The notes under the pieces: generated by a model | The model's database searches: none | Seen by the model: only the letters and a program-made list of their open reading frames with translations | What the model was told of the DNA's origin: nothing | Virus record (IMG/VR): IMGVR_UViG_3300031963_000013 | DNA: 64,000 bases | Strand: one strand, 5' to 3' | Origin: a virus | Program-made: the position numbers and the translations under genes | Shown here: one piece after another, positions 1 through 64,000 of the stretch | Layout: each line of letters opens with the position of its first letter | Numbering within the stretch: position 1 is the stretch's first letter

Positions 1-1
1 A

Positions 2-1429
2 GAAGAGGTGACATCAAACTACGATCCAAACACCACCGCTATAGTATTTATGGTCGGTAAAAAAGACATGGAAGAGGATCCGAGATTTAAAATAGGCCTA
101 AAGAAAGACGGCACTCCTGGGTACTTTAAGAGGTACGAGCCGGGGAAACAGATGGAACCCTTTACAAAGCACGGTTATTTAATAGTTGCTCCTCATGTAT
201 CGCTAAAGACTCCAGACGGACAAGAGATGAGCGGCACAAGCATACGTTCTGTATTATCAAACCCAAAATCAACAGCTGAAGACTTCAAACAGATCTTTGG
301 TTGGTACGATCCCAAGATAGAGCGCATGATCAAATCCAAATTCGAAAAAAAAGATAACGCACCTATGAAAGAAAGCTCAATATCGCTCTTAAACCTGTTA
401 ACCGAAGGAGGCACCGGTGGACATATGGCTCACCCATTCGATCTACCAAGCGTAAACACAGGAAACGACTTAATAAAAACTTTTATATTAGCTGTAAAGT
501 CTTTACAAAAGAATCCTGGTTCGGTTAAAATAGACGGCGTTAACGCTTCTGTGAGACTTGTTGAACTTGACGGTAAGAAACAGTTCGTAATGGACCGTGG
601 ATCTAACAAACCGCTAGATGTAAAAGGCATAACTAAGGCGGATCTAGAAGATAGGTTCGCTCCCGGTCACGGAATGGTTAAGATAGGAGGAGAGGTGTTA
701 GACATATTCAACGAATCTTTACCAAGCATACAGCCGGAACTAGCCAAACTCGGACTCCTGGACAACCCAAACATACTACTAAACATAGAATACGTATCAG
801 GCAAGACAAACGTTCAAGATTACGGTAAAAATTTTTTGGCCATACACGGTCTTCTGAAGATACAGCAAGTGACCGAAAAGAGAAGAGCCGCAAAAGAGAT
901 ACCTTACGACAAAAAAGCGCTACAATCGATGATAAACAAAATGGCACCGATTGCAAAAGAGTACGATTTTGAAATATACGGATCAATACCAGCAAAGGTA
1001 GGAAAAGAACCAAACTTCTCTAGCGAACTGTCAAAATCTTACACTGTAAATTACTCAAAAGGCAAAAAAGAGACAAAGAGTCTAAAAGATTGGTTAAAAA
1101 CTACAAAGATACCGAAAGGCGTGAAGGTCACTCTAGCAGACGGTAAAAAAATAGACGCGTTAAGTAAGCAAGTGTTTGTAGGAATAAAAAACGGAACACC
1201 GCTTGACAAACTTTTAGCTAACGAAGAAGACTACAAAGCGGCCATCGACGGATTCGTAACGTATTTGGCAACCATGCAGCTTGGAGACGCTGTTTTAAAA
1301 TCTATGGATAGTCCTTTAGGCGCAGTAGAAGATCAAGAGGGAGTTGTAATACGTGACAAGAGCATATACGATAAGCCTTTTAAACTAACAGGATCTTTCA
1401 TACTCAGGGGTTTAGCAACATCATTCTAA
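2..1429 (+). CDS. 5'-truncated two-domain protein: C-terminal part of a cytidylyltransferase-like (HIGH superfamily) domain plus a ligase-like covalent nucleotidyltransferase domain (DUF6267-like)
   Basis: Frame is open from the window edge. VFMVGKKD...RF and MSGTSIR fit a CTase-like C-terminus. After LLTE: GHMAHPFD, SVKIDG (KxDG), EGVVIRD and FKLTGSF resemble ligase-superfamily motifs I, IV and V. Confidence 0.6.
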   Translation, partial: EEVTSNYDPNTTAIVFMVGKKDMEEDPRFKIGLKKDGTPGYFKRYEPGKQMEPFTKHGYLIVAPHVSLKTPDGQEMSGTSIRSVLSNPKSTAEDFKQIFGWYDPKIERMIKSKFEKKDNAPMKESSISLLNLLTEGGTGGHMAHPFDLPSVNTGNDLIKTFILAVKSLQKNPGSVKIDGVNASVRLVELDGKKQFVMDRGSNKPLDVKGITKADLEDRFAPGHGMVKIGGEVLDIFNESLPSIQPELAKLGLLDNPNILLNIEYVSGKTNVQDYGKNFLAIHGLLKIQQVTEKRRAAKEIPYDKKALQSMINKMAPIAKEYDFEIYGSIPAKVGKEPNFSSELSKSYTVNYSKGKKETKSLKDWLKTTKIPKGVKVTLADGKKIDALSKQVFVGIKNGTPLDKLLANEEDYKAAIDGFVTYLATMQLGDAVLKSMDSPLGAVEDQEGVVIRDKSIYDKPFKLTGSFILRGLATSF

Positions 1430-1433
1430 ATAA

Positions 1434-2330
1434 ATGGAAGAACAACAAAGAATATCTATATACAAGGACTTTCTCAAGTTCTGTTACGGAGAGTTGAACA
1501 TAAAACACGCTCCCCGTATCAAGATAACTAGGGACAAGAACTTTGTAAAAATAAATTACAGTTTCGGAGGCTACTATCCGCAAGAGAAAGCAATAGTAGT
1601 GTACGACAACAACAGAAACTTAGCGGATTGTCTAAGAACGCTTGCTCACGAACTCGTGCACCACAGCCAAAACGAAAAAGGATCGCTAAAACCAGAATCA
1701 GGAAAAGACGGTAGCGAACACGAGAACGAAGCAAACTCAAAAGCTGGTATCATACTCAGATCTTACGGTAGACAGCACCCGATCATATACGAAAACAAAA
1801 GTTTGGGAATGCTTATGGAAGATCTTAAGAAGTACCAACTTTATTGCGATATGGACGGTGTCCTCTGCGATTTTGATGCGCAGTTCGATAAGTACTTTGG
1901 AATGGGACCCAAAGAGTACATAAAAGAAAGGGGTTTACCGTCTTTCGAATCAGCGATCGAAGACGCAGGCGTAGAGTTTTGGTCGACAATGTCATGGTTT
2001 CCCGGAAGTCAAGAGATTTGGAAAAAAATAGGAAAGCACGGTACGATAATACTTTCCAGCCCAAGTAACTTTACAGACGCTAAAGAAGGCAAAAGACTGT
2101 GGATAGAAAAGAACTTGAATCCAAAACCAAAGGCGATAATATTCAAACAAACAGGGGACAAACACTCGATATTGGCTAACAAAAGCGAAGAAGAGATAAA
2201 GACTTCTGTACTTATAGACGATTACGATGTAAACCTAAAACCGTGGAAAGCAGCTGGCGGTGTGGGAATAAAGCACGAAAATCAAACAGACACATCTCAC
2301 GCATTACAAACGCTAGACAAAAAGAAATAA
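1434..2330 (+). CDS. Fusion of an HExxH metallopeptidase-like domain and a HAD 5'(3')-deoxyribonucleotidase-like domain
   Basis: LRTLAHELVHHSQ...ENEAN in the N-terminal part; LYCDMDGVLCDF, ILSSP, K and LIDD (HAD motifs I-IV) in the C-terminal part. Confidence 0.75.
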   Translation: MEEQQRISIYKDFLKFCYGELNIKHAPRIKITRDKNFVKINYSFGGYYPQEKAIVVYDNNRNLADCLRTLAHELVHHSQNEKGSLKPESGKDGSEHENEANSKAGIILRSYGRQHPIIYENKSLGMLMEDLKKYQLYCDMDGVLCDFDAQFDKYFGMGPKEYIKERGLPSFESAIEDAGVEFWSTMSWFPGSQEIWKKIGKHGTIILSSPSNFTDAKEGKRLWIEKNLNPKPKAIIFKQTGDKHSILANKSEEEIKTSVLIDDYDVNLKPWKAAGGVGIKHENQTDTSHALQTLDKKK

Positions 2331-2331
2331 A

Positions 2332-2442
2332 ATGGCAAGAGCAAAAGAAAGATTGAAACCCAAAAGGAGCAAAAAGTCTAGACTAAAAAATGCTGCAAGA
2401 ATAAAAGCGAATAACGAAATATTAAAAAAATACGCATCATGA
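2332..2442 (+). CDS. Small basic protein (36 aa), not in the ORF track
   Basis: MARAKERLKPKRSKKSRLKNAARIKANNEILKKYAS*; fills the gap exactly and overlaps the next gene by ATGA. Confidence 0.6.
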   Translation: MARAKERLKPKRSKKSRLKNAARIKANNEILKKYAS

Positions 2443-2759
2443 TAAAAATAGAAAGTCTTTTGTTTGAGAATGCTTTCAAATTGATTTCCACAAAACCGCC
2501 GCAGGTTTTTGGCATGAGAAAAGCTGTGTATAAAAGCAAAGACGGTACCACAGTAAGCGTAGTGCATAGCGACTATTCTAGAAGCATGAGAACCGGTTCA
2601 GCACTAAACGGGTATTCTTCAGTGTGGGAAGGAAACAATTTTATAGACGACGTAGAATTCAAAGGAGAAAATCACGTTGAAAAGGCTACTAAATACCTTT
2701 TAAAAAAATACGGTATAACCCACGATGTTTCTAAACTAAAAAAATATCAAAGTAAATGA
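2439..2759 (+). CDS. Hypothetical protein with N-terminal LLFE leader
   Basis: ATGA overlaps at both ends; begins MIKIESLLFE. Confidence 0.7.
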   Translation: MIKIESLLFENAFKLISTKPPQVFGMRKAVYKSKDGTTVSVVHSDYSRSMRTGSALNGYSSVWEGNNFIDDVEFKGENHVEKATKYLLKKYGITHDVSKLKKYQSK

Positions 2760-2995
2760 TTAAATTATTACCAATATTAAAAGAGCACGGAGACCAACCG
2801 CCTTACATGTATTCTAAGTACGGGTTTGGCTGCCACGTGTGTTCTTACTACGAGCTAAAAGAAGGCAAACACTATTGCAACAGTACAGATTACAAGGAAC
2901 ACATGGGAACAGACGAGCTAATTAATCCAGAAACGGGAGAACAGATAGAAGATCCAACTAAGTGGTGTAGCAATTGGTTCGAACCACTAAAATAA
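2756..2995 (+). CDS. Small Cys-rich hypothetical protein with MIKLLPILKE leader
   Basis: CxxC...C...C after the leader; coupled to the upstream gene. Confidence 0.7.
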   Translation: MIKLLPILKEHGDQPPYMYSKYGFGCHVCSYYELKEGKHYCNSTDYKEHMGTDELINPETGEQIEDPTKWCSNWFEPLK

Positions 2996-3014
2996 TAAAA
3001 AATAAAATAATGTT

Positions 3015-3584
3015 ATGAGCGAAAACAACCTAAAGAAAGAGTTCTCAAAAAGAGAAGTGCAACGCATGCGCAACTTAATCACAGGTAAAACAGGTGATAG
3101 AACGCAAGTACAAGCTGGTTACGAAAAGAACAAGTACGATCACAAAGAGGGAGACGTTTGGGAAGAGAGCGGTAAACAATGGACAATAAAGAACGGCATA
3201 AAACAAACCATGACCAAATTGGATACGTTTAAAAAGCTGGTTGTACTACCTATATGTTGTCCAGAGTGCAACAAACACATGAAGTCTAACGATCTTAACA
3301 AAAAAATGTACTCAATTCATGGTAAGTGTTTAGATTGCGTTATAGATATGGAAAGCAAATTAAAGTTGGAGAACAGGTACGATGACTACGCTAAATCTAT
3401 ACTCAACAACAATCACAACACGTATTTGGAAGACGTAGAATCCGCTTTAGAAGCTTGGTACAACGAGAACGAGTCGTACGTTACCGAAGCTGGAGAGATC
3501 GAAGCTTGGAAGGGTGGGAACAAAAAAGATATATACGATCAAGTAAAACGTCAATTAGACAAGATAAAGAGCGAGCAACGCTGA
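3015..3584 (+). CDS. Hypothetical protein with a zinc-ribbon-like CxxC...CxxC motif
   Basis: CPEC and CLDC; A-rich leader. Confidence 0.75.
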   Translation: MSENNLKKEFSKREVQRMRNLITGKTGDRTQVQAGYEKNKYDHKEGDVWEESGKQWTIKNGIKQTMTKLDTFKKLVVLPICCPECNKHMKSNDLNKKMYSIHGKCLDCVIDMESKLKLENRYDDYAKSILNNNHNTYLEDVESALEAWYNENESYVTEAGEIEAWKGGNKKDIYDQVKRQLDKIKSEQR

Positions 3585-3592
3585 TATTTATA
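3585..3592 (+). promoter_or_regulatory. Putative late promoter TATTTATA
   Basis: Recurrent intergenic motif, 20 nt before ATG 3613. Confidence 0.6.
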
Positions 3593-3612
3593 GATAAGCA
3601 AATAAAAAACAC

Positions 3613-4431
3613 ATGCCAGCAGCATCACAACAACAACAAAAGCTTATGGGAATAGTACGCGGTATCCAAAAGGGTACAGTAGATCCCAAAGACGTATCAG
3701 CAAAAGCCGGAGAAATGGCAAAATCCATGAAACCGGGAGAGGTTAAAAAATTCGCGTCCACAAAACACAAAGGACTGCCAAAGAAAGTAAAGAAAGAAGC
3801 GTTAGAGGGCACCATAAGTGAACTTTACGTTGTAACGTCGCCTTATCCTGGATGCACACCAGACTCACTGGTTAAGCCCATCGACCCGCTTAGTGGAATA
3901 TCAGGAACCGAAATAAATCCTGACCAAGTGCAAGGGGTTTATCCCAATGCTGATCAAGCGATGGTGATAGCAGAAAGAATGTGCGCTGAGTACGAAGAGG
4001 GGCAAAGAATGCTCGAAGAGAAGAAGGGAACGACTACAGAGAAGTTAAAGAAAGCGATAGACAAGCTTGAAAAGAAGCGTAAGGAACACATGGATGCAAT
4101 GAAGGAAGATCCAAAGAAGGCAAGCGACCACAAAGAAGCAGTTGCGAACATAGCAAGCAAGATAGACGACTATCTGACAAAGCTTGAAAAAATCGAGAAG
4201 AGCAAAAAGGCTGATGAAAAAGAAAAGATTAACGAAGCGCCAAGAGTCACTGTACAGCAACTTTTTACATCGTTGGATAGCAAAAATCTAAGCAACGACA
4301 AATTAGAGGATTTAGAATACGTAAAAAAATTGATAGATACAATACTAGATAAAGAGTACGATACTGTAGCCGACAACCCAGAAGAGCTAGCTAAAGATTA
4401 CATCTCTAAACGTAAAAAAGATAAAAAATAA
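3613..4431 (+). CDS. Multidomain protein with a DUF3008-like N-terminus and a coiled coil
   Basis: MPAxSxxQQKLMG...AKSM...VKKFASTKHKGLP is the DUF3008-like signature; Lys/Glu coiled coil follows. Confidence 0.7.
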   Translation: MPAASQQQQKLMGIVRGIQKGTVDPKDVSAKAGEMAKSMKPGEVKKFASTKHKGLPKKVKKEALEGTISELYVVTSPYPGCTPDSLVKPIDPLSGISGTEINPDQVQGVYPNADQAMVIAERMCAEYEEGQRMLEEKKGTTTEKLKKAIDKLEKKRKEHMDAMKEDPKKASDHKEAVANIASKIDDYLTKLEKIEKSKKADEKEKINEAPRVTVQQLFTSLDSKNLSNDKLEDLEYVKKLIDTILDKEYDTVADNPEELAKDYISKRKKDKK

Positions 4432-4436
4432 TTACA

Positions 4437-4808
4437 ATGGAAGCAGTAGGACTTTTCTTGGGTACATTGATGCAGAGCAGAAACCAAGCCCACGTGTATC
4501 ACCTTCAAGTTACAGGACCCGGATCTCACGCAGCGCATCTAGCGTTACAAGCGTACTACGAAGGCATCGTTCCTTTGATAGACGCTTTAGCTGAAGGCAT
4601 ACAGGGACGCTACGGCATAATCAAAGGGTACCAAATGGCAGGAGCGATAAAGGAAGACAACAACTTCGTTTCTTACTTCGAAACTCTTTGTAAATTCGTT
4701 GAAGCGACAAGGAGACAGATACCCCAGGATTCTTACGTTCAGAACCAAGTTGATACAATAGTAGACCTTATAGAAAGCACAAAGTACAAACTAAGAAACC
4801 TTCAGTAA
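4437..4808 (+). CDS. Ferritin/Dps-like protein (DUF5856-like)
   Basis: QAHVYHLQVTG..SHAAHLALQAYYE...DALAE matches the Dps ferroxidase-centre pattern; C-terminal YKL. Confidence 0.7.
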   Translation: MEAVGLFLGTLMQSRNQAHVYHLQVTGPGSHAAHLALQAYYEGIVPLIDALAEGIQGRYGIIKGYQMAGAIKEDNNFVSYFETLCKFVEATRRQIPQDSYVQNQVDTIVDLIESTKYKLRNLQ

Positions 4809-5398
4809 TGTGCAATTGCAATAGAATATCGTTACACGAATCTGTGAATAGGCTTCTGGTGTCAGAGGGCTTGAACTACCACCTTCAAAACAACGTTCCC
4901 ATCAACGAGAACATATACAGACCTCAGTCTACATCGTTTATGGATCTCATAGTCGAAGTAAGAGGTCTTTACGATAGCGGTAAAATAAACTTATCTGAAG
5001 AAGATAGAGACTACTTCGAAGGCACAGACATAGGCAAATTTGGACTTTACGAAGGGATAAAAGTACCGTTAGACTTTCCAATGACGCTAGAGTTTTTGAC
5101 GGAAGTAAAAAAGAAGTCAAAGAAAAAACAGCCCGAACTAAACAAACCAAAGCGTGGAGGACCCAAAAAGTTCTACGTTTACGTTAGGAAACCGGGTGGA
5201 GGAATAAAAAAGGTTACGTTCGGAGACACAACAGGTCTCAGCGCAAAGATCAACAACCCCGAAGCGAGGAAGTCCTTTGCAGCAAGACACAAATGCTCTC
5301 AGGCAAAAGATAAAACGACACCAAAGTATTGGAGCTGTAGACTACCGAGGTACGCAAGCCTATTGGGTCTAAAAAGCAACTTCACAGGATTCTGGTAG
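4808..5398 (+). CDS. Conserved phage protein with a basic C-terminal domain (DUF6321-like)
   Basis: KKFYVYV...VTFGD...ARKSFAARHKC...YWSC. Confidence 0.65.
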   Translation: MCNCNRISLHESVNRLLVSEGLNYHLQNNVPINENIYRPQSTSFMDLIVEVRGLYDSGKINLSEEDRDYFEGTDIGKFGLYEGIKVPLDFPMTLEFLTEVKKKSKKKQPELNKPKRGGPKKFYVYVRKPGGGIKKVTFGDTTGLSAKINNPEARKSFAARHKCSQAKDKTTPKYWSCRLPRYASLLGLKSNFTGFW

Positions 5399-5453
5399 TC
5401 GTTATTTTTAATTCAAATCGATAGTATGGACCCCGACGGGAAACAAACATTAC

Positions 5454-5666
5454 ATGACCTGGAGATCAAAATTCTTAAAAAACGTATCAACGACGTGTCT
5501 CATGCTGGCGATGTTTTTCAATCCGCTTGGCTTCGACGCACTATTCAAACTAGTGATGGATTGGACCGGTTCCTATTGGACTACGGATTTGATTTTCTAT
5601 GGCGTTGCGCTTTCTTTTCTTGGGTTATATTTCTTCTTCAAAAAGCGTTCTGAAAAACATGTCTAG
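5454..5666 (+). CDS. Small membrane protein (2 hydrophobic segments)
   Basis: CLMLAMFFNPLGFDALF and LIFYGVALSFLGLYFFF followed by a basic tail; preferred over the overlapping 5426 frame. Confidence 0.55.
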   Translation: MTWRSKFLKNVSTTCLMLAMFFNPLGFDALFKLVMDWTGSYWTTDLIFYGVALSFLGLYFFFKKRSEKHV

Positions 5667-5931
5667 GCCTTACATCGATAATCTAGTAGGCAATACAATA
5701 ACACGTACTTTCGATCAATCAATAGATCCAATAGAGCTGATGTGGCACAGGGACCTAAAAGATAGGACTGTAACAGCTACGCACAACACAGACTGGAAGG
5801 TACAATTGGACAACGAACTGCCTACTGTAATAAAAGACAGCATATTTATACCTAAACTGGCGTGGCACCGTGTCATAAAAGGCGCAGGAGCGCTGACAGT
5901 CAAAATAACCGAGCATGAAACAGCAAATTAA
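5659..5931 (+). CDS. Small cupin-like protein
   Basis: ELMWHRD...WKVQLDNELP...FIPKLAWHRVIKG is a two-His cupin-like pattern; ATG 5659 chosen over 5599. Confidence 0.6.
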   Translation: MSRPYIDNLVGNTITRTFDQSIDPIELMWHRDLKDRTVTATHNTDWKVQLDNELPTVIKDSIFIPKLAWHRVIKGAGALTVKITEHETAN

Positions 5932-6199
5932 CGAAGTAAAAAGAATGCAAAAATTAGCTGGTATACTTAAAGAAAACAGCTACGCAGTCTATCAAGAATT
6001 GATTGATGATATAGTAGCCTTAGCGAGTAATAGCCCTTACAGTGAATACGAAGCAACGATAGATTTATTGAAACAAGAAAAAATAGGAAGCGATGAATTT
6101 ATAGAGGACCTAATGAAATATGCAAGAGGTGCTAACTATCATGATATAGCAGACGCATGTGAAGATTTGTTAAGAGGTATACATGCAGAACAAAGCTAA
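5915..6199 (+). CDS. Hypothetical protein with a scaffold-like N-terminal RMQKLAGI peptide
   Basis: MKQQINEVKRMQKLAGILKE, compared with the scaffold C-terminus RWQKIAGIK. Confidence 0.7.
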   Translation: MKQQINEVKRMQKLAGILKENSYAVYQELIDDIVALASNSPYSEYEATIDLLKQEKIGSDEFIEDLMKYARGANYHDIADACEDLLRGIHAEQS

Positions 6200-6212
6200 A
6201 AATTAAACGAAC

Positions 6213-6377
6213 ATGATTAGCTTACTCAGCATACTAAAAATGATAACTGAAGAAAAACCTGGACTTTGGGCAAACATACGAGCAAAAAGAGCTCGCGGTG
6301 AGAAGCCTGCTAAGAAAGGGTCAAAAGCGTACAAATCTGCTGTTAAAGCGGCTAAAGAGATAAACAAAAAGAACTAA
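6213..6377 (+). CDS. Small basic protein (54 aa), not in the ORF track
   Basis: MISLLSILKMITEEKPGLWANIRAKRARGEKPAKKGSKAYKSAVKAAKEINKKN*; TAATG overlap with the next gene. Confidence 0.7.
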   Translation: MISLLSILKMITEEKPGLWANIRAKRARGEKPAKKGSKAYKSAVKAAKEINKKN

Positions 6378-6721
6378 TGAAAAACATATCCCTACAAGCG
6401 TTGGTAAGATCTTTAAGAGAAGAAGTAGATCTTCCAGGTGACCAAGAAAAGATAGACGTAGCAGAACCTAAAGGCAAGATAACTGCGGCTGACTTCAAGA
6501 AGCTTAGATCAATGAAGAAAAAGCATTCTGTAAAAGAAGGTGGAGACCACGAAGTAGCGATGGCTATGAGCAGCTTAAAAGAGATAGTAAGCAACGCAAC
6601 ACAACTCATGCAAAAGTTAGGCGGAGTAGAAAGAAACATTCCAGGTTGGATTCAAGATCACATAACAAATTCGGAGAATTTTATCGAACAAGCAAATCAG
6701 GGTTTTCACGAAATTGAATAA
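6377..6721 (+). CDS. Hypothetical protein, probable internal head protein
   Basis: SLREE leader; KIDV..GKITAADFKKLR; DHEVAMA...PGWIQDHIT. Confidence 0.7.
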   Translation: MKNISLQALVRSLREEVDLPGDQEKIDVAEPKGKITAADFKKLRSMKKKHSVKEGGDHEVAMAMSSLKEIVSNATQLMQKLGGVERNIPGWIQDHITNSENFIEQANQGFHEIE

Positions 6722-6725
6722 AACG

Positions 6726-6733
6726 TATTTATA
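6726..6733 (+). promoter_or_regulatory. Putative late promoter TATTTATA
   Basis: Only 4 nt before ATG 6738. Confidence 0.6.
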
Positions 6734-6737
6734 AGAT

Positions 6738-8678
6738 ATGAATTTGGAAGCTTTAATACTCAAACAAATGCTGTTAGAACAGGACGAAGAGACAGAAAAA
6801 AGGCCCGAAGAAAAAAAGGATTTAACACCTTTCGAAGAGGATCCCATGGGCTTTATACTCAAGAAGTATAGCACGCTCAACGAGTTGCTTACAGAGCTGA
6901 TGACAGGTTCTTTTAAAGAGTATTTAGATGCCATATTCATAGTTGCACCCAAACCAACCACCTTTAAAATACTATTACACAACGGTCAATACTTTTTTTT
7001 AACGTATTTGGGTAAAGCTTACGAAGCGACAATATCTGGTAAGAAGTACTATTTGATGACAACCGGAGAAAAACAGTTGTGCATGCAAGCAATAGCAAGA
7101 CTTCTTAGATTCGGTTCTCCGCTAAAAACAAAAGGACCCGAAGGCGCTGAAAAGGGTACAGAAGGAGTAGAAGACACAAGCGTAGAAGAACCAGAAACCG
7201 AAACACCTCCGGCAGAAGGAGGCGAGGAATTAAAAGAGAACAACATAGCCAAAAGAATAATAGAGAGCTACATACTGAAAGAAGAAAAAGCAGAAGAGGA
7301 TATATTAGCGGCTTTGAAAAAGAACAAAAACGTAGCTTTAATGCAACCAGTAGCTGCAAAGCACCAGGGAGGTTCAAAATATAAAGTGTATTTAAAAGGA
7401 ATAAACCCCACAGACAGAAAAGCAAGAGTTGATCTACTAGCTCAATTAACAGGACTTAGCAACGTAAAAGTTATAAAAAAAGGAGCTAAACTATCTCATG
7501 ATGATTACGCAGAAGTAAGAGTACCATCTGGAACTTTTAAAGTTTATTTTAAGGGGTCCTCAGAGACAGCTACTTCTACAAACGTAAAAGAAGGTCTTGT
7601 GATGTCTTTTTATTACAGTAGCATAGAAGAACCTATAACATTAGAAAACTTTGACTCGTCTGTAAAAGCAGCTATATCAGCCACAAATAGAAATAAAGAT
7701 ATAGACGCTAATCTTAAAGAAGAACTTACAACCTATTTAAGAGGCATACAAAAAAATAAAGACAACGTTAAAACGCTTAATCAACCACTATCTCAAGCGC
7801 TAACGATAAAATCAGCTTATCCTGATGCAAGATTGGTAAGATCTGGCATATTTAACGCGTACAGATCAGAAGCGCAACAACAATTAAAAATGCCTGCAGA
7901 TAAGTGGTGTCCTGGAGATGTGTATGTGTTATTAAATTCCGCAGAAGCAGAAACGATATTAGCATTAGCAAAGGAACAAGACAATCCAGCTTCATTCATA
8001 GAGATACTCAACGATGCATTTAACGAAAACTGGGGATCTAAAGAAGCACCTATGACAGCTGTTTCTCTAAAGTTCGAAAAAGCTCAAGGAGGTAAAGCAA
8101 AAGCTTACTTCGAAAAATTTAGAGCAATAAAAGACGACTATAACCTAACAAAGGACGAGATAAACTACAAAGAAAAGAATTACATAGACGGTATACAGAG
8201 GCTAAGAAAAGTGATTCAAAGCAAAGTAAGAGGTGTAAAAGACATAAAATATATTCTACCCGCTGGAGATAAACTTGAAAAAAACATAGATAAACTTAGA
8301 GGTAAATACGCCGCATTAAAAGCGCTTAATTTCTTCTTTGATCAACTTGATAAGTCAGAATACGACGATGGCCTTGTGGCTCTAGTAGCTTTTGCAATGT
8401 CGCTTTCCGACACTTCTCCTGCGTTTTTCAAAGTAGTTGCAAGTTCATCCGGTCAACCAACAAAACCAGAAACATACCCTCGCGGTGGATCTTTAGCGCT
8501 GTTCATGGAAAACAACAAGATCATGCCTATAGAGATAGTAGACGAACCAAGTTTCGGTGGCCTTAAGATAGACATGACAGTTAGTAAAGGCGGAGATCCC
8601 TACAGAATAAACCTTGTAGCAAGAAACAACGGTGGCGTACAAGGAACAATAGAAATAGCGAGTGTAAAACCACAATAA
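6738..8678 (+). CDS. Multidomain protein with a probable C-terminal PD-(D/E)xK-like nuclease domain
   Basis: N-terminal domain, acidic linker and ILKEE; then NVKEGLV...DKWCPGDVYV...AVSLK, a restriction-endonuclease-like core with SLK in place of ExK. Confidence 0.55.
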   Translation: MNLEALILKQMLLEQDEETEKRPEEKKDLTPFEEDPMGFILKKYSTLNELLTELMTGSFKEYLDAIFIVAPKPTTFKILLHNGQYFFLTYLGKAYEATISGKKYYLMTTGEKQLCMQAIARLLRFGSPLKTKGPEGAEKGTEGVEDTSVEEPETETPPAEGGEELKENNIAKRIIESYILKEEKAEEDILAALKKNKNVALMQPVAAKHQGGSKYKVYLKGINPTDRKARVDLLAQLTGLSNVKVIKKGAKLSHDDYAEVRVPSGTFKVYFKGSSETATSTNVKEGLVMSFYYSSIEEPITLENFDSSVKAAISATNRNKDIDANLKEELTTYLRGIQKNKDNVKTLNQPLSQALTIKSAYPDARLVRSGIFNAYRSEAQQQLKMPADKWCPGDVYVLLNSAEAETILALAKEQDNPASFIEILNDAFNENWGSKEAPMTAVSLKFEKAQGGKAKAYFEKFRAIKDDYNLTKDEINYKEKNYIDGIQRLRKVIQSKVRGVKDIKYILPAGDKLEKNIDKLRGKYAALKALNFFFDQLDKSEYDDGLVALVAFAMSLSDTSPAFFKVVASSSGQPTKPETYPRGGSLALFMENNKIMPIEIVDEPSFGGLKIDMTVSKGGDPYRINLVARNNGGVQGTIEIASVKPQ

Positions 8679-8700
8679 AAATAAATGTATTAAAATTAAA

Positions 8701-8720
8701 AAATAATTGTTACATTTATA
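8701..8720 (+). promoter_or_regulatory. Putative second-class (early/middle) promoter AAATAATTGTTACATTTATA
   Basis: 18/20 identical to 28789-28808; both precede non-structural enzyme genes. Confidence 0.5.
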
Positions 8721-8728
8721 AAAAAGTT

Positions 8729-9202
8729 ATGAACATATTCTATTTACACGAAGATCCAATCTTGGCAGCAAGAGATCTGTGCGATCAACACATTCTAAAA
8801 ATGGGTATAGAATCTGCGCAAATGCTGTCAACTGCACACTGGGCCACAGGCGGCCAAGCTCCATACAAAAAAGCTCACCTAAATCACCCATCGACAAAGT
8901 GGGTTAGAGAATCAATACAACACTATAGGTGGTTGGTATACCACGCTGAAGAGATATTTAACATATACACAAAGCATTACGGAAGAGTACACAAAACCCA
9001 AGGAATATTAGAGTGGCTAAAACAAAACGAGCCAAAAATACCAGACAACGGTTTTTATGCACCGCCCCAATGTATGCCTGATGAATACAAGCAAGAGAAC
9101 GCTGTAGACGCTTATAGAACGTTTTACGCCCTTGATAAAATAGTCGGTAAACAATTAACTTACAACAGGGTTAAAGCCAAACCAGAATGGCTATATAGCT
9201 AA
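8729..9202 (+). CDS. Pyrimidine-dimer DNA glycosylase / endonuclease V-like family protein
   Basis: MNIFYLHEDP..AA...CDQH..KM..ESAQML; HLNHPSTKW; PQCMPDEYK...AYR.FY. Confidence 0.8.
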   Translation: MNIFYLHEDPILAARDLCDQHILKMGIESAQMLSTAHWATGGQAPYKKAHLNHPSTKWVRESIQHYRWLVYHAEEIFNIYTKHYGRVHKTQGILEWLKQNEPKIPDNGFYAPPQCMPDEYKQENAVDAYRTFYALDKIVGKQLTYNRVKAKPEWLYS

Positions 9203-9208
9203 TACACA

Positions 9209-9216
9209 TATTTATA
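9209..9216 (+). promoter_or_regulatory. Putative late promoter TATTTATA
   Basis: Intergenic, 17 nt before ATG 9234. Confidence 0.6.
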
Positions 9217-9233
9217 GATAAAGTTTAAAACAA

Positions 9234-9605
9234 ATGAATTTATTCAATTCTTTAAAGAAGATCAGCGAAAAGTGGCTAAAACCAGTTTCTTTTATAGTTG
9301 GCTGCCTTTTATTTTTGTACATTTTTATTGTAGTATTTACGCCAAAAACAAAAATATCTAAAGAGTCAAGGAATAAATTGGATTCTATAGAATTGCAAAT
9401 ACAGGCTTTGAAAAAACAGCAAGTAAAACAAGACTCGTTGCTTACAGTTGAATCTAACGAAAGAGTCGCTATCGATAAACAGTTAGAAACGGTAAACAAT
9501 AAAACTACAATCATTAGAGAGTATTACATAGAAAAATCAAAAGAAGTTTCGAACTACAACTCCACACAGTTAGACTCATTTTTCAGATCAAGATACGGAT
9601 ACTAA
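9234..9605 (+). CDS. Membrane-anchored coiled-coil protein (possibly spanin-like)
   Basis: N-terminal TM helix followed by a heptad-rich region. Confidence 0.55.
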   Translation: MNLFNSLKKISEKWLKPVSFIVGCLLFLYIFIVVFTPKTKISKESRNKLDSIELQIQALKKQQVKQDSLLTVESNERVAIDKQLETVNNKTTIIREYYIEKSKEVSNYNSTQLDSFFRSRYGY

Positions 9606-9618
9606 AAATTAAAAAAAC

Positions 9619-10023
9619 ATGAAAAGCATCTTCATCTCCATATTCACAATTTTTTTATTATCTTTTGCAGAAAAAGCCAAATCGCAAGACACCATAAAAA
9701 TACCAGTATTTGTAGCTAAACAGATAGCCAAAGATCTAGTATCTTACGATAGCGCTAGAGCAGAGCTGCTTTTATCAAAACAGAGGATAGACTTACTAAA
9801 TTTAAAAGTTGATTCTTACAACAAAAGCATTTCAGTGTATCAAGAGAAAGAGGTTAACTACGTAAATCAGCTAAATTTATCTGCGGCTAAGTTGGACATT
9901 TGGAAGAAAGAATACAACGACTTGGCTAACAGATACAGATCACTGAAGTTAAAAAATACAAGAACACAGATAATAGCTGGTGTATTGGTAGGAACTCTAA
10001 CTTACTTTGCTATAAAACGTTAA
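9619..10023 (+). CDS. Secreted coiled-coil protein with a C-terminal hydrophobic segment (possibly spanin-like)
   Basis: Signal peptide, coiled coil, and IIAGVLVGTLTYFAI at the C-terminus. Confidence 0.55.
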   Translation: MKSIFISIFTIFLLSFAEKAKSQDTIKIPVFVAKQIAKDLVSYDSARAELLLSKQRIDLLNLKVDSYNKSISVYQEKEVNYVNQLNLSAAKLDIWKKEYNDLANRYRSLKLKNTRTQIIAGVLVGTLTYFAIKR

Positions 10024-10029
10024 CAAAAC

Positions 10030-11622
10030 ATGAGTACACCGAACGTTGATTTAAGGGACAGAATAAAAGAGGAGTTTGTTAAGTGCGCCTCTGATCCTGT
10101 GTATTTCATGAGAAAGTACTACATGATACAACACCCCACAAGGGGAAGACAGCTGTTCGATCTTTACGAATTCCAAGAAAAAGTACTTAAGATATACCAA
10201 AACCAAGAGTATGTAATAATAAACAAATCGAGGCAGTTGGGTATATCCACTCTAGTTTCGGCTTATTCGCTATGGATGATGCTGTTTAATAAAGATAAGA
10301 ACGTTCTTGTGGTTGCTACTACGCAATCAACAGCAAAAAACATGGTAACCAAAGTGCGATTTGCGTATCAGAATTTGCCAACCTGGTTAAAAATAGGTCA
10401 CACTGAAGACAACAGGCTTAGTTTAAGGTTAACAAACGGTTCTCAAATAAAAGCTGTATCAGCCGCCGGTGACGCAACACGTTCAGAAGCGGTATCGTTG
10501 CTTGTCATAGACGAAGCTGCGTTCATAGATCGTATCGAAGAGATATTTACCGCAGCTCAACAAACTCTTGCAACAGGCGGTCGATGCATAGCTCTTTCTA
10601 CGCCAAACGGAATAGGTAACTGGTTTCACAAGACATACACCAAAGCCCAGAAGAAAGAAAACAATTTCACCCCCGTAAGCTTGCCCTGGAGAGTACACCC
10701 AGAAAGAGACGAGACTTGGAGAGAGCAACAAACAAAGGAGTTGGGCGTAAGAAACGCAGCACAAGAGTGCGATTGCGATTTCGCCACTTCAGGAAACAGT
10801 TACATAGAACCGGACATACTAACCCACTACGAATTGAACACGGTGAGCGAGCCTTTCGAAAGACGTGGAATGGACAAGGCCCTTTGGATTTGGGAATATC
10901 CCGATCCAGTGAAACACTACATGTTGATAGCTGACGTTGCGCGTGGAGACGGAAGCGACTATTCTGGCTTTCACGTAATAGACATAGAAACAATAACCCA
11001 AGTCGCAGAGTACAAAGCGCAAATAGATACAAGAGAGTACGCGAACATTCTTTTAGCGACAGCGAACGAATACAATCAAGCTTTATTGGTAGTAGAAAAC
11101 GCAAACATAGGTTGGGACGTAGTTCAAACCCTAGTTGAAAGGAATTACACAAACTTGCACTACGGTCACAGGGCAGACAGCGACGGTAGCTTTGAAAAAT
11201 ACGTAGACAGATTCGATAGAGCTGCAGGACTAGTTCCAGGGTTCAGTACAACTCAAAAAACAAGACCGCTTGTACTAGAAAAAATGAGAGATTTTATAGA
11301 AAACAAAGTGTGTACAATAAGATCTGTAAGACTGTTAGAAGAGTTGCGTGTATTTATATGGAAGAACGGTAAACAACAAGCGATGCAGGGGTACAACGAT
11401 GATCTAGTGATGAGCTTCGCAATAGGCATGTACCTTAGAGAGACTTCTTTGAGATTCAAAAAAACAATGAACAACTTGACTAGCGCTACGATAAACAACA
11501 TAAGTAAAACTAGTCAACCAAACTCTTACTATAACCCAAACAGTTACTATAACGATCCTTGGAGCATGAGCATAGCAACTCCACAAGGAAGCGAAAATAT
11601 AGACATTAGCTGGTTAATATAA
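10030..11622 (+). CDS. terL: Terminase large subunit (T4 gp17-like)
   Basis: KSRQLGIST Walker A, LLVIDEAAF Walker B, STPNG motif, ADVARGDGSDYS and DDLVM nuclease motifs. Confidence 0.97.
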   Translation: MSTPNVDLRDRIKEEFVKCASDPVYFMRKYYMIQHPTRGRQLFDLYEFQEKVLKIYQNQEYVIINKSRQLGISTLVSAYSLWMMLFNKDKNVLVVATTQSTAKNMVTKVRFAYQNLPTWLKIGHTEDNRLSLRLTNGSQIKAVSAAGDATRSEAVSLLVIDEAAFIDRIEEIFTAAQQTLATGGRCIALSTPNGIGNWFHKTYTKAQKKENNFTPVSLPWRVHPERDETWREQQTKELGVRNAAQECDCDFATSGNSYIEPDILTHYELNTVSEPFERRGMDKALWIWEYPDPVKHYMLIADVARGDGSDYSGFHVIDIETITQVAEYKAQIDTREYANILLATANEYNQALLVVENANIGWDVVQTLVERNYTNLHYGHRADSDGSFEKYVDRFDRAAGLVPGFSTTQKTRPLVLEKMRDFIENKVCTIRSVRLLEELRVFIWKNGKQQAMQGYNDDLVMSFAIGMYLRETSLRFKKTMNNLTSATINNISKTSQPNSYYNPNSYYNDPWSMSIATPQGSENIDISWLI

Positions 11623-11626
11623 AAAT

Positions 11627-13558
11627 ATGGCAGAAGAACAAAAAAAACCCGAAAACAATCTATTTAGCGCTCTGAGAAGACTATTCTCTACCGATGTAAT
11701 CATTCGTAACGAAGGCGGTGGAATGGTAAAAGTCATCGATAGCGATAAGATACAAACGTCAGGCGTAATACAGACGAACAGTCTTATAGATAGATTCCAT
11801 AAAGTCTACACAACGTCAACAGCGTACGGTGTTAACATGAACTTGGCGCAAAACTACCAATCAGCGAGAGTTCAGATATACGCAGATTACGACGCGATGG
11901 ACACAGACGCTATCATCGCTTCCGCGTTGGACATCATCGCTGACGAGTGTACGTTGAAGAACGAGCAAGGAGAAGTGCTACAGATACGGTCTTCTGACGA
12001 AAACATCCAAAAGCTTCTTTACAACTTGTATTACTCTATACTAAACGTAGAGTTTACTCTGTGGTCTTGGATAAGAAACATGTGTAAATACGGTGATTTT
12101 TACATAAAACTGGAAATAGCAGAGGGTTTCGGAGTGTACAACGTGATCCCGTTCTCTGCCTACAACATAGTTAGACAAGAGGGGTACAACATAAAAAACC
12201 CAAGCGAAGTTAGATTTAAGTACGATCCAAACGCAGCTATCGCATCTACCACAGGTTACGGCTCAGCTTTCAACAACCAAGATACTGGCATCTTCTTCGA
12301 TAACTACGAGATGGCGCATTTCAGACTCACAGGCGACGTTAACTACCTGCCTTACGGTAGATCTTATTTGGAGCCAGCAAGAAAGCTGTTTAAGCAGTAT
12401 ACGCTTATAGAAGACGCCATGTTGATTCACAGGATAGTAAGAGCCCCAGAAAGACGAGTGTTCTACGTTAACGTTGGTGCTATACCTCCAAACGAAGTAG
12501 AAAACTACATGCAAAGGATGATCAATAAGATGAAAAAAACTCCTTTGATAGATCCCCAGACAGGCGATTACAACCAAAAGTACAACGTGCAAAACATGCT
12601 CGAGGACTACTTCATACCTGTAAGAGGCAACGATCAGGCCACAAGAATAGACACAGCGAAGGGTCTGGATTACAACGGTATCGAAGACGTTGCGTACTTT
12701 AGAGAGAAACTTTTTGCAGCGTTGAAGGTACCAAAGGCTTTCATGGGATACGAAAAGGATTTGACAGGTAAAGCGACCCTAGCAGCAGAAGACATACGAT
12801 TTGCAAGAACCGTAGAAAGGATACAAAGGATCATAGTTTCAGAATTGACTAAGATCGGTTTGATCCACCTATACGCTCACGGATACACGAACGAATCAGC
12901 TGCCAACTTCACAATATCGTTAACAAATCCGTCTATCATATACGATCAAGAAAGGATTGCGTTATTCAAAGAAAAGATAGACTTAGCAAGACAAGCGATG
13001 GAAGGTCAATTGTTACCAAGAGACTTCATATACGATAAAGTATTCCACTTCTCTGAAGATCAATACCTAGAGCTGGAAGACATGATACTAGAAGACCAAA
13101 AACGTCTATTCAGATACAAACAAATAGCTGAAGAAGGCAACGATCCATCAGAAACAGGACAAGCGTTCGGTACTCCTCACCAATTGGCCAGTCTTTACGG
13201 AGGCAAAGGTGATATGCCACTTGACGTACCGACAGGATACGATGAAAATAAACCTAAAGACGAATACAAATCCCCAGGCCGTCCCCAAAAGCACAAATCT
13301 ATACGTGGCACAGACGCTAGTTCTTTTGGAAGAGACGCAATGGGTACTTACGATTTAAAATCAAACGCTGAAACAGGAGAAGATAACATGAAACCTGAAT
13401 ACCGTGGAGGTCCTTTAGCTTTCGAAAACTCTAACAGCGAATTTTACAAAAACAAAAAAATGTTAGATTCAATGTTTTCTTCAAAATCAAGAAAAACAAA
13501 ATTATTTGAAGAGAGCGATATATTAAACGAAGATAACATATTAACAGATCCGGAGTAA
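11627..13558 (+). CDS. Portal protein (T4 gp20-like)
   Basis: YGRSYLEPARK...LIEDAMLIHRIVRAPERRVFY, MLEDYFIP and ALKVPK; follows terL. Confidence 0.95.
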   Translation: MAEEQKKPENNLFSALRRLFSTDVIIRNEGGGMVKVIDSDKIQTSGVIQTNSLIDRFHKVYTTSTAYGVNMNLAQNYQSARVQIYADYDAMDTDAIIASALDIIADECTLKNEQGEVLQIRSSDENIQKLLYNLYYSILNVEFTLWSWIRNMCKYGDFYIKLEIAEGFGVYNVIPFSAYNIVRQEGYNIKNPSEVRFKYDPNAAIASTTGYGSAFNNQDTGIFFDNYEMAHFRLTGDVNYLPYGRSYLEPARKLFKQYTLIEDAMLIHRIVRAPERRVFYVNVGAIPPNEVENYMQRMINKMKKTPLIDPQTGDYNQKYNVQNMLEDYFIPVRGNDQATRIDTAKGLDYNGIEDVAYFREKLFAALKVPKAFMGYEKDLTGKATLAAEDIRFARTVERIQRIIVSELTKIGLIHLYAHGYTNESAANFTISLTNPSIIYDQERIALFKEKIDLARQAMEGQLLPRDFIYDKVFHFSEDQYLELEDMILEDQKRLFRYKQIAEEGNDPSETGQAFGTPHQLASLYGGKGDMPLDVPTGYDENKPKDEYKSPGRPQKHKSIRGTDASSFGRDAMGTYDLKSNAETGEDNMKPEYRGGPLAFENSNSEFYKNKKMLDSMFSSKSRKTKLFEESDILNEDNILTDPE

Positions 13559-13567
13559 ATAATCATA

Positions 13568-13575
13568 TATTTATA
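13568..13575 (+). promoter_or_regulatory. Putative late promoter TATTTATA
   Basis: Intergenic, before ATG 13595. Confidence 0.6.
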
Positions 13576-13594
13576 GGTAGAATCTAATCACAAT

Positions 13595-14443
13595 ATGGCA
13601 GTTAAACACAGCAAATATAGAAACACAGCAATTCTGTTTGAATTGTTGGTTAGACAAACAACATCTGACTTACTACAAAACAGGGATTCGAAGTCTGTTA
13701 AGATTTTAAAAAAGTATTTTAGTAATACAGAGTTAGGTAAAGAGTACGCTCTGTACAGTTCGTTTAACACTACGCCCAAGTTAACAGAGGGAAAAGCTGA
13801 AATGTTCATAAGCACAGTTTTGGACCAAAGAAAAAAATTGGATCAAGAAAAATTGGACAGATTGAAGTATAACTTGATAAAAGAGATCAAAAGCAATTAC
13901 GATATCGATAACTTCTTCAAAGCCAAAGTTGACAATTACAAAACTTACGCGTCCATATACACAATATTTGAATCTCACACAAACAAATCTTTCGACGTAA
14001 AGCAAGTACTTTTAAGTAAAATAAACCTACTAGAACATATAACCGAAGAGAACATCGAAAACAAACCGATATCTTCCGTAATGGTAGAGGAGTTTATGAA
14101 AGAGGACAAAGAGATTAGACTTCTAGCTTACAAAATAATAGTTGAAAAATTCAATTCAAAGTATTCGAAATTTTCTGAAAGACAAAAGAACGTTTTAAAA
14201 GAATACATAAACAGTGTATCCGATACAGAATACCTAAAAGCGTATCTTAACAAAACCATCAAAGAAATAAAATCAGAGCTTGTTTCAATCAAAGATTCGG
14301 TTAAAGACGACGTTACAAGGATTAGATTGAAAGAGACTATAAAGCTTTTGGAACCAATAAAGCCAAATCAAAGCATAAAAGACGAGAACATATCTAACGT
14401 CTTACAGTACTTAGAATTGGTAGAAGAGTTAAAGAAACTTTAG
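13595..14443 (+). CDS. Helical head-morphogenesis-region protein
   Basis: KHSKYRNTAILFELLVRQ N-terminus; lies between portal and protease. Confidence 0.7.
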   Translation: MAVKHSKYRNTAILFELLVRQTTSDLLQNRDSKSVKILKKYFSNTELGKEYALYSSFNTTPKLTEGKAEMFISTVLDQRKKLDQEKLDRLKYNLIKEIKSNYDIDNFFKAKVDNYKTYASIYTIFESHTNKSFDVKQVLLSKINLLEHITEENIENKPISSVMVEEFMKEDKEIRLLAYKIIVEKFNSKYSKFSERQKNVLKEYINSVSDTEYLKAYLNKTIKEIKSELVSIKDSVKDDVTRIRLKETIKLLEPIKPNQSIKDENISNVLQYLELVEELKKL

Positions 14444-14454
14444 AATCAAAAAAT

Positions 14455-15615
14455 ATGCAATTTAACAACCAGTTTGCTACAATAAAACTGAGAGAAACCA
14501 TCGCTGAGAACCAGGTTATCTTCTCGATAGACGACCAAAAGATAGATGATTTGTTTTCAAACGAATTTAGAGGCGATGTAGAATACGTACAAGACGGTTC
14601 AGACGTTTACTACGTGATTGATCAAAACGACTTTGAGAAGTTTGTAGACTACGTACAAAGCGTAGGATTGGATTCGAACAACATACACGTTCACGAATAC
14701 TTTAAAGAACAGGGTAACGTTACAGGAGGAGGAGAAGCGTATTTACCGGGGTTGGACGTTCCAGAAAAAAAGTACAAAGGCCAAAACGAAGGAGACGGGT
14801 ACGAAAAAGTAAAGGGATTCAGAGCGGGCCACACTCCGGATAGAGGCGGTTTCCAATACAAAGATTTGTGGGACGTTAACGAAGAGTACGAAACAGACAA
14901 AAAGCTTAAAGTAACTCTTAAAGGTAACATAAACTACAACAAGATAGGCGACGTAACAGACGTTTCGAAAGACGGAAAGTACTACACACTACAATTCAAA
15001 AACGGGAAAACAGCTATATATCACCAATCAGACTTAACTAAACCCGCTGCACAAAAATCTTTTGAAGAGAAACCAAGACTAGACATAAGCGAAGAGGATA
15101 TACAAGAGGCGTACGTACCAGACAACATAAAGAATTTTGCTAAAAGAAAACAGATTACTGGCATTGTAAATCAAGTAGCTCGTTGGGCTGAAAAAGCAGG
15201 TAAACGCATTGTTGGTGGAACAGCTGTTGGTAAAAATTATAGTACATTAATACTAGATTTAACTTATCAAGGCGGAGAAGTACGCATCAATACAGATGAT
15301 GAAACTATTGAAGTTAATGGAGATTGGGTTGACAGCTACCAGGGCTTTGTAGCTGCTTTAAGCGATGAATCACTAAACGAAAACTACCACCGCTTCAAGA
15401 AAGAGACTGTAACCAGAAGCAAAGAGCAGCAGATGCACGAAGCCATTAAATTGGTGCGCAAGAAGCTGTACGAAGCTGAGAAGGTTATGGATTACGTAAA
15501 CACAATGAAAGAAGAGCTTGGACTACGCGAATACAAGGGTCACACAAGCAAACTGATGGAGAAGCTTCAAGTATCCATCTCCGAGATATACAAAAAATAC
15601 AAATCAATAAAGTAA
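14455..15615 (+). CDS. Multidomain probable internal head protein
   Basis: Several segments separated by LRE, VNE, IQE and LNE sites. Confidence 0.65.
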   Translation: MQFNNQFATIKLRETIAENQVIFSIDDQKIDDLFSNEFRGDVEYVQDGSDVYYVIDQNDFEKFVDYVQSVGLDSNNIHVHEYFKEQGNVTGGGEAYLPGLDVPEKKYKGQNEGDGYEKVKGFRAGHTPDRGGFQYKDLWDVNEEYETDKKLKVTLKGNINYNKIGDVTDVSKDGKYYTLQFKNGKTAIYHQSDLTKPAAQKSFEEKPRLDISEEDIQEAYVPDNIKNFAKRKQITGIVNQVARWAEKAGKRIVGGTAVGKNYSTLILDLTYQGGEVRINTDDETIEVNGDWVDSYQGFVAALSDESLNENYHRFKKETVTRSKEQQMHEAIKLVRKKLYEAEKVMDYVNTMKEELGLREYKGHTSKLMEKLQVSISEIYKKYKSIK

Positions 15616-15616
15616 C

Positions 15617-15745
15617 ATGGCAAAATCAAAATCATCAGGAGATAGCCGTAAAGTAACTTTCGGTAAAAGAAAAAAAGGAAGCTCACAAAAATCACACAAC
15701 AAACACGATAGAAAAGAAAAAATGTATCGTGGACAAGGAAGATAA
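15617..15745 (+). CDS. Small basic protein ending YRGQGR (42 aa), not in the ORF track
   Basis: MAKSKSSGDSRKVTFGKRKKGSSQKSHNKHDRKEKMYRGQGR*; this C-terminus resembles small basic proteins of T4-like phages. Confidence 0.75.
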   Translation: MAKSKSSGDSRKVTFGKRKKGSSQKSHNKHDRKEKMYRGQGR

Positions 15746-15753
15746 TATTTATT
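15746..15753 (+). promoter_or_regulatory. Putative late promoter TATTTATT
   Basis: 3 nt before ATG 15757. Confidence 0.55.
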
Positions 15754-15756
15754 GAT

Positions 15757-17724
15757 ATGAACATAACCAAACTATACCAACAGCTACAAGAGGGTAAAAC
15801 GTCCCGCGATTACTTCGTTAAAGAAGCACGCAGACAATTTCCACAGTTCATCAGTCCAGTGACTTCTTTTAAAGACGCTGTGAACATACTAAAAGGAAAA
15901 AGACTAGTATCAGAGAACGTAACCAAAGAGGTAAGCGGTGCATTCTTCGATGCTCCAACTTTTAAAAACGAATTACAAACCACCGAAGAATCTTTACAGG
16001 AGATAAAGGGCGTAGACGAAGAACTTCTTGATATAGTGCTTAAGTACGTTAAAGATCCTGACGAAGCTATACAGTATATAAAGAGGGGAATGCCGGATTG
16101 GTTAGAAGCTAATCTAGATAGAGACGAAGATTATAAGAATTATTTAAAAAGTACGAGAGGAGTAGATCTATACCCCGGAAACATGGGAGATGAGATGTCT
16201 GCTCCTAGAGAAGGAAAAATAAACGAAGCCCACAAACTTGACACAGAGCAGATATTGGATCGCATGTCTCCTTACGCTGTTAGAAAGGGCATAGAGTTAG
16301 AGTTGAAGAAAGAAAAGGTGATAGACAACACTACACTCAATAAAATCAAGACCCGTGTCGCTAAGAAGCTTCAAAAAAATAAAAACGCTTACGAAGACCA
16401 AGTTTTCTCAAACGTTAAAGAAATAGACAAAAAAGATAAGCAATTAGAAACAAAGGAAGTAACCCAAGAGTTGAACGATAAACACAACTCAATGAAAAAA
16501 ATTAAGGGGTACAAAGAAGAGAAGGCAAACACAAAAGCTTCTAAGAAAGAAAACAGAAAGGGAAAACCTAAAGGCGTAAAAGTGATGCCTGACAAAGGCG
16601 TTACTGGATCTGAAAAGATATTAAAAGAAGACATTCAGGATAGAGCAGACGCTATTAATAGGTTCGCTAGACTAGTTAAATCTAAAAACATCGAAGATAT
16701 AAAAAACGAATTAGAAGCGATAGTACAGTTTCCAGAACAGAGCAGTATTACGCCTAGTGAAGCAACAAAGATAATTAAAAAATATTGCACACCAGAAGAA
16801 GCTCAGCAGATATTAGACGACATAAATCAACCAATGACCGATCCAGCTGGTGGCAGCGGTTTATCTTCTCATCTTGAAGAGGATGAATTTAGAGCACCAA
16901 CAAACAAACCGTTGGTTAACAAAGAAGAGGTGGACGACCAAGAATTGGAAGCATTAAAAATGAAAGTTATAGGTTGGTATAAAAAAAATTATACTAATTC
17001 AAAATCACCGCTCGTTTCAAAATGGGCAACTGAATTTGAGGCAGACGTAAACAGAGCTACAAACAAACAAGAAATCAAACAAGTCGTAGATAGCATATTG
17101 ATGGGAGATACAACCACCGCTATGACTAACTTGGGTTTAAACGAAGACAAAGCGGAGGTGTTGAACAATATAAAAGAGTTTTTACAAGAGTACAGCTACT
17201 TGGAATACCACCAAGGCATGGAAGTAAACACACCAGACGGTCCCGGAGTAGTTAAAGAAATAATGGGCGGTACGTTAACTATAGAGTTGGAAGACAGCGC
17301 TTTAAGAGACTATCAGATGAACGTGATAAACAAAGCAACAACAGATAGTAAAGAACAACCAAAACAAACACCGCAAGCCGCAGCAGTCGACAAAGACAAA
17401 GAAGATAGGGACGCAGCATTCTCAAAGTTTCCTTTTGGCAACCTTGGCAGCGTAAAGGGCCCAGACACTGGAATAAAGAAAGAGGCCTACAAGAACATGA
17501 CACACGAAGAGAAACTTAAAGCGATAATGGAAAAAGTTCAAGCGATGGAAGAGGGCGAAAAGAAACACAAGGCTTTGGACATTGTAAAGAAGAAGTTGAA
17601 AGAGGCTACAAAAATCCACGCAGGAGGAGAAGTTTTTTTTAAGAAAGATTCAGAAGTACCAGGATTTGAAGCTGATCTAAAATCAGCAGGAGTTAAATAC
17701 ACAAAAGAGAGAGTAGCATCATGA
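15757..17724 (+). CDS. Large Lys/Glu-rich probable internal head (poly)protein
   Basis: Many (L/I/V)xE sites (LQE, VSE, INE, LKE, LNE); directly upstream of the prohead protease. Confidence 0.65.
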   Translation: MNITKLYQQLQEGKTSRDYFVKEARRQFPQFISPVTSFKDAVNILKGKRLVSENVTKEVSGAFFDAPTFKNELQTTEESLQEIKGVDEELLDIVLKYVKDPDEAIQYIKRGMPDWLEANLDRDEDYKNYLKSTRGVDLYPGNMGDEMSAPREGKINEAHKLDTEQILDRMSPYAVRKGIELELKKEKVIDNTTLNKIKTRVAKKLQKNKNAYEDQVFSNVKEIDKKDKQLETKEVTQELNDKHNSMKKIKGYKEEKANTKASKKENRKGKPKGVKVMPDKGVTGSEKILKEDIQDRADAINRFARLVKSKNIEDIKNELEAIVQFPEQSSITPSEATKIIKKYCTPEEAQQILDDINQPMTDPAGGSGLSSHLEEDEFRAPTNKPLVNKEEVDDQELEALKMKVIGWYKKNYTNSKSPLVSKWATEFEADVNRATNKQEIKQVVDSILMGDTTTAMTNLGLNEDKAEVLNNIKEFLQEYSYLEYHQGMEVNTPDGPGVVKEIMGGTLTIELEDSALRDYQMNVINKATTDSKEQPKQTPQAAAVDKDKEDRDAAFSKFPFGNLGSVKGPDTGIKKEAYKNMTHEEKLKAIMEKVQAMEEGEKKHKALDIVKKKLKEATKIHAGGEVFFKKDSEVPGFEADLKSAGVKYTKERVAS

Positions 17725-18356
17725 GCAAACAACTTTTAATAGAGCATTCTTTTTTTACACCAACTATTAACTTACACGAGGGATTAAAAAACCAAAACGG
17801 TAACCTTATAGTTAGGGGTAAAGTGCAAGCTAGCGACAAACCAAACGCAAACCGCAGAGTGTATCCTTACGAAACTCTGTTCGAACAGGTTAAAAAATAC
17901 GTCGACGGTCCTATAAAAGAGAAGCGTGCGCTCGGAGAACTGGATCACCCAGAGAGCTCTATCATAAATTTGAAAAACGTTTCTCACAACATACTGGATC
18001 TTTGGTGGGAAGGTAAAGACGTTTTCGGTACTATCGAAATACTGCCTACTCCCTCTGGTAACATACTCAAAGAGCTTTTTTTAAACAACATAACTGTAGG
18101 CATATCCTCAAGGGCTTTGGGTTCAACCACTCCCATGGCAGAAGGCTTAGTGAAAGTTGAAGAAGATTTGGAATTGATATGTTGGGACTTTGTTAGTCAA
18201 CCCTCAACCTACGGTTCTTACATGAAACCTGTTAACGGTTTAAGAGAGTCTTACGACGCAACAATCATAACTCAAACGCAAAACAAATACACAAACGTTA
18301 ACAATTTGATGAGAGACATCATATGTGAAATGTCGGGTGTATGTTGCATAAACTAA
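17721..18356 (+). CDS. Prohead core protease (T4 gp21-like)
   Basis: NANRRVYP, ALGELDHP, VSH, GISSRALGS and WDFVSQPST. Confidence 0.95.
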   Translation: MSKQLLIEHSFFTPTINLHEGLKNQNGNLIVRGKVQASDKPNANRRVYPYETLFEQVKKYVDGPIKEKRALGELDHPESSIINLKNVSHNILDLWWEGKDVFGTIEILPTPSGNILKELFLNNITVGISSRALGSTTPMAEGLVKVEEDLELICWDFVSQPSTYGSYMKPVNGLRESYDATIITQTQNKYTNVNNLMRDIICEMSGVCCIN

Positions 18357-18361
18357 TAAAA

Positions 18362-18730
18362 ATGAAACTATTTGAAATATTAAGCGAAGAGTTTTCAGCA
18401 AACGATCCGGTGTTAATGGCTCTTAGAGCTGCTAAAGATACTAGACAAAAAAACTTAAAAGCCTACGCCGCTAGTATGAAAAAAAGGGTGTATGGAAAGA
18501 AGAGAGAAGACCTCGTAGACAGATTAGAAACTCTTAACGATGATCTTTTGGATTTGTATAAACAAAAAAAGCAAGCGTTTATAGACATGGAATTAGACGC
18601 GGGTGAGAAAGGAAGTTCGTGGAGCGACCAAGATGCTAACGAATACGGTGATATGCTAAACAGCATTGATGAAAAAATAGACTCTTTGATAAAAACTAGA
18701 CAAAAGATTGAAATAGCTTTATCGTACTAA
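18362..18730 (+). CDS. Coiled-coil hypothetical protein with MKLFEILSEE leader
   Basis: ATG 18362 just after the protease stop. Confidence 0.65.
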   Translation: MKLFEILSEEFSANDPVLMALRAAKDTRQKNLKAYAASMKKRVYGKKREDLVDRLETLNDDLLDLYKQKKQAFIDMELDAGEKGSSWSDQDANEYGDMLNSIDEKIDSLIKTRQKIEIALSY

Positions 18731-18757
18731 TAAGAAAAGCAAAATATTTTTAGAAAT

Positions 18758-18782
18758 AGCTAACTTTTTGTTAGCTTTTTTT
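18758..18782 (+). terminator. Intrinsic terminator
   Basis: AGCTAAC-TTTTT-GTTAGCT followed by a T run. Confidence 0.8.
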
Positions 18783-18813
18783 GTGTATATACATATTCTA
18801 CAAAAAATGCACG

Positions 18814-18821
18814 TATTTATT
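18814..18821 (+). promoter_or_regulatory. Putative late promoter TATTTATT for the scaffold-capsid operon
   Basis: Lies just after the terminator and is followed by a structured leader of about 95 nt. Confidence 0.6.
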
Positions 18822-18915
18822 GGTAAATGCGCAAATCTCACTATTGCGCTAAATCAATGAAACCTCATATTGCTTCCCTCCCCCAAATAAGCAATTAAAA
18901 ATCAAAGGAAACATA

Positions 18916-19938
18916 ATGGAAACAAACATTTACAAGCAATCACTTCTTGATGCTAAAGCGGTGCGTGCGAGCATTATCGCTAACGCAAAAGCTGAACTTC
19001 AAGAGGCAATTGAGCCAAAGATCCAAGACATGATACGCACTAAGCTATCAGAAGAATTGGAAGAAGAACTCGAAGAGGAAGTAGAAGAAGGATACGACAT
19101 GGAAGAAGGCGAAACTCACGAAGAAGGCTACTACGGCGAAAAAGAAGATCAAACAATGTCTGAAGACGACGTTACAGACGCAACTTTGGAAGAAATTCTT
19201 GCCGAATTAGACGCTTTGGAAGAAGACCAGAACCTTAACGAAGTAGAAGAAAACGTTGAAGAAGAAGGCTACAACATGGAAGAAGGAGTTGAAGAGGCTG
19301 AAGAAGAAGCCGAAGACGACGAAACCGTTGATGCAGAAATCGAAGACGAAGAAGAAACTACTGACGACGAAACCAAAGTTGTAGACATCACTCTTGGCGA
19401 CCTCAAACAAGTTCTACAGTCTGTAATGGCACAAAAAGACACGACCGCCGACGAATTCGAAGCAAGCGAAGAAGAGTCAGAAGAAAGCTCAGAAGAGCCT
19501 TTATCTCTTGACGAAATCTTGGCAGAATTAGAAGAAGCCGAAGGTCACAAAGAAGAAAAGCACGAAGAAGGTAAAAAAGTTGAAGAGATGGAAAAAGAGC
19601 TAGAAGAAGCAAAAAACACTATAGCTGCTTTAAATGAAACTCTACAAGACATCAACCTATTGAATGCGAAGCTTCTTTACATGAACAAAATTTTCAAAGC
19701 AAAAACTTTGACAGAATCAGAAAAAGTAAAAGTAATTAAAGCTTTCGATAGATCTACTTCTGTTAAAGAGGTTAAAAACACTTTTGAAACATTAAAAGAA
19801 TCTTTAAGCGTTAAAAAATCACAGCTAAAAGAATCTGTAGGTTTTGCATCGAAAGCCGCGGGCGTAGCACCTAGCAAACCAATCATCGAATCAAACGATT
19901 TCGTTTCTAGATGGCAAAAAATCGCAGGCATTAAATAA
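18916..19938 (+). CDS. Prohead core scaffolding protein (gp22-like)
   Basis: Highly acidic coiled coil between protease and capsid genes; LLNAKLLY; C-terminal RWQKIAGIK. Confidence 0.85.
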   Translation: METNIYKQSLLDAKAVRASIIANAKAELQEAIEPKIQDMIRTKLSEELEEELEEEVEEGYDMEEGETHEEGYYGEKEDQTMSEDDVTDATLEEILAELDALEEDQNLNEVEENVEEEGYNMEEGVEEAEEEAEDDETVDAEIEDEEETTDDETKVVDITLGDLKQVLQSVMAQKDTTADEFEASEEESEESSEEPLSLDEILAELEEAEGHKEEKHEEGKKVEEMEKELEEAKNTIAALNETLQDINLLNAKLLYMNKIFKAKTLTESEKVKVIKAFDRSTSVKEVKNTFETLKESLSVKKSQLKESVGFASKAAGVAPSKPIIESNDFVSRWQKIAGIK

Positions 19939-19959
19939 CAACAAAAAAAACTAATAACA

Positions 19960-21633
19960 ATGGCAAATTTAGTACAATCTTTACTAAAAGAATCAGCCCA
20001 ATCAACTTTCGAGAGCCAAACTAGCGTTGCTAGCAGACTCGCAAAGAAATGGGAAAAATCTGGACTCCTAGAGGGACTCCAAGATTACGAAAAGAATAAC
20101 ATGTCTGTTATTCTAGAAAACCAAGCTAAGCAGCTTGTAATCGAATCATCACAAACAAACGGTGGCTTAAACTCAGGCGGTGCTACTTTCACTCCTGGTA
20201 CCGGCGAACAGTGGGCGGGCGTTGCTCTTCCTTTGGTTCGTAAAATCTTAGGCCAAATCGCATCTAAAGAGTTCGTTAGCGTACAGCCGATGAATCTTCC
20301 TGCTGGTCTAGTGTTCTATTTGGATTTCCAATACGGAGATTCTAAGAGACCATTCGCTTCAGGCGATTCTATCTACGGTACTCCGTCTAGCAACTTTGGT
20401 AACTTAGCAGCAGGTGCTCTTTACGGAGCTGGTAAATTCGGTTATTCTCTTAACCAATTCTCTGCTTCAATCTCATCATCAGCTGCAAATTTTGCTTCTG
20501 CTTCTGCTACTTGGGCTGAATTGGAATTCAACTCTGATTTCTCAGCTTCTGCAGCTGCAAGAACAATCACAAAAGTAACAGTTCCTACATCTTCTATTGA
20601 TGCTAACATCAACATTGATGGCGTAAGAGCTTTCATCATCACATCTGGTTCTACAGTTAACTCTGCTGATAACTTACAGCAATTCACTGTTCTTTCTTCA
20701 AGTGCTGCTGGTGTGTTTGTTAACTTCTTCGTAAACAAGGCTTTGAGCACTTTTAGCGCTCCTCTTACTTACGTTGTTAACTACAACAAGAAGACAGACT
20801 TCAACACTCGCGGTGATTTCGAAGACAGAACAGGTGCTCCTTCAGTTCCTAACGCTGCTAGCAACACATCTATCGTTATCCCTGAGATCAACGTACAGAT
20901 GAAGTCTCAGACAGTTTCTGCTAAGACTCGTAAGTTGAAAGCGCAGTGGACTCCTGAATTTGCGCAAGACCTTAACGCTTACCACTCACTTGACGCTGAA
21001 GCTGAATTGACTGGTATCCTTTCTGAGCACATCTCTCTTGAGATCGACCTCGAAGTATTGGATATGTTAATTCAAAACGCTCCTACAGTTGAGTACTGGT
21101 CTGCTAAGGTTGGTAACCAAATCAACAACACCACAACTGGCTTTGATGTTAACACAGCGGGTGTTTACTACACTCAAATGTCTTGGTTCCAAACTTTGGG
21201 CATCAAGATGCAAAAGGTTTCTAACATCATCCATCAGCGTACTTTACGCGGTGGCGCTAACTTCATCGTAGTATCTCCAACAATCGCTACAATCCTTGAG
21301 TCAATCCCTGGATTCGCTGCTGATACTGACGGAGCTGCTGACACAATGAAGTACGCTTTCGGTGTACAGAAGATCGGTGCGCTTAACAGCCGTTACAAAG
21401 TGTACAAGAACCCCTACATGACTGAGAACGTGATCCTTATGGGTCTTCGTGGAAATCAATTCCTTGAGTGCGGCGCGGTTTACTCTCCGTACGTTCCATT
21501 GATCATGACTCCTCTTGTGTACGATCCTAACACTTTTACTCCGCGTAAAGGTATCATGACTCGTTACGCTATGACTATGGTGAGACCAGAATTTTACGGA
21601 TTGGTTGTTGTGGCTGACACAAACGTGATCTAA
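19960..21633 (+). CDS. Major capsid protein (T4 gp23-like) with a Ser/Ala-rich insertion
   Basis: KWEKSGLLEGL, VSVQPMNLPAGLVFYLDF, AKTRKLKAQWTPEFAQDLNAYH, YSPYVPL and PRKGIMTRY; strong codon bias. Confidence 0.97.
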   Translation: MANLVQSLLKESAQSTFESQTSVASRLAKKWEKSGLLEGLQDYEKNNMSVILENQAKQLVIESSQTNGGLNSGGATFTPGTGEQWAGVALPLVRKILGQIASKEFVSVQPMNLPAGLVFYLDFQYGDSKRPFASGDSIYGTPSSNFGNLAAGALYGAGKFGYSLNQFSASISSSAANFASASATWAELEFNSDFSASAAARTITKVTVPTSSIDANINIDGVRAFIITSGSTVNSADNLQQFTVLSSSAAGVFVNFFVNKALSTFSAPLTYVVNYNKKTDFNTRGDFEDRTGAPSVPNAASNTSIVIPEINVQMKSQTVSAKTRKLKAQWTPEFAQDLNAYHSLDAEAELTGILSEHISLEIDLEVLDMLIQNAPTVEYWSAKVGNQINNTTTGFDVNTAGVYYTQMSWFQTLGIKMQKVSNIIHQRTLRGGANFIVVSPTIATILESIPGFAADTDGAADTMKYAFGVQKIGALNSRYKVYKNPYMTENVILMGLRGNQFLECGAVYSPYVPLIMTPLVYDPNTFTPRKGIMTRYAMTMVRPEFYGLVVVADTNVI

Positions 21634-21654
21634 TAAGCTCACAATAAATAAAAT

Positions 21655-21684
21655 AAGGTCGATCCCGTAAGGTCGGCCTTTTTT
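21655..21684 (+). terminator. Intrinsic terminator after the capsid gene, possibly bidirectional
   Basis: AAGGTCGATC-CCGTAA-GGTCGGCCTT plus a T run; the A-rich tract upstream gives a U-tract on the - strand. Confidence 0.85.
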
Positions 21685-21692
21685 ATGCTCCC

Positions 21693-21785
21693 AAGTGATC
21701 CCGGAGCTCACCCCTTAGCTCTATTGTCCAATACAATGTAACATATAAGCTAAAAATGAGCTTCCCCATGAGCTCCAAATCACTT
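21693..21785 (-). ncRNA. Candidate structured non-coding RNA or element
   Basis: Nested inverted repeats AAGTGAT/ATCACTT, GGAGCTCA/TGAGCTCC, TTAGCT/AGCTAA and ATTGT/ACAAT; the gaps close as G-U pairs only on the - strand. Confidence 0.45.
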
Positions 21786-21817
21786 CTAGTAAATTAACGC
21801 TATTGCGTGCCACTACA

Positions 21818-21825
21818 TATTTATA
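21818..21825 (+). promoter_or_regulatory. Putative late promoter TATTTATA
   Basis: 17 nt before phoH ATG 21843. Confidence 0.6.
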
Positions 21826-21842
21826 GGAAACACAGTTGTAAG

Positions 21843-22517
21843 ATGGAAAATCAAGACGTTTCGCAAAAAAGAAAGCCGAAAAATCCGATAAAGTTTCAAG
21901 TTTCATTGAACGAGGAGCAAAAAGAAGCAAAATCGATCATACTGGCGAACAAGATAACGGTTTTAAAAGGACAAGCCGGTTCAGGTAAGTCGTTGGTAGC
22001 AGCACAGGTAGCTTTGGACATGTTGTTTAAAAGGGACGTTGAAAAGATCATACTCACTAGACCCGCTGTCACATCTGGAGAAGAGATAGGATACCTTCCT
22101 GGTGATAAGGACGCTAAGTTGGCTCCCTACACCGCGGCGATATACGACCAAATGTACAGGTTATACAACAAAGAAAAGATAGATAAAGAGGTTTCAGAAG
22201 GACGAATAGAAGTTATACCCGTTGGTTTCCTAAGGGGACGCAATTTTACCAACTGCGCAATTGTGTGCGACGAATCACAAAACGTGACACACCGTCAAAT
22301 GGAATTGTTGTTGGGTAGAATGTGCAGTGGAAGCAAGATGATTGTGGTAGGAGATACGTCTCAGATAGATTTGAAAGACAGAAAGATGAGCGGTTTTCAA
22401 TTTCTGTGCACAAACTTTAAAGAAGTGCCAGGATTCGCGGTAGTGTCTTTGAAAACCAATCACAGAGACCCAATAGTAGAAGACATACTAAAAATATATA
22501 AAGAACACACAGACTAA
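21843..22517 (+). CDS. phoH: PhoH-like ATPase
   Basis: GQAGSGKS, IILTRPAV, IGYLPG, FLRGRNF, DESQN, GDTSQIDL and HRDPIV. Confidence 0.95.
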   Translation: MENQDVSQKRKPKNPIKFQVSLNEEQKEAKSIILANKITVLKGQAGSGKSLVAAQVALDMLFKRDVEKIILTRPAVTSGEEIGYLPGDKDAKLAPYTAAIYDQMYRLYNKEKIDKEVSEGRIEVIPVGFLRGRNFTNCAIVCDESQNVTHRQMELLLGRMCSGSKMIVVGDTSQIDLKDRKMSGFQFLCTNFKEVPGFAVVSLKTNHRDPIVEDILKIYKEHTD

Positions 22518-22519
22518 AG

Positions 22520-23686
22520 ATGCCAAATCCATTAATATATGACGGTACGCCAATAGCGATATCAGGAAGCACGCCTTTCGGATTCTACGATAACGATGCC
22601 CAGTTCCAATCAGACGGTCCCAAAGTAGCTACGTTTGTGGCGAGAAAGTTGGGATACGGCGTTATGGACGTAGAATTGGACGATTTAAACATATACGCTT
22701 GCTTCGAAGAAGCGGTGTCCATATACGCGGAAGAACTTTACCAATCCAAAATAAAGGACAACTACATAAGTTTAGAGGGTTCGCCTACCGCCTCCCAACT
22801 GAACAACATAGTTGTGACTCCAAATCTCCAAAACATAGTTGCGATTGCAAGCGATTACGGAGAACAGGTTGGAGTAGGAGGAAACGTAGAGTGGTACACA
22901 GGTTCTTTGGACCTTAAGAAAAAAGTTCAAGTGTACGATATGAAACAGTGGGCGGTAGAAAACGCAAATCTACAACCGGGAGATAACATCATAATAAAGA
23001 GGATATTCTACGAAGCGAACCCAGCGGTTAACCAATACTATGATCCTTACATAGGTGGATCCATAAACTACCAAGGCGCAACAGAAAACTTTGGTTGGGC
23101 GAGTTATTCCCCAGGTCTAAACTTCGTTCTATTCCCTGTCTATTGGGACATTCAACGTATCCAACAAATAGAAATGTCAAACACCGTAAGAAGATCGGCG
23201 TTTACTTTCGAATTGATCAACAACAAATTACGCATATTTCCGATACCCGAAGACGAAGAGAGAAAGCTTTTCTTTCAATACTCAAAACAGAGCGAAGCTG
23301 GCAATCCGATATCTAGTAGCTACTACAACGGTAACACTGGCCTGGTAACAAACCCTTCGAACGTGCCTTACGGATTAGTGGTATACTCCCAAATAAACTA
23401 CCCAGGCAAACAGTGGATCTACGAGTACACCTTGGCGTTAGCAGCAGAACTGCTTGGATTGATAAGGGGTAAGTACACAAACGTACCGATACCAGGATCT
23501 GAAGTTACTTTGAACGCTGGCGATTTGATAGCAAAAGGACAGAACAGACAGCAAGAATTAAGAGACAAGTTGAGACAGGACTTCGACGACATGAGCAGAA
23601 AAGCACAGTTGGAGAGGAAACAGTCAGAGAACCAATCTCTCAGCGACACGTTAACAAACATACCATTAATGATTTACATAGGATAA
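22520..23686 (+). CDS. Neck / head-completion protein (gp13-like)
   Basis: RKLGY.VMDVEL, QWIYEYTLALAAELLGLIRGKY..VP.PGSEVTLNA; position after the capsid gene. Confidence 0.8.
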   Translation: MPNPLIYDGTPIAISGSTPFGFYDNDAQFQSDGPKVATFVARKLGYGVMDVELDDLNIYACFEEAVSIYAEELYQSKIKDNYISLEGSPTASQLNNIVVTPNLQNIVAIASDYGEQVGVGGNVEWYTGSLDLKKKVQVYDMKQWAVENANLQPGDNIIIKRIFYEANPAVNQYYDPYIGGSINYQGATENFGWASYSPGLNFVLFPVYWDIQRIQQIEMSNTVRRSAFTFELINNKLRIFPIPEDEERKLFFQYSKQSEAGNPISSSYYNGNTGLVTNPSNVPYGLVVYSQINYPGKQWIYEYTLALAAELLGLIRGKYTNVPIPGSEVTLNAGDLIAKGQNRQQELRDKLRQDFDDMSRKAQLERKQSENQSLSDTLTNIPLMIYIG

Positions 23687-23687
23687 C

Positions 23688-24179
23688 ATGGCAATATTCG
23701 GATCATCCAGAGACATAAGTACTTTCAAAGGCATATCAAGAGAGCTTTTGGAAAATGTAGTTTCACAAAACTGCGGATACTACAAAATTGTTTTAAAGGA
23801 TACGGAAATAAACGTATACGGGGAAGGGATGACAAAGTATTACGTGGGTCCCGTGCTAATAAACTGTTTGATAGAAAGGGGAGATTTCACCGCTAACAAA
23901 GAAGACTTCGGTGTACAAGTAAGCAGAAACGTGCAGTTCAGGTTTTTAAAGTATCACCTGGAACAAGCAAACGTAGTACCAGAAGTTGGAGACGTCATAA
24001 TGTACAACGAAGATTACTATCACGTAGGAAACGTAAACGAAAACCAATTGATCGTGGGAAAAGACAACGACTACTCTTACGAGAGCGGTTTACAAAATTT
24101 TGGAAACTCGTACTCCATACTGTTAGATACGCACTTAACAAGTCCTGACGCTCTTGGCATAACAAAAAATAGATTATAA
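23688..24179 (+). CDS. Neck / head-closure protein (gp14-like)
   Basis: NVYGE and PEVGDVI; synteny. Confidence 0.65.
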   Translation: MAIFGSSRDISTFKGISRELLENVVSQNCGYYKIVLKDTEINVYGEGMTKYYVGPVLINCLIERGDFTANKEDFGVQVSRNVQFRFLKYHLEQANVVPEVGDVIMYNEDYYHVGNVNENQLIVGKDNDYSYESGLQNFGNSYSILLDTHLTSPDALGITKNRL

Positions 24180-25432
24180 TGGCCCAACAGACTAGACCCA
24201 GAAACAGAAAAGAATTCATGACTTCTTTGAGTAAGCCTTACACCACTCAAGGGACAGATCCTACGAAAATATTTTCTGAACCGAAAAAGGCAGGCCAACC
24301 CGAAATAAACAGATCGCTACAGACTTCAATGGACAACGATTCCGATAAGGATTACTACATCGGAATAAAGGACATAGACGAAGCTGTGATGCACTATTTC
24401 AAAGACGTATTGAAACTGTACGTAATACAGAACAACGCTAGGGTAGACATACCCATACTGTACGGAACGCCAGAGAACTGGAAAAGCTTTCAAAGAGACG
24501 GTTACTACAGGGACAAAGAGGGTCGTTTGATGGCACCGCTTCTGGTTTTTAAAAAGAACAGCATAACCCAAAACAGAAACTTGGGAAACAAGTTAGACGG
24601 AAACTCTGCTCAAAACCTACAGTACTTTGAAAAGGGATACTCAAAGAGAAATTTCTACAGCAATTTTGGAGTTTTAAACAACAGAGTTCCACAGAAAGAG
24701 TACATAGCGACCGTGATTCCTGACTACGTTACTGTTGAATACTCTTGCGTGATATGGACGTACTACATGGAACAGATGGACAAAGTAATTGAAGCTTTAA
24801 ACTACGCTTCAAGAGCTTATTGGGGAGACCCGAACAAATTCCAATTTTACAGTTCCATAGAGACTTTCAGCGATACAACTCAATACGAACAGGGAGAAGA
24901 TAGAGCGGTTAGAACAAACTTTGATTTAACCCTAAACGGGTATTTGATACCCGATAGCCTAAACAAACAGCTATCGTTTAACGGTAAAGTGTACAGCACA
25001 AGCCAGGTGATATTCGGTTTTGAAACCACAGATTCTTCGCTAGAGAGTTACACCGTAGCTAAAAAGCCTGCAGGAAAGTCTTTGGCTTCTGTTATAGCCG
25101 CAGACTCGATAAACACAGTAATAAACCAAACCATAAACACAGTGAACCCAGAAGCGTTAACGTACATAAACACGAACAAACAAGTCACAGGAGTGTACGT
25201 AAACGATACAACAGTGCAGTTTAACAACCAGTGGTTGGTGGCTCCAACAGGGTTCCCGGCCACAGGTATCGATAACTTTACTTTCTTCTGTAACGGACAA
25301 TTGATAGAAAGAACAGCAATAGTTAGTTTTACGCAAAACATAAACGGAGGCGCTCTGGTGATAAATCCAACGCTTCTCAGTTACGCTTTTGATAACACAG
25401 ACGAAGTTGTGGCTATAGGAAAATTCGCATAA
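24179..25432 (+). CDS. Tail terminator / sheath-stabiliser protein (gp15-like) with a C-terminal extension
   Basis: IPILYGTPENW and PDYVTVEY...WT.YMEQMDKVIE; synteny. Confidence 0.65.
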   Translation: MAQQTRPRNRKEFMTSLSKPYTTQGTDPTKIFSEPKKAGQPEINRSLQTSMDNDSDKDYYIGIKDIDEAVMHYFKDVLKLYVIQNNARVDIPILYGTPENWKSFQRDGYYRDKEGRLMAPLLVFKKNSITQNRNLGNKLDGNSAQNLQYFEKGYSKRNFYSNFGVLNNRVPQKEYIATVIPDYVTVEYSCVIWTYYMEQMDKVIEALNYASRAYWGDPNKFQFYSSIETFSDTTQYEQGEDRAVRTNFDLTLNGYLIPDSLNKQLSFNGKVYSTSQVIFGFETTDSSLESYTVAKKPAGKSLASVIAADSINTVINQTINTVNPEALTYINTNKQVTGVYVNDTTVQFNNQWLVAPTGFPATGIDNFTFFCNGQLIERTAIVSFTQNINGGALVINPTLLSYAFDNTDEVVAIGKFA

Positions 25433-25433
25433 A

Positions 25434-25736
25434 ATGGCAAGACTAAAATTTAAACAGATACTTTCAAACCTTCACTACGATGAAGTTAACGATCAACTGA
25501 TATTGAGCGGATCAAAAGTGCCAACTGCTTTACAGAATTGGGACAACGCTTCAGGTTCTTGGGAAGACGCTCTTGGAACGTGGGACGGCAGCAGAGCGAA
25601 CATACCGGACTTCGTAATATACGGATCTACGTTTGTCACATCGAGCACATACACAACCGGATCGATCACAATAAACGGAGTAGACACGTTTGGTGATAGT
25701 GGAAGCTTCGATACTGTAGATTTAGGAGAATACTAA
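25434..25736 (+). CDS. Small virion-associated protein
   Basis: SGS/TGS-rich; ends DLGEY. Confidence 0.6.
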   Translation: MARLKFKQILSNLHYDEVNDQLILSGSKVPTALQNWDNASGSWEDALGTWDGSRANIPDFVIYGSTFVTSSTYTTGSITINGVDTFGDSGSFDTVDLGEY

Positions 25737-25744
25737 TATTTATT
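25737..25744 (+). promoter_or_regulatory. Putative late promoter TATTTATT
   Basis: Intergenic, before ATG 25767. Confidence 0.55.
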
Positions 25745-25766
25745 TACAAGATATAACACAAAAAAA

Positions 25767-28700
25767 ATGTCATCACTTACAGGACAAAACATAAAAGACA
25801 CTTACCAATCACTACTAAAAGTAGGCGATAACGGTCAAGTAACAAGCGTAGCTAAAGGAGTTACCGATGGATTAGGTAATTCAACCGGCCTATATCTCCA
25901 AAACGATGGAGTTCTATTGAGTGGATCCGTTAGCGTGTCTGGAAGTTTAAACGCGTCGGCGTCCTACGCACTCACAGCTTCATACGCATTGAACGGTGGC
26001 GGCGGAGGCGGCGGAACACCCGGTGGTTCGAATACACAGATACAGTTTAATAGTGCAAATACTTTTGCAGGAACTGGATCTTTTACTTTTAACTACACAA
26101 GTCAAAGCTTACAGCAAGGCTTAACTGTTACGGCTAAAGGACAGTATTCACACGCTGAAGGTCAGCAAACGGTAGCAGTAGGAGATTATTCACACGCAGA
26201 AGGTAATACTACAACAGCAATAGGAGGTTGGTCACACGCAGAAGGATTTGTAACAATAGCAGTAGGAGGCTATTCTCACGCAGAAGGATCCTTCACAACA
26301 GCAATAGGAATCGGTTCACACGCTGAAGGTACTAATACAACAGCAATAGGAAATGGATCACACGCTGAAGGATTTGTAACAACAGCAGCAGGATTTGCAT
26401 CACACGCAGAAGGTGAGCGGACAACAGCAGTAGGTGACTACTCACACGCTATCGGTGGATACGTCGTAGCAATAGGCAACGTTTCACACGCAGAAGGAAG
26501 CAATACAACATCAGTTGGAAACAGCTCTCATGCTGAAGGTAATACTACAATAGCAGTAGGTGACTATTCACACGCAGAAGGTAGACAGACAACAGCAATA
26601 GGAGTCGGTTCACACGCAGAAGGTGGAAGTACGACAGCAATAGGAGGTGGATCCCACACAGAAGGTCAGTTTACTATAGCAATAGGAGGCTACTCGCATG
26701 CCGAAGGTGGTCTTACAATAGCAGACGCTTTATCAGGCTACTTCGGTATACAAGGCTACTCACATGCCGAAGGTTACTTAACTGTAACATCCGGATCTAT
26801 AGCTCACGCTGAAGGATATCAAACAACTGCGATAGGGAATATGTCCCACGCTGAAGGCGGCCTTACAATAGCAATAGGAGACTATTCACACGCAGAAGGT
26901 CTAAGTACAACAGCAGTAGGAAATAGCTCACACGCAGAAGGTCAAAATACAACAGCAGTTGGTTTAGCATCCCACGCTGAAGGTGACCAAACAACAGCAA
27001 TAGGAGGTGGATCCCACACAGAAGGTCAGTTTACTATAGCAATAGGAGGCTACTCGCATGCTGAAGGTAGTAATACAACAGCAGTTGGTTTAGCATCACA
27101 CGCCGAAGGAAGCAATACAACATCAGTTGGAAACAACTCTCATGCTGAAGGTGGTCTTACAATAGCAATTGGACTTCAATCACATGCTGAAGGTCGGTTT
27201 ACAACAGCAATAGGAGGCTATTCTCACGCAGAAGGTTCTAATACAACAGCAGTAGGAACCCACTCACACGCTGAAGGTAGTAATACACAAGCAATTGGTG
27301 CAGATTCACATGCAGAAGGCGGCTTTACAATAGCAGAGGCACTCACAAGCTATGGTGGTATACAAGGCTACTCACATGCTGAAGGTTACCAGACAGTGAC
27401 GTCAGGCTCGATGGCTCATGCTGAAGGATATCAAACAACTGCGATAGGGAATATGTCCCACGCAGAAGGTCAAAGCACGACTGCAGTAGGACAACAATCA
27501 CACGCAGAAGGATTTATAACAACAGCAATAGGAGACAGCTCACACGCAGAAGGTCAAGGTACAAGAGCGGTAGGACAACAATCACATGCAGAAGGTTCTA
27601 GTACAACAGCGGTAGGAAACAATACACACACCGAAGGTGACCAAACAACAGCAATAGGAGGTGGATCCCACACAGAAGGTCAGTTTACTATAGCAATAGG
27701 AGGCTACTCGCATGCTGAAGGTGGTCTTACAGTAGCAAATGCTGTTTCTGGTTATAATACGTTATTTGACGGATTTGGTACAATTCAAGGCTACTCACAC
27801 GCTGAAGGATTCAAGACAGTAACATCAGGATCAGCAGCACACGCTGAAGGTTACCGTACAACGGCTTTAGGCAATTTATCCCACGCTGAAGGTTCACTTA
27901 CGAAAGCAACAGGAGATGTTTCACACGCTGAAGGTAATAATACAACAGCTATAGGCACAGGTTCACACGCAGAAGGTCAAAGCACAACAGCGGTAGGACG
28001 AGGATCGCACGCAGAAGGAATTGGTACAATAGCAGTAGGAGACTATTCTCATGCTGAAGGTACTCAAACAACAGCAATAGGATATGTATCACACGCAGAA
28101 GGTAACAGGACGACAGCAGTAGGAGACTATTCTCATGCTGAAGGATTTGTAACGATGGCAATAGGAGGCTACTCACACACCGAAGGGTTTACTACAACAG
28201 CAATAGGAGATTGGTCACACGCAGAAGGTGTAGCAACAACAGCAGTAGGAGTTTACTCACATGCAGAAGGTGAATTTACAACAGCAATAGGAACTGGCTC
28301 ACACGCAGAAGGATTTGTAACAATAGCAGTGCAACGCAATTCCCACGCTGAAGGTAGTGGTACAATAGCATTAGGAGGCTATTCTCATGCTGAAGGTTCT
28401 CAAACAACAGCAATAGGAACCCACTCACACGCTGAAGGTGAACGCACAATAGCATTAGGCCAATCATCACACGCAGAAGGTGCAAGTACAGTAGCTTCTG
28501 GCTCTTACCAACTAGCTATAGGCGGATATAACACTCAGGGAGATGATAAATCGGCTTTCATAATTGGCGCTGGAAGTATACTGACCAGAGCAGACGCTCT
28601 TAAAGTACAAGTATTTAATAGCAGTGGATTACAAAACGTAGGCACGCTTGCAACAAGCTCAGTAGTGCTACCTCAAGTATCACAATCTCTTAACTTTGCA

Positions 28701-28784
28701 GACGATACTGCAGCCGCAGCTGCTGGTGTTCCGCTAGGAGGATTGTATCACACAACAGGTACCATAAAGATAAGATTGACATAA
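25767..28784 (+). CDS. Fibre/adhesin with YadA-head-like 14-aa repeats
   Basis: About 54 copies of SHAEGxxTxAxGxx; N-terminal GGSNTQIQFN; C-terminal ADDTAAAAAGVPLGGLY. Confidence 0.8.
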   Translation: MSSLTGQNIKDTYQSLLKVGDNGQVTSVAKGVTDGLGNSTGLYLQNDGVLLSGSVSVSGSLNASASYALTASYALNGGGGGGGTPGGSNTQIQFNSANTFAGTGSFTFNYTSQSLQQGLTVTAKGQYSHAEGQQTVAVGDYSHAEGNTTTAIGGWSHAEGFVTIAVGGYSHAEGSFTTAIGIGSHAEGTNTTAIGNGSHAEGFVTTAAGFASHAEGERTTAVGDYSHAIGGYVVAIGNVSHAEGSNTTSVGNSSHAEGNTTIAVGDYSHAEGRQTTAIGVGSHAEGGSTTAIGGGSHTEGQFTIAIGGYSHAEGGLTIADALSGYFGIQGYSHAEGYLTVTSGSIAHAEGYQTTAIGNMSHAEGGLTIAIGDYSHAEGLSTTAVGNSSHAEGQNTTAVGLASHAEGDQTTAIGGGSHTEGQFTIAIGGYSHAEGSNTTAVGLASHAEGSNTTSVGNNSHAEGGLTIAIGLQSHAEGRFTTAIGGYSHAEGSNTTAVGTHSHAEGSNTQAIGADSHAEGGFTIAEALTSYGGIQGYSHAEGYQTVTSGSMAHAEGYQTTAIGNMSHAEGQSTTAVGQQSHAEGFITTAIGDSSHAEGQGTRAVGQQSHAEGSSTTAVGNNTHTEGDQTTAIGGGSHTEGQFTIAIGGYSHAEGGLTVANAVSGYNTLFDGFGTIQGYSHAEGFKTVTSGSAAHAEGYRTTALGNLSHAEGSLTKATGDVSHAEGNNTTAIGTGSHAEGQSTTAVGRGSHAEGIGTIAVGDYSHAEGTQTTAIGYVSHAEGNRTTAVGDYSHAEGFVTMAIGGYSHTEGFTTTAIGDWSHAEGVATTAVGVYSHAEGEFTTAIGTGSHAEGFVTIAVQRNSHAEGSGTIALGGYSHAEGSQTTAIGTHSHAEGERTIALGQSSHAEGASTVASGSYQLAIGGYNTQGDDKSAFIIGAGSILTRADALKVQVFNSSGLQNVGTLATSSVVLPQVSQSLNFADDTAAAAAGVPLGGLYHTTGTIKIRLT
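26148..28481 (+). repeat. Degenerate 42-bp coding tandem repeat with higher-order duplications
   Basis: TCACACGC(A/T)GAAGG core every 42 nt; an exact 68-bp block occurs at 26634, 26994 and 27648. Confidence 0.9.
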
Positions 28785-28788
28785 ACAA

Positions 28789-28808
28789 AAATAATTGTTA
28801 TATTAATA
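28789..28808 (+). promoter_or_regulatory. Putative second-class promoter AAATAATTGTTATATTAATA
   Basis: 18/20 match to 8701-8720; directly upstream of the glycosyltransferase pair. Confidence 0.5.
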
Positions 28809-28811
28809 GCT

Positions 28812-29933
28812 ATGAAAGTTTTAGTTATATTCCCTGACAGCATTTCTACGCCTACAGGAGGCCTTGGTGTGCAATTTAAGAACATACACTCTAGGTTAAA
28901 AAACAAGATAGATTTTTACGTGGCAGGTTACCCAGACGGCCCAAACGGGGTTGATAATTACGTAGGGGTTTACCACCCTATACCGTCAATAAAACACGGA
29001 TCTGTTAACACTTTGTTGGGCCACACTATATACCTGGCAGAAGCTTTAAAGTTTCCAAAACCTGATGTAGTTCACGCGTACGATTGGTCCACTTACTTTG
29101 CTGGGGTTTACTTAGCACAAATACACAACGTACCGTTGCTTTTATCAATGCAACTTTCAGCAAACGCGATGGTCTCTGCTGGAATTACAAACTGTTACGA
29201 CTTCAATACAGTAGACGGTTACTGGTTGCACAAAGCTCACGTAGAGACTGAATGGTTTGGTCTGCAAAAAGCAGATAAAATTATAAACGTTTCTAAAGGG
29301 TACGCAAAGTATTTCCCTCAGTTCTCCAATAAAACTACGATCATACCAAACGGAATCGATCTAAAAGATTGGCAACCCACAGACAAAGTCAAATTACCAG
29401 GAGATAGAAAACACAAGATCGTCTACATAGGTCGTTTTTCCTTAATGAAATCAACAGACGTTTTACTTGACGCAGAAATACCAGAAGACGTAGATCTAAT
29501 ATTTGTTGGATCTTACAATGGAGGAGATCATGCGTGTGTATCCAAACTAGAAAAAACCATCGGAAATAAACCGGGGTTTCACTATTACGGTCCCGTGTAC
29601 GAACAAGACAAAGTAAATTTACTGCATTCAGCCGACGCAGTCATAATGCCCAGCAAACACGAACCCTTCGGTATCGTAGCGTTGGAGGCCTTAGCGTCTA
29701 AAAACGTATTAATAGCTTCCAGAGTAGACGGGTTGGGGGATTTTTTGAATGACGATAATAGCATCAACTGCGGATTAACAGCAGAAGACATGTCAGCAGC
29801 TATGCACAAATTCACACAATTAAGCGATTTAGAGAGGGAAAACATGATTGAAAACGGTCTTAAGACGTGCGAACAGTACAAATGGGACGAAATAGCCGAA
29901 GAATATTACGAAGTTTATAAATCTATGCTATGA
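28812..29933 (+). CDS. GT-B glycosyltransferase, GT4 family
   Basis: GGLG, PDVVHAYDW, IPNGID, YIGR, MPSKHEPFGIVALEALAS and SRVDGL. Confidence 0.92.
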   Translation: MKVLVIFPDSISTPTGGLGVQFKNIHSRLKNKIDFYVAGYPDGPNGVDNYVGVYHPIPSIKHGSVNTLLGHTIYLAEALKFPKPDVVHAYDWSTYFAGVYLAQIHNVPLLLSMQLSANAMVSAGITNCYDFNTVDGYWLHKAHVETEWFGLQKADKIINVSKGYAKYFPQFSNKTTIIPNGIDLKDWQPTDKVKLPGDRKHKIVYIGRFSLMKSTDVLLDAEIPEDVDLIFVGSYNGGDHACVSKLEKTIGNKPGFHYYGPVYEQDKVNLLHSADAVIMPSKHEPFGIVALEALASKNVLIASRVDGLGDFLNDDNSINCGLTAEDMSAAMHKFTQLSDLERENMIENGLKTCEQYKWDEIAEEYYEVYKSML

Positions 29934-30976
29934 AAGTAAAAGTAAGTTACGTTACCCAAAACCCGACTACATTAGGTTCACCAACGATAGCTGTCGCAGA
30001 TTCACCTTACGAAAAAATACTTGGAGATTTGACAGATCTGTCTGATAACACGTCTTACAAAATAGAGTTAAACAAACAGAACAACTTTACTTATTTTGGT
30101 CCAAAACAGTGGTTTGGTCATTGGGATGTAAAATTACACAATCCGTTTGGAAAACAGATACACTCAGAGACCTACGATGCGACTGGTAAAACTGTCTTCA
30201 TCAAGATAGACGCATCAGCGCTGGGAGACAATCTGGCTTGGATAGACTACGTGGATCAGTTTAGAGTCAAACACAATTGCAACGTTGTATGTTCGACTTT
30301 TTTTAACGAACTGTTTATAGACTCGTACCCAAAGATAATGTTTGTAAAACCAAACACTAGAATAGATAATGTCTACGCGCAGTATTACGTAGGAACAAAC
30401 AACCATTTAAATCGTGTGTACCAACCATCTTTGTATTTAGATAACCCTTTACAAAAGATAGCATCCGATATATTGGGATTGAAATACCGAGAGTCCGTAG
30501 CTAAGATAAAGTTACCCACTCATTTACAGAAGAAAAAACAAGTTACCATAAGCGAATACGCCTCTTTAAGAGTCAAAGAGTGGAATGTAGTGGGTGGCTG
30601 GCAGTCTATAGTAGATCTGTTTAACAGTTTAGGTTTTGAAGTGATAGTAATAAGCAAAGAATACTCTTACTTACAAAACGTAACTAACAAATCAGGAGAT
30701 CTTCCATTAGAGGATAGGATTAAGGACATATACCAATCCAAGTATCACGTAGGACTGTCAAGCGGTCTATCGTGGTTAGCCACAAGCTGTTGTACGCACA
30801 CATTTTTGATATCAGACTTTACTCCACCGTATCACGAAATAAAATCAAACGTAACTAGAATATACAACGAAACACACCCAAGAGACTCAATAACCTACTC
30901 AGAAGTGAAAAATCCAGTAACCATTGAGCACGTCCTAGACAAAATAAGACTAAAATTAAACAAAGACGGTTATTAA
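29930..30976 (+). CDS. Aah/TibC-like (autotransporter heptosyltransferase-like) protein O-glycosyltransferase
   Basis: GKTVFI.IDASALGDNLAW..YVDQFR.KHNC.VVCSTF..ELF...YP.I.F and VGLSSGLSWLA resemble the BAHT/GT9-like family. Confidence 0.7.
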   Translation: MKVKVSYVTQNPTTLGSPTIAVADSPYEKILGDLTDLSDNTSYKIELNKQNNFTYFGPKQWFGHWDVKLHNPFGKQIHSETYDATGKTVFIKIDASALGDNLAWIDYVDQFRVKHNCNVVCSTFFNELFIDSYPKIMFVKPNTRIDNVYAQYYVGTNNHLNRVYQPSLYLDNPLQKIASDILGLKYRESVAKIKLPTHLQKKKQVTISEYASLRVKEWNVVGGWQSIVDLFNSLGFEVIVISKEYSYLQNVTNKSGDLPLEDRIKDIYQSKYHVGLSSGLSWLATSCCTHTFLISDFTPPYHEIKSNVTRIYNETHPRDSITYSEVKNPVTIEHVLDKIRLKLNKDGY

Positions 30977-30979
30977 TGG

Positions 30980-30987
30980 TATTTATT
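30980..30987 (+). promoter_or_regulatory. Putative late promoter TATTTATT
   Basis: Before ATG 31018. Confidence 0.55.
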
Positions 30988-31017
30988 AGAGAATTATTGA
31001 CACTTAAAACAAAAAAT

Positions 31018-31224
31018 ATGTGGGAAAAAATCAATAAACTATCTGTAAAAGTAGTTGTAGCTGTCATCATTGTACTAGCAAGTTTTGGTTTACTGTACTT
31101 TTTATTATTCAAACAAGTACCTGAACACAACAAACAACTTTTAGATGTAATGGTCGGTGCCACTGTTGGCAGCTCGATGACAGCTGTATTGGGATGGTTA
31201 TTTACGCAATCTAAGACGGGATAG
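31018..31224 (+). CDS. Small 2-TM membrane protein (holin-like)
   Basis: 68 aa with two hydrophobic helices. Confidence 0.5.
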   Translation: MWEKINKLSVKVVVAVIIVLASFGLLYFLLFKQVPEHNKQLLDVMVGATVGSSMTAVLGWLFTQSKTG

Positions 31225-31238
31225 TACGCAATATTACA

Positions 31239-31246
31239 TATTTATT
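31239..31246 (+). promoter_or_regulatory. Putative late promoter TATTTATT followed by a palindromic leader
   Basis: Followed by palindromes AGCTATATAGCT (31250-31261) and TTAGTATATACTAA (31274-31287). Confidence 0.55.
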
Positions 31247-31301
31247 ATAAGCTATATAGCTGCGCCAATAAATTTAGTATATACTAATCCCCTATTGACA
31301 C

Positions 31302-34300
31302 ATGTCAAACCAATATCTTAAGCTTCGCAGAAGCACCATTCCTGGTAAAACGCCAACAACAGAATCTTTAGATTTCGGAGAAATAGCGTTAAACACGTAC
31401 GATGGTTTGGCGTTCATAAAAAAGAGCGGATCAAACGGGGAAGAGATAGTTACTATAGGTGCTACATCCGCAAACCAATTCTACTACACAGGTAGCGCTC
31501 CTTCTGGTTCTTTCATATCGACAGGATCGCTTTGGATGGATTCCGACGACGGCAACCTCTACATTTACATAGACGATGGCACCAACAAACTTTGGTTGCA
31601 ACCTACCGTCGAAGGCGCTCAAGGTCCACAGGGTCCACAAGGTCCATCTGGTTCACAGGGCCAACAGGGTCCATCAGGATCAAGCGACATATCGGGTTCG
31701 GAGTATTACGCGGCTGTGTACATTTCCCCAGACCAACTGAGGACTGGCTCAATATACGATAGCGGATCTTTCACTGCCATAGGTGCAACAGCTCCCGTAG
31801 ATCCAACAAATCCCGATAGGCTTTTTATAGACGCTGGAGACACAGAATCGTATAACCTACTTTCAGGTCACGGTACAGTAAACAATTACCTGCAACTAAA
31901 CATTCAAAATTTTAGTCCAGGAGAAACAGGCTCATCTGATATAGTAGCAACGGCAGACAACGGAGATGAAACTGGCTACTTTATCGACATGGGCATCAAC
32001 GGCAGCGGGTATGCCAGCCCTAGCGGTATAGGCAACGCTAACGATGCTTATTTGTATTCCACAGGACAAGACCTATTGATTGGTAACGCAACTCCTAACC
32101 ACAGAGTTATCATCTTTAATGGAGAGGGCCCAGCATTAGATAACGCTAGACTCTACATTACAGCTCAAGGTACGGTAGGTGTTAATGCTAGCGATACAAA
32201 CCTAAGCAATCCTGAAGCCCTACTCGTAGAACCTTTGATATCGGGGAGCGCAGGCAACGATTTTAGTAACCTCATCATAGGCAGAGGCACGGTAAATGAA
32301 AACTACATGCAGCTAAATATCCAGAACTTAGGTTCTGGTTCAGCTGCCTCATCCGATATAGTAGCCACTAACGATATAGGTGATGAAACAAGCTATTACA
32401 TCGATATGGGTGTTAATAGTAGTGGATATAATACTCCCAATGCTGTTGGTACAGCAAGCGACGCCTATCTTTACTCAACAGCAGAACACTTACATATAGG
32501 AAACGCATCAGCAGGAATGCCTGTAATGTTTTTTGCTGGTGGATTAGATGCAGAAGCAAATAAAAAATTAGAACTATGGCCAGACAACCAACACACAATG
32601 TCTGGTTCTTTAAACATAACAGGTTCACTAAGAGTACTAGAAGGAATTACAGGTTCATTATTTGGTACTGCAAGTTGGGCTCAAAACGCTCTAACAGCTT
32701 CGTTTGCTCTTAATGTTTCGGGCACAATAAACAACGCTATAAACGCCGAAACAGCATCTTACGTAAACCCGCTAAGACAAGAAGTTATCGTAACCGGTTC
32801 TCTTAAATTATCCGGATCTGTAGAATTGGTATCTAATATCAGTTGGCCAACGGTAGGATTTAATCCAACGATATCCACCGTTGCTTCTAATACTTTAAAT
32901 ATACAAGGTGGAGCAGTAAATATTTCATCTATAAACACAGGTATTAGATTAGCCTACAGTACAGCAAACACCTACTATTTCGGCGGTATCCACACATCAG
33001 AAACAGCTCCAACCCAACCAAACACAAATCCGGCTACTAACGGCGGTGCTTATTTTCAAATAACATCTACAAGGTACGGAACGTTAATAACAAGAACCGA
33101 CAGAGTAAGCTCAATAACAGGCTCAGCTCAAGGCTTATTAACCTACGCAACAGCAAGCAACGTTGAAGGTTTTTGGTACTACAATTCTGGGTCTTACCAG
33201 GGTTGGACAAGAATGCTTAACGATTCTGGTTCACAAACTATAAGCGGTTCTCTAACAGTGACCCAAGGCGTAACAGGTTCTTTATTTGGAACTGCTAGTT
33301 GGGCTCAAAATGCTCTAACAGCTTCGTTTGCTCTTAATGTGTCTGGTACAATAGACAACGCAATAAGTTCATCCTACGCTGAAACAGCATCCTTTGCGCC
33401 CGCTTACCTCCCTCTTACTGGTGGTACAATAAACGGTGACGTTATACTAAACGGAACAGCCTCTATAGCTTTCTTAAACGTAACCTATGAGTCCGCTTCT
33501 GTGATATACTCAAGCGGATCCAACCAGTTTGGAGATGCTACTAACGACGTTCAAACACTAATAGGGACTGTAACTGTATCAGGAAGCCAACAAGTTACCG
33601 GTTCATTAAATGCTCCCAACATAACAGGATCTTTGTTCGGTACTGCTAGTTGGGCAAATAACGCGACTACAGCATCTTATTTCTCAGGATCTGTATCAAA
33701 TGCTTTAACTTCGTCTTATTCTTTAGTTAATCTTCAACAGGTAACGGATAATGGGAATACTACAACAAATGACGTTTTTTTTAATAAAACAGAAGGTAGC
33801 GTTTCAATAACAAATGATGGTGGCGATCCTATTTTATCTGTTACTGCAAACAATGGCAACTACGCAACTATAACACCAAGCTATATTGAGCTTTATACAA
33901 ATATATCAAGCTCAAATAATAATCTTAAAATAACTATACCATATTCGTACAGTAACAGGTCAAGAACATTAAAGTTTCCTTTACCTTCGAGTTTAGATGA
34001 AAAGTTCATCCCCTTATCAGTACGTTTAAATAATGTAGAATATATATCTGATGATACAGGAAGTATAGATTTAGGAACAATAACTAATGTTCCAACAGCT
34101 TCATACGTTCTAAATGCTGTATCAAGTTCATTTGCTATAAGTGCTTCTCAAGCACAAAATGCAATAACGGCATCCTACGTACTAGCCTCCGGAGTAGCAG
34201 GTTTAAACCTCACGCAAATAGCAACTGCTAGTTTTACTGCTAGTGTATCACCAACGCAATTCACAGTAACTAGTGGAAGTATAACCGAGTTTATAGTTAC

Positions 34301-35111
34301 AGGAACGGGTGTTGCTATTGGAAGTGTAAGCACTGATACCCACACTGTAACAGGCTCTCTTAACGTATCGGGTTCGGGTGCGTTTACAAGCGATCTTACT
34401 GTATCTACTGCTTTAAAAACGTTTCCTACAAGCAACAACGTATTCGTAGGATCAACACCAATAGACAGCGGCTTTAAATTAGATGTAAACGGCACCACTA
34501 GACTACAAAACACGTTAACAATATCTACAGGTGGAGCCAACATTACAGGAAACGTCAATGTTAACGGATCTGTAACAGCGTCTGCTGCTTTAATCTCAGG
34601 ATCAGGAACACAAAGACTAACAGTTTTGGGGTCAGGCTCATTAGAACCACTATTCACTGTACGAGGTTCTCAAGGCGAATTATTCACTGTATCTGATAGC
34701 CTATCAGGTTCTCTGTTCAGTGTAAACGACATCTCAGGTTTTCCAGTGATCGAAGTGTTCTCGGACAGCACAACGCTGATGGGTAGCTATACAGCACCGT
34801 CGCTAAACACGACAGTCAAAACAACGACCACAAACAGCGGTAGCTTTACAATATACTCTTTACCTATCGGTTCTTATGACGGTGCGTTCGTGGAATACAC
34901 AGCGAAATCGGGTTCAAATGCAAGAGCGGGTCAGTTCATGGCTATATGGAGCGGATCTCTTGTTAATTACACAGACAACTCAACAACCGACTTCGGTAAC
35001 ACAGCAGCGTTCTCCCTCTCAGGATCAGTATCAGCAAGTTTATTGGTAATCACAGGTAATGTAACAACAGGAAGCGGGTGGGTTATCAAATCTATAATAC
35101 GAGGTATATAA
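31302..35111 (+). CDS. Long Ser/Thr-rich fibre protein (1269 aa)
   Basis: N-terminal KLRRS..PGK.P....GEIALNTYDG fibre-anchor motif; short collagen-like GPQ run; internal duplicated unit; TGSLFGTASWA repeats. Confidence 0.75.
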   Translation: MSNQYLKLRRSTIPGKTPTTESLDFGEIALNTYDGLAFIKKSGSNGEEIVTIGATSANQFYYTGSAPSGSFISTGSLWMDSDDGNLYIYIDDGTNKLWLQPTVEGAQGPQGPQGPSGSQGQQGPSGSSDISGSEYYAAVYISPDQLRTGSIYDSGSFTAIGATAPVDPTNPDRLFIDAGDTESYNLLSGHGTVNNYLQLNIQNFSPGETGSSDIVATADNGDETGYFIDMGINGSGYASPSGIGNANDAYLYSTGQDLLIGNATPNHRVIIFNGEGPALDNARLYITAQGTVGVNASDTNLSNPEALLVEPLISGSAGNDFSNLIIGRGTVNENYMQLNIQNLGSGSAASSDIVATNDIGDETSYYIDMGVNSSGYNTPNAVGTASDAYLYSTAEHLHIGNASAGMPVMFFAGGLDAEANKKLELWPDNQHTMSGSLNITGSLRVLEGITGSLFGTASWAQNALTASFALNVSGTINNAINAETASYVNPLRQEVIVTGSLKLSGSVELVSNISWPTVGFNPTISTVASNTLNIQGGAVNISSINTGIRLAYSTANTYYFGGIHTSETAPTQPNTNPATNGGAYFQITSTRYGTLITRTDRVSSITGSAQGLLTYATASNVEGFWYYNSGSYQGWTRMLNDSGSQTISGSLTVTQGVTGSLFGTASWAQNALTASFALNVSGTIDNAISSSYAETASFAPAYLPLTGGTINGDVILNGTASIAFLNVTYESASVIYSSGSNQFGDATNDVQTLIGTVTVSGSQQVTGSLNAPNITGSLFGTASWANNATTASYFSGSVSNALTSSYSLVNLQQVTDNGNTTTNDVFFNKTEGSVSITNDGGDPILSVTANNGNYATITPSYIELYTNISSSNNNLKITIPYSYSNRSRTLKFPLPSSLDEKFIPLSVRLNNVEYISDDTGSIDLGTITNVPTASYVLNAVSSSFAISASQAQNAITASYVLASGVAGLNLTQIATASFTASVSPTQFTVTSGSITEFIVTGTGVAIGSVSTDTHTVTGSLNVSGSGAFTSDLTVSTALKTFPTSNNVFVGSTPIDSGFKLDVNGTTRLQNTLTISTGGANITGNVNVNGSVTASAALISGSGTQRLTVLGSGSLEPLFTVRGSQGELFTVSDSLSGSLFSVNDISGFPVIEVFSDSTTLMGSYTAPSLNTTVKTTTTNSGSFTIYSLPIGSYDGAFVEYTAKSGSNARAGQFMAIWSGSLVNYTDNSTTDFGNTAAFSLSGSVSASLLVITGNVTTGSGWVIKSIIRGI

Positions 35112-35121
35112 AACATTAAAT

Positions 35122-35991
35122 ATGTTTAAAGTAAGAGGTAAAACTAGAATTGGACCGTTAAACATACTTAGAGATGCTGTCGTTGCATACTCTTTAAGAC
35201 GCATTAATCCTAACTATAGTGGATTTGCAATAAGAGTTAGAAGAACAGGCGATAACGCAGAACAAGACATTGGGTTTAACAGCGATGGAACATTAGATCA
35301 AACAGCTATAGTAAATTTTGTAGGAGGCAATATCGGTCACATAAGCATATGGTATGATCAATCTGGAAATAATACACACCAATTTAGAGGCATAAACGAT
35401 GGTGGAGCGGGCTTTGATCGTGGGCCAATAATACTAAGCGGCGTAATACAAACAAACCCAACAAATGGACTACCAGCTGCTTATTTCGACGGTTCAAGGA
35501 GCATGATTTCTAATCCAATCACAAATATTACTTCACTTCAAGGAGAGTGGAGTACAATTGCCGTATCAAATTCTTTTTCTTCTGCTACAAGAGTGTTAAT
35601 ATCATCAGATACAGTAGGTGTTAGACTTGGACAATTTCTTAGAATAGCAAATTCAAATATATATTCTACTGTTGGATTCAACACTGCTGGAACCGCGGTA
35701 AGGGATGATAATTCTGTATTAAGAACTAATAATGATTTTAATATATTATTTTCATACAGAGATACTTCTTTTGTAGAAATATTTGTAAATAATTTTAGTA
35801 ATGGTAAAACGTTTGTTTCTGGAACTCCTGCTTCAGGTTTTAATACTCCAATAGAGCTTGGATATAGAAATTCAATATTTAGTACTGTTTGGCAAGGTTA
35901 TTTACAAGAGGTTATACACTACAACGTTACTAACATTAATCGATACGTTGACATAACTAATTCAATCAACAGTTATTACAGAATATTTTAA
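35122..35991 (+). CDS. ConA/LamG-like (arabinofuranosidase-B-catalytic-like) lectin-fold protein
   Basis: AYSLRR...Y.G.AIRVRR..DNAEQDIGF...WYDQSGN...EVIHYN. Confidence 0.7.
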   Translation: MFKVRGKTRIGPLNILRDAVVAYSLRRINPNYSGFAIRVRRTGDNAEQDIGFNSDGTLDQTAIVNFVGGNIGHISIWYDQSGNNTHQFRGINDGGAGFDRGPIILSGVIQTNPTNGLPAAYFDGSRSMISNPITNITSLQGEWSTIAVSNSFSSATRVLISSDTVGVRLGQFLRIANSNIYSTVGFNTAGTAVRDDNSVLRTNNDFNILFSYRDTSFVEIFVNNFSNGKTFVSGTPASGFNTPIELGYRNSIFSTVWQGYLQEVIHYNVTNINRYVDITNSINSYYRIF

Positions 35992-35993
35992 TT

Positions 35994-36794
35994 ATGAGTA
36001 CAATAAACGGAGGACCAAGATACCTACTCGATACGTTAGCAGGACAGAATGCCGCTGCTGCTTACTCTCTAAGACGACTTAGAAGCTCGTATACTGGTGC
36101 TGCTATTAGAGTTAGACGCTCTAACGATAATGCTGAAACGGATATTGGGTTTGATGTGAATGGAAATTTGAATGAAGCGGCATTGACGGCGTTTGTTGGT
36201 GCTAATAATGGGTTTGTGGTAACATGGTACGACCAAAGTGGTAATGGAAGAAATGCAACACAAAGTACAGCAGTTAATCAACCTCAAATAATTGCAAGCG
36301 GTGTTATTTATCGCAGAATAAGCAGGCCATCTGTTATTTTCCAATCAAGCGCATTTATTCAGCATACATTATCTTCTAATATTTTACAGCCCGGTACTGT
36401 TTTTAGTGCATTACAATATACAGAATTAGGTTCAAGAATTTCTTTAGGTTCTAATAATGATGCGAGTAGGTGGCAAATGTACAGGGCAAACGGAACTTTT
36501 TTTATAAACATTTTTTCTGGTACTGTTTTAAGTTCATCAAATTCAACGCAGTCTTTTATTTTGCAGTACGCATTGTTCAACGGAGCAAACTCTGCTATCG
36601 GCATAAATGGTTTATCTGCAACAACGGGTAACGCTGGTTCACAGGAAGTTAGTGCTTTTAGGCTTGGGGCTGATGCTGGTGGTGCATTTTTTACAAATTG
36701 TTTTATTTCTGAAATTATAATTTACGCATCAAATCAATCCTCCAAACGCACCTCAATCGAAGCAAACATCAACAACTACTATAAGATTTTCTAG
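35994..36794 (+). CDS. ConA/LamG-like lectin-fold protein, paralogue of the upstream gene
   Basis: AAAAYSLRRL..SYTGAAIRVRRSNDNAETDIGF...WYDQSGNG...ISEIIIY...IEANINNYY. Confidence 0.7.
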   Translation: MSTINGGPRYLLDTLAGQNAAAAYSLRRLRSSYTGAAIRVRRSNDNAETDIGFDVNGNLNEAALTAFVGANNGFVVTWYDQSGNGRNATQSTAVNQPQIIASGVIYRRISRPSVIFQSSAFIQHTLSSNILQPGTVFSALQYTELGSRISLGSNNDASRWQMYRANGTFFINIFSGTVLSSSNSTQSFILQYALFNGANSAIGINGLSATTGNAGSQEVSAFRLGADAGGAFFTNCFISEIIIYASNQSSKRTSIEANINNYYKIF

Positions 36795-36803
36795 AATTCA
36801 CCG

Positions 36804-36811
36804 TATTTATA
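36804..36811 (+). promoter_or_regulatory. Putative late promoter TATTTATA followed by a leader hairpin
   Basis: Hairpin at 36822-36845 lies between the motif and ATG 36854. Confidence 0.55.
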
Positions 36812-36853
36812 TCAAACCCCCGTCTCAGGGACAGTGAACTGAGGCAGTACTAA

Positions 36854-39800
36854 ATGGCAAACGAATTCGTAGCGCGCAATGGTCTAATTGCGTTAGACAA
36901 CTCAACAATTACTGGTTCTTTAGGTGTATCCGGTGGCATCACTGGATCTTTGTTTGGTACTGCCTCATGGTCTACAAACGCTCTCACTGCATCCTTTCTT
37001 TCAGGATCTGTAGAAAACGCGGTAAGCGCTTCATTCGCTACAACAGCTTCATTCGCTATTTCTGCTTCTTGGGCGCCAACAGGCAACGCTACTATTACTG
37101 TAGGAGACGAGGGAACAACGCAAGGTACAGCAACTTATTTTAATTTTATAGGCGCCGGAGTAACAGCAACTGTGTCTTCCGATACCGCTTCTATTAACAT
37201 TCCCGGCGGAGCAGGAAGCACGTTTCCTTTTACCGGATCGGCTATTATAAGCGGCAGCCTGATTGTAACAGGATCTATTTTTGTTACTCAATCACATATA
37301 TCAACTGTAGATTACGTTGATTTTAACATAAATGCAGCAACTCCAACGCACGTAGAAGGTAGAATACACTGGGATATAGATAGGAAAACATTAGAGCTAG
37401 ATACTGACGTTAACAACTTTATGATTAACGTTGGTCATATGAATGTTTTAAGGGGAAGAAATACAAATCCGTTTACACTAACTAAAGGAACAGTTGTTTA
37501 TATCAACGGCAATTCTGGCCAATTTGCTACATTTGCAACAGCAAGTTGGGAAGATGATCCTAGATCAGCATACACTATTGGTGTTATAGCTCAAGATGTA
37601 AATTCTAACAACTTCGGTTACGCGATCACAGACGGAGAAATCACAGGTATCAATACAAACGCATTCGCTCCAGCAACATTACTGTACCTATCTTCTTCAG
37701 GTCAATACACCAGCGTTGTACCTACTGCTCCTAATCACACAGTGAGATTGGGGCAAGTAGTTGTTCAATCTACTAGCGGTATTTTACAAGTTAAAGTAGA
37801 TAATGGATACGAATTAGGGGAACTTCACGATGTTCGTGATACTACAACAACATCTTCTTACGGAGATTTATTAGTTAAGAGCGGAAGTATTTGGGCGACA
37901 GGGAAACAATTAACCGGTTCGTACGGCCTAACTGGATCTCTCAACATAACAGGTTCACTACGTTTATCAACGCCAACGTATAACACATCCAGCATTAACG
38001 TACTAACGTACAATACGGGAAGTGACGAAGTAGAGTACAGTACCATTAACGATTTAACGTTTACTAAAAACATTGTTACCGTAGGTTTACAAGGGAGTAG
38101 AGACGTTAATTACAATGTCATTAAAACAGCTGTAGAAAGCATTACAGACGCAGCTGAAAATAACACATACACGGTAAGAGTTTATCCAGGCATCTACATT
38201 GAAGACACAATCACAGTGCCTTCTTGGGTAGCTGTAAAAGGCGACAGTTCAATTTCAACAGTAGTATCAGCGTCAAACCCGAGCCAAAGCGTATTCGTAA
38301 TGAGCGACCAGTCAATGGTCATCGACATGCAAGTACAGGGATCAACCGGACCAGGTGCTTCAGCTATCGTATATTCATCAGCAACGACTCCACAAAGAAA
38401 TGCTATCGCATACGCTGAAAATATTCGTTTTGGAACCAATTACACCAACGCAAAAGTAATTGGTAGTGGAAGTAGCGGTAACTGTATATTACAGTGTTCT
38501 AATGTTAAGTATGGTGGTTACACAGACAATACTTTACAAAAATCATTTGATGTAGGTTTCCACGTTACTTCTGGTTCAAGTGGTGGTATTGGTAGAATGC
38601 AGTTACGTAACGTAACTTCTACTAACGGTGGTGTAGCAGGAACAGACAATAATCAAATCTTTGCCTTAGCAGATGCCCCAGGTTGTACATTCATTGTTAA
38701 TGGATGTTTATTAACAAGAGCAACTGGTACTGCTAGAGGTACTGGATTTAAAGTATATAATGGAGGTCAACTTCGCTTAACAGGTGTTAACTTCCAAAGA
38801 TGGATAAATGGTATTTGGGCTCCACAAACAGGATCTGCTCCAAGTATAGATGCTATTGCCCTTAACTTTGAAAACTGTACTACTGACGTATTAATTGAAC
38901 ACACAGGTTCAACTGGTAAAGTACAAGGAACAGATAACTTCTTAAAGACACAAATCGCATTAAATGCCCCTCTTTATGAAGTAGGACAAGATCCAAGAAA
39001 GATAACCGTTGGTAAAAAAGGAGCTGACTTTACTTCAATCAGTGCTTCTGTAGCTTACATTACAGACTCAGCTGAAGATAATAGGTATGTAATTGAAGTA
39101 GGACCTGGTCAATTTACAGAAAATACAATCGACTTAACAGGTAAACCCTACGTTAGTATTGTAGGTAGTAACATTCAAACTACCCAAATATTCCCAAGCG
39201 CATCTAACCAGCACATCATTAAGATGGGTATCAATAACGAGGTATCCTTCTTAAGTTTAGCAAATGCTGGATCTGGGTATTCCGCTTTGTATATTGATGA
39301 TGTTGGTGATTTTGCTCAAGCACATAAAATTTCAATAAACAATTGTGATAGGGGTATAACTATAAATGCAAGTACAACCGACACTCAGTTTTATGGTGAA
39401 TATATTGATATAAACGGGGCTTTCACTTATGGTGCTTATGTATCATCTAGTGGTGGCGCTTCAACATATTGTAACTTAGAAAACTATTACTTATTCCCAT
39501 CAGCAAGCGCTACTATAGGTAACTATGCTGTTGGCCCTAGCTCAAGTCTAAATCTATATGTAGGATCATTTATAGGAGACGGAACTACTAATTCAACAGC
39601 AGTAAAGCTAGAAGACGGAGCAACTTTAGAAGCAGGTGCTTTAGATGTACAGGGGTGGGATTATGGGTACGTTGTTCCTAATGTTGGCAATCCTCCACTC
39701 TTTAGAGTAGTGGGATCTATGATACACGATTCTACAACCTATGATTTTGATATACAAAAAGTAGGCACTCAAGGAAGGTATCAAGGTATATCTGATCATA

Positions 39801-42800
39801 CCAAAATAAACAGTGTAAGTGAAGATTTTTATTGGAACTTCTTAGATGATACAGACGGTGAAAATGACATTACAAGAAAACTATCTGTAACATTTGCAGA
39901 CGGTACTCACACAGACGCTACTACCCTTATCTTTAAAGGTAGCTCAATGGGAGTATTGGAAGGAGGAACCATAACAATCTCCGGTAGCTTAACCGTTACC
40001 ACAGCCGCAGGATACGGTTACTTACACGATCCAATCAATCCAGAAGTGTTTAAAAGGTTTGATTGGGTTAACCAAAATATAACTCTATCTCCAAACACTA
40101 ACAACTATATTTACATCAACAGCAACGGCGTGTTGTCAGCTGCGGGCTCAACACCAAACTTTGCTCAAAACATTATATTAGGAAGGGTAGTTACAAACGA
40201 TACTGGAGTTGAGTTAATAGATCAAAGCCCATGGAACGCAGAACACACAGCAAATAGGTTATCTAAATTCAATAGAGAAGCCTTAGGACCTGTGTTTGCT
40301 GAAGGATCTATTGTTACCGAAAACGTTACGCCGTTTAAATTAGACGTGACACAGGGTAGCTACTACTTCTCAGAAAACAACTTCCTACCAGCAGGCACAT
40401 CATCAATCAATCTAACACAATATTACCAAAGCGCTTCAGTTTGGGCTAGATACACTTCATCCATAGTGCCAAACAATGTGTACGCTTCAAGTAGTGCTTT
40501 AGTAGCAATGTCTGCTTCAGCGTACACTAAACACACAGTGTACCTTGTGGGAGATGGTGTAGATGAAGAATACTTCTTAGTAATTAACAACAACCAATAC
40601 AACACTCTAGTAGAAACTGAAGGCGCAGACCTACCAACCATACCAACGTACTTTAACGACGGCGTAGTGCCGTTAGCCGCAGTGTACGTCCAATCAGGCT
40701 CCGCTAACATAACGCAAATACAAGACATTAGACCGATTATTGGTTTTAGAGCTGCTGGTGTAAACGCATCTGCTGTACACGGAAACTTATTAGGTCTAAA
40801 CGCAGACGATCACACGCAGTATCTTCTTGTTGATGGTGGCAGACAAATGAGCGGTGATTTGGGATTAGGAGGAAACGATCTCTACAACGCTAACCTCATA
40901 TCGGGATCAAATGTCGAAGCCCCTACAGCAACTATCGCAAACATAAATGCCACTTCGATTACTGGCTCATTGCTTGGAAATGCGACTTCTGCAACAACAG
41001 CGTCATACATTCTACAAGCAGTAAGCGCATCGTTTGCATCAACTGCCAGCTTTGTACTTAACGCTGTAAGCAGTAGCTTTGCCTCTACATCATCGATAGC
41101 CACTAGCGCTTCGTTTGCAACCAGTGCTTCTCAGGCACAAAATGCCTTAACTGCTTCTTACATTTTAGCATCGGGTGTTGCTGGTTTGAATCTTACACAA
41201 ATAGCAACAGGCAGTGTAACCGCTTCTGTATCTCCGTCTCAATTTAGTGTAGTAAGTGGAAGCGTAACTGAGTTTGTAGTAACTGGAACAGGTACACGTA
41301 TAGGAAGTGTAATTACAGACACACATACTATAACCGGTTCTGTTAATATAAGCGGAAGCACAACAATATCCGGAAGTTTAATAGCCTTAAATACAAACAC
41401 GACTAATAGTTTAATTGTTGGAGGAGCATACACATCAAGCGCAACTAACCAATATCATACTATATACAATCCGTCAATAGCAACAAGAAATGCTTCTGGA
41501 GACAATGTTTATTCTTTACAAATTAATCCACAATACACTGTTAATAATAGCCAAACTGTATACGGTCTATTAGTTGCTCCAAACGTAACGGTAAATTCAG
41601 CTCATACTTTTGTTAATCAAAGGATTGCTCATACTGGTGCTGGTGCACAAAACATGGCGATTAAGGGTTTAGAGATTGATATCAATGCGGGTGGAGGTAA
41701 CCCAGGCAACAAAATAGGCATTGATATTGCCGGATTTACTCAATTTAATCCAGGATCTACTGTTTCTGCTGGAATTAGAATGACTGACATTAACGTGCCT
41801 TATTTGTTAATGATCAACAACGCCAATAACCAGGCCTGCAGTACAGTAATGAGAAACAACGCGGGTAGCACACTTGTACAATCATTATCAGGTACTACTG
41901 GAGGAAATTCTGCTGATATATATACTACTGGAACAACAGTTCCTTTAAGATTGGGAGTTAATTCTTTAATTTATTTCCAAATATTTAACTCAAGCGGAAA
42001 TGTTGGAATTAATACAAACACCGACGCAGGCTTCCGCTTAGACGTTTCTGGATCTACTCGCCTAAATGGAGATACAGTAGTAACTGGCTCCTTCACCGTA
42101 GTTACAGGAAGCGCAAGAGAGCTCCAAGTTAGAAATGTAGGAGTTGATATTGGAAGTATTATAACAGATACTCACACTGTAACCGGTTCTTTCAACATAT
42201 CAGGTTCGTTAAATGCGCCCATCATAACCGGCTCTCTGTTTGGAACTGCTAGCTGGGCTAACAATACGTTAACTGCATCCTTTGTACAAAATGCACAGAG
42301 CTCATCTTTTGCGTCAACTGCTTCGTTTGTACAGAACGCTCAATCAGCATCTTACGTTTTACAAGCAGTATCCGCTTCGTTTGCAACAACTGCTAGCTTC
42401 GTACTAAACGCAGTAAGCAGTAGCTTTGCCTCTACATCATCGATAGCAACTAGCGCTTCGTTTGCATCTACATCATCTATAGCAACAAGTGCATCATTTG
42501 CAACAACAGCTTCATTTGCAGTATCAGCTTCATGGGCACCAAGTACAGCAACATCAATAACAGTAGCAGACGAAGGATCTACTCAAGGTACTGCAACTTA
42601 CTTTAATTTTACTGGTGCTGGGGTAACAGCCACAGTATCATCTAACACAGCATCTATAAGCATACCTGGCGGCGCTGGTGCTACTTTCCCATTCACAGGA
42701 AGTGCAATCATAAGTGGTAGCTTGATTGTAACAGGATCTACAATATCAACTTTAGGATTTACAGGATCATTAGAAGGAACAGCTAGTTGGGCAAACAATG

Positions 42801-43507
42801 CTATTAGTGCATCGTACGTTTTACAAGCAGTGAGTTCTTCGTTTGCATCAACCGCATCGTTTGTACAGAATGCACAAACAGCTTCTTATGTACTACAGGC
42901 AGTAAGTGCTTCGTTTGCTACAAGCGCTTCCCAAGCTCAAAACGCAGTAACAGCATCTTACGTGCTACAATCGGTAAGTTCATCTTTTGCATCAACTGCT
43001 TCGTTTGTACAATTAGCACAAAGCGCATCTTATATTTTACAAGCAGTAAGCAGCAGCTTTGCCTCTACATCATCGATAGCAACAAGCTCTTCTTTTGCGT
43101 CAACAGCTTCATTTGTACAGAACGCTCAATCAGCTTCGTACGTATTACAAGCAGTGAGTTCTTCTTTTGCATCTACGTCTTCAATAGCGATAAGTGCTTC
43201 ATTCGCAACAACAGCTTCATTCGCAGTCTCAGCTTCATGGGCACCAAGCACTGGTGGAAGTGGACTAAGGACCAAAGCAGGTTCAGTAGCAAACACTTCA
43301 TTTACAGGTAACCCAAGAAAAGCAACAGTAACGTTTGGCGCAGCATTTACCGATACAAACTACGCAATAACAGTAACAGGTGAAGATGCTAGATCGTGGA
43401 CTATAGAATCAAAATTAGCTGGTAGCTTTGTGATAAACGCAAACAGCAACCCAGCCTTAGCAGGAACAACTTATTGGATAGCAACAGCGTACGGTGAAAC
43501 AACTTAA
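36854..43507 (+). CDS. Giant Ser/Thr/Ala-rich fibre/spike protein (2217 aa) with two pectin-lyase-like beta-helix regions
   Basis: ELGELHDV; two beta-helix starts (IKTAVESITDA..NTYTVRVYPGIY and FTSISASV..ITDS..NRYVIEVGPGQF); HGNLLGL.ADDH.QYL; long SASFASTASF repeats. Confidence 0.75.
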   Translation: MANEFVARNGLIALDNSTITGSLGVSGGITGSLFGTASWSTNALTASFLSGSVENAVSASFATTASFAISASWAPTGNATITVGDEGTTQGTATYFNFIGAGVTATVSSDTASINIPGGAGSTFPFTGSAIISGSLIVTGSIFVTQSHISTVDYVDFNINAATPTHVEGRIHWDIDRKTLELDTDVNNFMINVGHMNVLRGRNTNPFTLTKGTVVYINGNSGQFATFATASWEDDPRSAYTIGVIAQDVNSNNFGYAITDGEITGINTNAFAPATLLYLSSSGQYTSVVPTAPNHTVRLGQVVVQSTSGILQVKVDNGYELGELHDVRDTTTTSSYGDLLVKSGSIWATGKQLTGSYGLTGSLNITGSLRLSTPTYNTSSINVLTYNTGSDEVEYSTINDLTFTKNIVTVGLQGSRDVNYNVIKTAVESITDAAENNTYTVRVYPGIYIEDTITVPSWVAVKGDSSISTVVSASNPSQSVFVMSDQSMVIDMQVQGSTGPGASAIVYSSATTPQRNAIAYAENIRFGTNYTNAKVIGSGSSGNCILQCSNVKYGGYTDNTLQKSFDVGFHVTSGSSGGIGRMQLRNVTSTNGGVAGTDNNQIFALADAPGCTFIVNGCLLTRATGTARGTGFKVYNGGQLRLTGVNFQRWINGIWAPQTGSAPSIDAIALNFENCTTDVLIEHTGSTGKVQGTDNFLKTQIALNAPLYEVGQDPRKITVGKKGADFTSISASVAYITDSAEDNRYVIEVGPGQFTENTIDLTGKPYVSIVGSNIQTTQIFPSASNQHIIKMGINNEVSFLSLANAGSGYSALYIDDVGDFAQAHKISINNCDRGITINASTTDTQFYGEYIDINGAFTYGAYVSSSGGASTYCNLENYYLFPSASATIGNYAVGPSSSLNLYVGSFIGDGTTNSTAVKLEDGATLEAGALDVQGWDYGYVVPNVGNPPLFRVVGSMIHDSTTYDFDIQKVGTQGRYQGISDHTKINSVSEDFYWNFLDDTDGENDITRKLSVTFADGTHTDATTLIFKGSSMGVLEGGTITISGSLTVTTAAGYGYLHDPINPEVFKRFDWVNQNITLSPNTNNYIYINSNGVLSAAGSTPNFAQNIILGRVVTNDTGVELIDQSPWNAEHTANRLSKFNREALGPVFAEGSIVTENVTPFKLDVTQGSYYFSENNFLPAGTSSINLTQYYQSASVWARYTSSIVPNNVYASSSALVAMSASAYTKHTVYLVGDGVDEEYFLVINNNQYNTLVETEGADLPTIPTYFNDGVVPLAAVYVQSGSANITQIQDIRPIIGFRAAGVNASAVHGNLLGLNADDHTQYLLVDGGRQMSGDLGLGGNDLYNANLISGSNVEAPTATIANINATSITGSLLGNATSATTASYILQAVSASFASTASFVLNAVSSSFASTSSIATSASFATSASQAQNALTASYILASGVAGLNLTQIATGSVTASVSPSQFSVVSGSVTEFVVTGTGTRIGSVITDTHTITGSVNISGSTTISGSLIALNTNTTNSLIVGGAYTSSATNQYHTIYNPSIATRNASGDNVYSLQINPQYTVNNSQTVYGLLVAPNVTVNSAHTFVNQRIAHTGAGAQNMAIKGLEIDINAGGGNPGNKIGIDIAGFTQFNPGSTVSAGIRMTDINVPYLLMINNANNQACSTVMRNNAGSTLVQSLSGTTGGNSADIYTTGTTVPLRLGVNSLIYFQIFNSSGNVGINTNTDAGFRLDVSGSTRLNGDTVVTGSFTVVTGSARELQVRNVGVDIGSIITDTHTVTGSFNISGSLNAPIITGSLFGTASWANNTLTASFVQNAQSSSFASTASFVQNAQSASYVLQAVSASFATTASFVLNAVSSSFASTSSIATSASFASTSSIATSASFATTASFAVSASWAPSTATSITVADEGSTQGTATYFNFTGAGVTATVSSNTASISIPGGAGATFPFTGSAIISGSLIVTGSTISTLGFTGSLEGTASWANNAISASYVLQAVSSSFASTASFVQNAQTASYVLQAVSASFATSASQAQNAVTASYVLQSVSSSFASTASFVQLAQSASYILQAVSSSFASTSSIATSSSFASTASFVQNAQSASYVLQAVSSSFASTSSIAISASFATTASFAVSASWAPSTGGSGLRTKAGSVANTSFTGNPRKATVTFGAAFTDTNYAITVTGEDARSWTIESKLAGSFVINANSNPALAGTTYWIATAYGETT
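42230..43250 (+). repeat. Low-complexity Ser/Ala coding repeats (SSSFASTASF / AQSASYVLQAV)
   Basis: Many imperfect copies; similar units at about 40960-41160 and in the 1269-aa gene. Confidence 0.8.
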
Positions 43508-43514
43508 AAAATTA

Positions 43515-43522
43515 TATTTATA
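43515..43522 (+). promoter_or_regulatory. Putative late promoter TATTTATA
   Basis: 7 nt before ATG 43530. Confidence 0.6.
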
Positions 43523-43529
43523 ATAGATT

Positions 43530-44138
43530 ATGCCTATATTTTATTTAGATAGTGGAAGTATAGATACGCTTGAAGTATCAAGCAGCTTACTTGTATCAGG
43601 TTCGCTTGTTATTAGCGGTAGTATGACGTCAACTTCCGGATTAACAGGAAGTTTGTTTGGTACTTCTAGTTGGGCAATAAACGCTACATCAGCTTCGTTT
43701 GCTGTATCAGCTTCGTGGGCTCCTACCCAAGCAAGCAGCGGTTTTCCATTTGCGGGAATAGCGGTTATTACAGGTTCGATAGTATTAACTTCAGGTTCTG
43801 GTTTTCCATCACTGTTAGCTTCTGAAACACTAGCAGCAGGTGATCTAGTAAACATACACTCAGGCGGAGTTAGAAAAGCTTCGAGTTCTGACATAACGAG
43901 ACAAGCGCACGGTTTCGTAACTCAATCCGCAGTTGCAACCAATCCGGTCGTTGTGTTTTACTCTGGGTTGATTACAAATCGCACTTCTTTAACCGCAGGA
44001 TCTAGATATTTTTTAAGCACAGATGGAGGCATACTCAGTACGCCCGCGGGTAGTCCTAATAACATATATCAAGAGGTAGGCGTCGCGATTAGCAGTAATG
44101 CTCTATTAGTTAACTTTGGACCAGTGGTAATATTATAA
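43530..44138 (+). CDS. Virion protein with an SGS-rich N-terminus and a capsid-cement-like C-terminal domain
   Basis: ASETLAAGDLVNI...AHGFV...LTAGSRYFLS..GG...QEVGVA. Confidence 0.55.
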   Translation: MPIFYLDSGSIDTLEVSSSLLVSGSLVISGSMTSTSGLTGSLFGTSSWAINATSASFAVSASWAPTQASSGFPFAGIAVITGSIVLTSGSGFPSLLASETLAAGDLVNIHSGGVRKASSSDITRQAHGFVTQSAVATNPVVVFYSGLITNRTSLTAGSRYFLSTDGGILSTPAGSPNNIYQEVGVAISSNALLVNFGPVVIL

Positions 44139-44147
44139 AATACTGTT

Positions 44148-45290
44148 ATGGCATTTCCTTTATACATAAATTCGACAGTAGACAACTACTACATAAAAAG
44201 ATCATCAAACACTGATGTAGTACAAGCGAGTCACTTTCCAGTATCAGCATCTAGTAACCTCTATTTTACAAATTTACCCGATCCGATATATTACATAACA
44301 AGCTCAGTTACGCAAAGTATAGCCCAACCGTTGCCCGGTACGACCACTGTGTTTCTTTCAACTGTTAAAAATTTTAGAAACACTCAAGTGCATTCTCCGT
44401 TCTATTTATTGGGTACTCGTACAGCAGTAGCTGCAAGCGGTCCAACTATAGATTATGGTACAAACAGTGCAACAAAAGCTATAAATATAGCAATTGCTTC
44501 TACTGCTACTGCTTTAACTAGGGGAATAGGTGGAACAGGAGATGGTTTGTTTAGAAGTGTTGCGGCGGGTTTAGCGGTTGCAAACACAACTTACCCAACA
44601 ACAATACAAGGTGTTACGTACAACGATAGCGTTTTATTCCCTACCAATGTAACAGACTTTTTTATAGGCTTAGCATCAGAAAATACAGATAGAGTAACAA
44701 TAAACTCAGGAAGTATTTATCTGAATAGATTTATAGGTTATAGTAGTAGTCTAGCTCCGGTTACATCAAGTAGACCTTTAAATATAAGCGGAAGCAGCAT
44801 TGCGCAAATACCGGCCGGTAATTTAATATCAAGCTCTGTTTTATTCGATACTGCAAGTTTGTGGCAATCGCAGAGTTTAGCTACAGACGTTGCTAATACT
44901 AGTAATACTGCTTACGTAACCGTGTTTACCACTACGGGATTGACAAACGGTAAAAGATATCTAGCTAACTTATATTTAATAGGAAGATCGGCAGCCGCAG
45001 CAACGGGGTTTAGGATGCGTGTCATTACAGGCAGCAATTACTTGGGAAGCCTGTTTACGCCCACGTCCACCACCGCGTACGCAATTCAAAATTCAGCAGA
45101 CGGTAACAATATAACAAGCATTACAGCCGGTACCTGGCCAACGTTAAACACAAACTTTTTGGTCTACGGAGAGTATTCGTTTGTAAAAACAGCCGCAGGT
45201 GACCCTCAGGTACAAATACTAAGCGAAACAGGCGGTACAGCTGTTACAGCCGGTTCGGGTAGCGTATTGTTTTACAGAGTAATAGAATAG
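44148..45290 (+). CDS. Ser/Thr-rich beta-rich virion protein
   Basis: Composition and position in the fibre cluster. Confidence 0.6.
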   Translation: MAFPLYINSTVDNYYIKRSSNTDVVQASHFPVSASSNLYFTNLPDPIYYITSSVTQSIAQPLPGTTTVFLSTVKNFRNTQVHSPFYLLGTRTAVAASGPTIDYGTNSATKAINIAIASTATALTRGIGGTGDGLFRSVAAGLAVANTTYPTTIQGVTYNDSVLFPTNVTDFFIGLASENTDRVTINSGSIYLNRFIGYSSSLAPVTSSRPLNISGSSIAQIPAGNLISSSVLFDTASLWQSQSLATDVANTSNTAYVTVFTTTGLTNGKRYLANLYLIGRSAAAATGFRMRVITGSNYLGSLFTPTSTTAYAIQNSADGNNITSITAGTWPTLNTNFLVYGEYSFVKTAAGDPQVQILSETGGTAVTAGSGSVLFYRVIE

Positions 45291-45294
45291 TATT

Positions 45295-45864
45295 ATGAGT
45301 CAATTTTCAAATAGCATCATATCGCCGATAAGCATTTTATCCGGATCGTGGACAACGTCGGTATCCGGAGGGTTTTCTATGCAGCTACCGAGCGGAAGCA
45401 TACCAACGTATCTTGCTGCTAACACCCCTTGGAGATATTCGATGCTATCAACTGCATTTACAACTACAAATACAGCTCAGCAAACTATAACCGGTTTACA
45501 GATAACTTTAGAAAACAACAAAAGGTATTTAATATACGGCAACCTGTTGGTATCAACTATCAGATCGGCTAACGGACCGAGGGTGGGAGTAACAGGCGCA
45601 AACTTAGCTCTTAACATATATAACATAGAAAATCCGACATCAACCACCGCCGTGCAACTCGGCCTAAATGTCACAGCCACAGCGGGCTCAGGCCCTGGAA
45701 ACAGCTTAACGAACTACTACTACGTACCCATAAGAGCGCTAGTAAGGGCGGCTCCCACAGGTGCACCCACTTGGGCGCCAACGCTATCATCGGAGGGAGC
45801 AGCTGGTGGCGCAACCGATGTTGGAATGGGTCCCTACAGCCACGTCTATTACAGAGAGTACTAA
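45295..45864 (+). CDS. Beta-rich virion protein resembling the C-terminal domain of the upstream gene
   Basis: TGL...LENNKRYLIY versus TGLTNGKRYLAN; both end with similar Y/F-Y-R-x-x motifs. Confidence 0.6.
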   Translation: MSQFSNSIISPISILSGSWTTSVSGGFSMQLPSGSIPTYLAANTPWRYSMLSTAFTTTNTAQQTITGLQITLENNKRYLIYGNLLVSTIRSANGPRVGVTGANLALNIYNIENPTSTTAVQLGLNVTATAGSGPGNSLTNYYYVPIRALVRAAPTGAPTWAPTLSSEGAAGGATDVGMGPYSHVYYREY

Positions 45865-45872
45865 TATTTATA
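45865..45872 (+). promoter_or_regulatory. Putative late promoter TATTTATA
   Basis: Before ATG 45887. Confidence 0.6.
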
Positions 45873-45886
45873 TAAAATAAGCAATC

Positions 45887-46162
45887 ATGGGATTAATCAT
45901 ATGCAAGTCGTGCTTCGATTCAAAAATAGCAAGCTGGAAAAAACCGTTTGACGAAAACGCAGGCGAGTTAGAATCGATTCCAGACTACAACGAATACGCT
46001 CAACACGCGCACATTTACCAGGTAACAGACATCGCGTCTAAACTCGACAACGGTGAAATGGTAGAAATACTGTGTGCTGTGTGTAAAATAACACACGTTG
46101 CAAAAGACGCGAACGGAGTAATTAAAGTAAAATACACCGGAGGCAACTGGGAAACATTTTAA
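45887..46162 (+). CDS. Small Cys/His protein, possibly metal-binding
   Basis: CKSC...HAH...CAVC..H. Confidence 0.6.
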   Translation: MGLIICKSCFDSKIASWKKPFDENAGELESIPDYNEYAQHAHIYQVTDIASKLDNGEMVEILCAVCKITHVAKDANGVIKVKYTGGNWETF

Positions 46163-46185
46163 CACAACAAACTAACACACAGTAA

Positions 46186-47319
46186 ATGGCACTAAATTTT
46201 CCTTCTAACCCGGTTCTCGATCAAATCTACGTAGGTCCTTTGGGCCAAAAGTGGAAGTGGAACGGCACCGCGTGGATCTCTTTTAACGAGATTGCAACAG
46301 TGCCAACCGCATCGCTGTCCCTGGGTGGCTCTGGGTCGTTTTCGGGCTCTTTCAGTGGCTCGGGAGCAGATTTGCGTAATATACCATCGTCCGCGATAGT
46401 AGGTCTCAATCTGTCCCAGATCTCTTCTGGGAGCGTTAGTGCATCTATGTCGCAAGAAGGTTTATTGGTGAACACTAGAGTTGTGGCTACGTCTTTCACA
46501 GGTTCGTTGTTTGGAACAGCTTCTTATAGTTTGCTAAATCTTCAACAGGTAACGGATAATGGAACGACTACAACAAATAACATAACAGTATCAAACGCAA
46601 ACGCTTCTTTTAACGTAGAAAACACAACACCTGAAATATTTGCAGGTTTTGAAGCTGATAATTCAGAAGCAAGAATAAACATAGGCGTTGCTTCGGGCAA
46701 TGTTTTACGTTTAAAAGGCGGTTTAATTACAGGGGATAGAATTATAAACTTTCCCAACAAAAGCGGCACACTTCCGTTATCAGTAATACTAGAAAACGTA
46801 GAGTATACTGCCGATGATACAGGGAGTATAGTGCTTGGCGCTGTAAAAAACGCAGCAACAGCGTCTTACATTTTAGCCTCAGGGGTGGCAGGTTTAAACC
46901 TGACTCAGATAACAACCGGCAGCGTAAGCGCGAGTGTAAGCGTATCTACCTTCTCTGTTACAAGCGGAAGCGTAACCGAATTCGTAGTTACTGGAACTGG
47001 TGTAACTATTGGAAACGCAGCAACAGATAGACACACCGTAACAGGTTCATTAAATTCTCCTAACATTACTGGATCTTTGTTCGGTACTGCTAGTTGGGCG
47101 GTATCTGCATCTTGGGCACCAGGAGGTGGAGGAGGAGGTGTATCTTCGATAACAATAGCAGATGAAGGAACTTCTCAAGGCACCGCAACATTTATTAACT
47201 TTACAGGAGCGGGAGTCACTGCTACAGTATCATCGAACACAGCATCTATTAACATCCCTGGTGGAGGTAGTAGTGCTAGTCCAACCTTAAATTTATTTAA
47301 TTACTTTAACTTTTTCTAA
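46186..47319 (+). CDS. Ser/Thr-rich fibre-family protein built from modules shared with the larger fibres
   Basis: MALNFPSNP...WKWNGTAW, LQQVTDNG, GLNLTQI and ADEGTSQGTAT modules. Confidence 0.7.
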   Translation: MALNFPSNPVLDQIYVGPLGQKWKWNGTAWISFNEIATVPTASLSLGGSGSFSGSFSGSGADLRNIPSSAIVGLNLSQISSGSVSASMSQEGLLVNTRVVATSFTGSLFGTASYSLLNLQQVTDNGTTTTNNITVSNANASFNVENTTPEIFAGFEADNSEARINIGVASGNVLRLKGGLITGDRIINFPNKSGTLPLSVILENVEYTADDTGSIVLGAVKNAATASYILASGVAGLNLTQITTGSVSASVSVSTFSVTSGSVTEFVVTGTGVTIGNAATDRHTVTGSLNSPNITGSLFGTASWAVSASWAPGGGGGGVSSITIADEGTSQGTATFINFTGAGVTATVSSNTASINIPGGGSSASPTLNLFNYFNFF

Positions 47320-47330
47320 AAACAATAAAC

Positions 47331-47750
47331 ATGCCAGCAAACACAACACCAATTTTTATTTTATCTCCAAAAACAACTGGTGCTGAAATTACAGCCGCTA
47401 ATACTGCAAGAGATGGTAGTGGCGCTTTAACAACAATATTTACCGCCGGATCAAATGGTAGCAGAGTTGATTTTGTAAGTTTCGTATCTGCCCAAGCGTC
47501 CCCAGCAGCATCATCCGCAATGGTAGGAAGAGTTTTTATTACAGATACAAACGGAGCCAATCCAAGATTAGTATCAGAAATAGCGCTTCCAACTATTACA
47601 GCGTCTAATACAGCAATAGGACAAGCACAAACTCTTTTTTATTCAAATGGGTTATTGATGCAAGCAGGTCAATTATTACAAGCCGCTATATCCGTCTATG
47701 CAGGTGTTCAAGATAAATTTCATGTAATTACAAGAGGAGGAGATTATTAA
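47331..47750 (+). CDS. Small beta-rich virion protein
   Basis: MPANTTPIF...TAANTARDGSG...TAGSNGSRV...GGDY. Confidence 0.65.
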   Translation: MPANTTPIFILSPKTTGAEITAANTARDGSGALTTIFTAGSNGSRVDFVSFVSAQASPAASSAMVGRVFITDTNGANPRLVSEIALPTITASNTAIGQAQTLFYSNGLLMQAGQLLQAAISVYAGVQDKFHVITRGGDY

Positions 47751-49153
47751 TGGCAAGGGGAGTTGCAACATATCTTAATAAGAGCCTAGGATATTTCCAT
47801 AACGGAAACAACGGCCAATCAGTACCTCCTTCTGTTTTGAATCTTCCCAACAATCCCATGATGTATGGAACAAACGAATACGGAACCATACAAACTACTG
47901 TTGTTGCGAGATCAGGCTCCGATGACTTTCCAAGGATCGGACCTATGACACTAGCATCAAACGGATGTTTGTATGGAGTTCACACTGGGTTTACCACTGC
48001 AATAGATAGCCCTATAGGATCTTCTAACTTTTTACAAAAATTAGATCCTGCTACAGGTATTACCACAATGATACCAATGAATAACAATCGTGGCGCTTAT
48101 GGAGGTATAGTTCGCGCATCGAATGAAAAATTGTACACGATACCTTTTAGGAACAATAGTTCGACGAACGCCGCTTTACCAATTTACGAAATAGATCCAA
48201 GCAATGATAGTGTTACACTTATAAAAGACATTACATTACCTGCAGAAAGAGGGTATCTTGGCGGTGTACTAGCTCCAAATGGATTAATATACTGCGCTCC
48301 TTATGATGGATCTGCCGGGGCAAATAGTGGTAATATTTTAATAATTAATCCTTTCACAAAAACGCTCTCGAGTTTAAATACGGGTATAGGTACCATAAAC
48401 GGCTACGTAGCAGCAGTGTTAGCACCTAATGGAAAGATCTATATTCTACCATTTAATTCGCCATTTATAATTGTAATAGAACCTATGAATGGTAATAACG
48501 TGTATTCAATAAATTTCCAGCGCGTATTACAAAGAAATACTATTGCTGCCGGTTTTTGGGGAGGAGTGCTAGCATTGGACAACAAAATATACTGCATATC
48601 ATACGGTCAAAATTTTATATTACAAATTAATCCAGAAAATGACAGCGTAACAGCTATCTACAATAAAGGGTTTTTAGATACTAGAAACCCGATGTTTTAT
48701 CCAAGCGCTAACAGAGTTAATAGAGATTCAGCTAACTTAGGAGGCGGGTTTCCAACTTTAGGAACAAACGGTAAAATATACTTTGTACAAATCACCTTCG
48801 AATCTCCAAATAGCACAATAACGGATAGAAATACTAGTAGACTATTATTACCATACGAATTTGACCCAGAAACCCAAACAATATCTAAGCTATATGGATC
48901 TGAAGGATTAGATTGGAACACAATCACAAACATACCTAGTTCTCCAACCATGGGAGGTTTCATTTTTCAAGGAAGTTGTCTTTCTCAAACAGGAGACATA
49001 TGGATTTCACCTCACGCAATACGTAACAACCAAAACAACAAACTCTATCTAAAATTAACTGGATTCCCACCTGCAACCCCCGATATGTATACCATGCCTC
49101 CGTTAGATCAATTACAATACTCATTGTACAACAAGTACATAAATAAATTTTAA
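47750..49153 (+). CDS. Beta-propeller repeat protein
   Basis: Repeated GGVLAPNG(K/L)IY..P....I..I(N/D)P blades. Confidence 0.7.
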   Translation: MARGVATYLNKSLGYFHNGNNGQSVPPSVLNLPNNPMMYGTNEYGTIQTTVVARSGSDDFPRIGPMTLASNGCLYGVHTGFTTAIDSPIGSSNFLQKLDPATGITTMIPMNNNRGAYGGIVRASNEKLYTIPFRNNSSTNAALPIYEIDPSNDSVTLIKDITLPAERGYLGGVLAPNGLIYCAPYDGSAGANSGNILIINPFTKTLSSLNTGIGTINGYVAAVLAPNGKIYILPFNSPFIIVIEPMNGNNVYSINFQRVLQRNTIAAGFWGGVLALDNKIYCISYGQNFILQINPENDSVTAIYNKGFLDTRNPMFYPSANRVNRDSANLGGGFPTLGTNGKIYFVQITFESPNSTITDRNTSRLLLPYEFDPETQTISKLYGSEGLDWNTITNIPSSPTMGGFIFQGSCLSQTGDIWISPHAIRNNQNNKLYLKLTGFPPATPDMYTMPPLDQLQYSLYNKYINKF

Positions 49154-49215
49154 AAAATAAAGGTTGGTTTACACAGCTAATTCGAGCCCAAATAGCCGGA
49201 TTCAATGGGTAGCCG

Positions 49216-49223
49216 TATTTATA
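49216..49223 (+). promoter_or_regulatory. Putative late promoter TATTTATA
   Basis: 4 nt before ATG 49228. Confidence 0.6.
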
Positions 49224-49227
49224 TTAA

Positions 49228-49536
49228 ATGAGGTTCACTCTAACCATACTAGCTTTAACGCTGTCTCTATCCTGTTTATCGCAGAGAATCGCTCCAACGA
49301 GACTGATACAGGACGATAAGCTACTTCATGCGTTTGCGGGTAGCTACGTAGCGGCACCGGTAGCTTTTGCAACAAAGAAACCTGTGTTGTGGGGAACCGT
49401 CGCAGCAACTTCAGCAGGTTTAGCAAAAGAACTGTACGATTACAGAAGCTACGGTAAGTTCGATCCTGTGGATTTAGCGTTCACAGCGGTGAGCGGTTTT
49501 GTAACATCTTTTATCATATCAAAACTAAAAAAATGA
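49228..49536 (+). CDS. Membrane protein, YfiM/DUF2279-like
   Basis: Signal peptide; DDKLLHAFAG...GLAKELYD...FDPVDLAFT. Confidence 0.6.
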   Translation: MRFTLTILALTLSLSCLSQRIAPTRLIQDDKLLHAFAGSYVAAPVAFATKKPVLWGTVAATSAGLAKELYDYRSYGKFDPVDLAFTAVSGFVTSFIISKLKK

Positions 49537-49970
49537 AATACGTACTAACAATCTTATTTTTAACTCTTTTCGCAAGCGCTTACTCGCAACCGTTTGCCCA
49601 TTTCGCTGGGTTGTTCGGTGAACGCAAGGGCATAATGTTCGACGCTGGGTATAAATTCGGAAAAGGACTGCTCCAGCCACAGGCTTCCATTGGACTGAGC
49701 GATAGGTTCCAAAGAGGCGGCCACGTAAACTTTGTTACTTTCAAAGGAGGCGTGTTGTTCGCTAACAGATTCAATTTCACTGCAGCTATCATACAAACAA
49801 GGGCTGTAGAGAACAGACAGCTTGTGATAGGAAGAGCAGCTTCTTGGGGAGTGGACTACAATTTCAAGTCTTGGTTCGACGACGCAAGATTAAACACAGG
49901 CGTGGAGATGATAAACAAAAACCTCTACTTTAGGGTGGGATTGAGAATGAACTACAATTGGAAAGATTAA
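49533..49970 (+). CDS. Secreted protein, probable small outer-membrane beta-barrel
   Basis: Signal peptide, alternating amphipathic strands, C-terminal LYFRVGLRMNYNW. Confidence 0.55.
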   Translation: MKYVLTILFLTLFASAYSQPFAHFAGLFGERKGIMFDAGYKFGKGLLQPQASIGLSDRFQRGGHVNFVTFKGGVLFANRFNFTAAIIQTRAVENRQLVIGRAASWGVDYNFKSWFDDARLNTGVEMINKNLYFRVGLRMNYNWKD

Positions 49971-49999
49971 ACGAGTGTAAACGTTTTAAAACAAGCATA

Positions 50000-50007
50000 T
50001 ATTTATA
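50000..50007 (+). promoter_or_regulatory. Putative late promoter TATTTATA
   Basis: Before ATG 50022. Confidence 0.6.
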
Positions 50008-50021
50008 AACAAACAAAGATT

Positions 50022-50624
50022 ATGAAAATTAAGAGTTTAATCGTAGCAAGCGTGCTAGCCCTAGCATTGACGTCTTGCGGTTGGTCAGAAAAGAACCACC
50101 AAGTAAGCAAACCCTATACAAGAACAAACGATGTAGAAAGAGTAGCCGTTAAATTTGATACAGGTTACAGGGAAGTTAAAGGTCACTACGACGCTTCTGG
50201 AAAATGGGTACCTAAACAGTACGTTAGAGACACAGTTAGAGCGGTAGAATTTGCTACAGTGCCTATACTGTATGTAGACGTAATGCCATCAAGGGAGAGC
50301 GTATTTAAAGCCGCAGAAGCAACAGGTTGGGAAAAACAACTGTGGATAGCGGTGTTTTTGTTTTTGGGTGTAGTAGGTGTTGCTATTTATGTAACAACTA
50401 AGAACGGTGGAGCCTTTGGAAAAGGCGAAGCTTCTTGGATAACTAAATTCGTCGCTTTGGGAATTATAGCAGCGTTAGCTATAGGTTTGTTGAACCCAAT
50501 CAACAAAAGCGGCAACAACACAAAAACAATCAAATACAAAGAATACCAAGAGATAATTAAAAACGACCCTAACCTCATCCAGTTCTTTGATTCAATTCAG
50601 AAAAACGGCGCTTTTGTAAACTAA
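50022..50624 (+). CDS. Lipoprotein with two additional TM helices
   Basis: Lipobox LTSC; TM segments LWIAVFLFLGVVGVAIYV and FVALGIIAALAIGLL. Confidence 0.65.
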   Translation: MKIKSLIVASVLALALTSCGWSEKNHQVSKPYTRTNDVERVAVKFDTGYREVKGHYDASGKWVPKQYVRDTVRAVEFATVPILYVDVMPSRESVFKAAEATGWEKQLWIAVFLFLGVVGVAIYVTTKNGGAFGKGEASWITKFVALGIIAALAIGLLNPINKSGNNTKTIKYKEYQEIIKNDPNLIQFFDSIQKNGAFVN

Positions 50625-50629
50625 AAAAC

Positions 50630-51067
50630 ATGCAAGAGCAGAGCTTAAATATATTGAATTTTGTATCCTATTCTGTAATAAGCGCAGTCGTATGTGCTTT
50701 TATAGATTACATGCGCATAAGAACGACAGAAGGTACAGTATTGAATATTAGTAAATCTTGGACTGTATTTTATGGTGGGTTGTTGTGTTTTGTAGGATAT
50801 TGTATTTTTAATAATAACCCACAAACGTTTTTGGAATTCATTATCGGTTTTATAACCTATTGTATTTCATTTGCTTCTATTAGAGGAGTTATTTATGACC
50901 CTTCTCTAAATCTGATGAGAGGGAAAAAGATTGACTACGAATCAAATACAACTAATTCTAAAATAGACCATAAAGAGGTTAACTTAAATTTAACTTTTTG
51001 GAAACAAAGAGCGTTATATTTGATATTAGCAATAATTTTTACAATATTATACAAACAACAATGGTAA
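50630..51067 (+). CDS. Multi-pass membrane protein
   Basis: About 4 hydrophobic segments; T-rich codon usage. Confidence 0.65.
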   Translation: MQEQSLNILNFVSYSVISAVVCAFIDYMRIRTTEGTVLNISKSWTVFYGGLLCFVGYCIFNNNPQTFLEFIIGFITYCISFASIRGVIYDPSLNLMRGKKIDYESNTTNSKIDHKEVNLNLTFWKQRALYLILAIIFTILYKQQW

Positions 51068-51444
51068 ACATCGAATTAAAAGCAAAACACTTTTACGCAA
51101 TAGCAGACATACAATTTGGAATAGCTGCTTACGCGTCTTTTTCAACTTTAGAAAAAATTAAAACAGCGTGTGAAAACAAACAAGACGATGATCTTGCTAC
51201 AGTATCCACAGACGTTTCAGAATTCATAAACGTGTTCTACATCCTGTCCAGCAAACCAGAAGGCAGCTACAATATGATAAACACCGAGATGATGGATCTA
51301 TTGACTCCCCAAATAGAGGCTGGAATAGCTGACGAGAATCCGGAATGGGCAGAGTTGGGCGCAAGAGTTCAAGAAATAAGAAACGCAAACTGGGTAGTAG
51401 TAAGCAATGCAATCGCAAGTGCAAAGAGTAGGCTATATAACTAA
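51061..51444 (+). CDS. Hypothetical protein
   Basis: ATG 51061 overlaps the upstream stop. Confidence 0.65.
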   Translation: MVNIELKAKHFYAIADIQFGIAAYASFSTLEKIKTACENKQDDDLATVSTDVSEFINVFYILSSKPEGSYNMINTEMMDLLTPQIEAGIADENPEWAELGARVQEIRNANWVVVSNAIASAKSRLYN

Positions 51445-51841
51445 GGACAACGTTGTAGAAGCTCTTTTAACAGACGAGCTGATAGTTCAATCGTATGTCT
51501 ACTCCAGAAAATCAAACAAGTACTGGAAAATACTGGAACCGCTTACTATAGAACTAATCAGCAATAAAAAAATAATAAACATAGAACGGGGGTTTACGTA
51601 TGATATGTCCTCCTCTCCAAAATCTCTATGGGGAATTGTTCCTCCTGCTAATGATGGCTTGTTCGGCTATCTGGTACACGATAAATTGTATTTGTGGAGA
51701 GGACACGGGATGTCGAGAAAAGAGGTAGACAAAGAAATGTTACTTTGGACTAACATAGTTAATAAAAACAAAATAGATAATTACATAAGATACTTTTTTG
51801 TTAGGTTACTTGGTTGGCTGTATTGGTATAAAATAGTATAA
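51407..51841 (+). CDS. DUF1353-like protein
   Basis: GFTYDMSSSP..LW...YLVHDKLY...RKEVD...VRLLG; start uncertain. Confidence 0.7.
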   Translation: MQSQVQRVGYITKDNVVEALLTDELIVQSYVYSRKSNKYWKILEPLTIELISNKKIINIERGFTYDMSSSPKSLWGIVPPANDGLFGYLVHDKLYLWRGHGMSRKEVDKEMLLWTNIVNKNKIDNYIRYFFVRLLGWLYWYKIV

Positions 51842-51842
51842 T

Positions 51843-52796
51843 ATGAAAAAAACAATTAGTTTAATTTTAACCGTATTAGTAACGTCTTTTTTGTTAGTAC
51901 ACTGTAATAGAAATAAGAGCGTAGATTTAAAAAAACCTACAATCACAGACTGTACTATAGACCTTTTTGAGTACAACACAGTAAAAAGAGGCACCTCCTT
52001 TGTTTCAGACGTAAACGAAAGAAGAAAGCCTCAAAGAGACAACGACGGGGATGGAATACCTAACGGACAGGATAACTGCTCAAGTGTGTTCAATCCTGCT
52101 CAGGAAGACTGTGATAAAGACGGTATAGGAGATGCTTGCGACAGCACGCCTTGCCCACCACCGCCTCCACCTCCTCCGCCGCCACCGCCGCCTCCTCCAC
52201 CGCCTCCGGTAGATACAGTAATAAAAGATTATGTTGTATTACTTGATTTTGATGGAGATACAGTAAAAACTACTCTGTGGTTCACTACACCAACCTACGT
52301 TGGACCAAGTGGTTTAACTTCTACAGAAATTTCGAATATTGTAACAAAGATAAAATCCAACTTTAGAAACTTTAATGTCACTGTAACCACCGATGAAAAT
52401 GTATTTAACTCAAAAGCTGTTAACAGAAGACAACGCATAATATTTACAGAAAACAACGAGTGGTACGGTGGTGCAGGAGGTGTTGCTTACGAGAGTTCTA
52501 TGAAGTGGAACCAAGATGTAGCAGCTTTTGTATTTACCAAAGCGCTGTTTTATAATCAGGGATACATAGCAGAAGCTGGAAGTCATGAAGCAGGGCACAC
52601 TGTTAGTTTATTACATCAAAACGTATGTGTTAACGGAGTGTTTACATCAGAATATAACAATAATTCTGGATTTCCTACAGCACCTATAATGGGTAACTCT
52701 TACGGTAAAACAGGTTTATGGTGGATAGGTAGTGCAGATTTCTGTGCAAGGATTCAAAACGATTCGTTACAAATGGTAAACTATTTAATAAAGTAA
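51843..52796 (+). CDS. Probable lipoprotein zinc metalloprotease (metzincin-like) with thrombospondin type-3-like repeats and a poly-Pro linker
   Basis: Signal peptide ending in Cys; DNDGDGIPNGQDNC...DKDGIGDACD; 18 consecutive Pro; HEAGHTVSLLH and Met-turn PIMG. Confidence 0.75.
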   Translation: MKKTISLILTVLVTSFLLVHCNRNKSVDLKKPTITDCTIDLFEYNTVKRGTSFVSDVNERRKPQRDNDGDGIPNGQDNCSSVFNPAQEDCDKDGIGDACDSTPCPPPPPPPPPPPPPPPPPPVDTVIKDYVVLLDFDGDTVKTTLWFTTPTYVGPSGLTSTEISNIVTKIKSNFRNFNVTVTTDENVFNSKAVNRRQRIIFTENNEWYGGAGGVAYESSMKWNQDVAAFVFTKALFYNQGYIAEAGSHEAGHTVSLLHQNVCVNGVFTSEYNNNSGFPTAPIMGNSYGKTGLWWIGSADFCARIQNDSLQMVNYLIK

Positions 52797-52806
52797 AATT
52801 TAAAAC

Positions 52807-53052
52807 ATGGCAAATTTAATCGATCAAGTAAAAGTAAAAGCTGGCCGCCTTATCAAAGTGTGGAATAGCGAAAAGAAAAAGTTTTCAAACGCTGCGGCGT
52901 CTTACGTATCTGTTTGGGTAGAGGATGCAGACGGTAAAAACGAGCGCTGTCTCCTTTTTACAGAAAAAGAACTAAAGCGCGCAGAGGAAAGAGCAACAAA
53001 GAACGCAGAAGACTTGACAAACAAAAGCTTTTTTACAAATTTTTTGGACTAG
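52807..53052 (+). CDS. Hypothetical protein
   Basis: Good coding bias; A-rich leader. Confidence 0.7.
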   Translation: MANLIDQVKVKAGRLIKVWNSEKKKFSNAAASYVSVWVEDADGKNERCLLFTEKELKRAEERATKNAEDLTNKSFFTNFLD

Positions 53053-53087
53053 AATTTTAATTTTTAGCGATTAAAAGAAATGTCGTA

Positions 53088-53095
53088 TATTTATA
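53088..53095 (+). promoter_or_regulatory. Putative late promoter TATTTATA
   Basis: Before ATG 53117. Confidence 0.6.
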
Positions 53096-53116
53096 GATAT
53101 ATAAAAATAATAAATT

Positions 53117-53365
53117 ATGACACTATTAATCTTAATCGCATTGGCGACGGTTTGCGCAATCGTTTACGTAAAAACAAAGAAAAAAGACACAGTAGAAAAT
53201 GAAATCAAACAACCCGTAGAATCGGAAGATTGGGATCATTTTCAAAAAGCTATCGAAGACTTTAAAACAGAAAAAGAGGCATCTACACCAGAAAAACCAA
53301 AATCTGTAAAAAAGAAAGAAGTAAAAAAGACAACAGCAAAACCTAAAAAAGAAAGTAAGAAATAA
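53117..53365 (+). CDS. Small membrane-anchored Lys-rich protein
   Basis: N-terminal TM helix and a charged tail. Confidence 0.65.
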   Translation: MTLLILIALATVCAIVYVKTKKKDTVENEIKQPVESEDWDHFQKAIEDFKTEKEASTPEKPKSVKKKEVKKTTAKPKKESKK

Positions 53366-53367
53366 TC

Positions 53368-53613
53368 ATGTCAGAGTTTAAAAAATTAACAGAAGAAGAA
53401 TTGGCAGATCTTAAGAAGATAACCAAAGAAGCTTTAGAACTTGCTTCAGCTTTAGGCGAATTAGAGTTTCAAAAAACGGTATTAGAAAACCAATCGAATT
53501 TTTATAAATCAAAAGTTGTGTCTTTAAAAACAACTGAAACGCAGTTATTAGAGACACTACAGAATAAGTACGGAAAAATCTCCATCAATTTAGAGACTGG
53601 TGAATTCAGTTAG
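53368..53613 (+). CDS. Small coiled-coil protein
   Basis: KLTEEEL...LGELE...KYG..SINLETGEF; directly upstream of the sheath gene. Confidence 0.7.
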   Translation: MSEFKKLTEEELADLKKITKEALELASALGELEFQKTVLENQSNFYKSKVVSLKTTETQLLETLQNKYGKISINLETGEFS

Positions 53614-53635
53614 TAGATTTTGAGTTAGTTATACA

Positions 53636-53643
53636 TATTTATT
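53636..53643 (+). promoter_or_regulatory. Putative late promoter TATTTATT
   Basis: Before sheath ATG 53667. Confidence 0.6.
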
Positions 53644-53666
53644 GTTAGATAAAACATAAATAAACA

Positions 53667-55394
53667 ATGAGTGAAGTACTGATTTCTCCAGGAGTGTTCT
53701 TGCAAGAGAACGACCTATCACAAATAACGCAAGGACCCGTACAAGTTGGAGCCGCTTTAATTGGCCCAACTGTAGTAGGACCCGTAAACACACCCACAGT
53801 AGTAACTTCTTATTCGCAATACAAGTCCATTTTTGGGGCTTCTTTCGTTTCAGGAGGTGCAAATTACGAATATCTAACAAGCATGGCCGCACTTAGCTAC
53901 TTTGAGCAAGGCGGAGATTCTTTGTTGGTTACAAGAGTTGCTTCAGGATCATATACAGCAGCTACTGCTTCTGTGACTACTAACAGTACTAGCGCAAGCT
54001 TTGTTTTAGACACTTTGTCTGTCGGTACGATAATGAACAACGTTGGTGGCACAGTTACAAACGGTGCTTTACCTAGCGGTTCTAGCGCAAACGTTAGATG
54101 GGAAATCGCAGGCTCTGATAGCGGATCAGGCACATTCAGCCTAATCATCAGAAGAGGAGACGACTACAACAATAACAAGACTATATTAGAGACTTGGAAC
54201 GGACTTTCTTTAGATCCAAATCAAAATAACTACATAGCCTACGTAATAGGTGATCAAACCCAAACTCCAGTATTGGACGAGTACGGTAACTATTACCTAC
54301 AAACAACAGGAAGCTACGGAAACAAGAGTAGCTACGTTAGAGTAAAATCAGTAAATCTACCAACGCCAGGATACTTTAATTCACTGGGAGTAGCAAGAAA
54401 CGAATACACGTCTTCTTTGCCTCAAAACGGATCTGGATCTGCAAACGGCGCTTTCGGTGGAGCTTTAGGTAGCATACTAAACGGGTCTGCTTTCAACATG
54501 TTTGAAAGTATTCCAAGCACTCAAGGTCCCAATATCCAAGGTATTAGCTCAACTGATTACAACGTTGCAATATCTCTCTTAAGCAACAAAGACGCTTACG
54601 CATTCAATGTGATATACGCTCCAGGTTTAACCAACCAAAACGCTTCATCGCAAATAGCCTCTCTAACGCAGTTGGCTCAAGACAGAGGAGACGCAATCGC
54701 TGTAGTTGACATGGTATCCTACGGACAGAACATATCAACAGTTGTTTCGCAAGCAGCTAGCTACGATAACTCTTACGCAGCAACTTATTGGCCTTGGTTA
54801 CAGGTTAGAAGCCGTGAAACAGGCAAATTGAATTTTGTTCCTGCATCGACTCTAATCCCCGCTGTTTACGAATACAACGATAAAGTAGCCGCTGAGTGGT
54901 TCGCACCAGCAGGTTTAAACAGAGGTGGCATGTCGACAGTACTACAACCAGAGAGAAGATTGGGTACAGATCAAAGAAACACCCTTTACACAGGAAGAGT
55001 TAACCCAATAGCTGTTTTCCCAGGAGTTGGTACAGTTATATACGGTCAGAAGACTCTACAGGCAAAAGCATCAGCACTTGATAGAGTTAACGTTAGAAGA
55101 TTGTTGATAGAGCTTAAGAGCTACATCGGACAAATAGGCGAGACTCTGGTATTCGAACCAAACACGCAAGTAACAAGAAATAGGTTCTTGAATCAGGTTA
55201 ACCCATACTTAGAATCAATCCAACAACGCCAGGGAGTATACGCTTTCCAAGTTGTTATGGACGAAACAAACAACACACCTGATGTGATAGACAGAAACCA
55301 ACTCGTTGGAACGATATACTTGCAACCGACTAGAACAGCCGAATTCATATACTTAAACTTTAACATTTTGCCAACAGGCACATCATTTGCTTAA
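53667..55394 (+). CDS. Tail sheath protein (gp18-like)
   Basis: SPGVFLQENDLS, WFAPAGLNRG, GQKTLQ...ALDRVNVRRLL and PTRTAEFI. Confidence 0.97.
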   Translation: MSEVLISPGVFLQENDLSQITQGPVQVGAALIGPTVVGPVNTPTVVTSYSQYKSIFGASFVSGGANYEYLTSMAALSYFEQGGDSLLVTRVASGSYTAATASVTTNSTSASFVLDTLSVGTIMNNVGGTVTNGALPSGSSANVRWEIAGSDSGSGTFSLIIRRGDDYNNNKTILETWNGLSLDPNQNNYIAYVIGDQTQTPVLDEYGNYYLQTTGSYGNKSSYVRVKSVNLPTPGYFNSLGVARNEYTSSLPQNGSGSANGAFGGALGSILNGSAFNMFESIPSTQGPNIQGISSTDYNVAISLLSNKDAYAFNVIYAPGLTNQNASSQIASLTQLAQDRGDAIAVVDMVSYGQNISTVVSQAASYDNSYAATYWPWLQVRSRETGKLNFVPASTLIPAVYEYNDKVAAEWFAPAGLNRGGMSTVLQPERRLGTDQRNTLYTGRVNPIAVFPGVGTVIYGQKTLQAKASALDRVNVRRLLIELKSYIGQIGETLVFEPNTQVTRNRFLNQVNPYLESIQQRQGVYAFQVVMDETNNTPDVIDRNQLVGTIYLQPTRTAEFIYLNFNILPTGTSFA

Positions 55395-55411
55395 TGCATA
55401 AATAAAAATAA

Positions 55412-55720
55412 ATGAAAAACATAAACGACAATACCGTATTAAGACTGAGAGTATCTAAGAAGCTTTACGAAAGCATCCAACAAGAGTTGGAGAAAAAACA
55501 CGACAAAAAAGAAGTTAAAGAGGGCGACTTAGCCGAAGGCGACATGGTAAACATGGCGATGCAAGCTTTAGATACCATAACAGATCCCGCAGTGCAGAAG
55601 TACCTTTTGGGTTTGGGTATCCCCGCTGCCATATTCGCAACAGTTAAAAAGGCGATAGACAAAGATAAAGCATCAGGAGCCAAAGACATAAAGTTCGGTA
55701 AAATCGCACAAGACAAGTAA
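55412..55720 (+). CDS. Hypothetical protein between sheath and tube genes
   Basis: Coding bias; VLRLRVSKKLYESI N-terminus; hydrophobic stretch LLGLGIPAAIFATV. Confidence 0.65.
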   Translation: MKNINDNTVLRLRVSKKLYESIQQELEKKHDKKEVKEGDLAEGDMVNMAMQALDTITDPAVQKYLLGLGIPAAIFATVKKAIDKDKASGAKDIKFGKIAQDK

Positions 55721-55751
55721 AAAATTAGAACAATAATTAAATTATAATAAC

Positions 55752-56237
55752 ATGCCAATTCTAGATCCATCGGAAATAATGTTTACGGCGTTTGAACCCA
55801 CAGTCCAAAACAGGTTTGTGTTCTACGTTGACGGCATACCTTCGTACATGATTAAAAAGGCCGATGCCCCTGGAGTTACTTTAAACGAGATCAAATTAGA
55901 TCACATCAACGTTTACCGTAAGTTGAAAGGGAAAGCCGAGTGGAGAGACTTAACTTTGTCGCTCTACAACCCAATTAGCCCAAGCGGTCAATTAGCAATA
56001 ATGGAATGGGTTCGTTTACACCACGAATCAGTTACAGGACGCGATGGCTACTCAGACTTCTACAAGAAAGACTGTAGCATGAACATCCTCGGACCTGTTG
56101 GAGACATAGTATCAGAATGGATCATCAAAGGTGCTTTCATCAAGGAAACAAACTTCGGATCCTACGATTGGTCTACTCAAGATCCCACTGAGCTTACGTT
56201 AACTCTTGGAATGGATTTTTGTATACTCAACTTCTGA
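55752..56237 (+). CDS. Tail tube protein (gp19-like)
   Basis: FEP.VQNRF, KGKAEW, MEWVR, GRDGYSDFYKKD and EWIIKGAF. Confidence 0.92.
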   Translation: MPILDPSEIMFTAFEPTVQNRFVFYVDGIPSYMIKKADAPGVTLNEIKLDHINVYRKLKGKAEWRDLTLSLYNPISPSGQLAIMEWVRLHHESVTGRDGYSDFYKKDCSMNILGPVGDIVSEWIIKGAFIKETNFGSYDWSTQDPTELTLTLGMDFCILNF

Positions 56238-56281
56238 TTCTTAATTTTTAAAGAAATTAAGTATTTAATTTTTAATTTACT

Positions 56282-56318
56282 AAACCTCTGCATATTTATA
56301 ATAAAGCAGGGGTTTTTT
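56282..56318 (+). promoter_or_regulatory. Terminator-like hairpin with the late-promoter motif in its loop
   Basis: AAACCTCTGC (56282-56291) pairs with GCAGGGGTTT (56306-56315), followed by a T run; TATTTATA at 56293-56300. Confidence 0.65.
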
Positions 56319-56987
56319 ATGTTACAGGACTACTTTAAAATAATAAGATTTGCGTTAAGTCAATCAAGATCAAAAAAAGACGGAAACTATTACGAATTAC
56401 ATCACATCGTACCAAGATCATTCGGTAAAAAAAGCTCAACAATTTTATTAACTGCGAGAGAACACTATAGAGTTCATAAAATACTCGCAGAGGCGTTTAA
56501 AGATCATCCAATATATGGATACAAAATGTTATGGGCTTTTCATAGAATGACTTATAGTGGAGATATAAAACTCACAGAAGAGGAGTATTCTGTAGCAAGA
56601 GAAGCTTTAATGAAATTATGGAAAAGAAATAAATCTAACGATTGGAAAAAAGAAATGAGTGAAATAATGAAAGGCAATAAAAACGGTGTTGGATGCAAAG
56701 ACAATTGGACTCCAACTGAAGAACAAAGAAAGAATTATTCTTTAGCCGCCACTAAAAGACAGTTAGGAAAAATAGGAGAAGAATCTCGAGCTAGCAAAGG
56801 CTCAGTAATATGTGAAAATATAATCACGGGAGAAAAAATAGAAGCAGGTTCAGCGTATCAATTATCTAAAAAATTAAACATCAATAATAGCGCAATCTCA
56901 GACGCTCTTTCTAATAGATTAATCAGAGGTAAGGGAAGTAAATATTATCAATTCTTACAAGAACATAAAATATATTACAAAAACTAA
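56319..56987 (+). mobile_element. Free-standing HNH homing endonuclease (Mob-like) with NUMOD-like DNA-binding regions
   Basis: YYELHHIVPRS...LTAREHYRVHKIL; basic C-terminal region with an HTH-like end; AT-rich codon usage unlike its neighbours. Confidence 0.85.
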
Positions 56988-57001
56988 AACGTAACAAAAA
57001 T

Positions 57002-57029
57002 AAAGCCTCTCTACTCGAGAGGTTTTTTT
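57002..57029 (+). terminator. Intrinsic terminator
   Basis: GCCTCTC-TACTC-GAGAGGT followed by a T run. Confidence 0.8.
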
Positions 57030-57052
57030 ATGCAGGAAATTTAATACACGTA

Positions 57053-57060
57053 TATTTATA
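57053..57060 (+). promoter_or_regulatory. Putative late promoter TATTTATA
   Basis: Before ATG 57073. Confidence 0.6.
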
Positions 57061-57072
57061 TTAAAATACAAA

Positions 57073-57837
57073 ATGGCAGAAACAAAATTTGAAGTTCCGA
57101 CAGAGATGATAGACCTTCCCTCCAAGGGATTGTTGTATCCGAAAGACAATCCGCTTTCAAAGGGTCAAGTACAAATGAAGTATATGACAGCGAAGGAAGA
57201 GGACATTCTCACCAACGTTAATTTATTAAGACAGGGAAAAGCTATAGAAATGATGTTAAAGTCTCTTGTAAAAACAGAGATCAACCACGAGGACCTTTTG
57301 CTAGGCGACAGGAACGCGTTACTCATCGCATCAAGGATATTAGCTTACGGTAAAGACTACTCTTTCAAGTACGTAAACCCAAACACGAACGAAGAGGAAA
57401 CCGTTACCGTTGACTTACAGGATTTGAAGTACAAAGAAGTTGACGAAAGCAAGTTTTCAGAAAAAAACGAATTCTCTTTCACTTTACCTTACACAAAAAA
57501 CGTTGTGACTTACAAGATACTCACAGTTGCTGACGATAAAAAGATCGACGAAGAGTTGAAGGGGTTGAAAAAGGCCACCGGCATCGATGGAGGTATCCAA
57601 TCAACGAGGTTAAAACACCAGATAGTGGCAGTAAACGGAGATTACGGGGTTAAAACAGTTAGAGACTTCGTCGACAGCGGAGCTCTATTGGCTAGAGACT
57701 CCATAGAATTGAAAAAGGACATCGCTAAAAACACACCGGATATAAACACAAAAGTGAGTTTTACATTGAGCGATGGAGAGTTAATTTCAACAGATCTTCC
57801 GATGGGAGCTCAATTCTTCTTTCCAAACATGGACTAA
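57073..57837 (+). CDS. Baseplate hub / tail assembly chaperone (T4 gp26-like)
   Basis: IDLPSKGLLYP, MKYMTAKEEDIL and GDRNALLIASRILAYG; ends FFFP; lies between tube and tape measure genes. Confidence 0.75.
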   Translation: MAETKFEVPTEMIDLPSKGLLYPKDNPLSKGQVQMKYMTAKEEDILTNVNLLRQGKAIEMMLKSLVKTEINHEDLLLGDRNALLIASRILAYGKDYSFKYVNPNTNEEETVTVDLQDLKYKEVDESKFSEKNEFSFTLPYTKNVVTYKILTVADDKKIDEELKGLKKATGIDGGIQSTRLKHQIVAVNGDYGVKTVRDFVDSGALLARDSIELKKDIAKNTPDINTKVSFTLSDGELISTDLPMGAQFFFPNMD

Positions 57838-57838
57838 C

Positions 57839-58159
57839 GTGGATGATACTTTACTAAAAATAATACCAATGTTACCGGGACCTTCTTATAGGTCCCATTT
57901 CATGACTGAATGTTTCGAATTAACTTATCACGGCGGAGGAGGATTCTCTTGGTCGGAGGTGTGGGAAATGCCCGTATCTCACAGGCGATTCAATCTAAAA
58001 AAAATAAACGAGTATCTAGAGAAGGTCCAAGCTATCAGGGACGAACAACAGCAGAAGATAACAGAGAACACGGACATGAAAAAGTTTAAGATACCTGACG
58101 CTGTTAAAGAAGCTTCCAAGAAATACGACTTCGTATCTAAAGCAAAACCAAATAAGTAA
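57839..58159 (+). CDS. Small tail assembly chaperone-like protein (gp51-like or T-like)
   Basis: YHGGGGFSWSEVWEMPVSHRRF; start uncertain (GTG 57839, ATG 57869, or a frameshift from the upstream gene). Confidence 0.6.
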   Translation: MDDTLLKIIPMLPGPSYRSHFMTECFELTYHGGGGFSWSEVWEMPVSHRRFNLKKINEYLEKVQAIRDEQQQKITENTDMKKFKIPDAVKEASKKYDFVSKAKPNK

Positions 58160-58160
58160 A

Positions 58161-58168
58161 TATTTATT
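58161..58168 (+). promoter_or_regulatory. Putative late promoter TATTTATT
   Basis: Before tape measure ATG 58186. Confidence 0.55.
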
Positions 58169-58185
58169 TGTATAGTATAAAGCAA

Positions 58186-60432
58186 ATGGCAGATAATCAA
58201 AATACTGGTCCAAGTCAAAGTAGTCAAGCCGCTTCTAATCTAAAGGATACTAAACAGGCTTTAAAAGATCTCATAAGGTCTGGAGAAGATTTCAATGACA
58301 TTATAAAAGACCAGGTTAGAGAATTAGGCAAGTTATTAACTGGATATGATAAGGTAAGAAAATCTATAGATGGATATAGGAGTAGTTCTCTAGATGTTAA
58401 AAAAATACAAAATGATATAGAGAATACGATAGCAAATCAATTTGTGCAACAAGCCAAAGTTAATCAGTTAGAGGCCAAACTTTCAAAAGACAATCCAGCT
58501 CAATTACATACCGCTAATCAATTATTAGGACTTCTCAAACAAAAAGAGGGTTTAACTGGACAAGCGCTAGAAGATTTAGAAGATCAAATAGACGCTCAAA
58601 TGAGATCGTTGAGTCCACTACAAGCAGAGTATATAGCCAGGCAGAAGTCCTTAGATTTAATTAAACTAACAAATGAAGATTTAGATGAACAATTAGCAAA
58701 AGAAAAAGCTGTAGAAAAAGGCATAGGCGTATCGGGCGCAGCTTTTTCTTTGTTTTCTAAAAAATTGGGATTAGGAACGGAAGTTTACGAAAAAATGGTG
58801 TCTAAAGCCAGAGAACTTCAAGAAGCTAACGGAAAAATATCAAAAACTAAAGTACTTGGAGCAGGAATTAAAGCAGCAGGAGCAGGACTTTTAGAAAACA
58901 TTACTGATCCTCTATTAGCAATACCTCTAGCAGGCGCAGCAATTGGGGGTGTTGTAAAAGGTCTAAAAGCTGCTTTTGACTATATCGTAGGCATACAAGA
59001 TCAAACTGTTAAGTTTGCGCGTGCAATGAACATGTCTACCCAACAGGCGCGCCAATTGAAGATGGAATTTGCTAGCCTAAACGTATCTAACGGAGATCTG
59101 TTTGTAAATACGCAAAAACTTGTAGAATCACAAATGGAATTCGTTGATGCGTTGGGAGTAACGAACGTTATGTCTTCAGAGATTCTATCCACAAACATCA
59201 AATTAAAAGACATAAGCGGTTTAGAACTCGAAACAAGACAGGGCATAGCAGAAACAGCGGTGATAACAGGAAAAAGCTCAGAATCAGTGGTAAAGTCAGT
59301 CCTTGCCCAAGTAGAGGGGCTGAAGAGAGTTACGGGTATTCAATTCCAAAACCAAAAAATACTGAAAGAAGCCTCGAATTTGGGAGGCGTATTGGGACTG
59401 CAATTTGCAAAGTATCCTGAAAAACTAACTAAGAGTCTACTTACTGTAAAAGCGATGGGATTGGAACTAAAACAGTTGGATTCCATGGCAGATTCTTTTT
59501 TGGATTTCGAATCAAGCATAAGCGCAGAGTTTGAAGCGCAACTGTTGACTGGCAAGGAGATAAATTTGAATAAGGCAAGAGAGCTGTTTTTGAACAACGA
59601 TCTAGCCGGTGCAGCGTTAGAGATAAATAAACAGGTCGGCAGCAGCGGAGACTTTTTAAAGATGAACAGGATCCAAGCGGAGTCTCTAGCAAAAGCATTC
59701 GGAATGTCCAGAGATCAAATGGGAGACATGCTCAAGAGGCAAGAGTTGCTTTCGAGATTGGGCGCCAAAGACACAGACAACGCTAGACAACAATTGCAAA
59801 TAGGACTTGAGCGGTACAAAACTCACAAGGCTTTAAAAGAAGCAGTCGGAGAAGAAGCTTACCAAAACATGATGAATGCTTCAATGCAAGAAAAGATAGC
59901 GGCTTTTATGGAAAAGATAAAACAGTCCATATCCGATTTTGTTGAAAGCAGTGGAATAATAGATAAGATAGAAGGATTTATGGACTATCTATCAAAACCA
60001 GAAAACATTAGAGCTGTTATTGTATCTATAAGAGACGTTTTTGCTTCAATAGTAGACATTGTAGCTACTATAGCAGGGGGAGTAGTATCTATACTAGACT
60101 TTTTCGGAGCGATATCAGACGCAAAAGCTGAAAGCATTCAAGGGTTTTTGGAAGGAGCAGGAGATCGCGTAAGAGCGCTTGGCGGAGATTTACAATTTGC
60201 TGGACCCGGAGTTTCGAACAATAAAGCAAAATCAGAAACAACCACAAACGCACCAGCAACAAACACTACAGTGAATCAAGGATTTACAGGTCCTCAAACC
60301 ATTTTAATAGAAAACAAAATGCAAACAAACAATGAAGTGCTGCACAGATCTGTGACAAAAGCTGAAGTGCAAAATACAACAACCAAGAACGATAACGCAA
60401 CAAACAAAAATGTTGCTAGTGGGGGACAATAA
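58186..60432 (+). CDS. Tape measure protein
   Basis: Long helical Ala/Leu/Gly-rich protein; LDFESSISAEFEAQLLTGK.INL.KAR; position after the chaperones. Confidence 0.85.
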   Translation: MADNQNTGPSQSSQAASNLKDTKQALKDLIRSGEDFNDIIKDQVRELGKLLTGYDKVRKSIDGYRSSSLDVKKIQNDIENTIANQFVQQAKVNQLEAKLSKDNPAQLHTANQLLGLLKQKEGLTGQALEDLEDQIDAQMRSLSPLQAEYIARQKSLDLIKLTNEDLDEQLAKEKAVEKGIGVSGAAFSLFSKKLGLGTEVYEKMVSKARELQEANGKISKTKVLGAGIKAAGAGLLENITDPLLAIPLAGAAIGGVVKGLKAAFDYIVGIQDQTVKFARAMNMSTQQARQLKMEFASLNVSNGDLFVNTQKLVESQMEFVDALGVTNVMSSEILSTNIKLKDISGLELETRQGIAETAVITGKSSESVVKSVLAQVEGLKRVTGIQFQNQKILKEASNLGGVLGLQFAKYPEKLTKSLLTVKAMGLELKQLDSMADSFLDFESSISAEFEAQLLTGKEINLNKARELFLNNDLAGAALEINKQVGSSGDFLKMNRIQAESLAKAFGMSRDQMGDMLKRQELLSRLGAKDTDNARQQLQIGLERYKTHKALKEAVGEEAYQNMMNASMQEKIAAFMEKIKQSISDFVESSGIIDKIEGFMDYLSKPENIRAVIVSIRDVFASIVDIVATIAGGVVSILDFFGAISDAKAESIQGFLEGAGDRVRALGGDLQFAGPGVSNNKAKSETTTNAPATNTTVNQGFTGPQTILIENKMQTNNEVLHRSVTKAEVQNTTTKNDNATNKNVASGGQ

Positions 60433-60452
60433 AAAATAATAAAATTCAAGAA

Positions 60453-62135
60453 ATGCCTCTAATAGACTTAAGAACTAAATTCACGTCATTGAAGTATGGA
60501 TCTGACAGACCCAACAACGGTTATTCAGGTCAACCTTACATTCAATTTCCGATAGATCAAGCAGGCGTTCCTACGCAATTTGCAAGCTACTACAAAAGCA
60601 ATAGATACAGCCTTGATTACCCCATTAGAGGAGGCGGATTAGACTTTGAAATAGGAACGCAAACCCTTACAATATCTGGACGCATAGATAAGGAGCGGAT
60701 AAAAAAGTTTCTATCAGATTCTCCAAGGGGGACTGCTTTCGTTACAAAACAGATAGGTCTCCAACTGTCAAACCCAAAAACAGAGACGGGAACATCGCTA
60801 TTCGCTTTCGGATCGGTTAACGCTCTTCCTGGCATTTTGGAAAACACAAGAATCTACAACAGGGGAAGAAACACGCTTGATCAAGTTGGAGTAGCGGGCA
60901 CAGGTACTCACTTCAACCGTCACGGGCTTTTTCCTTTGGATCTATCTTCTAAATATTACAGCAACATTGTTGGAGCGCAATCGAGAATGACAGTTGACGA
61001 GGCCCAAAGCCAAAACAGGTTATTGATACTCCAACAGCTTAAGCTAACAAGCAATTCCCCGATCAGTAACAACACAAACGTACTTGGAAGCCTGAACAAA
61101 ATAAACCAGTTGGGAATATCGCTAAACAGGAACGTAATCCAGAACTATTTGGGAGGTCCTGGTTCAGCTTACGGAATAGGTAATACAACTATAAGAAGGT
61201 ACGAAGATACCACAACCGCGGTTAACAAGGTGCGTTCTGGTGCGTCTTTAAGCTACGATCAAATAGCAAACCAAAAAGTAAGGGGCGCCAAAGCTAGAAT
61301 GGAAAGGCTGACAAGCGTGAATTTACCGGTAGCTGATCAAGACGCTATAGACTACAAATTCTACACGTATTCTAGCGGTTCTATAACGGACAACATAAAT
61401 TTTTCCGATATAAAACAGTATAGTAGTGATCCGTGGCCTGACGCAAAAGACGACTTGATAAAATTCGGTTTTGAGTGCATAGAAAACGACGATCCTGACA
61501 ACGCTTTGTTTTTACAGTTCAGGGCCTTTTTAACAGCTGGATTGACGGACAATCACCAAGCTTCTTACAACACGTTTAAGTACATCGGTAGAGGAGAGGA
61601 CTTTTTTACGTATCAAGGTTTTTCTAGAACCGTGGGATTTTCTTTTAGGTTAGCTGTTTTTTCTAGAAGCGAAATGTCTAGAGTTTACGAAAAGCTCAAC
61701 TTACTTGTTTCCCAAGTTTACCCTGATTATAGCGCAAACGGAATAATGCGTTCTTCTTTGGTGAGAGTCACAGTGGGAGATTATTTGTACAGGGTACCCG
61801 GGTTTTTGGAATCGGTTAACGTGAACATAGACCAAATGTCTAGTTGGGAAATAGATGACGGAGAGCAATTGCCACACTATCTGGACGTGCAAGTGACTTT
61901 TAGACCTATTCACGACATTTTACCAAAAAAGACAACGTACGCTTCTCAAACAAATATAATAGCTAACGACTATTTAACAAAACAAACTATCTCTCTTAGA
62001 AACGCAACCGCTAGACTGAATACGGGATTGCAACAATTGCAAAGACCTACCGTAAATACTGAGGATTTAAACAATATAATACAAAATCAACAGAACGCTA
62101 GAAGGCCTTCTAATTTAGTAAATAGACCAATATAA
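60453..62135 (+). CDS. Baseplate / tube-initiator-like protein (gp48/gp54-like C-terminus)
   Basis: FRAFL...TDN..A.Y....YIGRGEDFFTYQGFSR...VRVTVGDY...PGF...WEI...LPH. Confidence 0.65.
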   Translation: MPLIDLRTKFTSLKYGSDRPNNGYSGQPYIQFPIDQAGVPTQFASYYKSNRYSLDYPIRGGGLDFEIGTQTLTISGRIDKERIKKFLSDSPRGTAFVTKQIGLQLSNPKTETGTSLFAFGSVNALPGILENTRIYNRGRNTLDQVGVAGTGTHFNRHGLFPLDLSSKYYSNIVGAQSRMTVDEAQSQNRLLILQQLKLTSNSPISNNTNVLGSLNKINQLGISLNRNVIQNYLGGPGSAYGIGNTTIRRYEDTTTAVNKVRSGASLSYDQIANQKVRGAKARMERLTSVNLPVADQDAIDYKFYTYSSGSITDNINFSDIKQYSSDPWPDAKDDLIKFGFECIENDDPDNALFLQFRAFLTAGLTDNHQASYNTFKYIGRGEDFFTYQGFSRTVGFSFRLAVFSRSEMSRVYEKLNLLVSQVYPDYSANGIMRSSLVRVTVGDYLYRVPGFLESVNVNIDQMSSWEIDDGEQLPHYLDVQVTFRPIHDILPKKTTYASQTNIIANDYLTKQTISLRNATARLNTGLQQLQRPTVNTEDLNNIIQNQQNARRPSNLVNRPI

Positions 62136-62443
62136 TGTCATACAGATACGAAACCATACCAACTACCAAAGTAGACAACGTTGGAGAACAATACATACAA
62201 ACAAACGTGTATCCAGACATACCAGTTGTTCAAAACGATAATTACGTAATAACCACTGTTGGAGACAGATTGGACCTGTTGGCTTTGGACTTTTATGGGG
62301 ACATGACTCTTTGGTGGGTGATAGCGTCAGCTAATAACCTTCCGGGAGATTCAATATATCCCCCCATCGGTGCGCAACTGAGAATACCGGCAAACGCACC
62401 AGCGGCTATAAATCAATACAAACAAGAAAATTATACAAGGTAA
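62135..62443 (+). CDS. LysM-like baseplate wedge protein (gp53-like)
   Basis: GDRLDLLALDFYGD..LWWVIASANNL...GAQLRIP. Confidence 0.85.
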   Translation: MSYRYETIPTTKVDNVGEQYIQTNVYPDIPVVQNDNYVITTVGDRLDLLALDFYGDMTLWWVIASANNLPGDSIYPPIGAQLRIPANAPAAINQYKQENYTR

Positions 62444-62446
62444 TAA

Positions 62447-64000
62447 ATGTCTTACACAAACATAGATAACGTTTTGGGATACCCAATACCGCAGTGGGTT
62501 ATGAACCAAGTGTTGCTCAGGTCTGAAATGAACTCGATAGACAATAGAGACAACACAAATCTTGTGCAAATCGCCAACAAATCTGGTTGGGTTAGACTGG
62601 TTTCATCAGTAAACGTAGGCAAAAAATCACCTACAAGTTTCGTAACCGCAATAATTCCAGAATTATTTGCTAAACAATTTGTTTTATTTGGAGGAACATC
62701 CGCTTACTCTGGTATAACCAACGTCAATGTCGACGATTTTTCCAACAACGTCCCTTCTTACAAATTGAGATCTGGAATAGGCTTAAACGGATCTTACGGA
62801 ATGCTTGGACAAAACGAGATTCGAGAGTACGGTTTCAGACCATTCCCCGGGATAAAGAGCGTAAAAGTGCAGACGCAGGGCAAGTTGGGTTCTATAAGAG
62901 CGGCTGACATTCAATTTAGCGTTAACGATAAAGCTCAACTAGACATCGTAGATTTGTTGTATTTCAAATTGGGATACACCATGTTTTTGGAATGGGGTAA
63001 CACCTTCTTTTACAAAGAGGACAAGACATCAGCAGACGAAATTAAACCTCAATCGACGCTATACAAAGGAGAAGATTACAGCATAGATCCGTTCGAAAAA
63101 GGTTTGGATAAAGACTTGTTAAGATACAAAATAGCCAAATCAGTAAGAAACAGCGACGGTAACTACGACGCGATGTTGGGAATAGTTACGAACTTTAGCT
63201 TTACTTCCAACACCGACGGTGGTTACGATTGTAGTTTAAAATTGATGAGTTTAGGCGTTTTGGGTGAAAGCGTTAGAGTTAACAACGTGAACAGTCTAAC
63301 AAAAGTATTTAGCGCAGCGGTACAAAAGCTCGTAAATAGCCAAAACTCTTTAGCTCTTAAAAAACGTGAAAGTGAAAAAGCCGCTGAGATTAAGCTTGCT
63401 GCTGAATATGCTAACGATGCTGAAAAGTGGCCACCGTGTTTTCAACAGCTTGTAAAAAATAATAAAGAGAGAATACAACAACTAAAAAATGGAGAATTCG
63501 CAATAGTATATAGAAAGGATTCAAATAATACTGTGTATACTTTTTATTATCAAGGAAAATACATACAGAAAAACGCAGATCAAAAAAGTGGAGATTGGAA
63601 ATGCGTGAACGGTATTTTATACATTGATGGAAATAGATTAATATTAGACGATCAATTTACGTATTCTCAAGCGGTTAATAGAGAGAATATTAATAAGGTA
63701 AAAAGATATACTAGTGGATGGATTAAAAACTCTAGTCAATTTGAACAATTCAATTATATATACGCAGAAGAAAATACTGTTTTTATTGCATTTGAAAAAT
63801 TTCAAAAAATAATTTCACCAAGAGACGATACATTTAAAGCTAAGTTAGATTTTGATCAAATAGGCATTAATTCTAAAAATCTATGGAGTGTACCACCTCG
63901 TCTTCGATTTAAAGATCCGAGAGAAGTTGTTAGTGATAATAATAAATTAACTAGAGGATCTGGTGTTAACGCGTTTTTGATGTCTTCTTTTAGTGAAAAC
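62447..64000 (+). CDS. 3'-truncated large baseplate hub-like protein, not in the ORF track
   Basis: Starts MSYTNIDNVLGYPIP and appears open to the window end; GFRPIPGI...GSIRAA...GYTMFLEWG...GNYDAMLG.VTNF. Confidence 0.7.
   Translation, partial: MSYTNIDNVLGYPIPQWVMNQVLLRSEMNSIDNRDNTNLVQIANKSGWVRLVSSVNVGKKSPTSFVTAIIPELFAKQFVLFGGTSAYSGITNVNVDDFSNNVPSYKLRSGIGLNGSYGMLGQNEIREYGFRPFPGIKSVKVQTQGKLGSIRAADIQFSVNDKAQLDIVDLLYFKLGYTMFLEWGNTFFYKEDKTSADEIKPQSTLYKGEDYSIDPFEKGLDKDLLRYKIAKSVRNSDGNYDAMLGIVTNFSFTSNTDGGYDCSLKLMSLGVLGESVRVNNVNSLTKVFSAAVQKLVNSQNSLALKKRESEKAAEIKLAAEYANDAEKWPPCFQQLVKNNKERIQQLKNGEFAIVYRKDSNNTVYTFYYQGKYIQKNADQKSGDWKCVNGILYIDGNRLILDDQFTYSQAVNRENINKVKRYTSGWIKNSSQFEQFNYIYAEENTVFIAFEKFQKIISPRDDTFKAKLDFDQIGINSKNLWSVPPRLRFKDPREVVSDNNKLTRGSGVNAFLMSSFSEN

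Follow-up and report, generated by a model that had tools for sequence, protein, structure and literature searches.

Many genes around the head module of an uncultured, T4-related phage of freshwater bacteria begin with a short leader ending in (L/I)-x-E, and sites of the same form fall at the joints of its multidomain proteins. Why should unrelated proteins share such a start? The rules for capsid targeting and for cleavage after Glu come from T4 (PMC9026906, PMC3012670), and a first-pass annotation of this locus read the leaders and joints in that light. We analysed the whole 64,000-nucleotide stretch of IMG/VR record IMGVR_UViG_3300031963_000013, here called the window; all genes described below lie on the + strand. 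Positions 2-21633 are, in our judgement, probably the head-assembly and putative cargo block of a far-T4-type myophage.

The head genes themselves are of familiar type. The closest cultured relative is Flavobacterium phage immuto, the portal is a T4-type portal (Pfam Portal_T4, 2.1e-74), and the order is that of T4: portal, core genes, protease, scaffold, capsid. The prohead protease (17721-18356) belongs to the T4 gp21 family (Pfam Peptidase_S77, 4.3e-24) and has two candidate self-cleavage sites, LLIE at 17733-17744 and LHE at 17769-17780. Its N-terminal QLLIE is identical in T4 gp21, and the LHE site is conserved across all relatives, immuto included. The major capsid protein (19960-21633) is of the gp23 family (Pfam Gp23, 3.7e-78, matching from residue 83). 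Its 62-residue propeptide (19960-20145) has four sites, E11, E38, E53 and E62, all kept in 14 orthologues, and the motifs parallel those of T4 gp23: K-W-x-K-..LLE-G, then x-x-E-NQ, then a last site before the Gly-rich mature end. That the capsid protein and the protease share the leader form, as the first-pass annotation had it, is borne out by these conserved N-terminal sites, which agree with the cleavage motifs of T4 gp21, gp23 and gp24. By homology, the protease of this phage would also be specific for (L/I)-x-E.

Are the leaders more than a by-product of composition? Those quoted in the first-pass annotation all start ORFs of the + strand, at 2439, 2756, 6213, 6377, 6738, 18362, 19960 (capsid) and 17721 (protease), and the junction sites it named (LLTE, IIYE, MLME, ELKE/RIIE/YILKE) are likewise where it placed them. 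We scored a leader as an [LI]xE with its Glu at residue 5-16, corrected for composition by an internal-window null and a shuffle null, with Poisson-binomial P values. On the head side (24 ORFs, 1434-21633), 16 ORFs have a leader against 3.6-4.0 expected (P = 1e-9 with the internal-window null, 7e-9 with the shuffle null). Part of these 16 matches must be chance, since they include the terminase, a DenV-like protein and a membrane protein. The tail side (38 ORFs, 21807-62443) has no excess, with 3 leaders seen and about 3 expected (P ~0.6). The claim that leaders are typical of head genes thus stands. The leaders are 8-20 residues long.

Comparison with 80 related contigs or loci sharpens the picture. 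Leaders are all-or-none by gene family: TerL has one in 0 of 80 cases and the portal in 0 of 77, while the leader families have one in 93-100%. Orthologues retain the site as the other leader residues drift, and the conserved positions are P3 (L/I) and P1 (E), with P2 variable, which is the rule of T4 gp21. The class-1 tag is about 400 times commoner at N-termini than internally. The same tags head unrelated proteins, so that a tag is separable from the body behind it. When a PSSM of the orthologue leaders was run on the single genome, just 2 matches fell below one expected false positive; the tag is too degenerate for site calling from one genome.

These results bear on the simplest alternative, in which the leaders have nothing to do with the protease and are generic amphipathic helices (for oligomerisation or membrane association, or a codon bias at the translation start) in small Lys/Glu/Leu-rich accessory proteins. 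The motif is indeed short and degenerate, and K, E and L do abound in the head-side proteins. However, the enrichment holds against nulls drawn from each protein's own composition, the pattern is absent from the tail-side genes of the same phage, and the retention of P3 and P1 with a free P2 is what gp21 would demand. The capsid and protease propeptides, homologous to those cleaved in T4, show the same pattern; the scaffold is saturated with sites, and one tag copies the scaffold C-terminus. We consider generic helices very improbable.

A second tag class resembles the scaffold. The acidic scaffold protein (18916-19938) holds 17 [LI]xE sites and ends in R-W-Q-K-I-A-G-I-K (19909-19935), a motif retained in 13 of 13 scaffolds of relatives and also in Mel-JY01. 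A 94-residue protein (5915-6199) opens with a leader (5915-5974) carrying a copy of it, R-M-Q-K-L-A-G-I, followed by LKE; similarity to its orthologues is confined to residues 1-21. The motif occurs twice in the window proteome against 0.006 expected. In relatives there are 30 matches against 0.25 expected, 17 at protein N-termini, 13 at scaffold C-termini and 0 elsewhere. Between the protease and the scaffold, a 122-residue protein (18362-18730) has a 9-residue leader ending LSE (18377-18388), and the gene in this position in relatives bears the tag L-K-K-L-A-G-L-L-S-E instead. A coat-binding peptide at the scaffold C-terminus is a feature of P22-type scaffolding, and the likeness here is a conserved short C-terminal peptide, reused as a tag. 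In T4-type scaffolds this peptide is not known to bind the capsid protein. Nor did the literature that we searched describe the reuse of a scaffold C-terminal peptide as an N-terminal cargo tag.

Other leaders head small proteins. A 106-residue protein (2439-2759) has a 10-residue leader (2439-2468) ending LFE; it matched no Pfam or PHROG family and has no orthologue in the 80 loci. Its neighbour, a 79-residue Cys-containing protein (2756-2995), has a 10-residue leader (2756-2785) ending LKE, and all 5 of its orthologues keep the form M-I-[KS]-L..[IL]L-x-E. A basic protein of 196 residues (4808-5398) has two N-terminal sites, LHE at 4829-4840 and VSE at 4856-4867, both retained in full-length orthologues; its [LI]xE density is high (z = 3.6), and its C-terminal module is joined elsewhere to other N-terminal parts. 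A 54-residue protein (6213-6377) consists of a 13-residue leader (6213-6251) ending ITE and a very basic body of 41 residues (pI 10.7), a module that in relatives also sits behind other leader-bearing modules. Finally, a 114-residue protein (6377-6721) has a 15-residue leader (6377-6421) ending LRE, and its orthologues retain an [LI]xE in this position although their other leader residues differ. The first-pass annotation spoke of more than a dozen packaged proteins cut into independent enzymes. We count about 10-13 candidates besides capsid, scaffold and protease, a number of candidates only. Identities as enzymes can be kept for the NMNAT-like and ligase-like domains described below; most leader-bearing proteins are small and of no known function, and so cannot be called enzymes.

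Might such proteins simply build the prohead core? In this explanation they are components like T4 gp67, gp68 and gp22, targeted and cut, with their fragments expelled before DNA packaging and no payload left. Three ORFs (13595-14443, 14455-15615 and 15757-17724) occupy, between portal and protease, the place of gp67 and gp68 in T4, and are candidates for either core or cargo. Their N-terminal sites (ILFE, KLRE and QLQE/VKE/VSE, respectively) are conserved, and [LI]xE density is raised in the first two (z = 3.1 and 2.8). In the 386-residue core protein, most orthologues read a non-canonical L-R-x-E at the site, which counts against the cleavage reading. Several of the leader-bearing proteins are as site-dense as the scaffold, many are small and non-enzymatic, and head propeptides of giant phages are cleared from the capsid (PMC10052503). 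On the other hand, the products are predicted to measure 8-68 kDa and to hold few sites inside them; such bodies, for example a 464-residue C-terminal domain, would be too large for the shell pores. Hypervariable C-domains on a conserved carrier fit host-directed effectors and not scaffolding, and T4 IP* and Alt* and the ejection proteins of SPN3US are retained and ejected (PMC3012670, PMC10052503). A role confined to the core is, we think, unlikely for the set as a whole.

The conserved carrier and variable C-domains are seen in the main cargo candidate, a protein of 646 residues (6738-8678). It has a leader (6738-6779) ending LLE, an N-module (residues 30-126), a joint and the 464-residue C-domain. 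The joint carries three sites, LKE, IIE and LKE, across 7227-7283, after an acidic disordered linker; in the AlphaFold2 model it lies in a low-pLDDT linker. All 49 orthologues have at least two clustered [LI]xE sites there. Behind the shared N-module lie C-domains of at least 10 unrelated clusters, and stand-alone N-modules end before the joint. The module occurs in 413 clusters (50% identity), mostly as the N-terminal part of proteins of 100-716 residues, and the C-domain in turn is found behind a different N-module in marine phages. In structure the N-module resembles just a frataxin-like sandwich (Z 6.3), and a long targeting propeptide seems a better description of it than an enzyme in its own right.

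The C-domain had been called nuclease-like, a label that the fold search does not bear out. No nuclease was among the matches of the 646-residue protein, modelled as a whole. The matches are dominated by residues 163-276, a Pol-beta nucleotidyltransferase-like core of borderline score (Z ~8). Residues of PD-(D/E)xK type in the C-domain, an invariant D394 with S443-L-K445, are only suggestive.

Two further multidomain proteins are fusions of enzyme-like domains. The first ORF of the window (2-1429, ORF1) encodes the C-terminal 475 residues of a 553-residue two-domain protein, whose full-length version is P0121. The AlphaFold2 model (pLDDT 87) and fold comparison support an NMN/NaMN-adenylyltransferase (NMNAT)-like assignment of the N-domain (NMNAT, Z 11.7, 147 aligned residues). 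The C-domain is DUF6267-like. It matches T4 Rnl1 (Z 8.1, rmsd 4.0, 188 aligned) and ten or more further RNA and DNA ligases (Z 5.8-7.5), with many of the RNA ligases at Z 6-7.5, and its motif I (KxDG), K254-I-D-G257, is invariant in 48 sequences. The first-pass name, ligase-like, is thereby supported, as is a modelled adenylyltransferase fold of the ATP-dependent RNA/DNA ligase superfamily, with the corresponding activity as a prediction. Between the domains, LLTE (395-406) lies in a linker whose residues 195-217 are disordered, with E213 inside. An [LIV]xE stands immediately before GG-x-GGHM in nearly all of 120 homologues with different N-terminal partners. The second fusion (1434-2330) joins an HExxH peptidase-like domain to an NT5C/HAD deoxyribonucleotidase (phrog_2643, 9e-21; Pfam NT5C, weak), and its joint has IIYE at 1782-1793 and MLME at 1809-1820. 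The IYE is invariant in 17 relatives, and a second [LI]xE follows it by 8-12 residues in 8 of 10 fused forms.

How strong is the case for cutting at joints? The first-pass annotation had proposed a check on whether sites are enriched at linkers, which we defined from the AlphaFold2 models. Linkers make up 12% of the 646-residue protein but hold 4 of its 8 [LI]xE sites (P 0.01), and 5% of ORF1 but 1 of 2; together this is a modest enrichment of placement (combined P 0.008). Taken over their whole length, the three multidomain ORFs are no denser in [LI]xE than expected. From one genome alone, then, the evidence for internal sites is weak, and the strong evidence is the comparison with relatives, which supports joints whose double sites are conserved and lie in disordered linkers, with exchangeable domains downstream.

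For the two fusions this comparison must be weighed against an explanation in which only the short N-terminal leaders are true signals. The NMNAT-like/ligase-like and HExxH/NT5C proteins would be uncut cytoplasmic fusions, their 'joints' being linker helices or the N-terminal edge of the downstream domain. Neither fusion has an N-terminal leader, and site density in both is at or below expectation. The block E-G-G-x-x-G-H-M is single and nearly invariant, so its Glu could belong to the ligase-like domain's own fold, and the invariant IYE could be no more than where the HExxH fold finishes. In other phages, moreover, NT5C and NMNAT-like proteins are ordinary cytoplasmic enzymes, which counts against a payload. 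Yet when the downstream domains stand alone they start with a typical leader exactly at the joint position: the ligase-like P0132 does so, as does the immuto NT5C, with a leader ending LLLE. HExxH proteins that stand alone finish with a tail resembling a leader, extra [LI]xE sites at 8-12-residue spacing recur in otherwise variable linkers, E213 falls within a disordered segment, and the cytidylyltransferase-like protein of Mel-JY01 has an N-terminal leader. We regard uncut fusions as a serious alternative, if a rather doubtful one.

The reading that we favour, and think probable, is that the leaders are capsid-targeting and cleavage signals in the manner of T4, and that the joints are cut likewise. 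From the enrichment, conservation, modularity and linker placement of the pattern, and from the homology of protease and propeptides to those of T4, we infer how docking, cleavage, retention and injection might proceed. About 10 non-shell proteins would each begin with a short amphipathic propeptide that ends in (L/I)-x-E and acts like the T4 capsid-targeting sequence (CTS), docking the protein on the scaffold core or the inner prohead shell. The activated gp21-family protease would then cut after Glu and release the body within the head. At least two classes of tag may serve: a T4-CTS-like helix, M-I-K-L..IL-x-E, and the copy of the scaffold C-terminal peptide, which would be a competitor for the site where the scaffold itself docks. 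In multidomain proteins, a tag-like peptide with at least two cut sites would sit in the disordered linker, and the conserved carrier or enzyme domain would thereby be parted from the exchangeable downstream domain at maturation. Of the resulting pieces, the small ones would escape from the head, and the folded ones, of 8-68 kDa, would remain beside the DNA and probably enter the host by ejection. With T4-style leaders on about a dozen unrelated proteins, and such joints besides, a changeable protein payload of the capsid is probable.

How does this scheme compare with known systems? It would extend that of the T4 internal proteins IPI, IPII, IPIII and Alt, with which it shares a homologous protease, portal, capsid protein and capsid propeptide, N-terminal propeptides of 9-20 residues ending (L/I)-x-E, diverse bodies behind a shared tag, and genes in or adjoining the head module. 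It differs in number (about 10-13 candidates, known from sequence alone, against about 6 non-shell proteins in T4) and in tags that are not sequence-homologous to M-K-T-Y-Q-E-F-I-A-E. Further differences are the tag class that copies the scaffold C-terminus, the double-site tag-like peptides inside multidomain proteins, and the conserved 100-residue carrier module before swappable C-domains.

Ejection or inner-body proteins of phiKZ, 201phi2-1 and SPN3US are also cut by gp21-like proteases (PMC10052503, PMC9026906). There, too, long N-terminal propeptides (111-254 residues) are cut at several sites, cleavage is after Glu, sites are redundant and the mature C-terminal part is retained. However, the motif is (S/A/G)-x-E, the hosts of the system are jumbo phages with an inner body, and neither a shared short tag nor polymorphic swapping of C-domains has been described in them. 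MuF polymorphic toxins and 'polyvalent' virion proteins (PMC5576092, PMC9503650) offer a parallel for modularity: a conserved N-terminal head-association module precedes variable effector domains, and the whole is read as packaged and injected. In contrast, the phages here are lytic and T4-type, and Pfam finds no MuF or portal domain in the 646-residue protein or nine members of its family. A short peptide or a small unrelated module would do the targeting here, and the prohead protease would release the product at defined joints. We recognised no toxin domain or immunity gene.

It is possible, though we would put it short of an even chance, that the far-T4 phages, in hundreds of freshwater and marine lineages, mark their capsid cargo with plug-in 'address labels'. 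Interchangeable tags (CTS-like helix, scaffold C-terminus copy, 100-residue carrier) and cuttable joint cassettes would shuffle unrelated domains into an injected payload, among them enzymes of NAD- and RNA-repair type (NMNAT-like, RNA-ligase-like and nucleotidase). Lytic phages would in that case deliver polymorphic effectors, a counterpart of bacterial polymorphic toxins, and would probably aim them at host defences in the opening seconds of infection. If the targeting-and-cleavage reading is right, the T-even phages are not alone in loading heads by means of a short removable tag: the device would be widespread, and far more elaborate, in abundant environmental phages. 'Hypothetical' proteins delivered with the DNA, prime anti-defence candidates, could be predicted from sequence, and mosaic multidomain ORFs near head genes would be explained. 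There would also be new tags for packaging proteins in capsids, one mimicking a scaffold docking peptide, and what the scaffold C-terminus does in T4-type assembly could be tested directly.

The reading that we favour has a precedent. In the T4-like cyanophage S-CREM2, mass spectrometry of purified virions detected a cytidylyltransferase and its neighbours gp155, gp156 and gp160 (PMC10665884). That paper does not discuss leaders or cleavage; reading the N-termini, we find that all four proteins start with an [LI]xE leader. Sequence homology between them and the proteins described here is undetectable, the cytidylyltransferase and ORF1 included. In the present phage, the putative cargo genes at 3613, 6738 and 13595 have the upstream motif TATTTATA in common with tail genes, a further point in favour.

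All genes of the window lie on the + strand, and a T4-type head module is recognizable at 10030-21633 from Pfam-type matches and gene order. The large terminase (Terminase_6N, 2e-13) is followed by the portal (Portal_T4, 2e-74), three ORFs without known function and a prohead protease of the gp21 family at 17721-18356 (Peptidase_S77, 4e-24). A small ORF and a very acidic scaffold (18916-19938) then precede the gene for the major capsid protein (gp23 family, 4e-78; 19960-21633), the last of the module. Megablast against phage records found no relative close at the DNA level. Among cultured phages, the most similar capsid proteins are those of Flavobacterium phage immuto (54% identity), Microcystis phage Mel-JY01 and Rhodothermus phage RM378. 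These place the phage in the 'far-T4' group, whose published description is silent on proteases, propeptides and internal proteins (PMC4360716). The head region of RM378 is organized differently. That of Mel-JY01 includes a gene annotated as ribosomal protein S21, between the protease and the scaffold region (L084 17110-17337). For comparison, a terminase search of IMG/VR gave at least 598 relatives, from which 80 loci were kept.

The T4 prohead protease recognizes the motif L/I-x-E. T4 also provides precedents for short propeptides, a capsid-targeting sequence and cleavage after Glu (PMC9026906, PMC3012670). Does the protease of this phage follow the same rule? By homology to T4 it would have (L/I)-x-E specificity, and the best available argument that it retains the rule comes from the motifs that the protease and the capsid propeptide have in common with T4. 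The protease begins with Q-L-L-I-E, identical to T4 gp21. The N-terminal piece of the capsid protein is 62 residues long and contains four sites, E11, E38, E53 and E62, that are kept in 14 orthologues. It shares with T4 gp23 (cleaved after E65) the series 'K-W-x-K..L-L-E-G', 'x-x-E-N-Q' and a final site ahead of the Gly-rich mature end. The scaffold has 17 [LI]xE sites.

The first-pass annotation held that many genes around the head module start with a short leader ending in such a site, and each leader that it quoted is indeed found at an ORF start. We counted ORFs in which the Glu of an [LI]xE falls at residue 5-16, with the expectation computed for each protein either from its internal windows or by shuffling. 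On the head side (1434-21633), 16 of 24 ORFs have such a site vs 3.6-4.0 expected (P 1e-9 to 7e-9); on the tail side (21807-62443) the count is 3 of 38, the chance expectation. Part of the 16 must be chance matches, for example those in the terminase, a DenV-like protein and a membrane protein. As a positive control, T4 gp67, gp68, gp21, gp22 and gp24 all carry sites of this kind within the first 10-20 residues.

Leader presence is bimodal among gene families: a strict leader occurs in 93-100% of the members of a few families and is absent from most others, including the terminase (0/80) and the portal (0/77). Among orthologues of the 646-aa (6738-8678), 114-aa (6377-6721), 54-aa (6213-6377) and 79-aa (2756-2995) proteins, the position of [LI]xE is constant while the remaining leader residues vary. 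One class of tag, 'M-I-K-L..I-L-x-E', sits on several unrelated bodies and is about 400 times commoner at N-termini than internally, for a pattern defined post hoc. In mature form the products are predicted to span 4.5-68 kDa, and they include basic and acidic proteins alike. Most leader-bearing proteins have no family in Pfam or PHROGs, nor do nine variable C-domains from relatives. A PSSM built from the leaders of orthologues did not discriminate internal sites, with only two matches below one expected false positive.

A second kind of tag resembles the C-terminus of the scaffold. The 94-aa protein (5915-6199) is similar to its relatives only in residues 1-21. At its N-terminus stands the motif R-[MW]-Q-K-[LI]-A-G-I, followed by L-K-E; the only other copy in the window proteome sits at the very C-terminal end of the scaffold (two copies vs 0.006 expected). 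In 81 related loci the motif occurs 30 times vs 0.25 expected: 13 copies are scaffold C-termini, 17 stand at the start of small proteins, always with x-x-E behind them, and none lies elsewhere. Mel-JY01 has the same scaffold end. Neither this end nor the tag that mimics it varies much between genomes. We read this as cargo borrowing the scaffold's putative docking peptide as a tag, for which we found no description in the literature. Another shared peptide, G-A-T-F-T-P-G-T-G-E-Q, directly follows the predicted capsid maturation site (window 20146-20220). In relatives (L011, L013, L017, L022, L025 and others; 25 matches) it also directly follows the leader of the 386-aa core-protein family (14455-15615 in the window, where the copy of the peptide is degenerate); this may be a second instance of one head protein copying another's peptide.

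Are similar sites placed between domains, as would be expected of polyproteins? Across whole proteins, [LI]xE density is not enriched in the proposed polyproteins, so density gives no support to the claim; placement and conservation alone do. The predicted excess at domain linkers was borne out modestly within this single genome (combined P 0.008), without any rise in whole-protein density.

ORF1 (window 2-1429, +) is the C-terminal 475 aa of a protein whose full length is 553 aa (P0121; model pLDDT 87). Its proposed 'CTase-like' and 'ligase-like' domains are both supported. The N-domain resembles NMN/NaMN adenylyltransferases (NMNAT-like, Z 11.7; Foldseek 4e-6). The C-domain is RNA-ligase-like: it matches T4 Rnl1 at Z 8.1 and many other ligases at Z 6-7.5, and its K-I-D-G is invariant; a sequence search of ORF1 against the PDB gave no match. 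In the model, residues 195-217 are disordered and hold L-L-T-E213 (window 395-406). Across 120 homologues, whose N-terminal partners are of many kinds, G-G-x-G-G-H-M is nearly always preceded by [LIV]xE, and in a stand-alone ligase-like form a 10-aa leader begins at the joint position. The E-G-G at this joint may be part of the ligase-like domain itself.

The next protein (1434-2330) was described as a peptidase joined to a HAD nucleotidase. The nucleotidase is supported (NT5C, phrog_2643, 9e-21); the peptidase label comes from the HExxH motif and weak matches. I-Y-E is invariant at the joint, and 8 of 10 fused forms have a second site after it. Stand-alone HExxH proteins end in a leader-like tail, and the stand-alone NT5C of immuto starts with a leader ending L-L-L-E. 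Window 2-2330 encodes NMNAT-like, RNA-ligase-like and HExxH domains and an NT5C nucleotidase back to back, a combination suggestive of NAD-related or RNA/tRNA repair. Immuto has its CTase-like and HExxH modules in a single 907-aa protein, with a separate NT5C gene just downstream.

The 646-aa protein has sites at E14, E167, E176 and E182. Its AlphaFold2 model (pLDDT 78) comprises a leader helix (residues 3-16), disorder (15-27), an N-module (30-126), a second disordered stretch (127-166) and a helix (167-194) leading into a large C-domain. In each of the 49 family members that have a C-terminal extension, two or more [LI]xE sites cluster directly behind an acidic Gly/Glu/Pro linker; by BLAST the domains downstream of this joint form 10 or more unrelated clusters, and stand-alone N-modules end ahead of it. 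The N-module forms 413 clusters at 50% identity, mostly N-terminal in proteins 100-716 aa long. In marine phages the 464-aa C-domain lies behind a different N-module, 'K-G-Y-P-D-M-N-N..L-L-E'. The longer form, 'K-F-x-K-G-Y-P-D-M-N-N-x-x-D..L-L-E', heads the marine homologues P0043, P0080 and P0093 and also immuto gp078 (L001 9579-10640), and may be a third type of targeting module. The 'nuclease-like' label for this protein is not supported. A sequence search of the C-domain against the PDB gave no match, and fold searches gave just a borderline Pol-beta-NTase-core-like subdomain for the whole model (Z about 8), whose invariant alignment columns include no acidic residue, and a borderline frataxin-like match for the N-module (Z 6.3).

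The 41-aa basic body of the 54-aa protein (window 6252-6374), 'G-L-W-A-N-I-x-A-K-R-x-R-G-E-K-P', is fused in L008, L064 and L007 behind a leader-bearing zinc-ribbon-like module (C-x-x-C-G-W...H-K-C-G); this is a further case of module shuffling.

Tagged cargo has the same underlying concept as the T4 capsid-targeting sequence and internal proteins. Ejection proteins of giant phages have long propeptides that are cleaved at multiple positions (PMC10052503), and the MuF polymorphic toxins and polyvalent proteins are known examples of multidomain effectors packaged in the head (PMC5576092, PMC9503650). Mass spectrometry of virions of the T4-like cyanophage S-CREM2 detected a cytidylyltransferase together with the neighbouring gp155, gp156 and gp160 (PMC10665884), and all four start with an [LI]xE leader. 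None has detectable homology to proteins of this phage; a proposed homology between ORF1 and the S-CREM2 cytidylyltransferase was rejected on that ground. We found no literature description of cargo with tags and joints in far-T4 phages. The pattern of leaders and sites is confirmed, and its reading as cargo that would be packaged, cleaved and injected is partly supported.

Thirteen gene starts have the motif T-A-T-T-T-A-T-A at 12-50 nt upstream (16 matches vs 5.5 expected, 15 on one strand), with + strand copies at 3585, 6726, 9209, 13568, 21818, 36804, 43515, 45865, 49216, 50000, 53088, 56293 and 57053. It is a candidate phage promoter, probably a late one. It precedes the cargo genes at 3613, 6738 and 13595 as well as lysis-like and tail genes, as would fit late transcription of cargo and tail genes in one common class. 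The position of the copy at 21818 points to the ATG near 21843, and not to 21807, as the start of phoH. Small ORFs that begin with a transmembrane or signal-peptide/lipoprotein-like segment lie between the cargo block and the terminase (9234-10023) and again after the tail genes (49228-50624); these are likely lysis or spanin-type genes.

Follow-up and report, generated by a model that had tools for sequence, protein, structure and literature searches.

A TibC/Aah-like mini-BAHT and a GT4 glycosyltransferase as a candidate fibre-modification cassette beside a YadA-like tail fibre gene of an uncultured myovirus

Background

The closest described systems are the TibC-TibA and Aah-AIDA-I pairs of E. 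coli (PDB 4RAP and 4RB4), in which a soluble cytoplasmic enzyme, consisting of a GT-B catalytic domain and an N-terminal beta-barrel, is encoded beside a long repeat-protein gene of strand-turn-strand units. In TibC, D110 is the catalytic base, T226, K230, R286 and W305 bind the sugar, and P300 determines stereoselectivity (PMC4358343). In bacteria, the genes of this (BAHT) family adjoin those of their autotransporter substrates, and BimC is encoded beside the YadA-type BimA (PMC11499645). BimC of Burkholderia retains the iron finger and binds BimA for polar targeting, glycosylation of BimA not being established. The LPS heptosyltransferases WaaC and WaaF (GT9) belong to the same GT-B superfamily and also use ADP-heptose, but lack the N-terminal beta-barrel. 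In phages, the glycosyltransferases encoded by mycobacteriophages are presumed to decorate structural proteins, or have been shown to do so (Freeman et al. 2023, as cited in PMC12619734). These enzymes belong to other families and act on the C-terminal ends of the capsid and tail-tube proteins in phages of Actinobacteria; no BAHT, heptose or YadA-like fibre is known to be involved.

Genome and gene order

The DNA analysed, a stretch of 64,000 nt (hereafter the window), comes from a large uncultured tailed phage, a myovirus. A contig of 172.7 kb encodes a GT4 protein identical to that of the window, and the closest cultured relative is Flavobacterium phage immuto (TerL identity, 56%), which lacks a BAHT gene. 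The gene order proposed from the sequence alone was confirmed: two transferase genes on the same strand overlap by 4 nt in the ORF list, a YadA-repeat adhesin-like ORF lies 5' of them, and about 16 kb of fibre genes (31302-47319), S/T/G-rich ORFs with weak tail-fibre PHROG matches, follow on the 3' side (Table 1). The best promoter match of the region is located immediately 5' of the GT4 start codon; the total count of sigma-70-like sites in the region was not above that in shuffled sequences.

Table 1. Features of the transferase and fibre region of the window
Feature	Position	Strand	Evidence and remarks
Small S/T/G-rich ORF, 100 aa	25434..25736	+	Directly 5' of YadA-like fibre; [ST]GS 4 versus 0.2 expected; no match in Pfam and PHROG searches
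YadA-head-repeat tail fibre, 1005 aa, proposed substrate	25767..28784	+	PF05658 YadA_head, E 1.8e-84; phrog_25468, 2.7e-162; weak tail-fibre PHROGs
Best sigma-70-like promoter match of region	28776..28804	+	TTGACA-17-TATATT with TG, 11/12; consensus match only
GT4-family glycosyltransferase (GT-B, retaining-type), 373 aa	28812..29933	+	Glycos_transf_1, 7.2e-21; Glyco_transf_4, 6.1e-12
Mini-BAHT, TibC/Aah-like O-heptosyltransferase homologue, 348 aa	29930..30976	+	TIGR04414, E 6.3e-48; PDB TibC 4rap, E 5.5e-23 (HMMER)
82-aa ORF, two hydrophobic stretches	30976..31224	+	1-nt overlap with BAHT stop codon; BrkB match sub-threshold only; not conserved beside BAHT at other loci
Long fibre protein, 1269 aa	31302..35111	+	Collagen-like G-x-y stretch; weak Collagen and tail-fibre PHROG matches; repeated [ST]GSLFGTASWA modules
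Two paralogous virion structural proteins, 289 and 266 aa	35122..36794	+	phrog_10356, 1.3e-10 and 3.5e-25; no [ST]GS
Giant fibre protein, 2217 aa	36854..43507	+	[ST]GS and SAS enriched; N-terminal region matches BAHT-adjacent fibres in L004 and L007; no match in Pfam and PHROG searches
Four S/T/G-rich fibre-module ORFs (202, 380, 189, 377 aa) and 91-aa ORF	43530..47319	+	Modules in common with 31302-35111; no match in Pfam search

Identity of the mini-BAHT

The product of 29930-30976, suggested on first reading to be an Aah/TibC-like enzyme, proved by HMM, PDB and structure searches to be a member of the TibC/Aah family, clustering with TibC, which modifies protein, rather than with the GT9 enzymes of LPS or with enzymes that modify DNA. 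The TIGR04414 match covers residues 51-307 and, at 163.6 bits, does not reach the NCBIfam equivalog cutoff of 200. The AF2 model (pLDDT 96) starts with strands (residues 2-93) and continues with two alpha/beta lobes, thus containing the TibC fold of a flattened N-terminal beta-barrel and a GT-B catalytic domain, and Foldseek aligned it to TibC 4rap with a TMq of 0.85 (E 4e-26), barrel included, at 21-22% identity, versus TM scores of 0.40-0.56 for the next-best matches, WaaC and WaaF. Pfam GT9 gave no match in this protein; some homologues match PF01075 weakly.

The active site is conserved. Specifically, TibC D110 corresponds to D100 in the HMMER alignment, and T226, K230, R286 and W305 to S212, K216, R263 and W282, so that the base Asp and the Ser/Thr, Lys, Arg and Trp contacts of TibC and Aah are all represented, and P300 is replaced by S277, the Aah-like state. 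None of these six residues varies among 31 homologues, whose identity goes down to 40%.

Unlike TibC, the phage-encoded protein lacks both the beta-hairpin thumb (tip F265, V266), TibC residues 265-273 facing a 9-residue gap, and the Cys4 iron finger (C339, C342, C358, C370), as the alignment stops at TibC residue 335 and the remaining tail has no CxxC. Both elements are also missing in all 18 phage relatives examined. The 18 proteins of the phage clade have 59-68 residues after the SGLSW motif, with 0-2 Cys there; nearly all cellular homologues (L042-L107) whose SGLSW motif could be placed have a tail of 84-139 residues after it, with at least four Cys and a CxxC, and two fused ORFs among them have 365. 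Having lost thumb and finger, the mini-BAHT is, on this alignment, probably neither dodecameric nor iron-binding. The losses and the sub-cutoff TIGR04414 score count against a role in fibre glycosylation. No signal peptide or membrane segment was seen by eye in the translations of the mini-BAHT and the GT4.

The adjacent YadA-like fibre

The YadA head repeats of 25767-28784 fall into 14 stretches and comprise 53 HxEG units, 48 of them at an exact spacing of 14 residues, with the consensus SHAEGxxTTAxGxx. No Pfam match to a C-terminal membrane-anchor (translocator) domain was found, and the annotation of its homologues from phages immuto and P8625 is tail spike or tail fibre. The gene belongs to a phage structural module, and its product is a phage fibre built on the head-repeat fold rather than an autotransporter. 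Characterised BAHT genes adjoin those of their repeat-protein substrates, which are AIDA-type autotransporters and form monomeric right-handed beta-helices, whereas the putative partner here is of the trimeric YadA type, a roll, and has no membrane anchor. In this respect the locus resembles BimC-BimA, where a BAHT-family gene also adjoins that of a YadA-homologous trimeric protein. The unlike substrate fold, and the fact that for BimC binding and targeting are documented rather than glycosylation, count against glycosylation of this fibre.

Position 9 of the repeat is Ser or Thr in 40-73% of the units of 12 fibres from BAHT-carrying contigs and in 0-30% of those of six fibres from genomes or contigs without BAHT, a pattern that was picked post hoc among 14 positions in fibres that are not phylogenetically independent, three of the BAHT-positive fibres and one of the BAHT-negative fibres having been tested after it was first seen. 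The residue is mostly Thr; BAHTs mainly modify Ser.

Recurrence of the enzyme-fibre pair

We found the BAHT gene 0.3-2.6 kb 3' of a YadA-like fibre gene in the window and at ten of the 18 related loci (L004, L007, L009-L015 and L017), that is, at 11 of the 12 informative loci, those with visible upstream DNA and not of the terminase-proximal type. In the relatives, the pair is located next to the neck genes, ahead of the sheath, behind the tube or ahead of the terminase, and the small ORFs that flank it are not conserved from context to context. At L004 and L007, a sulfotransferase and an APS-kinase fusion occupy the slot between fibre and BAHT, with no GT4. From such comparisons, this slot looks like a variable modification cassette.

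At six loci (L001-L003, L005, L006 and L008), the BAHT gene lies near the terminase, beside an FAD-oxidoreductase-like gene and not a fibre gene, an arrangement that counts against the fibre as the glycosylated protein; YadA-like fibres are still encoded in the same genomes (G001 and G002). A YadA-like fibre is encoded in all BAHT-carrying genomes for which sufficient sequence is available. Among six genomes without BAHT, five from IMG/VR (at least 90% complete) and immuto, such a fibre is present in G017, immuto and G011 and absent from G008, G010 and G019; its occurrence without BAHT, as in immuto and G017, likewise counts against fibre glycosylation.

The GT4 enzyme

The first transferase, initially read as a GT4, was verified as such, both GT-B halves passing the Pfam gathering scores (PF00534, 74.9 bits, cutoff 26.4; PF13439, 46.3 bits, cutoff 28.5), and H283, E284 and E292 of an EX7E-type motif are invariant in 17 homologues. 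The named families that it matches best comprise cell-envelope and glycogen-type enzymes, with every score far under the respective cutoff, and its PHROG class is 'moron, auxiliary metabolic gene'. Orthologues with 57-69% identity lie 3' of YadA-like fibres in three contexts (L230-L235); none of these six closest loci has a BAHT nearby, and none of the 18 BAHT loci has the GT4. Since the BAHT recurs beside YadA-like fibres and the GT4 orthologue does likewise without it, these comparisons point to the YadA-head-repeat fibre, and not all outward-facing virion parts, as the specific partner of the enzymes.

The idea that the BAHT primes and the GT4 extends draws some support from other phages, where a single protein combines a GT4-type with a BAHT domain, as might be expected if the two enzyme types cooperate. 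Such cooperation is not required, however, as the enzymes are mostly found apart, each beside a YadA-like fibre.

The (S/T)GS signature

The sequence-only reading had also described a virion-wide (S/T)GS signature and taken it as the target of the BAHT. Compared with composition-matched shuffles, the fibres at 31302-35111 (39 versus 5.0 expected, z 16.7) and 36854-43507 (34 versus 6.9, z 10.7, with SAS at 23 versus 3.9) show a marked excess of [ST]GS, and the counts in the four fibre-module ORFs of 43530-47319 are also above expectation (6 versus 1.1 at 43530-44138, 4 versus 0.8, 2 versus 0.5, and 10 versus 1.9 at 46186-47319). The signature holds for the fibres and moderately for the sheath (5 versus 1.0, z 4.2) but is not virion-wide, with 1 versus 0.7 in the capsid and 2 versus 0.3 in the neck protein; the YadA-like fibre itself is only weakly enriched (9 versus 4.6). 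Much of the fibre enrichment is due to repeated modules, such as [ST]GSLFGTASWA, that several paralogous fibre genes share.

As a BAHT sequon, the motif failed: it is present in the fibres of all five BAHT-less phage genomes from IMG/VR (completeness 90% or more), an outcome that the same reading had named as contrary to its claim. Fibre ORFs read in G008, G010, G011 and G019 are equally enriched (z 7-15), the one from G017 falls short (z 2.3), and immuto shows enrichment in its tail spike (26 versus 5.9, z 8.7) and sheath (7 versus 1.2). Because BAHT-less relatives are equally enriched, (S/T)GS is best read as a structural motif, a feature of this fibre and sheath family, and is no enzyme marker or evidence of glycosylation. 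Since the BAHT-less relatives carry a separate glycan gene cluster (about 11 kb in the lineage), lineage-wide virion glycosylation by other enzymes may still hold.

Proposed function and alternatives

We propose, with a probability of roughly 55%, that the YadA-head-repeat fibre gene, the GT4 gene and the translationally coupled mini-BAHT gene form a fibre-modification cassette within the tail-fibre module, with which the phage sugar-coats its YadA-like fibre. We infer that, late in infection, the soluble cytoplasmic mini-BAHT would take ADP-heptose from the host and O-glycosylate Ser/Thr residues within the strand-turn-strand 14-mers of newly made fibre, before or during trimerisation, mirroring the action of TibC and Aah on TibA and AIDA-I in the cytoplasm. 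The GT4 would add a second sugar, either directly on the same fibre or onto the heptose, and the glycan-decorated fibre may differ in folding, stability, protease resistance or adhesion. L033 derives from a Sediminibacterium MAG, G030, and of 101 genomes that were sampled from its class (from the genus name, presumably Bacteroidia) 83 have GmhA. The BAHT phages searched do not encode GmhA, so that the supply of donor by the host is assumed, which counts against the proposal. A more specific and rather doubtful version is that the thumb-less, iron-free and probably non-dodecameric mini-BAHT heptosylates the position-9 Thr/Ser of SHAEGxxT[T/S]A in a trimeric beta-roll fibre and that interchangeable add-on enzymes elaborate the product, these being the GT4 here, a sulfotransferase with a PAPS-synthase-like fusion in relatives, and GT4-BAHT fusions elsewhere.

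The enzymes could instead be accessory 'moron' transferases whose target belongs to the host (LPS core, capsule or surface adhesin), blocking superinfection or preventing progeny from sticking to debris, and lie among the fibre genes only because fibre modules tolerate insertions. The family resemblances and PHROG class of the GT4, the strong promoter-like site directly 5' of it, the BAHT genes away from fibres at L001-type loci, the relatives' large glycan cluster and the normal use of host ADP-heptose for LPS would all fit. We nevertheless consider this unlikely, as the fold is specifically TibC-like, with the BAHT-specific barrel, and far from WaaC/WaaF, both enzymes recur beside one fibre type in several unrelated contexts while other neighbours change, the fibre accompanies BAHT in every sufficiently sequenced genome, and neither protein shows an export or membrane signal by eye. 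Still less credible is a virion-wide coat, in which the BAHT would prime (S/T)GS loops of fibre, sheath, capsid and neck proteins for extension by the GT4: although the motif is strongly enriched in fibres and moderately so in the sheath, other phages have fusions of GT4-type and BAHT domains, the lineage has many glycosylation genes, and mycobacteriophages provide a precedent for glycosylated virions (Freeman et al. 2023, as cited in PMC12619734), the same enrichment is found in relatives with neither BAHT nor this GT4, it resides in shared repeated modules, it is lacking in the capsid and weak in the very fibre next to the enzymes, and the two enzymes mostly occur apart.

It is also very improbable that the mini-BAHT is mainly a non-catalytic partner of the fibre, a chaperone or assembly factor comparable to BimC with BimA. 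The thumb and iron finger required for TibC activity are missing, the documented role of BimC is to bind BimA, and the gene pairing is tight; however, the base and four ADP-heptose-contact residues are invariant in the 31 homologues, which would not be expected without catalysis, and BimC binds through the iron finger that the mini-BAHT lacks.

Implications

If the position-9 version of fibre glycosylation is correct, a phage lineage would have adapted a bacterial principle of adhesin glycosylation for its own receptor-binding apparatus, and the BAHT catalytic core would be able to work without the dodecamer scaffold. Together with the glycan cluster of about 11 kb, it would constitute the first system for virion glycosylation described among relatives of the phages that infect Gram-negative Bacteroidota.

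A short TibC/Aah-type transferase

The 348-aa protein P0001 (mini-BAHT) gave no match in Pfam and PHROG searches and matched the NCBIfam model TIGR04414, "autotransporter strand-loop-strand O-heptosyltransferase" (the bacterial autotransporter heptosyltransferase family, BAHT), with an E-value of 6.3e-48 and 163.6 bits, a score below the equivalog cutoff of 200 bits. The chains 4rap and 4rb4 of TibC, the enzyme that modifies the E. coli adhesin TibA, were matched with an E-value of 5.5e-23. An AlphaFold model built with 31 homologues as input had a pLDDT of 96, and its top match in Foldseek was again TibC (TMq 0.85, E 4e-26), in an alignment spanning the N-terminal beta-barrel; the lipopolysaccharide (LPS) heptosyltransferases WaaC and WaaF ranked after it, with TM values of 0.40-0.56.

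Residue roles were taken from the TibC structure paper (PMC4358343) and transferred through a HMMER alignment. The catalytic base D110 corresponds to D100 of P0001, the beta-phosphate contacts T226 and K230 to S212 and K216, the adenine contact R286 to R263, and W305, which contacts the heptose O4, to W282. At the stereoselectivity position, P300 of TibC is replaced by S277, the state found in Aah, the enzyme that modifies AIDA-I; a Ser here tolerates both heptose epimers (PMC4358343). All six P0001 residues are invariant in the 31-sequence alignment. By HMM, fold and active-site residues, P0001 thus groups with TibC, as the sequence-only reading had proposed, and away from the LPS- and DNA-modifying enzymes with which a grouping would have spoken against that proposal. 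Both an LPS heptosyltransferase (GT9) and a DNA glycosyltransferase are ruled out as its family by the fold and HMM evidence.

P0001 differs from TibC in two structural elements. The beta-hairpin thumb of TibC is absent, residues 265-273 (including F265 and V266) facing a gap, and so is the Cys4 iron finger (C339, C342, C358 and C370): the alignment ends at TibC residue 335, and the last 35 residues of P0001 contain no Cys. Past the SGLSW motif, the chain continues for 59-68 residues in all 18 related viral proteins, with 0-2 Cys and no CxxC, whereas nearly all cellular homologues (Burkholderia, Acetobacteraceae and others) in which this motif could be located have 84-139 residues, at least four Cys and a CxxC, two fused ORFs among them having 365 residues. 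TibC requires both thumb and iron finger to assemble into a dodecamer and to be active, and its iron finger additionally tracks the TibA helix (PMC4358343). The closest match of P0001 in 185,579 species genomes was only 41% identical and lay on a 3.7-kb MAG contig, so the short form of BAHT is essentially a phage clade.

The phage and its gene order

All large ORFs of the window lie on the + strand. The terminase shares 56% identity with its counterpart in the cultured Flavobacterium phage vB_FspM_immuto (immuto, 160 kb) and 52% with that in Microcystis phage Mel-JY01, the sheath is 53% identical to that of immuto, and a 172,732-bp contig also encodes an identical GT4 protein, indicating that the window is a fragment of a large uncultured immuto-like myovirus. 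No near-identity DNA match to 28000-32000 was present among 50,697 phage records, and no tRNAs were found in the window that could hint at a host. Loci and contigs or genomes of related phages or bacteria are designated L and G, respectively.

Location of the features in the window and in related phages
Feature	Location	Strand	Remarks
Terminase large subunit	10030-11622	+	PHROG match
Portal	11627-13558	+	PHROG match
Major head protein	19960-21633	+	PHROG match
PhoH	21807-22517	+	PHROG match
Head-tail adaptor-like protein	22520-23686	+	PHROG match
YadA-like fibre	25767-28784	+	1005 aa; YadA_head E 1.8e-84
GT4	28812-29933	+	373 aa; Glycos_transf_1 7e-21, Glyco_transf_4 6e-12
P0001	29930-30976	+	348 aa; 4-nt overlap with GT4 gene
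Fibre	31302-35111		1269 aa
Tandem phrog_10356 proteins	35122-35991, 35994-36794		virion structural proteins
Tail sheath	53667-55394	+	PHROG match
Genes between fibre and BAHT	L004:7854-10004, L007:2739-4438		sulfotransferase set
GT-BAHT fusion	L228:466-2547		693 aa; G009, G014; CxxC Cys-rich tail kept
GT-BAHT fusion	L027:4750-8430		1226 aa; Mel-JY01; TibC_1st match as well
Partial BAHT-like ORF	L015:1-327		just before sheath gene
FAD/NAD-binding oxidoreductase-like gene	L001:8715-10004		429-434 aa; also L002, L003, L006; 4-nt overlap with BAHT start
Glycan-biosynthesis cluster of immuto	L294 (NC_055915.1 49172-59988)		~11 kb

The YadA-like fibre as genomic partner

The YadA-like fibre of the window carries 53 HxEG units with the consensus SHAEGxxTTAxGxx, 48 of them at an exact spacing of 14 residues; no anchor domain was reported for this protein. 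BAHT relatives at 45-64% identity were found in 18 IMG/VR loci, and ORF-level comparison placed a YadA-like fibre 0.3-2.6 kb upstream of the BAHT in 10 of them. These pairs occupy four contexts, the window's own not counted: downstream of PhoH and ahead of a neck gene (L004, L007), directly before the sheath (L009, L010), past sheath and tube and before a baseplate-region gene (L012, L013, L014, L015, L017), and upstream of the terminase region (L011). The contigs of L016 and L018 hold no upstream DNA. The small ORFs that separate the two genes or follow them were unrelated across contexts, and none was a conserved third partner. In the other six loci (L001-3, 5, 6, 8), the BAHT lies before the terminase and overlaps the FAD-oxidoreductase-like gene; the two long contigs of this type carry YadA-like fibre genes elsewhere (one in G001, four in G002). 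Among six BAHT-less genomes examined, a YadA-like fibre was present in G017, immuto and G011 and absent from G008, G010 and G019. BAHT therefore implies a YadA-like fibre and the fibre does not imply BAHT, the pattern expected of an accessory modifier of this fibre.

Two further features of these loci were seen. The contig of L015, whose BAHT follows a YadA-like fibre, bears a second, partial BAHT-like ORF, and some phages may have two BAHT copies. In L001, L002, L003 and L006, the oxidoreductase-like gene is preceded by one for a protein of 805-926 aa with no family match.

GT4 and other enzymes at the fibre

Residues H283, E284 and E292 of GT4 are invariant in 17 homologues. None of the 18 BAHT loci contains GT4, and a scan with the single protein recovered no relatives; an alignment-based scan recovered orthologues of 57-69% identity (L230-L235), each directly downstream of a YadA-like fibre, in three contexts, namely ahead of tail-completion-like genes, of the sheath or of the neck. 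These contigs, all fragments with a completeness of 9-44%, yielded no BAHT. At L004 and L007, the slot of GT4 is taken by genes for a sulfotransferase, a fusion of APS-kinase and a CTP_transf_like nucleotidyltransferase that may be a PAPS synthase, and a membrane protein of the DUF2061 family, a set suggestive of sulfation, either of the fibre or of its glycan. Other phages have proteins in which a GT1/GT4-type domain precedes the BAHT domain in a single chain. Neither GT domain of the two fusions listed is an orthologue of the window's GT4, one giving no significant match and the other 26% identity over 136 aa. The Mel-JY01 fusion is annotated as "methyltransferase FkbM", which overlooks its TibC-like domain. 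The IMG/VR contigs of L242-L245 (20-127 kb) show a further independent case of both enzyme types occurring together: a more distant GT4 (39% identity) and, 3 kb away on the other strand, a BAHT-like gene (32% identity), close to a terminase. We read GT4-type and BAHT enzymes as recurrent, non-obligate partners, and the site 3' of the YadA-like fibre as host to interchangeable modification enzymes.

The (S/T)GS motif and a possible acceptor

The gene-level observations of the sequence-only reading were correct and its BAHT call was good; its further proposal, that the BAHT primes (S/T)GS loops on outward-facing virion parts and GT4 may extend them, fared differently. Against 300 composition-preserving shuffles per protein, (S/T)GS was strongly enriched in the long fibres and moderately in the sheath (5 versus 1.0 expected), and barely in the neck protein (2 versus 0.3), and the capsid showed no enrichment (1 versus 0.7); the YadA-like fibre had 9 versus 4.6. 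Modules common to the fibre paralogues account for much of the signal. A tblastn search of the phage collection with a fibre segment gave no match, probably because the segment was masked as low-complexity, and the module GSLFGTASWA was located by a degenerate DNA pattern. It occurred in at least 119 viral stretches, and BAHT was present in two of the 19 long contigs bearing it and in none of the five at least 90% complete. Fibre ORFs read in four of these five BAHT-less genomes had z values of 7-15, and the one read in G017 a z of 2.3. Immuto, with no BAHT and no close GT4, showed 26 versus 5.9 (z 8.7) in its YadA-like tail spike, 8 versus 1.5 in a neighbouring 211-aa protein and 7 versus 1.2 in its sheath, two of the latter aligning with occurrences of the motif in the window sheath. 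The motif thus does not co-vary with the transferases, relatives without them keep the enrichment, and a virion-wide (S/T)GS sequon is not supported. An important caveat to this verdict is that other glycosyltransferases are present in all these BAHT-less genomes and may or may not glycosylate (S/T)GS sites.

The glycan-biosynthesis cluster of immuto lies far from its fibre genes and encodes five GTs, two WecE-type aminotransferases, a nucleotide-sugar epimerase, a methyltransferase and a "pilin glycosylation protein". In G008, G010, G011, G017, G002 and G014, matches to GT1 and GT2 families occur at like spacing, gene content having been read for the immuto cluster only. The BAHT phage G002 shares the 485-aa and 439-aa GT pair of immuto, and G014 has a 482-aa homologue of the larger GT. 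Within the window's fibre cluster, the paralogous phrog_10356 proteins contain no (S/T)GS and weakly match an alpha-L-arabinofuranosidase B catalytic domain (33.8 and 24.6 bits; Pfam cutoff 25), and the 1269-aa fibre has a short collagen-like G-x-y run near its N-terminus (residues ~104-127, GPQGPQGPSGSQGQQGPSGS).

As for a possible acceptor, Ser/Thr were tallied per position in 14-mer units anchored on HxEG. In nine BAHT-adjacent fibres, 40-73% of units had Ser/Thr at position 9, against 8-30% in five fibres whose genomes lack BAHT or whose contigs are GT4-only, a pattern picked post hoc among 14 positions in fibres that share ancestry. Four later checks all came out as predicted: 54% in G001, 56% and 43% in G002, and 0% (5 units) in BAHT-less G011. 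BAHTs mainly modify Ser, and position 9 of the window fibre is mostly Thr. Judged from these repeats, position 9 may serve as an acceptor site, as a lead only.

Donor sugar

GmhA was looked for in five contigs of BAHT phages, of which three are 78-82% complete, and was found in none, and ADP-heptose would therefore need to come from the host. Of 101 genomes drawn from the class to which G030 belongs, a Sediminibacterium MAG itself encoding a BAHT homologue, 83 carried GmhA-like genes; 57 were above the curated cutoff, and the tally takes in the unpublished genome G126, a sub-cutoff positive on which the conclusion does not depend. Supply by the host is plausible, provided that it is a member of Bacteroidia.

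Implications

We consider it somewhat better than an even chance, at roughly 55%, that the minimal BAHT modifies the YadA-head-repeat fibre, with GT4 as a second, separable modifier. BimC-BimA of Burkholderia is a bacterial pair of a BAHT and a YadA-type protein, with a role in binding (PMC11499645). Virion glycosylation is documented in mycobacteriophages (Freeman 2023, as cited in PMC12619734), and among the papers searched none ties TibC or BAHT enzymes to phages. Richness of phage fibres in Ser/Thr-Gly-Ser should not be taken as a signature of glycosylation. If the mini-BAHT heptosylates the YadA-like fibre, protein O-heptosylation would reach beyond bacterial virulence adhesins to the receptor-binding fibres of phages, and virion glycosylation would be known outside actinobacteriophages. 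The phage protein would then be a natural minimal BAHT with which to ask whether dodecamer and iron finger serve catalysis or merely the handling of AIDA-type substrates, and, with its 14-residue repeat, would offer a compact enzyme-substrate pair for glyco-engineering.
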